DNA from: Raillietiella orientalis
Taxonomy: Eukaryota
NCBI GenBank assembly: GCA_036172245.1
Contig: JAYWIR010000011.1
Span: 682,001 to 746,000, forward strand
Length of the DNA stretch: 64,000 bases
Reading direction: 5' to 3'
The position numbers and the translations under genes are program-made. Shown in pieces: positions 1-64,000 of this stretch (positions are counted from its first letter, which is position 1; every line of letters begins with the position of its first letter). The notes below the pieces were generated by a model. That model had not been told where the DNA came from, made no database searches, and was given only the letters and a program-made list of their open reading frames with translations.

Positions 1-1393
1 ACAGTAATTATGAATGTGCATATTATTGATGTAAAGTCGTTGGTGGAAATAGTGTAGTTTCATGGTGAGTGGAATTTAAGTTGGGAACATGCTTGCTAAA
101 CAGAAATTAGGTAAAGCAATAGTAAAAGCGCATCTGGACTCATGTATAAACTTTTGGAGTTATTAATTGACTCATTTTTCTTGGTGACTGTATTTTTTTT
201 TCCAGTCATGGTTATTTGATCATTTCATGTCATAATCATATTGCTCATAATATTGTGCATTCATTGTACAATGCACTAGCAGGACGCAACTTGACATAGC
301 ATACCTGTAAATTTGAAAATCACTTTTTAACATGTTATACTGTTATATTTCAGCTAGAAAAATGAATTTGTTCATTTTGTTAAATATGATACAAAAAACG
401 TCATGTGCTTCTGACCAAGTAAAAGTCATTATTCTGAGGAATGCCGTTGCATTTTTAGCCCCGTTTTTTGCAAAGTAGGGTTGTTATTAAGAAGTTAACG
501 AACAAGAGTACTAGTTTCCGTAGAAAGGAGTTATATTGTTTAACTCATGAAATGATTGATAATGAATTTCAGCAGCAAAGAGTAAAATATTATTCGAATT
601 CTTCATACACTAAATCTTCAAAACGAAAATTTTATACGTTTTAACATTGAAGATTACATGAGCTTTAAGTCCAATGATCTTATTTTTGTTAAAGATTGCT
701 ATACCAATCAGTGATCCAATATGTGAACAGATCTCTTCTTATTTAATAGGCCTTTTATGGATATATGGCTTGGTTTGTAAGGTAACATGCACGCAAACAA
801 AGTATCATTTATAACAAAAGTATCCTTGCAATGTTCAGATAATTGAGTGTTTTTTAACGAGATTTAGTTTTCGATTTCACTTTCTTCATAATCTTTAACA
901 AACATTACTTCGAATTCTTTAGTAGTAAGTTAGTTGGCAATATAAATCATTTATCAAAGAATTAAGTAGATATATGTTTAATTTTCCTTTTTTTGCATAA
1001 TTCAATGCTATTCAATCAATTTTAGCCAGTACATAGTTTGAAAACTTTCATTTTTTACTTTATCGTTTTAATTTGAAGATTATTTCCTTGCAATATAAGT
1101 TTCATGTTCATTCAGTTGTGTTGCTTTGATTTTTCTGGGGAAAATATTGATGGCCAGATGAGTATACTTTTATGAATAAGTCACAATTATGTTTAAAGCT
1201 TGAAAAAAAATTGCTGATGTACATAAGTTTATTATTTCAAGGATTACTGACTATGTTTATATGTCTTTAAAAAAGATCTTCGTGCCAATAGTATTGTATC
1301 CTTGATGCGTTATGTTTGGTTCCATTTCATATAAAATGAAGGATGCAGTATGATTGGCTTTGTGGATACAAGAATAAACATTGCCAATTTTAG

Positions 1394-4300
1394 GCATGTA
1401 TTGATGATAACTTAGATATGGTGGAATTCCTCTTGAATCATGGAGCAGATATCAATAGAGCAGATAATGAAGGCTGGACACCTCTACATGCAACAGCTTC
1501 TTGTGGTTTTATTAGTATTGCTAAGTATGGGTGTCTATTAACAATCAAACATTTATGGCAATTTCATTATCAGACATTTGATTGAAAGAGGAGCAGATTT
1601 AGTTGCTGTTAACAATGATGGTGATCTACCATATGATATTGCTGAATCTGATGCTATGGAGGAATATTTGCTTTCAATAATTGAACAAAAAGGCATGTAT
1701 GAAACATGTTGTGAGTGTGAAGTATGTTTTCGATTGAGTGTTCGCATTTTCAGTAAAAAGTATTCTTTAGAAATAATATCACGAATCATTGTATTGATAT
1801 CAGTTAAGGTATATCTGTTGTTCCTGGAATGCAGAACTCAGTGCACAGTGTAAAAAATAATGATTAACCTCGAAGACTTGCACACTGAGTTATATATATA
1901 TATATATAACAGGCAAACATAGAAATTTGAATTTGTGGAAAGTTTTGCTTTTAATCAATTATCCAGCAGCATTGTGCATATTTTTTTCCATTTCTTACCA
2001 ATTTATTACAAGTTTCAGAATTTGAGATGGAATCTTCTCGTTCAACCTTTTGTTCAAAACATGCTTTGAATGTTATTCACTCAAATTATGTAATGGATTA
2101 CTAGTCATTTAAAGTTCTTATACTACAAACAAGATACCTGAAATTGTTTCATGTTTCTGTTTTTTGGTTTTTGTTTATCTGACTTTTGTAAGGTGATAAA
2201 TTTTTGAAAATAATATGTCAATTCTGTTAGGTCTTGATTGTGACTCAGCTCGTAATAAAGAACAGAGAATAATGTTAGAAGATGCTGCAAGGTGGATTAA
2301 ACAAGGATACGTAGATGAGTGTCCTCACTGTAGTACAGGAGCCACTGCTCTGCATGTTGCTGCTGCCAAAGGATATTTGAAAGTGATGAAGTTAGTTTCT
2401 GAATTATCATTCATGTAGAAATCATTTTTTCAACTTTGGTTGAAAAATGATTGTTAAAGAATAAGAGAATCTAAAGTAACGAGATTATTTCTTGTTAATC
2501 TTAAATTTCTTTAAAGTATAATAAATAATTTTCTATTTATTATATTCTATGGTTTCTCTTAATTCTTTTAGAATTAAATTAAAATAGTAGATTTAAAAAT
2601 AGATGTTTCTAGTCTGCTCTTAAAGGCGGAAGTAGATATAAATGCCAAAGATTATGATGGTTGGACACCTCTGCATGCTGCTGCTCACTGGAAACAGCGA
2701 GAAGCCTGTCAGCTTCTTGTTGATAATTTTTGTAACATGCAATTACAGAATGACATGGTGAGAGAACAGCTGGATGATGTATTTTTGGAAATTTATTTTG
2801 AAACAAGGGACAAACAGCTTTTGATGTTGCTGATCCAGAGCTTTTGCCATTTCTAGAGGACTTAGCCAAAAAACAAAAACTTGAAATCGAGGCTAAGGAA
2901 GTGCGAAAACAGCAGTTGGCGCCTACTGCAAAAAAGTGAGCTCCATAAATTGAGAAATACGCTAAAGTCCTTGTTAGGAAATCCAAGATATCTGAAGATC
3001 CGAATTTTGTTCCACTCCTTCCAGATAGTAGTAATGGGTACTTGAATGGAAAATTAACTAACGGTTCAGTGCTTACAGATACAGGTATTTTGAAATTAGT
3101 AGTTCACAGTTATATTGTTGTAGTAACAATCTTATATTAGTCAGTATTAGCCAACAGTTTGGGAAAATACATTGTCACTTTGTCTGTAATTATGTGAACT
3201 GCGTGTATAGATGTGTATTTGCGTTGAACATAGAATTAAAAGGACATGGCATTTGATTTTTGGCAATCTTATGATTCATAAGGTGCTTGCTTTAAAGCCA
3301 GCATGTTTGTTAACTGTATTTTGGTTTTCCCGAATTAAATAGGAATTTTTGTGTGTGTATTTCGCAATTTTTGTTGTGAATGGATTCTCACCGTTTAAGT
3401 AGTGATGTCTCATATTTTATCTTGTATAAGAATTGCCAGAATGAATCATATAGGATTGCAAGAATCATTTCAATAGTTATGTTATTCATTATTGTATGTG
3501 ATGCATGTAATGTTTGTCTACAACAAAAGGAAACCCTTTTTTTGTAATCATACGGTTTTATTATGATGTGTCAGTTTAGTGGTAAGACTTATGACACTAA
3601 TTCATCAGGTGTTTTGATTTGTAGAAAAGAAAAATTGGTTTAATGATAAGGAACATCATGTGATCATTCGTGAGAATAAATTGGTGAGATCAATTAGCTA
3701 GATGGCTTTTGTTTTATGGGATTTTTGTGTTATAAGCACGTAGAACCGTTGAAACCTTCAAGAGATGACAAATTCATTGCTGTCGCTAGTGTGTCACCAT
3801 GGAGAAGACAGGATGATGCCAAAAAAATTGCTTCAAATTCCTCGGAACATAAAAGTGAGTAATCTTATCAAATACTGTTGGGTATAAAATTTTTCAGCAC
3901 AAGAGCTTGCTGAAATTCAAGGAGAAACCAAGACACCAAGGAAACAGAGATTTAGTGAAGAAGAAGACAAGTGAGTACATTGTATTCTGTAATCTGATTC
4001 TGAGGGGTCGTAGTTATTTTCAATGCATCTTATTTAGGAGGTGTCAGTAAGGTATTGGTCATGTCTGTTGTGAATCCATTCTGTTCTAGCTCATGCTTAT
4101 TTTGCTTGTATTTTGTAGGTTGTTCAATGACATACAAAAGAAACTTGAAGAAAGATCTTGCAAAATGATTACCATTCATGATGGTGAAAATACAAAACCC
4201 TCAAGGTATGTCTTTTGTTTCTGTTGCCATTCTGCGAACATCTATGGTTATTGTTGTTGACATAAATGATTGCTGTTTCGAACAGTTTGTTTCAACTAAA

Positions 4301-6935
4301 TTTCACCACAAGGGATTGGCTGATTGCTTCGACTTATTTTAGGAATGTGGAATCAGCAAGCTCTGTCCAAGGAGATCATTCTGTTGGTGCCCCAGAAACT
4401 ACAGCTTCTGTGCCTCCACCTCTTCCAGTCAGAAAGTAATTTCACTTTTTACTTGTTTTAGTTGATTTGGGTTCGTTATTCTATTCAGTTCTGCTGCTTC
4501 TGTTCCACAACCTGCAGAAGGTCATAGATTGAGTTTCTTCTCTAAATTCCTTAAGTATTAATTGTGCATGGATATCCATTCATTTATTATGAATTATCTC
4601 CTTAGGTCTTTTGTGCCACCAGTCAGAGATGAGGAGTCTGAAACGCAAAGAAAAGCTCATGCAAAGCGAGTGAGGGAGACAAGAAGAAGCACCCAAGGTG
4701 TCACGTTGGAAGAAATCAAGAGTGCACAGCAGTTAATGAAAGATCGGCAGCAAATGCAAAATGCCATGATTCAGGTTGGTTGGATGATGTCATTGGTGGA
4801 TAATAAAATCTGGCACAGAAAGATGCTACTAGCTCGGTACATACTGATGATGTTGGAGAAAGAAAAGATCAAACTTTGGAAAAACGACCTTCCTGGAGGT
4901 TACGCCTGGATGATGGTGACAAAACTAAAGTTAGTTTTTGCATGCTCATTGTGATGTGAGCTCCTAATGTTTGTCACTCAAGTTTATTTTAGAGGATGAG
5001 AACGTGGATGCTTCCAAAGGAAATCAGACTGCAGATGATACTTCTGTTACAGAGGTGTCAGTTAGCCTTCCTTTACGTTCCCGTAATTCGGATATCCAGG
5101 ACAATCTTCAATCTGTGCAACTAGCAATACAGCGTTGTCGCAGACCTAAAAGACGTTCTACTGGTGTGGTTCAGTTTGATAGCAAAGTAATGTATATTAT
5201 CGTAATTGTTGGTTTTCAAGCTAATCATGTTTGATAGGATGAAGAGGAGAATAATCCTCCTTTTCTCCCTGGAAATCAAGACCAGGTTAGCAATAGCTAT
5301 GTTTGCACATTATCCATATTTATACAGTATTTGTGCCACCATCATGTCTCTAATGCTGGAAGTGGTTTTTAGCATACAAACAAATATTAGAAATTATATT
5401 TTTTTCAATGAATTATCGTTCAGCGGTTTTTTAGTTAATTGCTTTGATGTGAATTTTTGATGTATATATATATTCAAATGTAAAGTTGAGGAGAAAATGT
5501 ACAAACCATGCTGCAAAGACATCATGCATCAGATGATGTCTTTTTTGTATGCACAGAGTGATGTCTATAATCTTTGATTATCGCTCTTTCTTATTAATTT
5601 ATTGTTTTGTTGTGTATCTTACAAAGTAAAAAAAAAAAAAAAATCCATAATTTTAAAAAATGCAGTTTGTGAGCACAGTGACTTTTGCAAAGTAAATTGA
5701 AATCTGTCATAGGTAAATAGGTTTAGTTTTGAGAAACAGGTTTGTATTTGCACAGCATTTAAAAATTTTCGAGACCTCATGCTCAAGGTTCAGATAATTA
5801 ATATTATCTTAATAATGTTGAATATTAGCCTTTGGTACAGTCATGGGCATTTTAAATCCTTACTAAACATTGATGCATATCGACTGTATACATTTCGAAA
5901 TATGAAATCGTGGAAATGGAGTGACTGCCAAAATTTGTGTCAAGTTTCATGCATTCCTTGAAAGCAATTTATGCTTTGAAAGTTAATACAAACTGTCAGC
6001 TCTTCTTAATTCTAATTGAATTTCATTTTAGAGTCAAGGCAATTCCGTGGTGTCAGTACCAAATCATGATCAAAGTAGTGAACCAGACTATAAAAAGGTT
6101 TTTCTCTTTTATTTTGCTTTGCTTTGCTTCCCGACTTGACTGATTATTGTAGCTTTATGAAGACGTCACAAGAGAAAATGCTGCTTTGCAAGAGAAATTA
6201 CGCTTAATGGAGGAGAGATTGCAAGAACAGTATAATCATCACAATCAGGTACAAGTTACATGTATCTCGTAGTAAAGCCACTGTTTGTACTTGATTAGTC
6301 CTCCCGAAATGTAACTTCGGAGGCAGAAAAGCGTGAGAAGAGGGCACTGGAAAGAAAGCTATCAGAAATGGAAGAGGAGTTAAAAGTACGTATGATGGAA
6401 GATAAAACTATTGCACTCCCATCCTTATCGTTTTGTACTCATCAGTTCTAGTTTCTAAGTAAACTCAAATCTAGATAGGTAAAATAGTCTATTTACAGCA
6501 ACTGCAAAAACTGAAATCCGAGAATGAGAGACTCAAAAATGAAAATCGTGCTCTGACTAGGGTTGTGTCTAAGCTGAGCAGTGGAACTTCCTGTGCCTAG
6601 ATTAGACTGTAATTCTTAGTGAACTTGATCAATGCATGTTGTGATGTTTCTGTGGTTTCAGCATAACCTAATAAGCTTTGTTTTTTGTTTTTTCTTCCTT
6701 AACATGATATGTGATGCTTTCTTTCCACATACTGTACTAGTATTGATTGATTATGTTTCCTGCAAAAATGTGGATGGTGTACTTTCTGTGTTGCATCAGA
6801 TAATCTGATTCTGAACTATAACTTACTGCATATCCCTTACCCTTTTGTATTTTTCAGACATACATCCAGGGTAATGAGCAGCTGAAGCAGGAGAACCGAG
6901 CTCTCATCAGAGTAATTAGCAAGTTATCAAAATAG
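1394..6935 (+). CDS. PPP1R12A: Myosin phosphatase targeting subunit (MYPT1/Mbs-like), multi-exon, 5' exons lie upstream of the window; two alternative last exons
   Basis: Spliced exons (1394-1524, 1574-1692, 2231-2390, 2613-2757, 2808-2935, ... 4606-4774, ... to 6385, then 6499-6600 or 6858-6935) encode ankyrin repeats (ADNEGWTPLHATASCG, TGATALHVAAAKGY, DYDGWTPLHAAAHW), the inhibitory motif RDEESETQRKAHAKRVRETRRSTQGV, a second site RRSTGVV, and the C-terminal EKRALERKLSEMEEELK...ENRALIRVISKLSK leucine zipper. Confidence 0.95.
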
Positions 6936-8068
6936 CTTACAGCAAAACAAACAGTATGCTGTGAACTGGAAAGTCATACTTATTCAGAATGGCAACGTAT
7001 TTTTTGTGATGAGAGTAAAGAACCTAATACTTGACCAGAAAATAATTATATAATTTGAACTACACCAGATTGGCAAATTTACATTGCTCACCTTTTTTCA
7101 GCATTGCGATTGTTTCGATTTTCCGTCATCCCCTTAATCTTATTTCCCCAATCGAAGAAAACTGGAGCGGGATTATGTTTATGTTAGCGCCTATTCAAAA
7201 TCATACTTGTGACACGCCTTTGAGCCCACCTGCAGGCAAAGATCATGGAATGTGAAATTACATGATAGTGTCGATGTAATCCCTGGTGCCAGTGTTCTCT
7301 ATCACCTCATACTAATACCGTAATTTCTTTACACCATTTGGCAGCAGTTGCTGAGTTAGCATTAAACATTCAAGGCGAACGCCGGTCATAGGAAGTAAAA
7401 GTCACTTACACGCATGTAACTTAAATACACAATTGAACTTCCAGTCGCAAGATTGCATGAATCATACCATTGGAATCTGGGATCACGTGTGTTCACTGAA
7501 GTTCGCCTTTTCCTCTTTCCTGGTATCAAGCATTCCTTCAACCGAATCGCATTTTTCCGCTGTCCAAAAGTCCCACAATCGAAGTCTTCCCCCGTTTTGA
7601 ATAGGCACACACGCAAGGTGCACGTCTTGTGTAAATTCAGTGATATTTTTCCGTTAACTCACACCATCAACAGAGTGATAGAAAAGGAGAAATACGCTCC
7701 TTATAAGAAAAAAGTTAATGTTATTTCCACCACCAGGCACTACTGAAGTAGGTGGAAGCAGCAACGAGTTAGCAACCTTGACCAAAGTACGGATTTCTGA
7801 CGACCACAAAATACCACAGTAATTCCAAAGATCACAAACTTCTTGCTTCACACTGAAAAATCCAATCATGAATCTAAAGGCAACTGCACGCTGATAAAAA
7901 TGAAAGATTTCCAAAAGTTACCTACCAAAATAAAGCTCATTGTCCTCCTCCTCCTCAGTTTTTATTTTCAGAAATGCTTTAACGAACCAATTCAATTAGG
8001 ACTTTTAATTTCGTAATTGCTTAGACCACAACTGATCCATTGAATTCAAGTCACGAAGGCCTAATCAC

Positions 8069-8345
8069 CTCCTCTGTGTTTCACCGCCTCCCACGCAGTA
8101 ATATTCAACGAATCCGAGTTGAACTTTGCTCTCTCGCAAAAAGATCCTTCCATCTCATAGTCCCTGGCAAACATTGTTTTCATCATGCGCTAAGGTATTT
8201 TAAAAAATCCTCATATGAACAAACTACTCTTCTTTTGGTATTTATATTTGCGTCGATGTACTGTGATTCAGATATAAAAAACACCAACCTTTCCCAAAGT
8301 GGACACTTTATTTTTGAACAGAGGCGCGCTGACCAGTTGGGCCAT
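8069..8345 (-). pseudogene. Truncated, diverged second MAN2C1 copy (exon 1 and a possible exon 2 remnant)
   Basis: ATG at 8345 starts [23 protein letters not shown], identical to the intact gene. An extra A (A6 at 8276-8281 vs A5 at 34629-34633) shifts the frame. Past the identical tract it reads QYIDANINTK vs [11 protein letters not shown] weak ungapped match to exon 2 lies at 8163-8069. Confidence 0.6.
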
Positions 8346-9686
8346 GGCGCAGCCCGAATGCAACCCAAAGAAACTTTCAGCACCTACAACGGAAACGTAT
8401 CCACCACCACGACCACCACCTTGCAATCCTGCAGCAACCACGATCCCGACGACGTGCACTCCACGCTGCTGCACCCGCAAACACGAACTCCCTTGCGCCG
8501 CTTCGACCTGACCTGCGGCACCGAGAGTGTTGCCAACGACGCACGTCTGGCGCGACACCCAGTCGCCACTTTCTCCGTCCAGGACGCGGAGGCTGGTCTG
8601 CGGCAAAAACCACCTGCCTGCCTGCCAGCAGCAGGAGGGACCTCGCGGCGCACGCCAGCAACACACACACGCGGGGAAGCACTCCCATCTCGCTACGCAC
8701 GTGTGCATGCAAACCCACGTTGCCAACGGAACACTGTCCGCCGCCGACACCACCACCCTGCGCGCCCCAGGCAACAGACACTCGGATGCACCATCCGTTC
8801 ACACACAACGCTCCCAACCATCGCCTCCGCTCCTTGGCAAGCTCACGCTGCTCCTCCTCTCCGACGGCGCCAGCTGTTCGCCAAACGGAACCAACGGCTG
8901 CCGCCCTTCCCGCTCCCTACCACCGCCGGACGAGCCGCCGGCAGGGCTTTCTCTGCATCCCTCCACCCACGCGACGACCTCCTCCTCCTCCTCCTCCAAA
9001 ACATACGGATCACTCCCAAACGAACAGCGACGCACCAAACCAACGCCACGTCCGAACGTGCAAACACGCAACACAAAAAAAACACTTTATTGCCACGTGC
9101 ATAACACATCCGCCGGCCGCTCCCGAGAGCGCCAGCAGCTCCACCAAATCAGCCAGCCACCACGCACAGCACCGTTTGGATCTCGAACGGAGAAAAGTCC
9201 AGCGTCACGCTTCCGTCCGAAAGGGGCACGTCGCCGACGTTCTCCTCGAAGCCGGTCGACCTGTGCACGGACACCACGTCGCATCCAAAGGAAAGCCTGA
9301 AAAGAAGTTCGCAAACTCAGTTGGGGCGCCTTCGTCCTCGCCACCGCCCAGCCGCCCGCACCGACGACGACGACTCCCGAGAGCGAACGCGCTCCTTCTC
9401 CCCTCCGATCCTCGACCACCGTCGTCGTCTTGCTGGCGCTCGCCCGCAACGCGCCCGACGTCGCCAGCGACCTCGGGGACAGGCTTCTTCTGCCGGGCGC
9501 GCAGCAGCGTGCTCGGGAAAAACACCACAACGCACGCAAGGAAAGCAAAGCAAGAGAAAGAGGAAACGCGCACCTGCTCGTGCATGGACAGCTGCTTGGC
9601 GCATCCAACCCGTTCGTCGCCAAGCTGCATGTCCGCTTTGGGTTTCCTCTTTCGAGTGCACACGCGGAAGGAAGCTTCAGACGTTG
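8257..9686. repeat. Direct repeat copy 1 (1430 bp): MAN2C1 last-intron end, last exon, polyA signal, spacer and start of exon 1
   Basis: Matches 34610-36038 from TGTACTGTGATTCAG to CTTCAGACGTTG. ORF-track translations are identical at offset 26352. The only difference seen is a 1-nt homopolymer indel. Confidence 0.97.
9086..9091 (-). terminator. Polyadenylation signal AATAAA of MAN2C1
   Basis: Minus strand reads GGC-AATAAA-GTGTTTTTTTTTGTGTTGCGTGTTTG, about 58 nt after the stop codon and followed by a GU/U-rich tract. Confidence 0.7.
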
Positions 9687-12600
9687 CAAGGAAAAAGCGG
9701 TACGTATTTGAAAGCAAACGTGTTGGTTTGAGAACAGAGGCGTGAATCAGAAGGGAAGGTGATTACCAATGAGGCATTCTTTGCTTCAGGAAGTCATGTT
9801 TTTCGGATTTGCTGTTGGCAACCGCACGCGTGTTCCGAACATGCCTAGGCGCAAAGCGGCAGCTGGAACACGGCCACCACCCTTGCTGCTTCAAGGATGA
9901 GGCATGCGGTGAAGCCACAATAAAGTCCCTGCTTCCGATGGGGTCCCACCGATGGATCTTCCGTTCCGTAAGATGTTTTTCATTAGAGGGTGGCAGGATC
10001 AAGTAGCAGCAACACGTAAGCTTCTTCAGCACCATATGTATCGTTTTTGCTCCGATGCTTAAAACGTACCCGGAGTAGAACTGCGCGAAGACATTACCCG
10101 AGGAACCTTGAGCTGTTCGAAAGTTCCTTAAGTTCCTTTTTCATGGTCGTACGGGCCAAGGGCCGAATGCAAGTTCGTAACATCCTGTTTCCCAGTTGCC
10201 AGAAAGCGAAAAATACTTTGCTATGTACAAGATCTCCCTCTGAACGGCGCATGCACCTGCAGAGTCGAGTGGTTGCGGAAGAAGGCTTAGGTCTACCTCT
10301 GCATCCCGTAAAGCCGAACGCGAGCGAACAGGCTAGCCCCAATGGAGAGAAAACCATGGTGGTCAAGGGGGCGGCTGCGGGTCCCAACTACGTAGGTGGA
10401 GCCGCGCGAACAAAAAAAGGTCTCTGTCTCAACAGTAGCTTCACACCCGTCTTGAACCCCTGTCGCACACCAAATATTTTCCAACAGCGACGAAATGGGA
10501 GCCTGTAGACACAAGGGCACGAGTCGCTCGGAAAAGCTTAGAAACGCTCCGCTGCCTTCTACTGAAACGGTGCTCCAGTAGAAAGCACGACGGGATCCCA
10601 AGAAGTGGGAACGCACCATTCTCCTTATATGAGCGCGATGGCTAGACAACCAGTTAAGCGGGAGGTCTCCTGCCTCTCAGCAGAGTCAGTAAAACTGGGG
10701 AGCGGCTGGTTAGCTCCAGAACTTTAGGACGCCGCGAGACCAACTGATCGCGACTATGGACCGTCCTCGTGAACGGAAATAGGGACAGCTTCGACATCCC
10801 ACTGGATGAACTAGTAATCCCCACCATCCTCCGGTTGAGTGCTTCTTCCTCTCTGGTGGCGACAGAAGGCGAATTTCTTCCTGGACTGGTGTTTTCCGTG
10901 CAGCCAACTCCGGTACCGAGATGAACTTTGCCAGCTGGGCGGGGCGATCGAATAGCCATCATGCCTGCTTCTGGACCGCGAGTCTTTTTTCGCAGCGGAC
11001 GGCAAGGAGTAGCAGGAGCCCCCTTGCACTGCCCCTAGTCAGCTCCTACGCTCCTACTCCTAGGCGGTTCTCCTGTACGCTGCGAAGTCACTCGACCAAC
11101 GGCGATGCCGTGCTGCATCATCCGTGCAGTAGCAGTCAAGCGAATCGCCACGCCGTGGTAGTGCGCCGGTAATGGTCGTTCGCTTAATCCCACCCGTGAT
11201 GGGGAGGGTAGCAAGATGGCCTCACCTCCTTCCCAAAATCAAGGGGGACACCTTGAACAAAAAAGGCAAAAAAAAAAACGGTGACTTTCCCTTTCTTCCC
11301 CATTCGCCGGAGACGATAAATGTTTGCGCCGTGTTTCCTTATACCTTGACTATATACACATAATGATGGAAATCTTTTTGGATCTTAGTTGTTTTCCTTC
11401 CAGCTTTTTTTTCTTCTTCTTCTTTCGAATTTTCTTCTTTTTTTGGTTCGTCGAGTGCCCCAAGAACCGTCGCGCGCCTAGCGGCCCACGCAGAACACTG
11501 CCCCACGCCGTCCGAGGATGTGCTAACTCTTCAAGATAGGGGGCACCCAGGGAGGGGACCACCCTTGAATCCACGGAGGGCTCCGGAGAAGGGAGTCCGT
11601 TTGTCTTACGCCTGAGGAAGAATCCCCGAAGGGCATTTCTTCTCCGGAGGAGAAACCCGCAAGGGAACCGTTCCCAGCTTCCTTCTCTGAAGAGAACCAC
11701 GAACGGACGCATCCCAATTTCCTCTGAAGGGCGCTCCATGAAGACAGTGGCACGCTTCCCTGCACACTGGAGAGGCGTCATCGATCCACCAGCTCCATGG
11801 TACGAGACGGAGGGATCTCAACCGGAGGGGAACCCCGAAGGGAATCCTTGATCCTGTTTCCTGGAAGGACCGCGGAGAGTCGACTCCTAATCCAGGCCAC
11901 TCATCGGGGGCATCTGGTTTTATCCGCTACCAGTGCCACACCTGACTATGGGCTAACCAGTGTGCTCTTGCTGGGGAAACCCGAACCCACGACGTACACT
12001 CCTTTCTCTGGAGTCAATCCTTACCCCTGGTACGCCTGGTGTTACGCGCGGAGAACGCAACCACGTGGCCTCCGACGCAGGGTATGTGCGCGCGTGTGTA
12101 TTCCCTGAATCTCGAACCTCAAGGCACGTTCCTCGGAAATCGTGATTTTTGAAACTATGGGGACCACCGAAAACGCACTTTTGGCGCCTCCTTCCTGTGG
12201 TGATGGGAAGAATCCCCCTCCCGTCCTGCTTTGGTCTCCAAACTCATTCTTTCCGAAAGTGAACCCAATCCAGCATTCATGCGGGTTTCCTTCCCCCCCC
12301 CCCCTCCCGAGGCTATTCCAAAAAGCACGAAGGAAATGTCATCACGCAGCTGGATGACGGTGCCTCCTTGGCGCGTTGCCTTCCCGTGCGACCGATTACT
12401 ACCGAGATCGCGCGGGGGGGTCTACCAAAGACTGCTCGGTGATGTTGCCGAGCGTCGGCGTTCCGCAAAGCTGAAACCTCTTGCCAGATCAACAACAGCG
12501 TGCGGCAAAAGAGAACAAAACAAAAATGCACGGCGGAGCTTACTGTGCTTGAACGGAGCTGCCGAAGGATTCGTACAACCGCAGGACCAAGGCAGAAGGC

Positions 12601-15600
12601 ACCCTTTCGGCCATCTTCACGGTTTCCAGAATGACCGCGGGGTGGCTCACAGTTACGAGATTCCACCTGGGAGGCAGAGTGCTGCTTGTCATGGCCTTGC
12701 TGATCTCAATGGGGCAGTTGAACTCGTAGGCTTTTTGGATGACCCCAGCTTCTTGGAAGGAACCTGGTTTTCGTCACTCCATGAGCATCACGCGCACTCA
12801 GTCCAACACAAAGAGTTTTTTTTTTTGTTTTTTTTTTTTTACCTATGTGGGGCATCAAGGCGTACTTGAAGCGGTGGCTTCCCATATCGCACTTGTCATC
12901 TGGTTTTTTCGGGGCTCTCAGTAGCGACAGCTCCAGCAAACCGCCTCTGGAGGACCAGCCATACTTACAATCGTTGAGCACGCTAATCCCGTATCCGTAT
13001 TCCGACACGTCTGCCCATCTGGAAGAAGTGCAAATGGGTATGCAACCAACCGACCCCTGAGCGTCTTTGCCCGAGTACCGAAGCTGAATGAATCCACACA
13101 GCATCACCAACCGAAACCACACCTTCCCTTTCATAAAATGTATGCAATAAACAATACTAAGAACTGAATTGACCGGAAACGCGATGTTTAAACATTCGAG
13201 AAACGCTCGAAGAAACGAATGAACAATAACGAGGTATTCTCTTTCCCTTTCTTTCTCTCCTTAAAAAGTCATAGTTACGACTGCAGCAACATATGGGATG
13301 TGTGCGTTTCCGGATGACACACGTTCAACACATCTCTTTTTCGAGGAAAAAAGGGTGGAGAGGAGGTGGGAGGAAAGGGAAACAAAACGAGAAGCACGCA
13401 CGCTGTATCCTCAAACCTGTGTCCGCAGACCTCGAACTTTGACCAGTCCCAGGACGTGTTCTGATGCGACGGGCGACTGTAATGGCAAAACTGCAGCTCG
13501 TACGTGGTTTGCGTACTGACTACGTTGAAAGGAAACTCAACCTGGAAGCAACGCACCAATCAGAGCTCGGTGCACTTGTGGTTCACCACCGCCAAATCAC
13601 GTCAAATCAATGGCAACACGCAGCGCCCTATTTCACGCTTCGCCAGCAGAAGGTGGCACCTTGACGATTAAGGGTGAGCTTCTCCTCGGGAGCACCTCGC
13701 GATGCGCCCGGAAAAAATGCAAACAACAGGAAAAGTTTCGACACGTTGAAATGCTTTGGAAGAGATACTCCTCGGCAGCGGCAAAAAAAAAAAAAGAAAA
13801 AAAAAATGTAAAACAGAAAATATCTGTTGCCCTCGTCGGGACGCTGTTACTGCTGCCGCGCACATGTCACGATCGAAAAACGCCCTGTTCAGGGAAGAGT
13901 TCCGCAATTTCTCTGGATAACATGGTTAGCGAACCTTTGCGGCATCCTTCGTGACAAAACCAGGCACCCGCGCCGAGCACCATGGAGAATGCGCCAAGGC
14001 GCCGTCAACCTTGTGGGCGAAGAAAGGCACGCGTGTGTGTCCACTTGATGCTAACCGCGCGATGCTCGTCAAGACTGCTTGCGACTGCTGCATCATTAAC
14101 AGTATTGCGAGGGTCCGACTGTCACGCAGCGCCCACTTAGTGACACTTCGCTTGACGTCCGCTTTGGCGGCTGCAAGGAAAAACAAAAAATGAGGACTGA
14201 TAAACACGAGGACGATGGAACACTGAATATCACTGTTGCTGTCTGTTTTTCCTTTTTGCTTTTTCGGTTTCCCTTTTTTATTTTCGTGGTTCGCCAAGTA
14301 CTCAAGAACCGTCACTTCACACCAAGAAAGCATAGGAGCGGTTCAACAACGCCGCCAGAGCTCTCAAGTTTCTACCACCGCCATGCATCCACGGTTGCAG
14401 GGGGACTTCTAGCATGACCGGGGTCTCGCTTCCCGGGGGGAAGGGAGGGGGAGTCGCATCCCCGAAATCCTTGAGGTGTGGGCCGATCGGGAGTCGTCCA
14501 CCGTACCTGCTGCTGGACTGCGGCGGCGCCCTCCGAGATCGGTGGCACCGCCACAGACTCCGCTGCGACGGCCCTTCGCGCGCGGCGATTTTTGTTGCAT
14601 CAGGGCCGTAGCAGTGACCTACCGACTGCCATATGCTGGAGAGTCGGTCACGGAGACGGGAGGTCGCCAGCACGGCAGATGCCCATGTGAGGACTGCAGC
14701 GAGGTGGCGAACCCATTTGGATGGTGAAGCGCCTCTTCTTGCGCGAGGTCCTCACGCCGGCCGCATCCCTAGCAGCACTTCGCTGCCTATGCGAGATCGT
14801 GGCTGCATGGAGCTACGCCAGGAGAGGTCAGAACGACAAGGATGCCATGAATTTTGAGGTCCTCTTCTTGAGGACAGCGTCAAGATGGCTCCATCTTAGA
14901 GTCTTGAAACAGGAACTTGCCGATATCCTTACAAGGATGCAGAGGACACCCTCTAGCACACAGTAAACCCTTCCCGAACCCCCCCCCCCACACACACACA
15001 CACTCTTTTTTTTGTATTTTTCCTTTTATTTTTTATTTTGTATCCCCTTATCCTGTGCTGCCGAGGTGAACCACGTCGCCTGCGCGCCGGTTCTCTTCCG
15101 TATATACACGCAACGTGGCGGGATCACGCATCCTGCCACTTCCCTGTATGTTTATTTTTAGAATAAACGCCCCGGCGTGACCCGGGTGTCAACCGACGCG
15201 AGCGCCTCCTAGTAACGCACACCCGAAGCCTGAGCGTCATCTCGCGGCGGAGACTCCCAGCCCTGCGGGCGCATCCAAACTCGGCGAACCCTTCCGACAC
15301 GCGGTGCCGCGCAAGGGCGCCAACGCGGGCAGAAAGTAGTGGCCGCTGGCCCTCGAAATTCTTCCTCGAACGAAACCAGCAGGGATGCTGTTTTGACGAA
15401 GGGCATCTTCGCTGGTTTTGAGGAAGGGACGACAGCGAAGAGTCTCACACAACTGGACCACCTCCACACTTCTCTAGGAGCACGCCGTCCGAGCAAGGGT
15501 TACGTTAGAAAACGATCGATGCTGGATTTGCGCGTCAATTTCCGGAGCCGCCCCTCCCGCGAAACGTGCGCGTGCGCGAAAGGCGAAATCGAACACGAAC

Positions 15601-18600
15601 CTTCAGAAACTTCCTGTTTTCCCTCCAACTGACTTCCGTAGTGAATTCGAGGTACGGAGAATCGGCTTTCAGCGAAATCGTCTGGCTGAGAAAAGAATCA
15701 CCAAATTTCATGGTCCATTTCAAGGATGAGAGAAGGGGTCCCGTGCAGTCAGCTGTCACCTTTGTGCATTCCACCTGGAATTGTAAAATCTGTCGTCGAC
15801 GCATGCCGGCCTGTTCCCGATGCTTTCTTTCTCTCTCTACCTCTGTTCAATCGCTAATGCCTGCTCCTGTTGTCCCCCCTCCCTCCGCAGCTCCCTTCCC
15901 CCATCTTCATTCCAGAGCAAAGTCGCACACCACCGTGTCTGCCACCTACCTCGGCACTGCCATTCAACGCACGACGACTTTCTAGATGGTTGTCGATGAC
16001 GTCCCAGGCTTCCCAATAAAACGGCATGTCTTCGAAGATGACAAACTGGTTGGCAAGCTTGCCGGGTTCAATGGATTCCTTCTGGCTTCCTTTCACCTTC
16101 AGACTTTTGATTCTTCCGGATGCATCGACCAACGCTGTCAACTTCGAGTTCGATAAGACGAAGACGGAGTCCCGCATCTCTAAGGGGAGAAACGAAACCA
16201 ATGAATGGCGGAAAGGGGCCTGTGGTGCGTCGAAGTTGGACACTTTTCAACTGCAGGCGAACGTCCGCGGCCCCCACAACGACGGCGGCCCCTCTCGGTG
16301 CACACTTCGAAGGACGAGGGCACGGCGCAACGCCCCTCCAATATTTCCGAATCCTCGTGGCGAAACTCGCGGCACAAAAGTCGGCATCCGTGATGCACCT
16401 AGATGGAGCGGAGACTACCACGCCCTCATTCGAGTGCTACCCCGAACCCTGGGCTCTGTTTCAGCACCCTCGTATACACCGCGCACAAACAGCAAAAGAT
16501 CCGCGATGTCGTTTTGTCTCCGAGCTGGTGAGCGGGAAACAAAACCTCAGTTTCCCAGAGGAAACGACCCAAGCGGACGAGATGACTTCCCTGCTGCCTG
16601 GCACCAAGGTGCCACCCTGCAGGGGGCACTTATAGGCGTGAAACCTGCAAACCCTGTGCTTGGATGCTTTGTTACCTTCTTCTCTGGGCGTCCTGAACGA
16701 CATCAATCTTCACAGTTCTACGACTTCCCCTCCAAAAAAGAAAAAATAAAGCCTGCACCGGACGGTCCACCTGTCCAGTAGACGGAAGCAAAGCGCACTT
16801 CCTTGTCCTGCACAAAAACGTGACCACACTTCGATTTTTACTTGTGGAGTTGTGCCTAAAGCTACGTCCAAGAACAAACAGGGCGCCACATCTTCAGAGA
16901 CGGAGAATGCCGGCATGGCATTCCTTGTCATCATGACATGACGATGCACACCGACGACACGAAAGCTTCGCAAGCGGAACCCCGATGGTTCGAGTGGTGA
17001 TTCAGCCTCGAAAGCACGCGAAGAAAGGAAACAGATCCAAGATCCCACAACGTCCTTCCATTCATTAAAACAAACGAAAGATCGTTCGATTTCCCTGGTG
17101 ATCCGTGCTCAAGACAGCACCGCTTGCATTTCGTGTGGAGTCCGACGAAGACCCAGACGTATGCGAAAAGACGCGAAAGGAGTGTACGGACAAGCTTGCT
17201 CCCTAGAATTTCTTCTTTCGGGTTCGTTTCTGACCCGAGGAATGGTACGTTTGCATCGACTCCTCGGCTGCAATGACACGGCCGGACTCCGGAACGTTTG
17301 AATTCGAAGAAATGCGTGCGCATCTGACCAGGATGTTTCCCATCACCGTTAGGATCCGCTGGTTCATTAGGCCGCGCAAGTGCCGGGTCCAGATTCCGAA
17401 ACATCTTTTCCTCCATGCCTTCAATCGTTACAGACGAAATGCGCCTTTCCGATGCCTCAACTCTGGCTTTACGCGCACGTTTTCGTAGCCGGAAACAAGA
17501 ATGGCACGGGAGTTACACGAAGCGGACATGGAACTTGATGACATGGGGGGTCTCCTATCAGCAAAGAGAACTACACATGCATGTAGCAGCCTCCGTACAA
17601 CACGGATCCGTATCAGGGCAGCGAAGAAAGTGGAGGAGAGTCCCCGGGTAACGCCGCGGTACGCACGGCGTTGCGGATAAATTTCACGTTTTTGGTACAG
17701 TGCCAGTTCATCCGTTTTCAAAAAGAATACGGAGACGTGACTTAAGTAGGCTGAATTCTGTTTCCCTCAAATTTTCACGAATAAAACAGCGCAAGATACG
17801 TTTTCCAGCGGCGCGAATGATGGAGCTGGAACCATACAACCGTTTACATCGATGAAATACCAACAAAAACTCCAAAGAAAGCTTCCTTTCTTATTACCTA
17901 AAGTTGAGTAATAAATGCTCTACGGTTATGACGTTTTAAGACACATCCATATCTTTTGATAAATTCCATACATATTATGGGTCCATAGCGCGCAGGGCTC
18001 GTCTAACTCAGATTCGCGTGCCGCTGAACGTCATACGGGGGCTTACAGCACACATACATACAATACACGCCGTACACACAATGGAAGTACGTAACGTAAC
18101 TGATGCTAAAGAGCATCATCCAGAAAACGATCTGGGCTCTTCTCACGTTTACGCAACGCGGAGAACTGAATCGCAATTTACCTAACAGTACATAATCCAA
18201 GGCGATTCTTACAGATGGCACTTCATAGCCCGTAGGTGCCACTTGGATGAATGCTAACACGTTTCCATTCGGCAGAGCCTGATAAGCGTATGCGTTCGGG
18301 ATGCTTTCCATAACTCTGGAATCCATTTCCATCACCTCCCTTCTCTCCCACGACAACGGGTTGAGGCACACATAGCTCACGGGAATGTCGAGACCATCCT
18401 CGAAGGACGCCAAACCTTCAGAAACGATTCGATCCCGCAGGTCGGGGTGCAACGTGGGGCGGGCAACGAACCGAACAGGAGATTCAGGCACGACTCCGCA
18501 ACGTCCTCCAGCAGACTTATGGCTTTGCGGTAGGAGCTTTCCGCTTTCTCGACCACGGCTCGAATCGACGTGCCGGGAAGCACGTCATGGAACTGGTTCA

Positions 18601-21600
18601 ACAGCACCTTGCGCCAGCAGTGGTCGATGGTCGACTTCGCTCTTCACGGTAAACAAAGCGGTGGCGGCAAACTGTTTCGAGAGCTTACTCTTTGATGAAT
18701 GAGGCTGCAGGCTCTTTTTTGAAGCACACCAAGATGCTCAGGGCGAATTCGGCAAAGTTGAGCTTTCGCTCGGCTAATCGGTTTAGCCTTTTGATCGAAG
18801 CCTAATCCGAATTAACGACGTTACGGGAGCGAGCAGAGTACCTGGGAAGTATACGTGGCATTGTGCAATTCCAGGTACAGCTCCCCACTCCAGGTCATCA
18901 GGTTGCAGCTGGATTTCTCCAATCTTTCGAAGAATTCTGTGGGTGTCTCATGGGTCAACCTAACGTAAAGGAAGAAACGATATCACCATCTGACAAACAG
19001 TGCTGAACGTGAGATTCCGGATGAACAGTCAATACATGTTTCACACGAAAAACCTTCTGCAGGTGACTTGACAACTCGTACAACTTTTGAAAAAACACGA
19101 CTGGAAAGAGCATGAACCTCTGTATAGTTACCGATTTGAAACCAACAAAGGTGGTCCTGTCATGACCTGACCACCTTTCCATTTACCGAGAACCAAAAAA
19201 AAAAAAAAAAAACGAAAATGAAAATAAAACAACACACAAAAATCGGTTCGATTTTTGTATCCTCCAATATAACGGGGGAATACGTCGTTACGCGTTATAC
19301 GATCCTAAAGGCAGCACGTGGAAAACACGACAGTATTTTGTAAGAGACATAAAATGTATCTTAAACGTCATGAAAGTCGACTATCTGTTATTTAACCTTC
19401 CAGTAAAAGGATGGAAGGAAAGAAGAAGGCTTTATTGTTTGGTTGACATTTAATCCATTTGGAAAATTCCGTAGTTTGACCCTCCACCTTTCGCGTTGTG
19501 CAACAACCGCACCTTCTGAAGTCACGTGTTCGTATCGTTTCTGAAAGCAGACCAAGGGGACACTTTGCCACAAAAGTAAAATTCAACAGCAGAGTCGCAC
19601 GCCTACACCTGAGAAACCATCTCCCAGGACTGGAGAGTGGTCAAGCAGGGACGAGTCAACAAGAACAATGAGGAATGGACATCCTTCGAGGAGTCCTGAA
19701 GAGGGAAATCGGTACACTAGACTGCGGAGGGGTGCCGGCCTGGACACTGAGCCACACCCTGAGGAAGCAGTGCAGCAAGGCAAACCGAGACGGAGGCAGC
19801 GACACGCGGTAGGTCCTCCACGAACCTCCCCCCCCGCCGATCCCCCTAACACTGCAAAACATCCTTTGCCTGGTGGATGCCCGGAAATACGATAGGGTGA
19901 TGTTCACGGTATTGCAAGGAGACTTTTATATCTTACATTTTTCCGTTAAAGGAACGAACGGACTGACATCAGCGCGTGTCGGAGTGGGGGGAAGTCACGC
20001 GGGGCGTCCGTTAGACGAGGCCTGTCGCCATCCATTCGTTGCTGAGTCAGACGGGTCTGTCGAGATGCACGTGATGTGAAGAGTGGGACTTTGCCAATGC
20101 CCCCACAAACGCGACTGGGGAGCTTTCCTTGCGGGAAGACATGCGTGGAAAACGCATGCACTCGTGTTTGAATGAACAAACGACAAAAATGCGGCGGAAG
20201 GCTCACTTGGGACCGCCTGGAAAAGAGCTCTGGCTGCTTAGGAAGTCGAGGAAATCACGGAAATGAGCAAATCCAGAATTCCGCATCATTCTGTCCCTAC
20301 ACGAGGTACGGAAAGGTTCCGCGCGTCCGGTGGTCCTCCTCACTTCGAAATCCTACTACTGCCACGGGATTGTTTCTCGGACGAAATTCGTTGGAGCCAG
20401 GTGAACACCGTCGCTTAGGCAACTCGTTCGACTGCCGGTGTTTCAAACCCGAATCGAAAAGTGCCCTCACTTGGAGATTCCATCGCAATCCTTCAGCCTT
20501 CTCATCCGCTCCAGCATTTCCATCGACGGTCCTCCACCTCCGTCACCGAATCCATATACAAACATTGCGGTGCTAACCCTTCCTTTATCCTGGGAGTTCA
20601 TCATGCTGTCCAGAAATTCCTTAGGCCTTTAAAACGCAGACCAAGGGTTAATAAAATCCACGCGGATACGAAAGGTGCATTTACTTGCATTTCAGCTCAT
20701 ACGAATTTCCGGGAGGGAAGTGCGCGAGGACAACACTCCCATCAACACCTTTCCAGAAAAAACTGTTGTGTGGGAACTTATTGATTAGATTCCAGCTAAT
20801 CTTGGTGGACATGAACCGTTTAATACCAAAATGCTGCAAACAAATGAAATTCATTAAAAAATAAGAAACAAACAAACAAAGCGCTGCATTCAAGTCAACT
20901 TCATTTTTCCGAGAGCTTTAGAGTGCGTTGCTTTCCGTATGCCAATTTCATGTACACTGTGACCATCGCGAAATGAAACACTACAGTGCATGCTGTAATG
21001 AATGAACAGTTTGACTGTTTGGTGCTATTAGCAAATACAGCGAAAGTTTCAACGAAAAGACTGTCAAAACATCCGAAAAAGACGAATCACAGTTTCCAAT
21101 TATTTTGATATATGTCACATGGCAATCCTTGTCAAAAAAAGTACCTGTTTTCGACCTGTGTCACGAGCGTGAGCTCCTTGGAGACGTTTCAAATTCCCTC
21201 ATTTTGGCACGCGAATGTTGAAAACACGAACCGCGACGACGGACCGTAAGCAGTCCATGTCCAGACCGAAAAAAGTCCATGTTTTCGGGCATCCGAGCCC
21301 GCCGGCTGCTTTCTTCGCATGGTGGACGGCTGCAATCATTCATGGCGTGACGAACAAGAGAGCGAGATGAAAAAGCCTGGAGAACCGACTCAAAGCAGCC
21401 CTGGAGTATTAACCGAGGACCCGCTGCTGATGCATCGCCAACCGTCCGCAATGGAACTTCTGCAGCACTCCCCCACCCGAGTGTCGGAAATGCTCACTTC
21501 TGGAGGGAAACTTCCATCGTCAATAGAGAAATCGGCGCACGGTGCTTTGTTTTCTTAGCCATGCACTTCCCCCGAAAAAGAGCTCACCATCCCAAGATGC

Positions 21601-24600
21601 CAAAAGCACGGACTGCTGCTAAGCAAATACTACCACTTGTGAGCCACCGCCCTTCGACATCTACTTGGTGGTTCAATAAGCTTTCTCGAAGGTGGCCGAA
21701 GAAATGTCAGGAAGGAAAACAGAGACTGAAAAAAAAAAATAGCGAAGCGCCTCGAAATTCGAAAGCAATGAGCGACCGCAGCCGGGCGCGGGGCGGCCGC
21801 TGCAGACACACAAATAGCCGAAGCATCTTCCGGGTAAGGTGGGGTGCGCTGGTCACAGAGTTTGCTTAGGGTTGCAACTGCCGCAATGCATTGCCTGGCT
21901 GCAACTACTTCTGCCTTGTTGGCTGTTGTCGGAAATGCCTTTCCACTCGAGGAGGAATGTTTTTTTCCTTGTCTCGTTTGCCTTTCTTTTCTCTTCTTTT
22001 CTTTTTTGTGCGTGAGGCAACGAATGGCGTCCGGAATTGTTGCTCGAAAAGAACGACTGCATTCACGTCCAGAATGGCATTTTCTCTCTCTCCGACGCAG
22101 GGAGGAGGAGAAGATGATCGGATTTGAGTCTGGCTTGCTGCTGCTGCCAACGTCTACGGGAATGAATGCGTCCTGATTTCGTCCGCCCAACGACCCAAAC
22201 CTGAGACTTCGGACCAAAGGGAGGTGGGGGAACGAGCAGCCACCTGGAAAGGGTGCCAAGGAGCTTCGGCACACAGAGCCGCAGAGCAACGCGACGGCTG
22301 CCGACCTCCGTTCGCGCTGCAGAAAAAGGACGGACACCAGCGAGTTGCAGCTCCGCCAAACGATCTCGCATGCTCACCCACCATATTAGAACACGGATGG
22401 GGCGGGATAGATGAATGGTTGGGTTACGGACAATTGTAGGGGCACTGACGAACTTGGGGTGCTATGGGATTCGCAAAGAAGAATTGGGGCTTGCAACAGC
22501 TCGTTAGCTGCTTCCGGCAGGAAAGATTCCGAAGAAAAACTCGTCGCGCACTTCCCTGCGCAGCCCCCGTTTTCCCGCATCCCGAACGCCTGCGTGTTGC
22601 CCACCATGAAGTCGTGTCCAGAAGGAAACGCAGCATCCCCGTTAGTACCGCGGAAGGGGGCTGTTTCCTCGCTGATCCCGCTTCATGCAGGTTGCCAACA
22701 CCAGCAGCTCATCGCCACGCGCGTGCGCGCTTTCCTCCTCGCAACTCAACCGCGGGTCGCACCTAGTTTTCAAGAACGAGAGTGACCGGGACGAAGGTCG
22801 GGGCCGAGCGTGAGCGTCCTTCAGGAGGGGCCCCTCAAGTTCAGGGTCGCGCGCGCTCTCAACCCAGTTCCGAATGCTAAAGCCACGCGAGGCACTCGGT
22901 TCGCCGCGGATTCGCCGCCGCCGGGGCGATTTCGTTCCATCCGAATCGGGAAACTCCCCGTCTAAAAGGCACAGGAGGGGCTCAGCGTGGTTCCAGGCCT
23001 TCAATTGCACTGCTAGCATGTCGAAGCCACCCGCTTCTCGAACGTTCTTGCAAGGAAGGAGGAGGAAACCCTTGATCGTTCGCGAATGGGCGAACGTTAA
23101 ACGCGGCAAGCACGAGGTAGTTCCGACGTGGGGCAAGTTGGGGAAGCGGCAGTCACTCACGAGGGAAGCACTTACGTTTAGAACCTGAGGCAGCTGCGGT
23201 GAGAACCCGAAGGAATCCGGCAGCCAGAGTTCCTTGCAGACTTCTCCGAATTCGTCCAGGAAAAACTGCTGTCCGTACAGCAACTGCCGCATGAAGGACT
23301 CCCCGCTGCAAAAGATCACTTTGAAAAACGGTGGTATTGAGGATGCCCCAAGAATAAACAAGCGCTAACACACGACAGCTGTGCGTTCGGGCGAATCATG
23401 CTGATACGGGTGCAACAAATCGCTGCGAGTGTCGAAAAACACGGGATGGTGAACATGGGGAGGGGGAGGTGAGGAGGGAGTGACAACAAGGGACACGAGC
23501 AGTCATTTCAGGATCCGCGCTTTTGAACGGCAAACAATCCTCAGATTTACTTGAAGGAGAGAGTTTTTTCCCTTTCGGCACGGTCTGAGCACGCGCTGCC
23601 AACTTCCGCAGGATGCCCGCGCTCGCCAACAGATGCGGAAGAGATGTGTGATGACCGGTGGACCTTCGTACGGATAAGGCCTGCGTCGAACCTGGAAGGC
23701 CCCGCATATGGAGGGTTGCTCCCTGCCGCTGCTCCGATGCAGCGCGCCATTGCATGGAAGAGAAGCGGCCCAAGGCGGCTACCGCAAGGGGCCACCCTCT
23801 TTGCTGCTCGCTTGCCTTCTGACTGCGCTTTCCCCTGATCAGGATGCGAGCCGGTGCCGACGAGTTCCTGCTGTTGCTCACCGTGTGGCAGATGCACGCA
23901 GCACGGCACTTACCACTTCTCGCACGAGCTCGCGGGACTGCAGAAAAGGCAGACTCTCTCCCGGATGGAGGAGGAGCCTCCCGCATCCTCCCTGACCTGC
24001 TTCTCCGATCCCTGAGATCAGGAACGCGAGCGTAGTCACACCGGGGACCGCAAGAAGGAAGCACGTGGTCTGCGCGGGGCGGATGCATGGTCAATGCTAT
24101 GTGCTCCTCTTGCGAGAAGCACATAGCCTTTTGGAAGATGTTTCGCTCCAGATCGTACTGCAACAGTGGCTGTAAGGAAAGATTTGGATGGAGATGACCG
24201 ATCGAGCAGGATTGGCCCACGGCGACTATCGCAACGTCACCGCCACAGCCACCCTACCCTCTCTGTCTCGTGGAACACTTTGGTTCACGAACCTTCTGCG
24301 GATGCGCTTCAATGGAGGGGAGTATGGGAAGCGGGAACAATAGCAGTGCATTCAAAGAAGACAACGGCAATGTGCAGAGTGAGAGCAGGAAGTGACAACA
24401 GAGAACCACAGGAACGAAGAAGGATCGAAGCAAACCAAAAGGCAGATGCAGGCTAAGCCCGTGCCGGGAGCTTACAAGAAACACAGAAGACAGGAAAGAG
24501 AAAGAGAGTTAGGGGGTCCGGAAGAGACCACGGATTTCACCGGAAGTCAGAGCAAAACCAGGTTCCCTGCGGACTGAGGTGATAAGTCACGTGGCGGTAT

Positions 24601-27600
24601 GGACGGCAACACAGCGTTGCAGCGGCCAAACACGATGGGGCTTGGGGCTGGAAAGGAGGAGGGAGGGAGCAAACTAACGCTGCAGCCTCCGTTTGAAGTG
24701 GCAGAGGAGCAGACGACAGTCCAGAGCTGAAGTCACACAAAAAGATCGCGTCCCCCTCTGAGGAACTTCCCTCGGTGGAAACCCAGCGCTCGGTGAACGG
24801 GCCACCAGCAACATTTGCAACATGTTCTGTATCCCGGATCACGTGAGCGCGCGCGTTTCAAAGCAACAGCACCCTTCCTCCCCCTTCCGCCGCATCTTGA
24901 ACGAAAGCTAGGAATACCATGGCTGGTTTCAAGGGAGAAAAAGGGAGGGGGGGGGAAGTCTGGAAACTGTTCCTGACCGCGAGCTGCTTTGACATTTTTT
25001 TTTTTCATATTCCCTGCTGGCTGCTTTCTTAGCGATAGGGAAAACTAGCAACGCAGGGAGAGCGTTCGCGAGAAGCAGCGTCGACAGGACCTGAAGGTAT
25101 TAGAGAAGAAAGCATGCAAAGATAACACCGGGAAGAAGAATCTTCATGAACTGAAGATCGTCCAATCGGAAAGGATTGGTGTAAAGTTAATGACAGAATA
25201 GTGGAAATGACCGGTAGAAAACAGTACCCTTTTAGAGGTCGCGGCTGTGGATCTTGTCCCTGTCGTAGCAGAGAATATGAGGCTACATCCTTAGTGAACA
25301 CTTGAAAATCTCCAGAACTTGCATCTCGATGGTTTCAATCGTAGCACCACGTGGACGCGTGCACGCTCACTTGGTGCTTACGCAGACTCTCCATCATGGG
25401 AAGCACCTTTTTCTCCTTTAGATTACTGCATACGCAAGTTACCAATAAGAAGAGCAAGCAAGCAAACAAAAATGCCAGAACTGCCCACAGAAACTGCGAT
25501 TCGTATCAAGTGTCTCAAGACGCATGCATTTCTGTGGCAGTCCTGGAAACAACCAAAGGAAGGCTTCTCGAAATCATGTTGTGCCAGCAGGGTCCTCTCC
25601 TACACGATAAGAGCTGCAGAGAACCGCACGATACGAAAGTTAAGGAAGCTGCCCACAAGAAGCGGGCTCGCGAGCACTCTGCACCGTCATTTTGCCCGCG
25701 CCATCTCACCACGCCCCGAGGAGCTGATAAAGCAAACTGGATTCCTTCAGCACGACTGATAACGGGTGCTCACTCTCTGAGACGCAATTCGCTTTTTTGT
25801 TGCGTCCTTGTCAACAAATCTTTCAGGCGTGCGATGCACTTGAGGGTCACGAAGGCGAGGGAATGTCGCTCGGCCTATCCACTGGTCAGGTGAGAATGAC
25901 AAACTGGGAAGCTCTGCACGGTTGCAGACTGCAAGGAACAAAGGATGCTGTGAGTGAAGCGGTCCTAGGATGGGACTGCGACTGCACAAGAGGACACGAC
26001 ACGACTGCTCCAAATGCAGAACCTTCCTACAGGAAACCTCTAGTAGCAAACGAACAAAAGCTGTGCATCGACTTTTCGGGAACCGAATCCTGTGAAACGG
26101 AGTATATCGGTGGTGGCTATCGGTGGCTGACAGCCGCAGTGTAGATGCTGCTACTGAGCAACTGAGCAAGTAGGCTGCACGAAATACACGTACACTGCTG
26201 TCGACACGACAATGACGCCATGCAGAGGGCAGTGGCAATGACGGGGAGCGGACACTTTCAACGCCGCAATCAACCGAAAATCTTCTTTGACCCAACACGT
26301 CGCAAGCATTCGAAATCGCCTGCATTGACACTAACCTCAAACAAAATCAAATCAAAACGACTCCCACGTAGACTATTAATCACGTAATGAGGACCCCGCA
26401 GCCAGCAAACCTACGGAACTGTAACTTGTGGAGATACATCACTTAAAGTGTCTTCGAAAGCATATAAGCAGCAGCGCATCACATCCGGACCGAAAATCTT
26501 TTTCCGATCATGACGAGCGGACATGCACAAGGGATGAGCACCTTCCTTGTGCACAACGTTTCGTGTTAATCATACCACTTATTGGTAATCAAGAAAAGAA
26601 AAGAATGAACACCAAGAAAACGAATCCGCAGACCAGCTGCATTCCTTTCCATTACGAAGACACGACCCAGAGGCGAGCCGAAATTCTCGAATCTTTCACC
26701 AGCGAAGAATCAAAAATGACTGCAGAAGAAAACAATCCTATACAGCTTAATTTAAGAAAAATAAGAATTCTGCCAGAGCAAATTCCATACTTTCGCCGTG
26801 TAGATACAGAAATCGCCTTAAACTACCATAACAGCAACCGACTGCATTCGAAAATCATCTGCACGAGGAAAATTGTTTTGGTGGAACCAACAACTTGGGA
26901 ACACCAAAGTAGACTCTCTAAACAGAAGCAGCAGCTTTGTTCGGATGGCAAAGGACCGTGCCATTTGGTTTTCAGGACCTCTATATTACGGAGAGGAAAC
27001 GCCAAGTTTCCATTAAGAGGGGGGAATGAAAAGGAAAGAAACACAGATGAATAGACATAACGGAGGTGAGATCATGGATTCCCGTCAACAGAATTGTTCA
27101 CTGCTCTTCTGTCTCAACGCTGTTCCCACACGACCATAGAAGAAGGAGAAAAAACAACAACATTCTCCACTCTAAGCTCATGGTTTCAATACAACTTGAC
27201 AACAGCGACAAGGATTCAAAACACTATTCCATGATGAAAACGCAAACCGGAAGCAATATTGCATCCGAATTCCGAACCTCCCACTGAAGCGCTGAAGTAC
27301 CTACCTATCTACAAGGGAGAAACGAAATGCCCAACGGCTGGTACTCCGATTCTCGATGTGGCAAGGGAAACAAAGAATAGTAAAAAAAAATGAGATAAGC
27401 TTCTCTTTGTAGTTACAAGTTTTCACTGATATGTAGCGTACTGGTCCATTACAACTAAAGCTATGCCGGAAACAAAGTCGATCAATGAACTTTTTTTTTT
27501 TTTTTTTTTTTTTTTACAAACACATAACATAAAAGGTTCCATACGTCCGATATCACCTAGGCTACTAGTATTACCTAAGTGTCTATCGAAGCATCCATAC

Positions 27601-30600
27601 CGGTGCAAACATCGCTGGAGCCGCTGGAGCTGATTAGTGCGGAAAACGAATTGCTCATCCAATGAGCTCGGCCATAAAGAGTGCATGCCGCACGAATTTC
27701 CCATTTCCTGGAGCTCATTAAAAGTTTCACTTCAACATGAGTACAGCCTCCGGAAGACCCACACTGATGGCAGGCATTTCAGTATTATACCAGACTAGCT
27801 CCACACTTGCGCAGATGACATGTAAATCGTGGATTGCGACAGAGTAGCTGAAGACTGCCGGCAGTCTTCAGCTACTCTGCCGCAAAAACCGGAAAATCGT
27901 ACACTTCAATGTGTTGATAGCTCATGACATTTACTGCGACGAAACAAAGCATAAAGGCAGCACATTCGCTGAGATCGGGTGACAGTATGATTTACACACT
28001 CAAAGAGTTAAACAAAAAAAAGAAAAACAAAACCAACCTCCGGACGAAATTAACCAAGATTTTTCAAAAAGATACAGGTTGCAAGAATTTGCATAATTAC
28101 CGATCGATCGACACGTGGAAAAACAAAACACGGAATAACTTAACCAGAAATCTGTGGTTACAAGGTGAACTCACACCCTATCAGAACACGAATAATCAAC
28201 TTCTGAAAACAGAGAATGAACCTGCAAACTTACCTCGGCAAGTAACCATCCATCTCGACCCAGCAGCCACCCACTGGGATGAACCTTTTCTGTTTTGCAA
28301 GCTGCTGTATCTTGCAGAACAGACTGGGATAGTACTTTTTGACCCATGAAAGCTGCTGGGCCTGGAGGGGGGGGGGGGGGAAAAACACGTACACGATGGG
28401 AACCGGTGGATCCTATTACCTGAGAAACAACAAATTTGAAATCTTCGTACGTTTCCATCAACCGGACAACCGTACTCCAGCTACGTGCACATTTTCGAAT
28501 CGTCTCGCTGAAAGGCCACAACCAGGCGCAATCGATGTGGCAATGTCCAAACATTGAAAACGTAAGTGCAGAATGCCCATTCTTCAGCTTGAAGAAGTTG
28601 CTTGAAGCCAGCGCTGCCTCGCTAATTCAAATAAAGTAAATAGCAGCATAATAGTCACAATAGGGCACAAGCTAGGAAAAAAAAAAAAAAAAAAAAAAAA
28701 CACAATCACAAAGATCATTTTTAGACACCGGAAAGCTGTGTAGGAGAAAAAAATTTTGAAAAGAGAGAAAAAAAACATCCACCTGCACTTTGCGAAAGAA
28801 CGAGGCCACAACAGCTATTGGAGGATTTTTGGAGGATTATCTGCGAATGCTGCATTAAACAAAGTAAAGTACCTTGGTACAAACACAGTACACAACTTCC
28901 TTGGGTCACAAGTAATGCTGCTTTATTACAAATTAAAGTCGCTTTCGAAAGTGCCCAGCACTAATTCTGAGTTTTGGGAGAAGGCATCCTAGAATTTGCA
29001 AATGAATTCACGATCCATTCCTGATAGATGCGGCAACCTCTATCATAGAGTTCCTTTCGAGCAAGATTTCCCTCTGAGAACGGATCACTCAGAGGGGCTT
29101 TTAAAAAAGGATGAACCAACTGTACAGTTCGACGAAAGCAAGGAGCAGCATGGAGATGGGACCTTGGGAACCAAAGTTCACTGAAAAATGCGCTGAAGAA
29201 GAACTCCTATCTGAAGAAACACCGAAACACACAATCACACGAATCCCATAGCAGTTGACCCATGGAGACGAACTGCGCCAAAGGGAAGGAAACCTGCGGT
29301 CTCCAATAAAGAAGGTAGAATTCTCCACGCACTATCCCCTATGGGACCTACACATAGTGCACAGCTGATCAAAACAAACGATCGAAATAAACACCTTTCG
29401 AGAGAGAGAGAGAGAAAAAAAGGGAATCACAAACATGGATTCCCATACAAAAGTGCTACGGAGAGCCCAACACATATCGGAAACCAGAGAACAGATACTT
29501 GCTCCCGTGTCAACCGGAAAACTATGAAAAGTGACCAACGTTTCTTTTTTAATTGCCAGATCGAAATATTCAAAAGAAAAAATTCCACATTTTCTCGAAC
29601 ATGACGGAATAAAACGGTATATGTGAACGAGAAGGCGGACGACGCTCTCGCGAAAGGGGGGAAAAAACAAAGAAGACTGCTGATGAGGATCCGAAGCCTT
29701 TGTACACCAAATCCGGTCTTCCATTTCGAGTGCTTGTGTGGCAAATTTGTGGCTTGTTTCTGTCAATTTACCACGTGGAGCAGCCAAAACTGGGCAAACT
29801 TCCGATGCGATGAGGCTTTGAACGAGACTACAGAAGAGGTCATAACGAAGCCTGTGCTGTTGCACAAACAGAACAAATTCACCACAAGTTAGTTTTGACT
29901 GTTTTTCTCTTTGATCGTATTTCGGATAGTTTTTTTGGCTACAGTGTACGTCCACAGTAATCAACAGAAACGGGTAGCAAATGTTCAAATGCAACCGGAT
30001 GAGACCAAACCCTTTTATGGAATCCTTCGGATGCATGCAATTGAATTGGGAGGCCTTTTAATCACAACAGCAAATACGGACTTGAAATTAAAGTAACAAG
30101 AAGCCTGCACTGATCATTTTTGCCGACAGTCTTTTAAATGTAACTCAAACAACTGGCGACACTGAATTAAACATGAAATCTTGGCACACTTCCGATTACA
30201 AAGACAAATACGTACTCGAGTTTACCCTCTTGTATTTTATTTACTACATGATTTGCTACATGGAGAGCTTCAAAAGTTCTTGCACAAGAGTCTGGAAAAA
30301 ACTTTGCAATCTCCAACAACAACTGCAGATCGATGTACAAGTGGTACATGGGCAGGTCTACCAAACGGATTTCCACATTTTTCAATTCAAAAAGCAGTGC
30401 TTCATCAGGAGGGTCTAAAAAAGAACAATTTGAAAAGTTTTCCGATTTCATGAATAAACGAAAGTGTATTAAAGTGTACTCTTCCGTTTGCTAATTCCTT
30501 GCAAAACACAAAAGATCTCGGATCACACGGCACACTCACGGCAGCAGACGGTAATTGGCAATTCGAATCTTCATATTTGAGAATGTCTCGTGCTTTTTTT

Positions 30601-33600
30601 TTTTGAAAATTATATCATTTCAAATAGAACTGATTCCTTATTCGATAGCAAATCAGTTATTTTTCACGTTCCTGAAAATCGATCGGCCCTTCTTAAAAAC
30701 GATACAATTTCTAACGAAAAATTTATAGAAACGAGGTGGAGGGGGGGAAAAGCACCGAAAGTGTGTACTTTGCAAAGCCGAAGGCAATTCTTCGAGAATC
30801 CAACAGGTCTTTAAAAAATTAGGAAACCACTGAGGAGTTTAATAGAACCGATTTCTATCTTAAACATATAAATAAATTTACATCAAGCTGTTCACCAATT
30901 CCAAAACATACAGGGTTTTCAAATCAATAAATATTAACCAAACTAAATTTAGAAAACAAAAAAAATACATACCAATGAGTGAGTCTTTTCCATTTGAAAT
31001 CATTTTATTACATGCCATTTCTATGTAATACGTATAATATTTATCAAAGGCACCAGAATCTTTAATTGCAAATTTGTTTTTTCCTTCGTATTCCGAGCAG
31101 AAACCCTAAAAATTCTGCATGTAATTTTTATTTTTTTTTTTGCATTTTTGATGACAAGAAGGTGAATTTGTATTTGCACAAGTATGAGTTCGTAGATAAG
31201 CAACGTGAAAAACTTGAAATAGCTTGGCCCATTTTCAAAAAAATCGTTCTCACAATCTTTGGAACCATACCACGTAATTTTTTTTGGCCTCAGAAACCAC
31301 GAAATAATGACCTACCCATTTTACTTAGACAAACAAATGAAAAAAGGATTTCAATCAATCTGCTGTGGAAGCTCTTGAATTTCAGCTTCAACAATCCAAC
31401 ACAACTCAAAAGAACTTAAATTAACCAATAATCCAGTAAGATCTCATTTAAAAGGATACCAAAAAGAAGAATTTTAGTTTATTTCAACCATAGGGAACAT
31501 CTTGTGACCAGAAGTTGCCAGTGTAACAAATCCATGGAAACTTTTGTGCAAAAAGATAAACAATAACTGGATTCAGCAAACTGCACAATGCATAGCCAAT
31601 GAACATTAACCACAGATACACTAGGCATACTTTGACCATAGATGCACAAAACATACGTTTTTCTCATTTTTCGAAATATGAAAACACTCAGTTTCATGTT
31701 TTTGATTTACATGTTGTGAAAATACATACAAATCTAAACATGGAGAATGCTTTGTTCTCACTTTCACTTTTTAAGGCCCTTTGAATATTTCAGCACATTT
31801 CTGAGTATGAATTTTGGAATTTTCATTTTGCATTGAACTATAAGGGTAGACTTTGATTTTAAAAACACTTTAGAAATGTCATGGCTAGAAAAACAATGCT
31901 ACTTTTTTCATTTCACAACATTTGAAGACAAAGAATGGATTCCAGAAAACATTCTTTATGCAGGGCTACACAAACTGAGATTGCTCACTCAACATAATCC
32001 TTCATTCAATAAGTAATTTAAGTTTGTCATTAGAAAATTCTTGGAACATAGGGAAGAAAATAAGTTAAAATATATAATAAAAATTAAAAACGATACTAAA
32101 ATAATACTAATTGAAAATTAAATGATCTAAAGATTGAGTGGTAGTCCTTCAAAAAAAGTTGCAAAATTAATGTGTTAAAAAAAAATCTAATTGACATTTG
32201 GATATCACTTAAACCATACATCTTTCACTTCTACACTTATGATAAAAATCAAAAACTCATATTAGTGCCTTTCAAGGCAGAAGAGATACCATTCTCTGAG
32301 AAAAGTTTGGGGAATTTTTTGAAATTGATATCAAACTGTAATCCAAGATCACCCTAAAAACACTTCTTTTTATTGTATTTTGGTTGCCAAATGAAAACTG
32401 ATCAGATTCTCCAAAAAATACAAACTAATGCAACTGACTAAAATCAGCACAATACAAAGTCTAAACCTATACAACAAATCTAAACCTATGTAAAAAACAA
32501 TTTTATTATTATTATTATTTACATCAATACCTGAATGATGTCTCCAGAACAATCAAACAGTGTCGATTCTCCATCACACTCCCAGAAAAGATATACAGCC
32601 CCAGAATTCCAGTCATGTGGGATTGTAAAATTTATCTAAAAATAAAAAAAAAATTATGCAGACATTGAGAACAAGACAGAAACATTTTTAAGGCATACAT
32701 TATAAAAGATATACATTTTTTATGTGAACACATGCATCCCCCAATTTCCAGAGCACTAATTTGCTTATTTGTCAATAGGTTTACTATAATGTCCACTTCT
32801 CATTTCATACAAGGAAAAAAAATTAATATCCATTTTCCAAATTCCTTCATGCACGCCAGCACTCAGAGAAAATAAAATATCACTTCTGAAACATTACGAT
32901 CATCTTATGCACACTAATAAGATGAAGAGTGACTTTTTGACTTTAGAAAATCCATTATTACAATACAACCTCTGACCCTGTTTCACAAAAGAAGTCTGAA
33001 AAAGTATGATATTCTGACATGTTTCATTGAAAGTAGGTGATAATTTCAAAGCAAACACAGTCTCTGCAGGAATAATCCAAGTCTCCATTAAAATTTTTTT
33101 TACTCATGCTCGCTTTTATCCACTGTTAAGTGCAAATGGTATGTAATTCTTATTTTCCATGAACAAATTTTATAAAAAAACAAATTTCCAATTTTCTTTA
33201 AATTCAACATCGTCCAATTACATGACACTTCTGTAGTCAAACTGATGAATACACTTATCTATCTTTGAACGTCTTGAAGCAATTGAACTATGTGAAAAAG
33301 GTCTTTCATCATTTCTTAGGTGTTTGCACAAAATTTTCTGATTCCCAAATCAATTTTACACTTTTAGTGCATGATAGAAAGATAAATCAAAACTGACTTC
33401 GGAAAACTGGGTACATAAGTGGATACCTTCAAATAAATTTTATCAAAAAAATACAGACTTTAGCTAAAGAAATCAAAATACAGAAAAGAGGATGTCCGAT
33501 GAATACTTTTTACATAACAATTATTCGCAGTTTTTAAGATCTTTAACCTTTTTAATTGCAATGTAATGCCAAACATGGCTTGTAGGGACAACCAGTTATT

Positions 33601-34697
33601 ACCACTGGACATTAATACAATTACGAAATCCTCCATAATTTCATAATTCCATAATTCCAAATTTAAAAAGTCTTTAGAATGCAACAACAACAGCCTTTGA
33701 AATAAACAAAATTTTCACATACGCCTTTGAAACACCATAAAATGACTGTAACTCAAATTGGAAAATTTCTCCACCACATGCTCCTAACCTAAAGAGACAA
33801 CACAGAATTATATATTGAAAGAAAAAATAAAAACACGAAAGTGAAAAGCTTTAAAAAATAGTTTTTAAATATTAATCTTTCCTCTAACCAAACCATTTGT
33901 TCAAAGTGGGAGGATATTAACCTTTTTTTCTAAAGGAATCTGCGTACATCATAACATTTTCAAACATTAGTTTCAGAGGGAACAATACCTTCTCAAATTA
34001 CGAGGCTGCAAACTCAATCCTCAACCCATACACAACAATTAAAAAAGCAACATATCACTTCAAAGTCAATGCGTTGGGAAGATTACTGAACTTCAAGGAC
34101 TATAAATTGAAAAATAATACTGCATAAATAAATAAATGAAAAACAAAAACAATGCCAGCTCATACCAAAAGCATTATCAACATTAGAAAACACAGAAAGT
34201 TAAGAGATAAAATTACAATGAGCATTACTTATTACAATACGATTTTAATTTCCAAGGCCAACTACAACATCAAAACTATAAGTTCCCCAACACATTCTTT
34301 TCCTATTGATGAACCAATAGAAAAATGGTGTATAAAGAATGCAGAGGTCTAAATAAAAAAAAGTCTCCAAACTCAAACCTTAAACCAGTGAGTCGACCAC
34401 AAGGGGCCGAACTTTCTTCCTACTGATACAGATTCAAATGTTCCGGATTTCACATCATTAAAAGAAAGCTTTTTCCAGTTATTAAAAATGCCATCAAACT
34501 TCCAATACTGTATATCTAAAAAACAAAAGTAAAACCTTAGACAAAGAAAAATTCATACCTGTAACTGGTAGTTTGTGTTTGTATAATTTTGAAGATATAT
34601 TTACATCGGTGTACTGTGATTCAGATATAAAAACACCAACCTTTCCCAAAGTGGACACTTTATTTTTGAACAGAGGCGCGCTGACCAGTTGGGCCAT
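9149..34697 (-). CDS. MAN2C1: Cytosolic alpha-mannosidase 2C1 (GH38), about 20 exons
   Basis: Phase-consistent GT-AG exons: 34697-34559, 34515-34379 ([11 protein letters not shown]), 32635-32531, 31105-30973 (YIEMACN), 30414-30216, 28621-28420 ([12 protein letters not shown]), 28361-28234 ([10 protein letters not shown]), 23305-23176 (WLPDSFG), 20833-20685, 20626-20471 (GFGDGGGGP), 18959-18842 ([15 protein letters not shown]), 18801-18689, 18641-18472 ([11 protein letters not shown]), 18415-18182, 16179-15950, ~15774-15601, 13541-13417, 13018-12843, 12763-12544 ([10 protein letters not shown]), 9296-9149 ([19 protein letters not shown]). Confidence 0.95.
27840..27879. repeat. Perfect 40-bp spacer-less palindrome in a MAN2C1 intron
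   Basis: CAGAGTAGCTGAAGACTGCC|GGCAGTCTTCAGCTACTCTG. Extends to 27834-27885 with one mismatched pair. Confidence 0.95.
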
Positions 34698-36038
34698 GGC
34701 GCAGCCCGAATGCAACCCAAAGAAACTTTCAGCACCTACAACGGAAACGTATCCACCACCACGACCACCACCTTGCAATCCTGCAGCAACCACGATCCCG
34801 ACGACGTGCACTCCACGCTGCTGCACCCGCAAACACGAACTCCCTTGCGCCGCTTCGACCTGACCTGCGGCACCGAGAGTGTTGCCAACGACGCACGTCT
34901 GGCGCGACACCCAGTCGCCACTTTCTCCGTCCAGGACGCGGAGGCTGGTCTGCGGCAAAAACCACCTGCCTGCCTGCCAGCAGCAGGAGGGACCTCGCGG
35001 CGCACGCCAGCAACACACACACGCGGGGAAGCACTCCCATCTCGCTACGCACGTGTGCATGCAAACCCACGTTGCCAACGGAACACTGTCCGCCGCCGAC
35101 ACCACCACCCTGCGCGCCCCAGGCAACAGACACTCGGATGCACCATCCGTTCACACACAACGCTCCCAACCATCGCCTCCGCTCCTTGGCAAGCTCACGC
35201 TGCTCCTCCTCTCCGACGGCGCCAGCTGTTCGCCAAACGGAACCAACGGCTGCCGCCCTTCCCGCTCCCTACCACCGCCGGACGAGCCGCCGGCAGGGCT
35301 TTCTCTGCATCCCTCCACCCACGCGACGACCTCCTCCTCCTCCTCCTCCAAAACATACGGATCACTCCCAAACGAACAGCGACGCACCAAACCAACGCCA
35401 CGTCCGAACGTGCAAACACGCAACACAAAAAAAACACTTTATTGCCACGTGCATAACACATCCGCCGGCCGCTCCCGAGAGCGCCAGCAGCTCCACCAAA
35501 TCAGCCAGCCACCACGCACAGCACCGTTTGGATCTCGAACGGAGAAAAGTCCAGCGTCACGCTTCCGTCCGAAAGGGGCACGTCGCCGACGTTCTCCTCG
35601 AAGCCGGTCGACCTGTGCACGGACACCACGTCGCATCCAAAGGAAAGCCTGAAAAGAAGTTCGCAAACTCAGTTGGGGCGCCTTCGTCCTCGCCACCGCC
35701 CAGCCGCCCGCACCGACGACGACGACTCCCGAGAGCGAACGCGCTCCTTCTCCCCTCCGATCCTCGACCACCGTCGTCGTCTTGCTGGCGCTCGCCCGCA
35801 ACGCGCCCGACGTCGCCAGCGACCTCGGGGACAGGCTTCTTCTGCCGGGCGCGCAGCAGCGTGCTCGGGAAAAACACCACAACGCACGCAAGGAAAGCAA
35901 AGCAAGAGAAAGAGGAAACGCGCACCTGCTCGTGCATGGACAGCTGCTTGGCGCATCCAACCCGTTCGTCGCCAAGCTGCATGTCCGCTTTGGGTTTCCT
36001 CTTTCGAGTGCACACGCGGAAGGAAGCTTCAGACGTTG
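34610..36038. repeat. Direct repeat copy 2 (1429 bp); GC-rich island that provides the MAN2C1 start codon and upstream region
   Basis: Near-identical to 8257-9686, with AT-rich sequence on both sides. Confidence 0.97.
35501..35648 (-). pseudogene. Orphan duplicate of the MAN2C1 last exon (with AATAAA at 35438-35443) upstream of the gene's ATG
   Basis: Identical to 9149-9296 and preceded by only ~390 bp of last intron before the homology stops at 36038. Confidence 0.9.
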
Positions 36039-36614
36039 AAGGATGAGTTACATATGCATGGGCGAAATGATTCTTGAATCTTATAATATGTATAACTATT
36101 ACTTTACCATGAAGGTGGAAGTAAAAAAGAATTTTTTCCTGCCTTCGAGTCTATGGAATAAAGTTATCTATACATTTCACGTGAATTAGTAAGGTTTTGC
36201 TAATTGTTGTGATAAATCCTCTGAGTTTCTCGAATGCTTTTAAGCTTTCTGCTTATTCTAAATAGTCTATAATTGTTTTGATCACCACTAAAGAAGGACA
36301 TTCGTTTTTGTTGCAAGAATTATATAGCATTTTTCAATAACAGCATTATTCATTAAGCTCATAACCATCGCACTCAGTTAAATACGGAAGAGAGAAAAGT
36401 TATTAGACTGCAATGCTTAGTGAGTAATTGGTTTCCCGAATTGTATTAATGACTCTCATATGATGTCAAAAAAGTATCCATACCTTTAACCATAATGAAG
36501 AGAACAATCGAAAAAAACTTTTTATAGTTGGTAACACTGCTCTATGTAAATTTAAGTTTGGTTTAGGAAGCACAAGCGCGTATAGCAAAGTTTTGTGAGT
36601 ATTAATGCAGCATA

Positions 36615-37517
36615 ATGCGGCCTAATTATTTCCTTGCAATTAAAATATCAGATGCCGATGTAAGTTTGTGTATTTAATAATAACTGAAACACAGGTAGCG
36701 CATTTCTAGATATTAAGGCACATTTTTGATTTGCAAAATCAAATTTTGTCCAGTTTTCCTGACCTGAAGAGTTGTCTCATAAATTTAGAAACATTGCACC
36801 TGACTTTAGGTGTATGTACACTGGATGATGAAGATTTAGAATTGTAAGTGCACGTGCTTTTTATGGCTATGTGGATTTTGTGTTTTTCCACATATATATA
36901 TATATATTACAGTTCTCTTAACATTATGCAAGAAGTGGAAAAACAAATCAGATGCTTCTGCAGAGAATCGTTTCGTTTAGATGTGAAAGGACTAGGAATG
37001 TTTGACAATCAGGTTAGCAGTGAGTGAACTCCACTGAATATTAGCCTTCCCATTTAAGGTATTATTTGCAAAAATAACAGAACAAGATGATAGAAATCAT
37101 ATTTACAAAATATCTGAGATATTTGAAGAGAAGATTAACAGTACTAGAAAATATAAGCCTTTTAAGCCTCATGTAACAATTCTTAAGCTGAGCAGAGATA
37201 GAAAAATCATGAGAAATTACAAAAAATCTCAAGCATTAAAGTCTTTTGTTACAGGAAGGCTACCAGATGTACTAATGGGTAGTCAGCTTGTTGAAGAAAT
37301 ACAATTATTGTCGATAAACCTGCCAAAAGAACCAAATGGTTATTACAAAAGTCTGTGTACCATAAACCTTGCAAATTGTTCGATACCAAAATATCATCTG
37401 AGTTCAGAACTTGAAGCATGTACTAAATATTTGCAACAGCGCAAAGAAGAAATTCATCTTTCAATCAAGGTCACGCTAGATACCCTTTTTAAGAGCTCCG
37501 GAATGCAAGTTTCTTAA
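36615..37517 (+). CDS. AKAP7: AKAP7-like 2H phosphoesterase (2',5'-phosphodiesterase / LigT-like fold)
   Basis: Exons 36615-36659 (MRPNYFLAIKISD), 36710-36843 (TLHLTLGV), 36913-37012 (VKGLGMFDNQ), 37059-37517 (FKPHVTILKLSR). Both HxT motifs are present. An additional upstream exon is possible, and orthology is inferred from motifs only. Confidence 0.8.
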
Positions 37518-40500
37518 TAACTGCGTGGTTTTAAAATACATCTAGTACAATGTGATGGATAAAGTGTCATTTTCATGAAGAATGGATTCCTTCATCGTAA
37601 TTTACTTTGTATTTAATGCTTTCTTTTGGATTCCGACTTATTAAAACATACATGGGAAAGTTGAGGATTAAATACTGAAATTAACGAGTAAGACTCCTGA
37701 GTAGTCTTTTTTTAAATGCTGGACATGTGGAACATTCTTTAGTCTTGTATTCAAATCAACATGCAGTCATGCATCCACAACGATTTCAACATGGAATATA
37801 TTGTCTTTCAATAAATTCTGTAGCAAAAGAAGTATTGAATGAAAGTAGGAATGAAGGATTCTTCACATGCAAATTATCCTCAAGTGACAATGCACTAAGG
37901 CTGGATTTGGCCTGTGGAGATTCTACTTTTTATAATGTGTGTAATTTGAAATGAAAAATTCCCAATAAAACTAAAGTACCGATTGAGTATCATTAATTAC
38001 ATTCAGAATCATCTGCCAATATTCAGATTGTGTTTGAGAAAACTTTTGCTTTATTTGTTGAAAAACAGAAGTCCAAGGCTTAAACAGCCATAAATGTAAT
38101 TGATTACGCTTAATTTGAATGCTGCATACTTGTTTGTTTGCTTTTTTGAATGCGAAGCAATGGAGTAACAGTACATAAAGTTATGTGAATATTAGAAAGA
38201 AACCTACTGGATTTCAGAATTCGATATTTGTACGCACACAACTTTTGCAAATGGCCAGAAAAATTGAGCTTGAGTTCGTTATCTATTACGTCTACATTGC
38301 GACAGCTTGGGATTATCACATAAATTTAGAAATACGAGATAATTCAATTGCAGCCCATTGTAGTGCCTAAATCTACAGCATGCGAGGTTTCTACCGCCAT
38401 TTTTCAGTAATACAATCGTTCAGCATGCAGCATCAGCATTATTAAATCTACCTTACGCATACATGTTGCAAAAAAGTCTAGGGAATTTGATGGCAGCAAC
38501 ACTTGACAAATTTTCCACAGTAAAATTTAACCCAAAACTCTTATCTAAGGCATGGGACAATGCTGCTGCACGCACAGCAGCATATGACTTGAAAACCATT
38601 GCAAACCCCGTTTATTCAAAGTTCGTTCCATTTTTCTTAACTTCATGAATGGAATCCTACCTTCAAATACTATTTTAGATACTCAAAACATGGCATCAAA
38701 GCCTCACAATCGATTAGCATTGGAAACATATAACTGGGGACAAAGTCCTCATCGGCTGACATAGAGCTCCGAAACCAAGAATATGAATCCAAGTACAGTT
38801 TAGCACAAAGGCTTGGAGCATGAAGTTCTCAATTTCTTTTTTGCTTTTAATCATAAGAATCGTTTACCACCTTATATTGGAAGGCCTCATTTCCGATGTC
38901 TTATACACGCCATGAAACTGACGGTCATAAGTTTTACATCTGATGTCATTATTAGTTTTGTATTTTTTGTGTGTTTTACTCAGTTTTATTCCACTGTTCT
39001 TATACTGAATTTTTCAATTAAAAAGTTTGTGGTTCATCGCTGTACTGTGCAATTGAGCATCGGTGCGTCGGACCTCAATTTCTGACGAAAAGAGCAACCG
39101 ACGAAATGATTGAATCTGATTTACAAGAGCAATAGTAAGACGTTAATGCATAACGAAGAAATACGATCCGGCCATGACCGTATCTGATGTTATTCATTAT
39201 AGTTTACAATTTCTGGGAACACACCTCGAATTGTTTGGAATAATTCAGAATTTCGATGACAGAAGACTTGTTTTGCTTTGATTAAGTATTATTAAAGCAG
39301 AAAGATCTCCATTCTTGAGGACAGAGTAAAAATCAACTACCTAAGAAATTAATTTCCTGAACAGTGGAATGTGATGATGGCATATTAAATGGAAATAGAA
39401 ACAATAAGAATCTATACGCAATACTCTTATATAGAGTAAACCATCTAATGATACCAAAATCGTTAGGCTTTCATTCCCAACGATTTTAATTACAGCTTTC
39501 ATTCCTTCGAAATTTGGTGAATTTGGTCTGTCAAAATTTGATGAATTTTTTTGCAGAAAACTATAAAATGATTAGGAAACTCCGATATAAGATCAATGTT
39601 TAGTACTCATCTTGCAACTACTGTGCTACTTCTACGATTTGATGTAAATCTCAAATTCATCTATAGAAGGAAATCTCATATCATACACTTGGATGCCACT
39701 TTGTGAAATCTCATTGCAAAATGTGAAAACTAATGTTTATGAAGCTACCAACAGAAATTCCCGATAGATATCTGAAAGCAATTAAATTAATGAAGCCTCC
39801 CAGAGAAAGTGTTCGCTTTAATAATTGAAACAGTTGCGCTATGTGCTTGCACCTTTTAATTTTAATGCACCCAAACGAGTTAAGAATTCTCAAAATTGCT
39901 TGGAAGCAATTTACTACGAATGAAATCGAAACATACGGGTTTGCTATCATCACCAAGAAAGCATTCTGAAATAATTTCAAAAAAGCTTAAAGTGTTGGTG
40001 TCATATGTCAGAACACGAAAAGTACATACTTCGTGTCCATCCAAGAAACACTTCGAAGAATATACAAACTCTTTTAATCCTCAAGCTTTCTTTTTCAAAT
40101 GATAGTGATTTTTCAAACAGGTATCAGTGGATGAAAACAGGAAAGATATCTTTCAGTGCTCACTTCACGTATACTGTTTCTGAACGAGTCACAAGTTTCA
40201 TAAAAGTTTTCATGAGGGAAAGCGTGAATTCTCGAACTGATTTTAATTATCTGTCATTTGCCTTCGTTTTCATAAGCAAATCCGAACATATAGTATGATA
40301 TGCCGCTGTCAGTAATCAAATACGAGCTTAAAAAACAAACAATGGAAGTAGTTCACAGATACTAATGCAATAATTTTCATGAAGAATATTTTTGTGCTCA
40401 TGCATTGCTAGTTGTAAATGAAATTAGTGTTTGCAATTGTTTATCAAAAAGGAATCACCAGCTTTCCTCAATTATGGCAGGTTAATAATTATCAAGCTCT

Positions 40501-42221
40501 ATTAGTTAACGTCTTATTCTTCAGCATCTTCTACTTAAAATAGCAACTTTGAATCATCTAGAGAAACGATTGCATACTACAACCTATTTGTAAAGTACTG
40601 AACATAATTTTGCACTTTGCACATAATTTTTACTGCTCAATCCTTCTATTTGCAATTCAAACTCTCGAATTCGCTAGATGCTATGATTCAAAAGTTTTCG
40701 GAAATTATCTCAATAAAATTATCCGGTGATTTAATTATCCCCTGTAGGTCTAAACGACTTACTTTTCTGTATAACAAAGCAATTTACCTAAGTATTTTAG
40801 TTATATGGTCACAGAATACATCATATTCGTAGAAACCATAAGAGAAAATATTGTAACTACCCCGTTTATGAATGTAAAGTATGAATGCATGAATTGGATA
40901 TGTTCACGTGCTTGAAATTGTAGGATGCATGGGATAAGAGTCACTGATTCCGTGTATTTTGAATTATTCATATTGGTTACTAGAAATTAGAGTCCTTACA
41001 TCAATTTTTCCATTTCGTTTGCATTCCTTAAATGTTATTAAGGATCTTCTAAGTCACCTTCTAAGTTACCTTCTAAGTAGCCTGTGTGATTTAGAGTTCG
41101 TTTGTAAAACTCTTCTGCTGTTGCCTGCAACACTATCCAGTTTTCTGTCATAGTTGTGTAGTGTGCATTATTTGTCAGTTCGAAATGCTCGTAAAGCAAT
41201 CTTTTAATGGCCATCTGCCCTAGTTGTGTTGGTAATGATGGACCAGGCCTGACTGTCAGTATTTGATAACTACATGTAACGCTCAGTCTTTTCTTAAGAA
41301 AGCAAATTTGCTTTATGGTTATGTAGCTATGGTTATTCTTTTTCTTTTCTATACATAAAATATAAGTGGTAAGTAGTTTCTTAAAGCCCTGAACTGTTAG
41401 ACATAGTAAAGCTGCAACGTAACACAGCCAAAAGATGAGTTGAGCAGTGCTTATTATTTTGCTGCTATGTGAACATGTATTTCCTCATTATTCGTAATTC
41501 ATGCTATCAGCGACAGGTAACAAAGATTACTGACACACCTTTCGGAATCATGCAATGAACAATGAAATTTTTGTTTTATGTTTACAAACAGACTGAACTG
41601 CGAGTGAATATTCATGTTTCAAATTTTTGATTAAAGGCTGAGCAAAATTTGTGTTGATCCTCCCCAAGCAAAAATTGATCGAGAATATTATCACGTCATT
41701 CGTGTCATGGTTTTCATTTGCAGGATAGGTGCAGAAAGAGAAAACAGACAATAGTAATGCTGTAAATAATCAGAGAGTCATTAGCGTTGCTAATACCTTA
41801 TTGAAGAAATTCGTTATGAGATCCATTTTCTTCTGGTTTTATACTCTTGGTTTTATGTAATGGCGGGTGTTGATAACGGCGTATATTTAGGACCGAAATT
41901 AGAAATTTAGTCTATTAATTCTATCACTTCGTTACGATTAAATTGAAGGGACAGATTGTTTAAAGGAACTTAATGATTCGAGATGTATCAATTGAGACAG
42001 CAATTTCAACGAAGAAATCGCCCTATAATAACAGGGGTAATTGGGAAAAGTACAGTTGTCAGTTACCGAATTTTAAAGCAGACGTAATACATACGTTTTT
42101 GTAATTCATAAAATCAAGAACGCGCATAGAGTACTCGCTTGTAACCGATGCCTCGATAGCCGTGGGTGTCCTGAAGATAGTATAAGAGAATGTGTTATCG
42201 TAAAGTTGTGCTGAATGGAAC

Positions 42222-44706
42222 ATGATGTTAAAACCGAATTCAGGAAGTCAACATGCAGACGATGTAAGAATAGTCTCCGAAAATGCTTTAAGAAACAGTA
42301 AATCTGAAATTAGATGGCTACTGGGGCTTGTCGGGGTGATTCAGAAAACGAATTGGTTTACCTTGCTTTAACATAAAATAACTTCGAATTTCTTATGGAG
42401 TATTGCACACTTTTGATCATTTCCGTAGGTTTCTATCAGTATTTCGTTAATCGGATGTTAAATTTCAAGTGAAAAATTATTCCAATTAGTACAGTCAAAG
42501 ATTACATGCACAATTTGAAGCACGGTTGTATAATTTGTTTTAAATATTCCAAAATTGCAAGTTATGTTGTTACTACAGATATTTGTGATTTGTATGTAAT
42601 CATGCATTATCTTGAAAATAGGTAATTTTTGAAGATGACCAGGTGCTTTACCAGATGTCAGATGCCGCACACAATGAAAGCATTGAAGGTTCTCTTACAG
42701 TTAGAAAGGTAACATGATTGTATTGGATTTATAAATAGTTTAGTATTTTGGGAAATTAAAAAATAGCATGCCGTAATATTACTTCGTGCGATATGTTTTC
42801 TTTTCTGATAATATTACGTCTGAATTTTTGAATCATTGACTTCTGTGTGACTTACCATGTGCAGGATTGGAAGTTTCATGGTACATTTGTTTGTTGGAAA
42901 TCAACCAGACAGAGTGATCTAAACGAGAAGAAGAAACCTGATAAACATTCGTCAAGTATTGAAGGTAACATTCGTCATATTTAATAAAAGGGACTTACAG
43001 GTGATTAAGATACTGAATGTTTTAAAATTCCATTGGATGACCTTAATAGCATGAAATGCATAAATAATGACATAATACTGACTATGAAAGATGGAAAGCT
43101 CTGGTCCTTTACATTTCAATCTCAAAAGGCAGAGAAATTTATAAAAATTCTGGAACTATTGCTTTCTCTTAAATAGTAAGAATTCTTTGCAGTTATGTAA
43201 ATGCTTTGTACAATTTGTGCCTAGCTGTAATGAGGAAAACATTTTCTATGTAGTTAGAGGACAGAATATATGGGATGCCCATGGAGCTCTTCGCAACCAC
43301 ATGTTTGATGCTTATGCTACTACAATGACAAATTTTGCTAAATTATTTGGAATGCTATGTGAGAGTGCCCATATCAAATTTTTTATGCTGAGCAGCTTCT
43401 GGGTTACAGACAATTAGAGATCCTGAAATGTGCATAGATGACTTGTTCCAGGATATGACCTATGTGGATTCTATGCCACGGGATGGTAATACTAATTTTC
43501 ATAGCTGTGCACAAACCTGGAGTTCAGGGTATGAAGTGGTATCCGCAGTTAAGTTGGCACCCCCACCAGATGTATACCGTGGCCCAGTAGTTGATGAGGC
43601 AACTTGGAAAAACCAGTTTGATGCTGATGGTCGTATTTCTAACTGGCGGCAGTTGAAGTGGCAGATATTTCGTGGGGTAAACATCTCATAGATCAAATCC
43701 ACATCTCCAAATAGGGTTTAATGCCATCTCTCCGTATGGAAGCCTGGAAGTTTCTGCTTACTTACTGGAGTCCCAATCATACACATGCAGAGAGAAATGC
43801 ACAGGCAGTGATTCTTCAGAACTATTATTATCAGATGAAACAGCAATGGCAAAGTTTGACAGAAGATCAGGAATCTCGGTTCAGTGCCTTCAAAGAGAAA
43901 AAAAGTCTTATTGGTAACTCAATCAACCCAATCAAGTATGTATTCCCTACTTACCTGAATTCCAGAAAAAGATGTTGAACGTACAGACCGTAAAGAGCCA
44001 TTCTTTGAAGGTGAAGAAAATGCTAATGTTACAACACTTAAAGATATATTAATGACATTTGTCATGTACAATTTTGATCTGGGTTATGTGCAGGGAATGT
44101 CTGATCTTCTTAGTCCTATATTATACATTATGCAGGATGAAGTTGATGCATTTTGGTGCTTTGTTTGCTTGATGACCCGTATTGTAAGTAAATAACTTTT
44201 CTATTCTTAATTGACCATATCTTCAGGGAGACAACTTTAAGATGGATTTGAAAAAAATAACTCTACAGTTTTCTCAGTTACACACAATTTTGCAAATCCT
44301 TGATCCTGCATTCTGTGCTTATTTGGAAGCCAATAATTCTAAACATCTTCATTTTTGCTTCCGCTGGTTACTGATTTTATTTAAACGAGAATTCAGCTTT
44401 TCTGAAATTCCTAGTTTGTGGGAGATATTTTGGACTGAACTGCCTGGGGCAAATTTTCATTTATTGTTTTCTTGTGCCTTACTTCTTGGAGAACGTAATG
44501 TCATCATGGAAAATCATATGGAACTCAGTGAAATCCTCAAGCATTTCAATGACATGGCCTATCAGTTAGATTTGCAGAAGCTTTTGGCCAGAGCTGAAGC
44601 ATTATGGCATCAGTTAACCAATGCAGAAAATCTTCCAGCCACAGTATCTGAAATTTTGAAGCCATCTACTGAAAGTGTACAATCTAAATGGAATTGCTTC
44701 CAGTAA
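42222..44706 (+). CDS. TBC1D15: TBC-domain Rab GAP, TBC1D15/TBC1D17 family
   Basis: Exons from 42222-42263 (start tentative), 42622-42708, 42866-42964, 43010-43175 ... 44228-44706. Motifs IFRGGLMPSLRMEAWKFLL, YYQMKQQWQS, IEKDVERTDR (Arg finger), GYVQGMSDLLSPILY (Gln finger), FCFRWLLILFKREF. Confidence 0.92.
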
Positions 44707-47700
44707 GGACAAAACAATGGCAGTTTTTGTGTATATTTTTGTTTATGACCAGCACCACAAAGAGAAGTGCATCATCATCAATTCATTGCTAATCCTCTAT
44801 CATGTAAGATACTGTAAACATTACTATTATTTGATAAATAAGCATTCAAAGCCTTTGTAAAGTAGAATCTCATTTCATGTTCTTGGCAATGCATTGTTAT
44901 TTTCCAAACTTTGTGTGCTGCTGCATTTTATATTGTGTGCCCAGTTAGCATCTACATTGTTGCAGTACTTGATTGAATGATTATGTTCGGCCTTTGGGAT
45001 GAAATAGAATAAACATACAATTCAAATGTATTTCATTTTGTTTGCCTTGAAATGAAATGCAAGTTGGGCATATTCCTATTCCTATACCACATTACTTTAT
45101 AAATAGCAAACAGGATCAGTAATATGCCAAAAATTGCAATTTAACACAGTAAATGATGAAATTAATTTGGGTTCATACGTTTTCTCATAAGCCAGGTTTT
45201 TTTGTTTGCATCCTTTTATACATATACGTAAATTAAAATGGAATAATTGCTAAGTAGTGGCCAAATTGTGGTTATTGCACAATCAAATCACCTCTGTGTA
45301 ATAAAGTTCAGTGTTTAGTATGGGCTTCGGTACTGGATATTGGCCCATAAGTGAGAAATACTGAGATTTATGGATCCAACCATTTATAAACAAAAAGCAT
45401 TCAAACATTTCAAGTGAATGTAATAGCACTTTCTAGTGCTCATACACATCAAATACGATGGAAACCTTCTGCTAATGTACAGGACAGATGCTAGTTTTAC
45501 CTCATGATTACATCATAGCCATGAGTCTTGTCATATGGACTCGATTATTGGCAAATTACGTTCCAGAAAGTGCACACAACCGAAGTGGCGTTTCTACCGA
45601 CAAGTCGGTTGGACATTGATGATTTCATGCATTTCACTTTTCCTTCACGGGCACCGCACAGCATCCAGAATTCTTCATTTAAATCTCGGACATCAGATTA
45701 GTATACGACACCCTACTTAAATAAGTCGATTATTATGTGTGTATTAAAAATCGTTTACTTATCGAAGAACAACGTTTCCGTTGTAGATCGGAAGGCTGAA
45801 ACTGCCCACCAGCAGCACTTGAATTTAAATGGGTAGCAGAAAATCGTTCTTGCATCGCCACCTGAGACAAAAGTATTAAAATTTTGCATAAAAATTTAAT
45901 GTAACGAGACTAATTACAATTACCTCAGATAGAGTTGGAAAATTTCATAATTGTAGTTCTTAAAAATGGCAGACATAAGGGTCATTGAAATTATTCTATT
46001 TACAAGTTCAAGATATGTGAAGACCGATAAAAGATGAGATTCAAATAATGAATTTAATAGTTTTTCAGAGTACGAGAACATACAAAGCGATTACAAGATA
46101 TCCAAGAGTACAGTTTCAGTATTTCTTGTTTTCTTGCCCGTTACTGTGTAGTGGGAAATCAATTTCTCATGAAGACATCATAAGGTCTTTTCTTACTTAA
46201 GCTGGAAGTAATAAATGATCTGTAGTTCGTGTTTTATTAGGCTGTTGCAACGTATGTTCTTAAGCTTGTCTAGAGATACACAAGTTTTCTCAAACCACAC
46301 AAGATTGTGTTTTGCAGAGCAATGGATCAATCTGTGTTTAATATTTCACCCTTGAATATCACGAAGGCCACAATCAATTTACTACGCGGTTCGTTAGTAC
46401 TTAATGGCGAGTTAAGTTTTAGTTGTACATTCGTTTTTCTGCAATTATCTGGATGCATGACGTTCCTTATCATTGTTTATTCTTGTTTAAACTCTCCAGT
46501 AATTATGAGTACTGTATTTTCTACTATCCTGCTCAGAATGATGTTCTAGTGCCGTTTATTAATCTGCAGGGCATTATTTTAAAACTTCATCGAATTTTCT
46601 AAATTCATAAATATTTACCCCGTTGACAGAAATATCAAATCGGCTACGATGTAACCCAGGAACGTCAATATGTTTCCAAATCTTGGCTTCAAACCAAGAT
46701 TTGGGAGCTGCTAAAGCTTAATACGGGGAAAAAAAATCGATGCAAAAACAGATAGTGCCAGCTAATTTGTTTGGCTCTTCGAATCCACAAAACATATGAT
46801 TCGAGTGAATTTTCTATATGCACCAATCAGCATAAGCAGCAAAGGAAAGACATTCGTAACTTTTGCACTTGTGCAGAACACATTAACAGATATGTTTATT
46901 TCAGTTGCTAGTTTTCAGCTTCTCATCCACGTGCATCCTTACTGCAGTTTCCGACTTCAATAAAGTTTTAGTACCAATTTTTAGTTAGCTTATTCCCTCA
47001 AAGAGTCGATTCATCCTCATTGCTTCACACGGTTCTATGCACAGCTGCGAAAGTAGTTTCCTCTGCCCCCCCTCTCTCTCTCTCTCAAAATATTGAACGA
47101 CGATTTGTATCTCTGAATCGGGATTTTCGTGAATCTGGAGCTACTACTAGCGAATATTAAGTCTTTGTCAGGTCCGAAAAAGGGAATTCATGCTCTGTAG
47201 GCATAAGGCTTCCATCACCTGCTTATCATACTGTATATATGTCCCCCTTCCCCCACACCCCTATCATCACAGCTTGGCTTAGATAACCACTTTATCTCAA
47301 TTTCGACTTTGATGACCGCAGATTTTCGTGGCAAATTGAGTTTTTATGTCATTGGCTGTGCTTTCGTGATTATTCAGCCACCTCCCAAGTAGTTCTTCAA
47401 ATTACAACTTTGAACGAGCAACGCATAATGGTAGTTAGCTTGAAATTTACGGTTCTTGCAAGAGATGGTCAGAATTTCCACACAGTTTCTTCCGTGAAGA
47501 GCCTGCAAAACCTGGAATGCTTTTTGCAGCACACGTCTGCATTTCGGGTGTTCTTTTGGAGATCGCATTGCATTCGTGGCGGCCTCCACTCTTTCCGACG
47601 CCGCAACCTCTGATCGATTCTCTGCTTTGTTTGTAGGCCATGGGCATTTTGGGTACATTTTATATGAAAGTTCGACTGTGTTTCAGCACGTGTTGCCACT

Positions 47701-49032
47701 TGATTTTGCGGCACAAAAAAACGGATACCAAAGAATGATGTGAGAGCCGGAAGCATTTCTTGGAACAAGGATTAGAGGACAAATTTACCGTGATCACGCA
47801 TTATGGGCGTGTTATGCGTAGCTAATGAATTCACAAAAGAATCATTTGAAAACTGAAACCATCTCCATATTCAAAATTACAATTCTATAATCAATAGATG
47901 AAACAATGCCTTTCATATAAGAAGTGAGAAATACTTTACAGGAAGTCTGGACAACGGGGAAACGTATTTTAACACAACGAATTGGCAAGATTCTAAAACA
48001 CATTAGATATAAGGTAAGACAAAAAGACATCAATAGAAAATTCATTTATTTTTGCCACATTCAAATTTTATTAACTCTTCAACAGGCTATTTCGTTCTGA
48101 AGAAAATCTCAACTATATCCTTTTATATTAATCCAACAGGGCCAAACCAAAATGATGTACTTTTCAATGTATCATAGCATTTAGTTTTGTGTGATAATTA
48201 GCATCCACATGCAAGTTGCTTTCTTATCTGGTACAACGAACAGTTTGTAGAACAGTTTCCTGGAGGAAAATGCTTAAAAACCGATGTCTGTTTACGTTCA
48301 TCAATGTAACAGTCATCCCAGCATATGGAGTAGAAATTCAATCATGTCCTCAAGCTTCACAAAATTCGTTTTCGCCATGGAAATCATTTTCTTATAACAA
48401 AAGAAAAGTTTTTGCACTGAGGGGAAAATGTTAGTTAATAAATTCTTTCAAAACGTTTAAGATGTGACTGAAACGTTTTTGCAACTACAACATTTAAAAA
48501 TGAATAATGGAATGATCGAATTCTTTAACAGGGCTACACTTAAAAGCTCATTTGTATTGTTTCGCTTCTTTAAAAAATTGAGATAATTTTACTGCACATG
48601 CATATACAACCATTATCACATATCTTAACGTATGTTCCCAAACATTTATGAATGCTCAATGCATGATATCCATCACTGACTGAAAACCTATGCTGATAAC
48701 ATGGTCACATCTCAAATTAACACGGGTATTGTGAACTATGAAAAATGTATACCACCAACAAAATTTTCCACTAAATTGAATGAGTTGTAGATAATTCCAT
48801 AGATAGATACTTCTATGAGCAAGTACCAAACAACCTTTGTTTCCGAATTTCAGGAAACAATAATCACTTGCTATATGTTTGAAAAACCAAATATGTGTTG
48901 TGCCTATAACCAATGTTTGTTGCAACATTGAATTAGACTCTCTAAAAATCTTTTTGGAATTATCTCTGTGCCCAATACAAATTTCGCAGATTTATCTGGT
49001 ATGATTTTCTTCCAAGAAATAGCCTCCTTTTA

Positions 49033-52000
49033 TCACATTTTCCTTAATTTTCTTTTCATCTTCGAAACAGCATTCCGAAAACGCATCTGGAAAAACATTT
49101 GAATTAAACATATGTATGAATTGATTTTATTATATCCTACAGAAATTCTAAAGAATATGCTCAAATAATTATTTAATAACACTTAATTGTATAATAAAAT
49201 TTCCAAACATTATGACAGCACATAGATAAAATAGAATATAATAAGCTATCCCTGTGCTTCATTAATCCAAGTCTCAATTAAATAGTTATGTTAAAAACTT
49301 TTAACATAACTATTTAACGTGACATGTATTTAAAGAATGTGGTCACTATGTAATAAAAGAAAACTTGGTAATGAACTTAAGCACAATATCAACGAACTAA
49401 ACTGGAGAAAAAGTCTTATGCATAGATTGTGCATGAGATGAATTCTTACTTGCTTATCTCGAAACGAGTTATTTAGTTTTTTCTTTGATTTGGGCCTCAA
49501 CATCATGAAATTCTTGCACTTCCTCTTTTCCTGATTTGTTGTGCTAGCATGTGGATTCTTTCTTTGTGGTTTCCACACATAACTGTTTTCACAAGATTCC
49601 TGTCTTTCCTTAGGAGAAAAGTATGTAGCATAAATGAAACTTAAATTAGTGAAGCTACTAAACTAAAAGAAACCAGATTACAAAAGAATGTTACTTACCC
49701 TGATAACTTCCAATCTTGCAGAAAGATCATGTTTTCGTTTTTTATGAATCATCTCAATATCACTTAACTTGACTAATTCATTTCTAAAAAATAAATCAGT
49801 GCTACTAAAATAACTGGTACTAGTTTTACCTATCCAAATTCTCTTCCTTCACTTCTCTTTTCAGGTTTTTTTTTTTGCCAGAGGGCTGAGGTTTCTGAAA
49901 CCTTTTCTGTACTTCTGCCTGATCAATTCTTTGAAATTCCTCTTGACTTAACAGTCGATTTTGCAGAATTTCTGTTGCATCAATCACCTTATGCTCCAAA
50001 GGCGAATCCTGTGATCTTTTCTAAAATGGAACCAATCACATAAAAAGTTTACAGAAATTTTTAAAGTGCATTTCAGTGTTTTGGAAAAAAACTCAGGCTA
50101 ATGAAGAATGTTCTTAATAAAGATCAGTTCAACTAATTAAACCAATATTCAAAAACAAGATTCAAGTACAAATAATAACACGAATTAACATGTCGGTTAT
50201 AATTTTTAAATGCCACTTATTATATTCCTTATCTTGTTTTTATTATGCATCATGTCTAAAAATGTCTAACACAATAACTGTCAGCCATTATAGACCAAAA
50301 AATTCATAGAACTTTTGGATTTGAACTTTTTTTTTCCAAACACATATTCCTTGTAATTGATAGCATTATGGGTATCATGACTCACAAATGGAATCCAAAG
50401 GACTAAATGCATAATAAAAAACACATTGATAATCAACAGGGACAATACAAATATTCAGAATTATATTTTCCATCAAATTACAAACCATCCAAAATGCCTT
50501 AAGTAAACATAAAAACACAATAAACTTATGTGCTGCATATATTTGCTTACACAATCCTCATTAGCAGATACATTTTCTGAAATATCTTCCGTTAAAATCT
50601 CAGCACCTAAGATGCAGCCAACAGCATCTGATTCCCCAAACTGCAAAACCTGCCTTTCAGCAGACCACTGTGTGGGGCGCCCACGATCTTTTCTTTTCAA
50701 CAGAGCTGGATTAACATTGCGGAACAATTGCAAAAGTGATCTAGCACTCATCATAACAGCACGATCTCTATGGTTTTTATATTGCACCAAATCTTGCAAA
50801 AGATCCTCACTCATTCCTAATGGGCAACGGATGCAGATCTCACGAATCGCATTCAGCCTAAGTAAAAGAACTGTGATTGAAAACTGCGCCTAATAAATAA
50901 TATTTACCCAATGGCGATCACTTCACTGGAATTTCTCTCTGTAATATAATTATTGGCAAGAGCTTTCAGTACATTTTCCACCAGCTACATAATTCCCATT
51001 AAATATTTACTGTGCATAATGTAACTTACTGACATCAGGAGGAACCATTTCATGGCAAGCTTGAGCTGTGTACTGCAATACTTTGGTAGCCTCTAGAAAC
51101 ACTAATGTAAAGTTGATCAGTTCAGGAACACTTACCTCGTTGATGTGGTTGAAGAAGTTTTTGTACAAATGGGTACAAATTCAAAAGTATTAATTTATGA
51201 ATACCAACAAGTTTGGTCAACAAGTTTAGGGTCAACAGTTTTATTTCAAAGCGCTCATTCATTGCCTGAATCTTGCAGAATAATTGCTCTACAAATCCTA
51301 AACCAAGGTGAACACAAAAATAGGACAAATTCCAAACCTTGTGGATCATGAATAAGGTAAAGTGCTGAAAAGTTGACCACCTTTTCCTGGTTTTTTAGTT
51401 TCTGATATAGAGGTTTTCATTGATTGTCATATGAATCCAGAACTTACTTTTATGATTCTTTTTGCCTTTTCTAAGTTTTTCTTGCGCTTCCTGCTACTTT
51501 TATTAACTTTATTGGCATGAATCGCATACCGAGCACTTTGAGAAACAAATTCTTCCTTGAGAATACCATTCCATGATAAATAAATGCAAAAAATTAGGAA
51601 CTTACTTCTGATTGTTCTGAATCACTGGAATCCTTTACTTCATCAGAATCAGAACCCAAAAAGAAATTCAAGGCTGTGACCATAATCTACTCAAAAGACA
51701 ATGTCAAATAATAAGGAACACTGCAACCAAATGCAGATCACCAAATAAATGTTACCTTACCTTAGTAATTTTTGAAAAGCAAGCTAAACTAATAACATTA
51801 ACAGTCTTAGCATTACACCAAATCCTCTTTTTGTATAGTTGGATCAAGATGTTCTAAAAACAAATTATTACAGTCCAGTTTTTGATATCCTTCAATTTAC
51901 CAAAGCTATTTGAGATATTGTTTTGCTTCCATCTTGAGTAGCAGTGAACAATAATGTTTGCAAAGCCTAACAAAAATTTTCAATAAACACAGGAATGTTT

Positions 52001-54310
52001 CAAAATTAATATTGCATCATATACAGAAATAGCTCACTGAATTTTTAAATACAAATACTCAAAATAACTGTGCAATCAACTTTGTATTGTTTGCCTGCTA
52101 ATCATTGACATAAGAAAACAATTATGAAACATACATCTGTACAAGGTCACCTGCAAATTAAGGAAATTGAGAGATTCCATTTTTACTTAAACTTACAATT
52201 CCTAAATAGTAATGGATTGGATCGTTGTTGCTGAAAGGCCAAAGTTACCTTCAAATTGAAAAAGCTCCTTTGAAAGTGAATAGGATTCAGTGTAGTTCTA
52301 CTGGTTTATTCCAAAACGACTATTTCATAAAAGTAGGAAAACATTGCTACTCTAGATCAAAACTATTTTTATGCATGTTACTACCTAAGCACAACACTCA
52401 CTGATTTCTACTATTCCTTGCAACAAACAAGGAGGATCTACACAAATCAGAACTGGAGTATTTGTTTTGTAAACTTAATTACAATGCTGCAGAAGATTAA
52501 TAGATTAAATCTGCTGCAGCACTATAATTAATTTATTACCTTCTTTTCAAAGTAAAACTGAGATAGTCTATTCCAAAAATGAAATGGAATGTAAAGCTAT
52601 AACCTTTACAACTTTCATCATATTAGAAAACAAGAAACTCTATTATAATTTATCTCCAAATTACCAGATGCTGATCATAATAAACAAAAACCAATAAACT
52701 AAACCTTATAAATGTTTTGAAATTCCTCATTTCCAATTTCTTTGAAATAACACTGGCTGAAAAAACTCACATGCTTGTTTAACAAAGTCACACTAAGCAG
52801 TATGAGAAACTGCTTAGTGTGACCACAGCTATTCATGACTATCTCTAACTGCAGATGCAACTGATGCAATCCACAATGCAATACAAGTGTTTAATTGTAT
52901 AACTGAATACATAGCAATGCACAGTTACTATGGTATAAAAATTTTGTAAGACAATGAAAATTATTTGTCAGATTAAAAACAAGGATAAAGTTTCTTTTAA
53001 CCTGATATTGTTATTCAAGTCTTAAAGAACTTAATAACTCTACATAACATTAAATTGCTAAGATCGAGAGCAAGTACAAAAATAAAACGAAATTTAATTC
53101 TACATATTGAATGGATGAAGAACATACTGAAATATTTCTTCCTTCCTTAAACTTCATATTAATGTTTTTGATGTCAGTGATGATATAACTTTCCAAAAAT
53201 GCTCTTAAATTCTTATCTTGACATTTGAATAAACTGAAGAATATTTGATACAATGGCAATGGTTCTATTAATCCTTTGCTTCTCAGTATAATCAGAGACT
53301 TACATAAAACCTACAACATTTATGAAAACATATTCATAAATGATGCTTTCATACCAAACGCACTTCAGCATCCATTTGGAGGCCATACTCTTGCAAAACA
53401 TCAACCAACTGTTGTGGATACTTACATAAGTCTTTAGTGTAATGTGATGCAACCTAAAATTGTTTACAAAAAGTTTTTACACACGATGACAACTTACTAA
53501 ATGAGATCTGACATCACATAAAAATCACATTATGACATTTTTGAACTACAATGCATATTCTTTCAATGCAAAATACGAACTACTTGCAGCTAACATTTCT
53601 TAAGTAAACAATGATTGGCTTTCAACCTTAAGAGGTAAACGTTTCTTAAAGTACAATTTACTAAATGGCAACAATTGTTTGAAAGTTTCTTACAAATCAT
53701 GGTTTTTAACTGAAGCAAACCACAATAAGGCAGCAGAAGGTTTTAATACAAGAAAAAAAAATGTAGGAAAACATGAATGCAAAATATCATTGTCAACTTA
53801 ACCTCAAATGCAATACTTTTTCCCTAAAACGTTGAATAGCATGATAATATCGAGGAAAACATTCAGTTCTTAATGGAACTGCATTTTTGGCACAATTTGC
53901 TTGAATATAAACTGTATTAAATAAGGCCAGAAAACCGTACATGACAATGGCAAGCAAGTATTCCAACTCCTGGATTTTCAATATAAAAACGCCTCAATTT
54001 CAACATTTATCAAGTTCAAAACTTTGTTCTAACACATCTTTTTCAACCATTATATATAACAAATACTAACCTGGGCTAAAAATAGCGGAATTTTTTGGAT
54101 TTCATCGGTTTTTTCGTTAGTGTCGAGAAGGAAAAGTTGCAGAATGTGCTCAAAATGATTGAGTTGTTGAAGGAACTGCAAATACATATCAGGAAAGCGA
54201 TAAAATTTTAATGTATTCACCTCATCTCTGTAGGATATAGGATCCTTATTGATAAGAAACTGAAGTTGTGCTAAGTTCGTAGGTAAATGCAGAATATTTT
54301 TCGCCCTCAT
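49033..54310 (-). CDS. SDAD1: Protein SDA1 homolog (60S ribosome biogenesis)
   Basis: Multi-exon: [119 protein letters not shown]. Last exon 49086-49033 (MRFRNAVSKMKRKLRKM*). Confidence 0.93.
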
Positions 54311-57300
54311 CCCTAAGCATAGACCACCGTCCTATGTAACACATGGGAATCCTACGCAGGAAACACAATGTTTTCAGATACACATGGTATATTGTTTTGT
54401 TTTATTTTTCATTCTATAGATCCAATATACGAACCACAAACTACAGGGGGAAAAAACGCATTGTATTCTATCTCCAAATTAGCACATGCAAATGTGCAAT
54501 AAATTCATTCGTAGTATGAGCCTTATAAGCATTAATTTCACGAGTAATAATGCCTAACCTATGCAAAAAAAAAAAAAATCTATGTCCAGAAAATAGAACG
54601 CAAAAAGCACATAAATTATGAGAGAATATTCATGATTGTAAATAAGAAAATATCTATGAATCTATCTTATGAAACGAAATTTACAAAGGCATGCAGCGAA
54701 TGTCTCCCATTAGATCGACCGATAGTACCATGAAAATGCTTCATAATTTAAAATAGTTTACAAAATTTTCGATGCTTCACTCCACATACGGCCATATTCA
54801 AATAAAAGTGTAGTAAAACAAGTTTCTTGATAATTGAATGAAGTGCTTGCTAAATGAAGATTCTTCACACATGACCTAAATTTTTTATCAGAAAATACTT
54901 TTAGAAGATCCAAAAAGAGTCTCCTATTCACAACACTCGCCATGGACTTTGAAGCTGTGAGTAAAAAAGTAAATGAAGGAGGTTCTATATAAATACAATT
55001 ACTATACACACATCCATGTAAATACATGGCATGGCTGTGAAAAGATTCATAGTTTCCCTCCACGAAGAAGTCACATCGATCATCTAGATCTAAAAAACTG
55101 ACGTTTAATAAGTAAAAGGAAATCTCAGTCGTAACTTGTGCTTTTTAATATAGGTCAAAGGTTCCGATAAACCGGATTTGAATTATTCAACCATGCAATA
55201 AACTATTACAGATTTACAGAATACTCAAATTATGTTTTAAAAAAGAGATTTTTTCCCCATCTCCAAAGTGTAACTAATGCATAGAAGAGTAAACCGCAAA
55301 TAAAAAGATGCCGTTGGTTCTATGAAAAAAAGACTGCCAAGCAAATACCATGCTTCAAATATGAACAGCTAAAATTTTGTCAGGAGAAAAGCATTAACAG
55401 GATGAAAATATAACTATATATAAGATTTCCTAAACTTGAGTGTTCGGTTTTTGCATAAGGTTGTCATAAGTAGGTCGAAAGCGCACCAAATTTTGAAGAA
55501 TTTCTAAATTTTTAAAATTAAACTTAGACGTTATACGAAAATTTTTCATCGTTAAACGAATATATCAGTAAGTTCATTTGATCGTTTATCAAGATCAAAT
55601 GAGCTTACTAATATATTCGTTTTACGTTTTTAGCAGAAATCTTAAATTCTCATTGCAAGGAGCTCTATGAGAACTTTAATTTCCTTACATAGAAGCCCTA
55701 CGTTTGGAGACTGCTCTTTAGAGTTTGAAAGTTAAATTTATATCTTTATTAAATAAGAATCAATTTGCTTGATTTAAAAAAAAAAGGCTTAGGCAGTATT
55801 ACTTCGTATTCATTTAATACTCATGGTTCAAAGTTTACAGAATTCGTTTCTTAGTTAAATGAATTATAAAATTAGTAGGCATTTGTTTTTTGTTTGCAAA
55901 ATGTTTATGCATGAGCACTGCTAAAATTGTTTCATAGATTCTACAAATCCAATTTTTTTTTGTATGGGCAGAAGACGCAGTATGCAGTTTGTAGCCTTTT
56001 AGCTTTATCATTTATTACATAATGTTTTGAAAGGAGAGATGAAAGGCACGAAACATCATAGGTTAATTTTCACTTACCAATTGCAGGTGAATTTACTTGG
56101 ATCATCAATATGGTCTGTAGAAGGATTTTTGCCGATATTTCATGAGCATATAATCATTTGTTGAATTGCTTTGATGATAAGAAAGAGGTTCATCTAGTTT
56201 CCCAATGAGAATGCAGACAGAAATAAGAATACAACGAGCCTGTAAAAGAAAGTCTGAAGCATTATAAGGAAAAGAACACACCAAAAGAATTAATTAGCAC
56301 TAAAAATAAGCTACACCATTAAGTTAATTACGAATGTAGTTCTAAATCGTCAGGCACATCATGTAATGTTAAAATATATAAGGAGCTCCCATAGAGTATG
56401 ATATTGCAATGCTTAGAGATGAAAAGAGCTGCAGATTCTTTCAGAATATGTCATTGTAAATTTCTTTTGAATTGTTGTAATCCTGTTGAAGGAACTTCTA
56501 ACAATTTATTTAACATGAAGTCTCGGAAGCATTATTCTTCCAGCTACAGCTTGTCTGATGGAGGGTAATTCCATCGGTAATTTCTCGTCTCCGTGGATGT
56601 TGGCTCTCTTGTTTTGAAAGCAACGTGGGTTTGGTCCTCGTGATTTTGCAGTTTCGTCAGTTCAGTGTACATGTTTAAAATATAAGTTTTCGGAAGTGAA
56701 GCAAATTACGATTATGTATGAGAAATACCAAGAGTTTCCCATTTATGATCAAAGTTTGCAGACTCGAAGGTAGAATCAATTTTTCTCGAGCACTTCATTC
56801 TGAGAGTTGGACTTTGTTGATGGCCCACAAACATCATGAAACAGCCAAAAATTCAGATTCTGCTCCAAAATTTTGACCCTTTAAGAAAGCTATCACTGTT
56901 ATTCCTAGAACTTCTGGCACTGAGTAGTGTATAAGTTTTTTATTTGCAATTGCGAACTTTGGCAAGTTTTACAGATGTTATTTCCCCTTGAAGGGGCAGC
57001 ATTTGCGAGAAATGCTATGGTTGGTGTTTGCGAATAGAAACTTTGTTGTTTGGTGAAGAAGACAATGCTGCCTTTTCTATGAAACAGGTTACTGAATTTT
57101 GTATACGCTTTCAGAAACTCGTTTTGAAACATTTATCAGTTTATCACTTTGGTGCTATCTTTGGGAGTACTATTTTAACCTGTTTACATATGTCATTGTT
57201 TTGTAGGTTTTCTTTTTATTTTTGGACAAATCGTTCTCTGCCCAGAATGATTTTATTAGAAGTTAGATGAAGAAAGTGCCTACACATTCGATGCCTACAC

Positions 57301-57364
57301 TACAGTTGGAACTTAGCAGGAGGCACTTTCCAAATAGGATTTCGTGTATGGATAGAAAACAGAA

Positions 57365-60300
57365 ATGTTTACAAAACACGGTGCTTCAGTGAATGTAATC
57401 CTAGAAGAAGATTTATCAAACAATCCATCGTGCAAACATGGTCTGTTGAACTTGTTACTAAGTTTTCCTAGTTCATATTTTCGAGCATTTGCGTTGCACT
57501 TTCTGTGATTGAAAAAATCATTATTTTAGGACCCACATTGCTTTTTGAAACTGTGAGAAAAGGAAAGAAAGTAAAATTTTTTGCCTGTTCTGCTTGTAGA
57601 AACCGAAAAGATTGCAATTTTTTCCAACTTTATGAGGATTATTTTCGAGAAAAGAATAAGACCAAAAAGAAGCTTGTGGACATTCAGTAAGAGTTTTTAC
57701 TCAATTACATTTCAAACTGTAATTCAATGTAATAAGCATTTGTTACATTATGTTTGTTGAATCCTTTATTTTAATTAATATATTCAGTGATGAAGCACTC
57801 TTGCTAATTAATATTTTCACTAATTAAATTTTTACTGTGAAGTGTTCAATTTATATATTTTGTTTCCTTGTAATATGAGAGCAATCATGTGGCTGTTTAT
57901 AAAAGCCTGTCTGTTTTTCAGCAAAAATGTGAATTATCGAGTAAACCATTCAATTGGTAATTGTCAATTTTGTCACACATGTCAGGAAATCATACACCAG
58001 CAGCAGCTGTTAGGTGATCATAAATCTCATCATGTGATAGATAATACTCATGAAGACATGAAGTTTCCTACAAAAGTAACTTTTTCTGTGCATTGTGTTC
58101 AAAGTAATTGATTGTTTATGTTAGAGATCGATACCTATCATCAAAATATTTTCCTACATTTTTTAAAATGTGATGATAAAAAGTACTTTTACGGAGACAA
58201 AAATTAATAGTGCTGTCAATCGTTTTTGTTTTTGTTTTTTGTGATCTTGTTAAATTTTGAATATATTTTTAAATAAATTCTGTAAAACATTTTAAAAGTA
58301 GTAAAATTTTATTGCTATATAGCTAAAATTAAAATCAGTTCCATTTGTTATGAATTGAATTCAATAGATTGCAGAATTTCTTTCAAATCCGTAAGAATGC
58401 ATTATTAAATGTTATTTTAAAGTAGGCTACATCAAGAAGTCATAAGATATTTGTATGTACAGTACAGAAATCACTTTGAACAATCATTTTTCATAAAAGG
58501 TACCATGAAGGTGTTTCAAATGTGGATGTAGTTGAAAGCGAAATGGATGCTCCTAAGTTTGTAGGAGGGCGTTTTTTTATTGTACAAGTACTGAAATGCA
58601 TTATAAAATGCGATTTGTCATGTGTATGTGTACATTTAATTGTCATGAATTAAGAAAGGTGAAAAAATCTTGGAAAAATTAATGCGAAATTGGCTTATTA
58701 AGTGGAGCTTATTGAAGTGTGCTTTAATGCTTATAATATTAACAGACTGAATTATTCTAATCAACTCTTAATACTTTTGAAATATTATTTGTTTTTTATT
58801 TTACTGCATCTTTAGCATATGTTTTTTAGCTATTAAAACCCATTGAAAATTCTAAGAAAGAAGCACAATTTTATTTTACAAATTCTTCAGCAGAATTTTT
58901 AGCAAATTGTTTTGCTAATTGTGGTTTTCAAAAAATACTATGTATTGGTACTCCTAGACTGTTTGAAATCCTTAAGCATAGGAAGGTTGAAAGTCTGCTG
59001 CTAGACATTGACAATCGATTTGTGAGTTTCATTTTACCAATTTTATTTCATTTTTTTTTGTCCATGTTGTTTGTCATTGTTCTAATTCATCACACAATGA
59101 TGAACAAATTCATAATTAAATAGAGCATAAATTGTTTTTGCAGCTTTTTTTTGATTTTATTGAAATGTAATTTTCTTATTAATGTAATCTTCCATGTCAG
59201 TTATGAAAGCAGTAAAAGAAACAGTTTTTTCTATTTCTCTGAAAATAATCAGTTTTTGGTGAACTTTGTTTATGTATGAAAATTGTGTTACATAACTGGT
59301 TAAAAGTATTGTCTGTGATAGTATTCTTAACAGAATATTAATATGTTTGATTTAATATTTCGTATTTCATGCAGTTCATTTGGCTATTAATAATGAAACG
59401 TTTCTTTACATACACTTTGTTTTCATTAGCTTCCGTGTTAATGAATGCCCACTAATTTAACCAAGTGCACTTTTTCTCAAAGTTTAAAGGAGCATCAAAT
59501 TGAAGATACTGATTCTCTTGTAGATTTTGGGCTTTGTGAAAATGAATTTGCAGCTTCATAATTGCTTTTTCTATATGTTATTATCTTAAAAAATGAACAA
59601 GAATTGTAATTTAGTGAATCAGAACCACTTTTGATTAAGCATTTTGTGTCTTTCAGGGATGTTTTTACACAGCAAATGAATATGTGCGGTACAATATGTT
59701 CAATCATTACTTTCTGCATGGTGAAGAAAGCAAAAGTTATTACCTATCATTTCTTCGGAACTCATATTGTGTGAAATCTAAAATAAAGTCTCTGTGTGTC
59801 ATACTGGATCCACCATTTGGTGGAAGAGTAGAAGTTCTAGCACATACAATAAAGCTAATTACAGAAGATTGGCAGAAACAGAATCTGGCTGATTGCAAAG
59901 TAGAACTTCCTGGTAGATCACGTTTCTGTAGATATTGGATGCTTACATGTATCATTTGTATTATAGTGCAATTTAGCATTTTAAAATTCTTTTGATAACT
60001 AAAGACGTGCTATAGCTAACTTATGACATTTTGTGAGATTTATTGAGTTGTATTGCTTTCACCATAAATCATTTTTAAATTAGCCATCCTCGTTAAAGTT
60101 GATCTAGAATGTGAGGTGAATTTGAGATAAATGCTATAAGGGTAAATCCATCCTCTAATGTAAATTTCGTTCAAATGTCTATTTTCAGCCTTTTAAGAAT
60201 AAAAGTCTTGAAATATATGAATCTCTTTTTATACATACATCTTCATCTAACATTTCATTCAATAAGTATAGTGAGAAACTTGAAAATCTGATGTGGTTCA

Positions 60301-61459
60301 AAGTAATTCTTTTAGAATGAATCATTAATTTTGGTATATTATTGTTAAATATTCCTATCATCAAAATTCGGCTTATGACTTTGATGCATTTCAGTGTTTC
60401 TTATATTTCCTTACTTTATGGAACCTCATATTGTGAAGAATTTCAATAATTTTGTCATGCTGCATTACAAGGTGTCTTATGAAAATCATATTTCATTTGG
60501 TTTGGGTGAGTGATAAACATTAAAAAAGAAAAAATTGCTTGTGGTATGTCTCCTATATCTTACTATGTATGTTTAGTGTATACGTTGTACTTGGCAATTA
60601 TTAATGTAATAAACTGTCATAGTTAAAACTTAATTTTAATCATAAGTCAATTGGAAGCGTTCTTGTGTTATGTGCATATTGTTCTATTGAATAGTATACT
60701 TTATATGAAATGGTTTTTGCTTTTATTGTATTCATTTATCGGCCGAAGTCATTTGATTTGATAGTGCATTGTGTGATTGGTTTTCCTTTAACTTTATGGA
60801 GAATATAATTACTTAGAGAGTGTTTTGAATGTTAAATAGAAAGAATCTCCAATATTTTTGTTTTAAAAAAGGATCAGAAAAAAAAAATTTACATATGAAT
60901 TAGTGTAGTTTCTATTAATGGTTTTATCATTGCGTTACATTTTAAATACTTATTTGCTATATTGAATTTCATCTTTCAGGCAAAAGACAGCGCAAACTAG
61001 GATCACCAGTTCGAATTTTCACAAATTTTCCAGCAAATTTGATTACTCTCCCTTCGAATGAAGGTTATAGGTATGTCATCCAGAGGGTTGATATTCTAGA
61101 ATTAAGCAGTTGTCATTAGATTCTGTCAGCATTGCAACAAGTGGGTTCATGAAAACAATGTTCACTGTGATGAGTGCCAGGGATGCATGACAAAAGTAAT
61201 AAATAAATTATTTTTTGTTGTTTCTAATTAGAATCCATAGGATGGCAAAACTTACAGACATTGTGTGCCTTGTGCAAGATGTGTCAAACCTTCCTGGAGA
61301 CATTGTGACTTCTGTCAACATTGTTATCCTGCTGGACACTGCTGCAAAGATTTTCTTGATGATGCATGCCATATTTGTCACAGCAAAGATCACAAGAAAA
61401 AATATTGTCCAAATAAAGTTTGCAGTATTTCTTTTCCTAAGAGAAAGAAAATAAAATGA
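57365..61459 (+). CDS. ZCCHC4: 28S rRNA N6-adenosine methyltransferase ZCCHC4
   Basis: Exons encode a GRF-type zinc finger (PSCKHGPTLLFE...[17 protein letters not shown]), [35 protein letters not shown], catalytic [22 protein letters not shown] and C-terminal Cys/His repeats. Confidence 0.94.
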
Positions 61460-64000
61460 ATATAATACAGGTTTGTATATCTTATAGCATTGAAATGCTA
61501 CTGAGATAGGTTTGTCAATATAAATTACTTCTTATTGATGATTCAACGCAGTATGGATTTTTAATATCCATACCGTGTTTTCAAAGTTCCTTTATTTCGA
61601 GTAAACTTTATTGCATACAAATGGATTTTGCTTAAGCCATTTAGAAATAATGGATGTTTCGTCTAAATTTGCCTTCTGATTTGCAACTACATTTTTCATT
61701 TGTGAATTTTTTTTTTTTTTTAATTATATTAGAACTGTTTGGTGGCACTTTCATGAAAAATTAGGAGGAAATTAGGATGTAGAAGCACTTGCTAAGAGCA
61801 GAAAAGCCAAATTGCTGATGAGATAAAATCAAGAAGAAAAAAAATTTGATTTCAGAGGTGTTGAAATTCACTTTTAAAAATGATTAAAGCAGGAAATAGG
61901 AATTGTGTTCATCTACCCAAATTATTGTTTCATATGAAAATAAATAGAATTGTGTTATAATATGAGCAGTAATCGCATATCATTGAGTCGCTTTAGGAAT
62001 TAGTAAGGACCAAAACAAACATTTTCTGCATCTTTAAAAAGATGTGGTACATTTTTGGGAAATTGGAGACTTCGAAAAGTGTTTTAGCATTCAAAATAAG
62101 AAACTTTAAAACTGCCATGGAATTCAGAAATTCGCCTAAACCCTAGTACTGAACTGCTATCCAGTTCCACTGTATGGCGGAATTCACGAATTGTTTTGTT
62201 ACTGGGAACGAACTTCTGTGGAAACTTTGCTTATTTCATTTTATCATACGCCAAGCGTGGTTTAAAATTAAGTCCTTTTTGTGTGTGGTTTAATCAAAGC
62301 ATGAATGGATTTTCACAATTGTGATATGTGTACACATTTCCGGGTGCTAAAAAGTGCTGTGAAATTGCAAATCTGAATCAAACCGCATATTTATGGCCCT
62401 CGAACCGGATTTTTTTTTATATATATATAACGGCCTCATGTCTGTTAAAATACTCAGCATGCAAGTAAATTATTGTTATTCTCGAAAATTTGGTGATAAA
62501 AAGTTATTTGGGAAAACACGTTTATATTTAGTGAAAGCATAACCATGATGTACACAAGGTATCTCCGGTAAACTTATGAAAATAAGGAAATCTCTACTGC
62601 AGATTTTAAATAGGTGCACGTATATGCACTCCGTTCCATGACCTCGTGTTGTTAATTCTAAAAAACAGCGGCATTGGATTGCTTTAAGAATTATTCAGAA
62701 TTTCGTGAAGGCGTAATGCGTTTTCTCAGCATTGGGTAACTTTGTAAGATATGTCTTGCAAATGTATACAGCACACCTGTATGGATTACACAATAGTAAT
62801 CCTTCCGATAGTATTTATCCTTTGCTATTGAGGTTTTCGTTTTTGTTCTTACTATTTACTATGTTTTTCTGAGACATTTAGGAATATTGAACATAAAAAA
62901 CAACAGCAACATGAAAAGGAGCTTAAAGGCCATCACCTAAAGTTTCGTGTAAGAGTTCGGAAGTCTAGGGCTTCCAAGCACTTAAGAAACTCTCAACCCA
63001 TCATCCTCTCTCAGCATTTCTTGCCAAAGTCACATGAAGACTTTTCTATTTCGTGTTGAGGTTTTATGGCAAAAATTTTTTCTAGCTTAGTTTGACTTTT
63101 ATTTGACTTTAACTTTGAACCATGCTTAATTCACAGCATTCCTAATTTCTGTTCCGTAAGCGAAGCGCTTGATTGCCAAGGTTGCTTGAAATTTTGTGCA
63201 TACTAATATCTATCAACTGAATGACTGATGAGACTGCAGAGCATTCTGCAATTTCTTACCATTTAGTGATTCAAGATGGATCTATTTTTGAAGGTCATCG
63301 ATTTCTGTCGTTATTTATAAACGTGTTTTTGAAAAGTTGATGGTTTTAATGCATGGAGAATTTTGCTCATTTGCATAGTAGCCATGCATTTATAGAAATG
63401 CCCAATGAAACTTGAAAAATATTTTGCTTTTGAAAAACATTTTCTTATATATTATGTAAACGGATGTTACATAAGTAGTTCCTGTGTACTACATGAAGAT
63501 ATTATAATATCTTGCTACATGTAGTAGTTTCGTAAACAAGTACAACTAACTGGAAGGAATCTTTTTTATCATTACATTTGATTTTTTGGAGTTGCTGTAG
63601 GTCTAAATCGATCTCAGTAATTCTTTAAGTATGCTCCATTGAACATTTTTACTTTGAAGTTTGCAGCCCATCAGAAATCGACAAAAAGGCCTTTTGTATG
63701 ATACTTAAGCAAAAATCAATTTCTAAACAAATTTTCGTTGAAATCATGAGAATCCTGCAGGAGACTGGTTTCCATATCCGGTATTGTGCAACATATTGAA
63801 TAACTTCGTCATTAGAACGAAAACAGCAAGAGGATTACTGAGTCTCATGAATGCAATATACTCATATGAAAACGTTCAAGTTAAAATTCTCACTTCGAAG
63901 GAGCAGCGTACTTCACTCTTAATTAAAACAATACCAGATACAAGTATTTCAGAGGGCATTTTTCAGATTTCAATTAAGCTACCAATTTGCTTATGGATTG

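Follow-up and report, generated by a model that had tools for sequence, protein, structure and literature searches.

The structure described here was read from one assembly of Raillietiella orientalis (GCA_036172245.1), in contig JAYWIR010000011.1 at positions 682,001-746,000 of the forward strand; this stretch of 64,000 nt, which holds 0 N, is called the window, and coordinates are counted from its first base. It includes a MAN2C1-type mannosidase gene bracketed by two direct repeats, and the whole unit is flanked on the left by a PPP1R12/MYPT gene, at its 3' end, and on the right by an AKAP7-like gene, at its 5' end. The principal features are as follows.

1394..6932, plus strand: left neighbour, a PPP1R12/MYPT-type gene with ankyrin repeats and a PRKG1_interact domain
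8243..9692, minus strand: repeat copy A, with, in minus-strand order, the end of the last intron, functional last exon, TGA, AATAAA, spacer, ATG and a disabled exon-1 remnant; exact over 8257-9686 except for one extra A in the run 8275-8280
9149..34697, minus strand: MAN2C1-type GH38 alpha-mannosidase gene, located by tblastn, spliced alignment, open-frame splice search, Pfam, PDB and protein names
34536..34697, minus strand: exon 1 of this gene, with its ATG at 34697, a possible alternative donor near 34557, and a repeat edge lying inside it at about 34596-34610
34596..36043, minus strand: repeat copy B, in which the spacer, ATG and exon-1 head are the functional ones and the intron end, last exon and poly(A) signal upstream of them are spare; exact over 34610-36038
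36710..37514, plus strand: right neighbour, an AKAP7-like gene with an AKAP7_NLS 2H-phosphoesterase domain

The left neighbour has two alternative terminal coiled-coil exons (6475-6597 and 6822-6932), and its poly(A) signals, at 7361 and 7929, both lie ahead of the left junction of the unit. On the right, AKAP7_NLS profile positions 17-56 are found at 36710-36844 and positions 100-208 at 37038-37514; because the profile is already at positions 17-56 there, the start of the AKAP7-like gene is likely no more than about 0.7 kb from the junction. The open reading frame of that gene had no match among longer proteins. Disruption of a single host gene by the unit was considered and rejected, since 6932 is the end of the left gene and the right one begins after 36.1 kb.

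The mannosidase gene is, judged from its sequence, a member of the MAN2C1/Ams1 class of GH38, in agreement with the name given to it in an earlier note on this DNA. Among 146 ORFs of at least 78 aa overlapping the unit on either strand, eight carry Pfam matches to Glyco_hydro_38N, Alpha-mann_mid and Glyco_hydro_38C, in domain order and on the minus strand only; the PDB matches are chains of Ams1 (E 2.6e-20). Named MAN2C1 proteins of tick, cuttlefish, centipede, lamprey and bat align collinearly with 45-47% identity over 777-953 residues, and four relatives align nearly full length to the gene (spliced alignment scores 1,812-2,052). The working model, in which exon limits between about 18.3 and 16.2 kb are provisional, has 20 exons and a CDS of 3,150 nt (1,049 codons and stop), with GT-AG borders at 19 of 19 introns and a terminal stop only; 48 splice combinations give an open frame in the splice search. 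As modeled, then, the gene between the repeats is complete and its reading frame intact. A search of its exons against 1.84 billion representatives returned 391 matches at E <=0.001, the top-scoring being 46-51% identical and none exceeding 66% among the matches listed, and R. orientalis and its near relatives appear to be missing from the sequence libraries searched.

Self-BLAST of the window gave one non-self match, in direct orientation, between 8243-9692 and 34596-36043 (99.66% over 1,450 columns, with 3 mismatches and 2 gap openings), and repeat finding with a seed of 14 and a minimum length of 100 likewise gave one direct family and no inverted pairs. The copy starts are separated by 26,352 bp. 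An exact run of 1,410 bp (8277-9686 = 34629-36038, offset 26,352) is followed by one of 24 bp (8257-8280 = 34610-34633, offset 26,353), the sole break between the two being a run of six A in one copy and five in the other; homology then reaches 8243 through three G/A transitions, at 8250, 8252 and 8256. The edge of the repeat that lies in the last intron is called p below, and that in exon 1 is called q. What each copy contains, and how it ends, is given by the following elements.

9296 (copy A) and 35648 (copy B), minus strand: acceptor of the last exon, preceded by 390 nt of last intron from the edge at 9686 or 36038
9149..9296, minus strand: functional last exon, with TGA at 9151-9149
35501..35648, minus strand: spare last exon, identical, with TGA at 35503-35501, about 0.8 kb upstream of the gene's ATG
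9091-9086 and 35443-35438, minus strand: AATAAA, the gene's own and the spare copy respectively
8346..9085 (copy A) and 34698-35437 (copy B), minus strand: GC-rich spacer of 740 nt, from AATAAA to ATG
8345 (copy A) and 34697 (copy B), minus strand: ATG
8243..8345, minus strand: exon-1 remnant of copy A, with 23 identical codons, a +1 T frameshift, a stop at codon 26 and three transitions
8243..8281: q-edge, ragged, beside the left flank, holding all four differences between the copies (8250, 8252, 8256 and the A-run indel)
36038..36044: p-edge, beside the right flank, with identity stopping sharply at 36038

Each repeat thus reads from the end of the last intron through last exon, stop, AATAAA and spacer to the ATG, just as the earlier note had described, and its further statements that a spare last exon sits 5' of the ATG and that the upstream region of the gene copies its downstream region are also correct. 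The exon-1 head which that note put at about 29 codons is present in both copies, but its length needs to be restated, for in copy A the codons are identical to 23, the stop falls at codon 26, and homology is recognisable to about codon 35. The alignment of the first 40 residues of the gene with the N-termini of GH38 relatives runs on across the edge of the repeat. A 470-aa ORF of the repeat that spans the junction was also searched, and no match was scored. The 740-nt spacer is presumed to hold the promoter and 5' UTR, and the point at which tail and head were fused must lie within it; a search for such a ring-closing point found GC content and strand skew uniform along its length.

The differences between the copies are strikingly confined. 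There are none in the 1,434 exact bases, and the three transitions and one homopolymer indel lie no more than 38 bp from the q-edge; by our own arithmetic, the chance that four differences placed at random over about 1,448 bp would all lie in the same terminal 38 bp is near 1e-6. In copy A the transitions change Thr to Ile in a conserved Y-T-D motif, leave one codon synonymous and change Val to Ala, so that with the added T and the loss of the Y-T-D motif the remnant is disabled. These edge differences from copy B, including the lost motif, indicate that copy A has its own sequence and is not one set of reads placed twice; their clustering argues for a physically separate and real copy A, and suggests that the event was recent and left a ragged junction. 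They could also be consensus errors, as homopolymer indels and transitions are typical of long-read errors, or the unconverted margin of an older duplication.

The outer junctions are without long homology and show short matches and small indels only: past the exact run, 11 of 14 positions match at the q-edge, and at the p-edge a 1-nt gap is followed by a 5-nt match (AAGGA) to the intron continuation of copy A. Decayed older copies of the unit in the flanks were looked for and rejected (local alignment scores of 13 against a shuffle maximum of 16, and of 9 against 14), and sensitive blastn of the flanks against the unit found nothing better than E = 0.028. The only hairpins at the junctions are small inverted repeats, the best a perfect 12-nt pair (9556-9567 and 9642-9653) located 33 nt inside the p-edge. 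Two tandem-repeat arrays occur in 7000-37500, both outside the repeat copies, and neither Rfam families nor tRNAs were found in the window. In composition, the turn of the gene from GC-rich to AT-rich in exon 1 comes about 60-85 nt before the repeat ends, and near p the best change point in GC is at 9518, compared with the edge at 9686; shifts in GC therefore lie off the repeat edges, which fits recent breakpoints at arbitrary sites. The AT-rich 5' part of the gene has a CpG o/e of 0.46, compared with 0.51 and 0.60 in the flanks, and its GC3 is correlated with the GC of nearby introns (r = 0.78). Because its CpG-poor, AT-rich 5' part resembles the flanks and its GC3 follows intron GC, the gene looks at home in this genome, and an origin as foreign or contaminant DNA was judged unlikely on the same evidence, with the 5' third as AT-rich and CpG-poor as the flanks.

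The earlier note had seen no transposase, terminal inverted repeats or target-site duplication, and searches of ORFs, inverted pairs and flanks came back similarly empty. No transposase, reverse transcriptase, integrase, Rep-helicase or replication protein was found by Pfam in the 146 ORFs described above; no inverted pair of 100 nt or more is present in the window; and no target-site duplication was found, the longest word common to the outer flanks being 6 nt and out of register. By these tests the MAN2C1 unit appears to be a structural rearrangement and not a mobile element.

Since each repeat runs from the last intron to the head of exon 1, and the N-terminal alignment crosses the edge, tail and head were apparently contiguous in the template. 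A single-copy gene cannot supply such contiguity, and the template would therefore be either circular or an array with three units or more. The reading proposed here is that the 26.35-kb unit arose from one lap of a head-to-tail template with 1.43 kb more. That template may have been a circle of unit length, copied or rolled a little past one lap, or else a concatemer or array with no fewer than three units. The resulting DNA would have been joined, through ragged non-homologous junctions, to AT-rich intergenic DNA between the PPP1R12/MYPT and AKAP7-like genes, and today's two direct repeats would be the stretch of overshoot, which begins at p in the last intron and reaches q in exon 1. Joining may have been replicative (template switching of the BIR/MMBIR kind) or by end joining, with the edge mutations dating from the event. 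That a real and recent rearrangement of this general kind took place is put at about an even chance. A fuller version, in which a gene-bearing circle was reintegrated in the germ line after error-prone repair synthesis had copied it for 1.054 laps, entering at p and exiting at q, with the exit mutation cluster as its signature, is considerably more speculative and is regarded as rather unlikely. Two points weigh against the proposed reading: a three-unit array trimmed by two deletions yields the identical sequence, and, again by our own arithmetic, even the lap model would give an overshoot as short as 1.43 kb out of 26.35 kb only about 1 time in 20.

Among the explanations that compete with this one, the first concerns copy number. 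Several identical 26.35-kb units with truncated end units may be present, around which the assembler walked the loop only once. A unit of 26 kb exceeds the length of many long reads, 1,434 bp of the repeats are identical, and the assembled path (in at p, out at q, one lap) would by our inference be the minimal graph traversal that uses every segment. An array with truncated ends, however, needs the same origin as the lap or concatemer, and collapse would thus alter the copy number of the rearrangement and not its kind; such a collapse is considered possible, though improbable. Similarly doubtful is an artefact of assembly, whereby an ordinary single MAN2C1 gene, or a contig that had been circularised or end-overlapped, was falsely joined to AT-rich sequence. 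The abrupt switch of GC at both outer junctions (0.65 to about 0.35) is what such a false join might leave, and the perfect identity of the repeat interiors and the existence of a sole assembly point the same way. Against this, the window is free of N, copy A differs at four edge sites yet has 11 of 14 matches past the exact run, as befits a sequence of its own, and the composition of the gene (CpG o/e and GC3) looks like that of a resident of this genome. Long-read artefacts are, moreover, usually inverted or adjacent duplications.

An old duplication homogenised by gene conversion, from which only the q-edge margin escaped and diverged, would also confine the differences to one margin, and the GC of the repeat (0.616) is above the maximum of any 1,426-bp window in the gene body (0.593), as GC-biased conversion predicts. 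The p-edge, however, has no diverged margin, the GC shifts are not located at the repeat edges (a GC step at the edge as a sign of long-term conversion was rejected because the change point is at 9518 and not 9686), and three transitions within 7 bp resemble one complex event and not slow decay, leaving conversion a very unlikely account. Least probable is an active cassette whose repeats regularly release MAN2C1 as a circle, to be maintained or amplified outside the chromosome, for its support is the geometry (1,410 bp of exact direct homology enclosing spacer, all exons and poly(A) signal), a property common to any pair of direct repeats, and the unit has no recombinase, replication protein or other mobile-element domain, TSD or TIR.

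The earlier note had called this a circularly permuted, excisable 26.35-kb unit, of which the permuted layout and the geometry of a circle stand, while excisability is a matter of that geometry: a crossover in the 1,410-bp exact run would release a 26,352-bp circle that carries one repeat and the complete gene, so that a solo repeat stays behind, and unequal exchange between repeats would duplicate the unit. Its list of origins to consider (a reintegrated circle or rolling-circle product, the remnant of an array, a collapsed array, or mis-assembly) was the right one, and to it are now added the need for three or more array units or for copying of a circle beyond one lap, the restriction of differences to one edge, and the site between two unrelated genes. 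If reads confirm the structure, it would be a case, known to the nucleotide, in which an entire gene with its introns was formed in the germ line of an animal from a tail-to-head template by more than one lap, giving direct evidence for a circular or concatemeric intermediate that one-lap cases can at most suggest, and this MAN2C1 copy would sit where one crossover could remove it or make it two. Should reads refute the structure, the locus would mark a GC-rich gene in AT-rich surroundings at which the assembly went wrong. A literature search for MAN2C1 with tandem duplication gave nothing relevant, only an unrelated clinical report.

The layout is that of a known kind of duplication scar, and several systems offer comparison. 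Low-copy repeats predispose to recurrent deletion and duplication by non-allelic homologous recombination, as in genomic disorders. The MAN2C1 locus is alike in that unique DNA with a gene is bracketed by near-identical direct repeats of more than 1 kb, with a 1,410-bp exact run in copies 26,352 bp apart; it is unlike them in that the repeats are the gene's own ends and the deletion product would be a gene-bearing circle and a solo junction. As in a head-to-tail array, same-strand copies with a tail-to-head junction are present, with one full unit in the assembly. A further parallel is with transgene concatemers, for which a review describes one transgene copy with a truncated copy beside it (PMC8701086), and which share the full copy with same-orientation truncated copies, the clean tail-to-head internal junctions and the non-homologous outer junctions. 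Those concatemers derive from injected DNA, whereas the MAN2C1 unit is endogenous, intron-bearing and in a germ-line genome.

Segmental duplications and translocations formed by way of circular DNA, namely human cSDPs (PMC7450558), eccDNA-mediated duplications (PMC7188851) and the KIT alleles of cattle colour-sidedness cited in those papers (listed as PMC12235870), are reported to have a similar ring-like rotated order, and likewise outer junctions with short matches and small indels and no transposon machinery; circular intermediates are there said to leave junctions with microhomology or indels (PMC7450558). These cases, as reported, are of exactly one lap and are recognised against a donor copy, whereas the MAN2C1 unit overshoots by 1.43 kb, which produces terminal direct repeats. 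Copying of a circle or template switching by BIR, MMBIR or FoSTeS, as treated in the parts cited of PMC13287614 and PMC7450558, would explain more than one lap, ragged junctions, and base changes with a homopolymer slip on the exit side; repair copying of circles is mutagenic according to a report on yeast telomeric circles (PMC13287614). For human cSDPs, the authors report that rolling-circle copying left no sign in their own cases (PMC7450558). The likeness of the MAN2C1 unit to circle-copying BIR or MMBIR is a suggested one.

Self-comparison of the 64-kb window revealed one long repeat only, a direct pair at 8243-9692 (copy A) and 34596-36043 (copy B), having 99.66% identity over 1,450 columns with copy starts 26,352 bp apart. 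The same pair was recovered by a separate repeat search, bearing out the direct repeats that the earlier note placed around MAN2C1; this search found no inverted repeats of at least 100 nt, and the window contains no Ns. Base-by-base comparison gave a main exact run of 1,410 bp (8277-9686 = 34629-36038) and a second of 24 bp (8257-8280 = 34610-34633), with only an A6/A5 run between them. Beyond these, bases 8243-8256 form a ragged 14-base margin that matches at 11 positions; the three mismatches, at 8250, 8252 and 8256, are all G/A transitions. Identity at the opposite edge (p, in the last intron) is lost abruptly after 9686/36038, followed by a 1-nt gap and five matching bases (AAGGA). Copies A and B do not differ at any of the 1,434 exact bases but do so at four sites within 38 bp of one edge, a clustering with a chance of about 1e-6 by our own arithmetic. 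Located 33 nt inward of the p-edge are two perfectly complementary 12-nt arms separated by a 74-nt loop (9556-9567 / 9642-9653, and 35908-35919 / 35994-36005), which might fold into a hairpin close to the breakpoint.

Elements of each repeat copy, in minus-strand order
Up to 9686 (A) and 36038 (B), minus strand: 390 nt of the last intron
9296-9149 (A) and 35648-35501 (B), minus strand: last exon with terminal TGA
9091-9086 (A) and 35443-35438 (B), minus strand: AATAAA
Between AATAAA and ATG, minus strand: GC-rich spacer of 740 nt
ATG at 8345 (A) and 34697 (B), minus strand: ATG and head of exon 1

This content agrees with that described in the earlier note, except that the ATG and about 29 codons claimed there can be refined: the exon-1 head is present, with 23 identical codons, after which an extra T in copy A leads to a stop at codon 26. 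Past this stop the copy A remnant carries three transitions, including loss of the Thr from a Y-T-D motif common to relatives, and the derived states lie in this dead exon-1 remnant. Residues 1-40 of the gene align with the N-termini of relatives, unbroken across the repeat edge, and so this edge (q) is inside the true exon 1.

Glyco_hydro_38N, Alpha-mann_mid and Glyco_hydro_38C occur in domain order on minus-strand ORFs; GH38 domains were found in 8 of the 146 ORFs of at least 78 aa overlapping the 26.35-kb unit bounded by the repeats, and no other families. In the PDB, one exon is similar to Ams1 alpha-mannosidase chains (E 2.6e-20). The best full-length relatives, named alpha-mannosidase 2C1 or MAN2C1 (tick, cuttlefish, centipede, lamprey, bat), have 45-47% identity over 777-953 aligned residues, and none closer was present in the libraries searched. 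Spliced alignment to four relatives scored 1,812-2,052, with most exon boundaries common to all four. In the working model, 20 exons are joined across 19 introns, all GT-AG, into a coding sequence of 3,150 nt whose sole stop is terminal. Exon boundaries from about 18.3 to 16.2 kb are unsettled, but 48 splice choices there leave the frame open; the gene is therefore intact from ATG 34697 to TGA 9151-9149. Two of its introns share a weak inverted 80-nt match (17672-17750 vs 19591-19512, 72.5% identity, E 1e-4). Long minus-strand open frames of 241-285 aa in GC-rich introns (21633-22373, 23399-24253, 29335-30057) have no Pfam match and are probably a by-product of base composition.

Composition follows a steep 5'-to-3' gradient within the gene (9149-34697), with GC3 of 0.27-0.40 in exons 1-5 versus 0.53-0.80 in exons 8-20. 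Introns around the former have about 0.30 GC and CpG o/e of 0.46, similar to the flanks (0.51 and 0.60), and those around the latter about 0.5-0.6 GC and CpG o/e of about 1. Because the 5' part is flank-like and GC3 follows local intron GC (r = 0.78), the gene looks native to the R. orientalis genome, which counters a contaminant origin.

Genes and domain matches in the window
34697 (ATG) to 9151-9149 (TGA), minus strand: MAN2C1-type gene, from the working model and spliced alignment
Left flank, plus strand: PPP1R12/MYPT-type gene with ankyrin repeats, PRKG1_interact at 6299-6448, 6475-6597 and 6822-6932, poly(A) signals at 7361 and 7929
36710-36844 (profile 17-56) and 37038-37514 (profile 100-208), right flank, plus strand: AKAP7_NLS-domain gene, profile matches
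43959-44703, plus strand: RabGAP-TBC gene, domain match
49333-53310, minus strand: SDA1 gene, domain match
57472-57687, plus strand: GRF zinc-finger ORF, 24.9 bits, slightly below the curated cut-off of 25.9
58830-59992, plus strand: N6-adenineMlase-domain gene, domain match

The AKAP7_NLS gene starts at most about 0.7 kb from the junction, since profile position 17 is already at 36710, and the unit occupies an otherwise ~2-kb intergenic gap between this and the PPP1R12/MYPT-type gene, a position that rules out the splitting of a host gene. In the latter gene the similar leucine-zipper exons 6475-6597 and 6822-6932, both matching the PRKG1_interact end above the curated cut-off, look like alternative last exons. 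The flanks are AT-rich and gene-dense, without transposon proteins in the 150 of 156 ORFs scanned. Palindromic stretches occur in the right flank at 55550-55626 (78 nt, 87% self-complementarity) and 49278-49317 (40 nt, 95%).

A single-copy gene has no tail-to-head junction and a two-unit tandem only one. Here the tail is joined to the head at two sites, in the layout flank, p-tail-spacer-head-q, body, p-tail-spacer-head-q, flank, and so the template must comprise three or more array units or be followed for more than one lap. Either such an array may have had its outer units trimmed by two deletions, or one lap plus 1.43 kb may have been copied along a ring or concatemer. The three transitions within 7 bp and the homopolymer slip at the junction may reflect error-prone synthesis during copying, or alternatively consensus error. 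Such synthesis in break-induced replication or circle copying has reportedly been seen in PMC12095120 as well.

That the structure is real as assembled, and made from a ring or concatemer, is given about an even chance. A multi-copy array of the same origin that collapsed in assembly is a less probable reading, and an assembly artefact is judged unlikely to the same degree: copy A has its own sequence, since derived states lie in its dead remnant, and this speaks against a double placement of one set of reads. An old duplication kept alike by conversion is improbable, as the GC-to-AT turn in exon 1 falls 60-85 nt inward of the repeat edge and near p the GC change point is best placed at 9518, away from the edge at 9686; repeat edges off the composition shifts better fit recent breaks at arbitrary sites. 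No decayed further copies of the unit were found in the flanks, and the two tandem-repeat arrays in 7000-37500 are both outside the repeat copies.

The earlier note proposed a circularly permuted, excisable unit, of which the geometry (tail-to-head repeats, 26,352-bp spacing) stands and the mobility is not supported. As also recorded there, transposase, terminal inverted repeats and target-site duplication were not found: the 146 unit-overlapping ORFs (at least 78 aa) lack domains of a transposase, reverse transcriptase, integrase or Rep protein, the repeat search (at least 100 nt) gave no terminal inverted repeats, and the outer flanks share no word longer than 6 nt, that one being out of register. 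Neither mobile-element families (the first 150 of 156 flank ORFs of at least 55 aa) nor Rfam families or tRNAs (whole window) were detected, and an active excisable cassette is very hard to credit.

A literature search on MAN2C1 and tandem duplication returned nothing relevant, only one unrelated clinical paper. In human segmental duplications and cattle KIT alleles, circular intermediates have been recognised by a rotated order of segments whose junctions show microhomology or indels (PMC7450558, PMC7188851). Those cases are of one lap, with no sign of rolling-circle copying according to the authors of PMC7450558, whereas the MAN2C1 unit overshoots to give terminal direct repeats. The R. orientalis edge cluster (three transitions and a homopolymer slip) resembles what PMC13287614 reports of synthesis that is error-prone when circles are copied or breaks are repaired by break-induced replication. 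The anatomy is also like that of transgene concatemers, in which a full copy is flanked by truncated copies (PMC8701086), but the MAN2C1 unit is endogenous, intron-bearing DNA.
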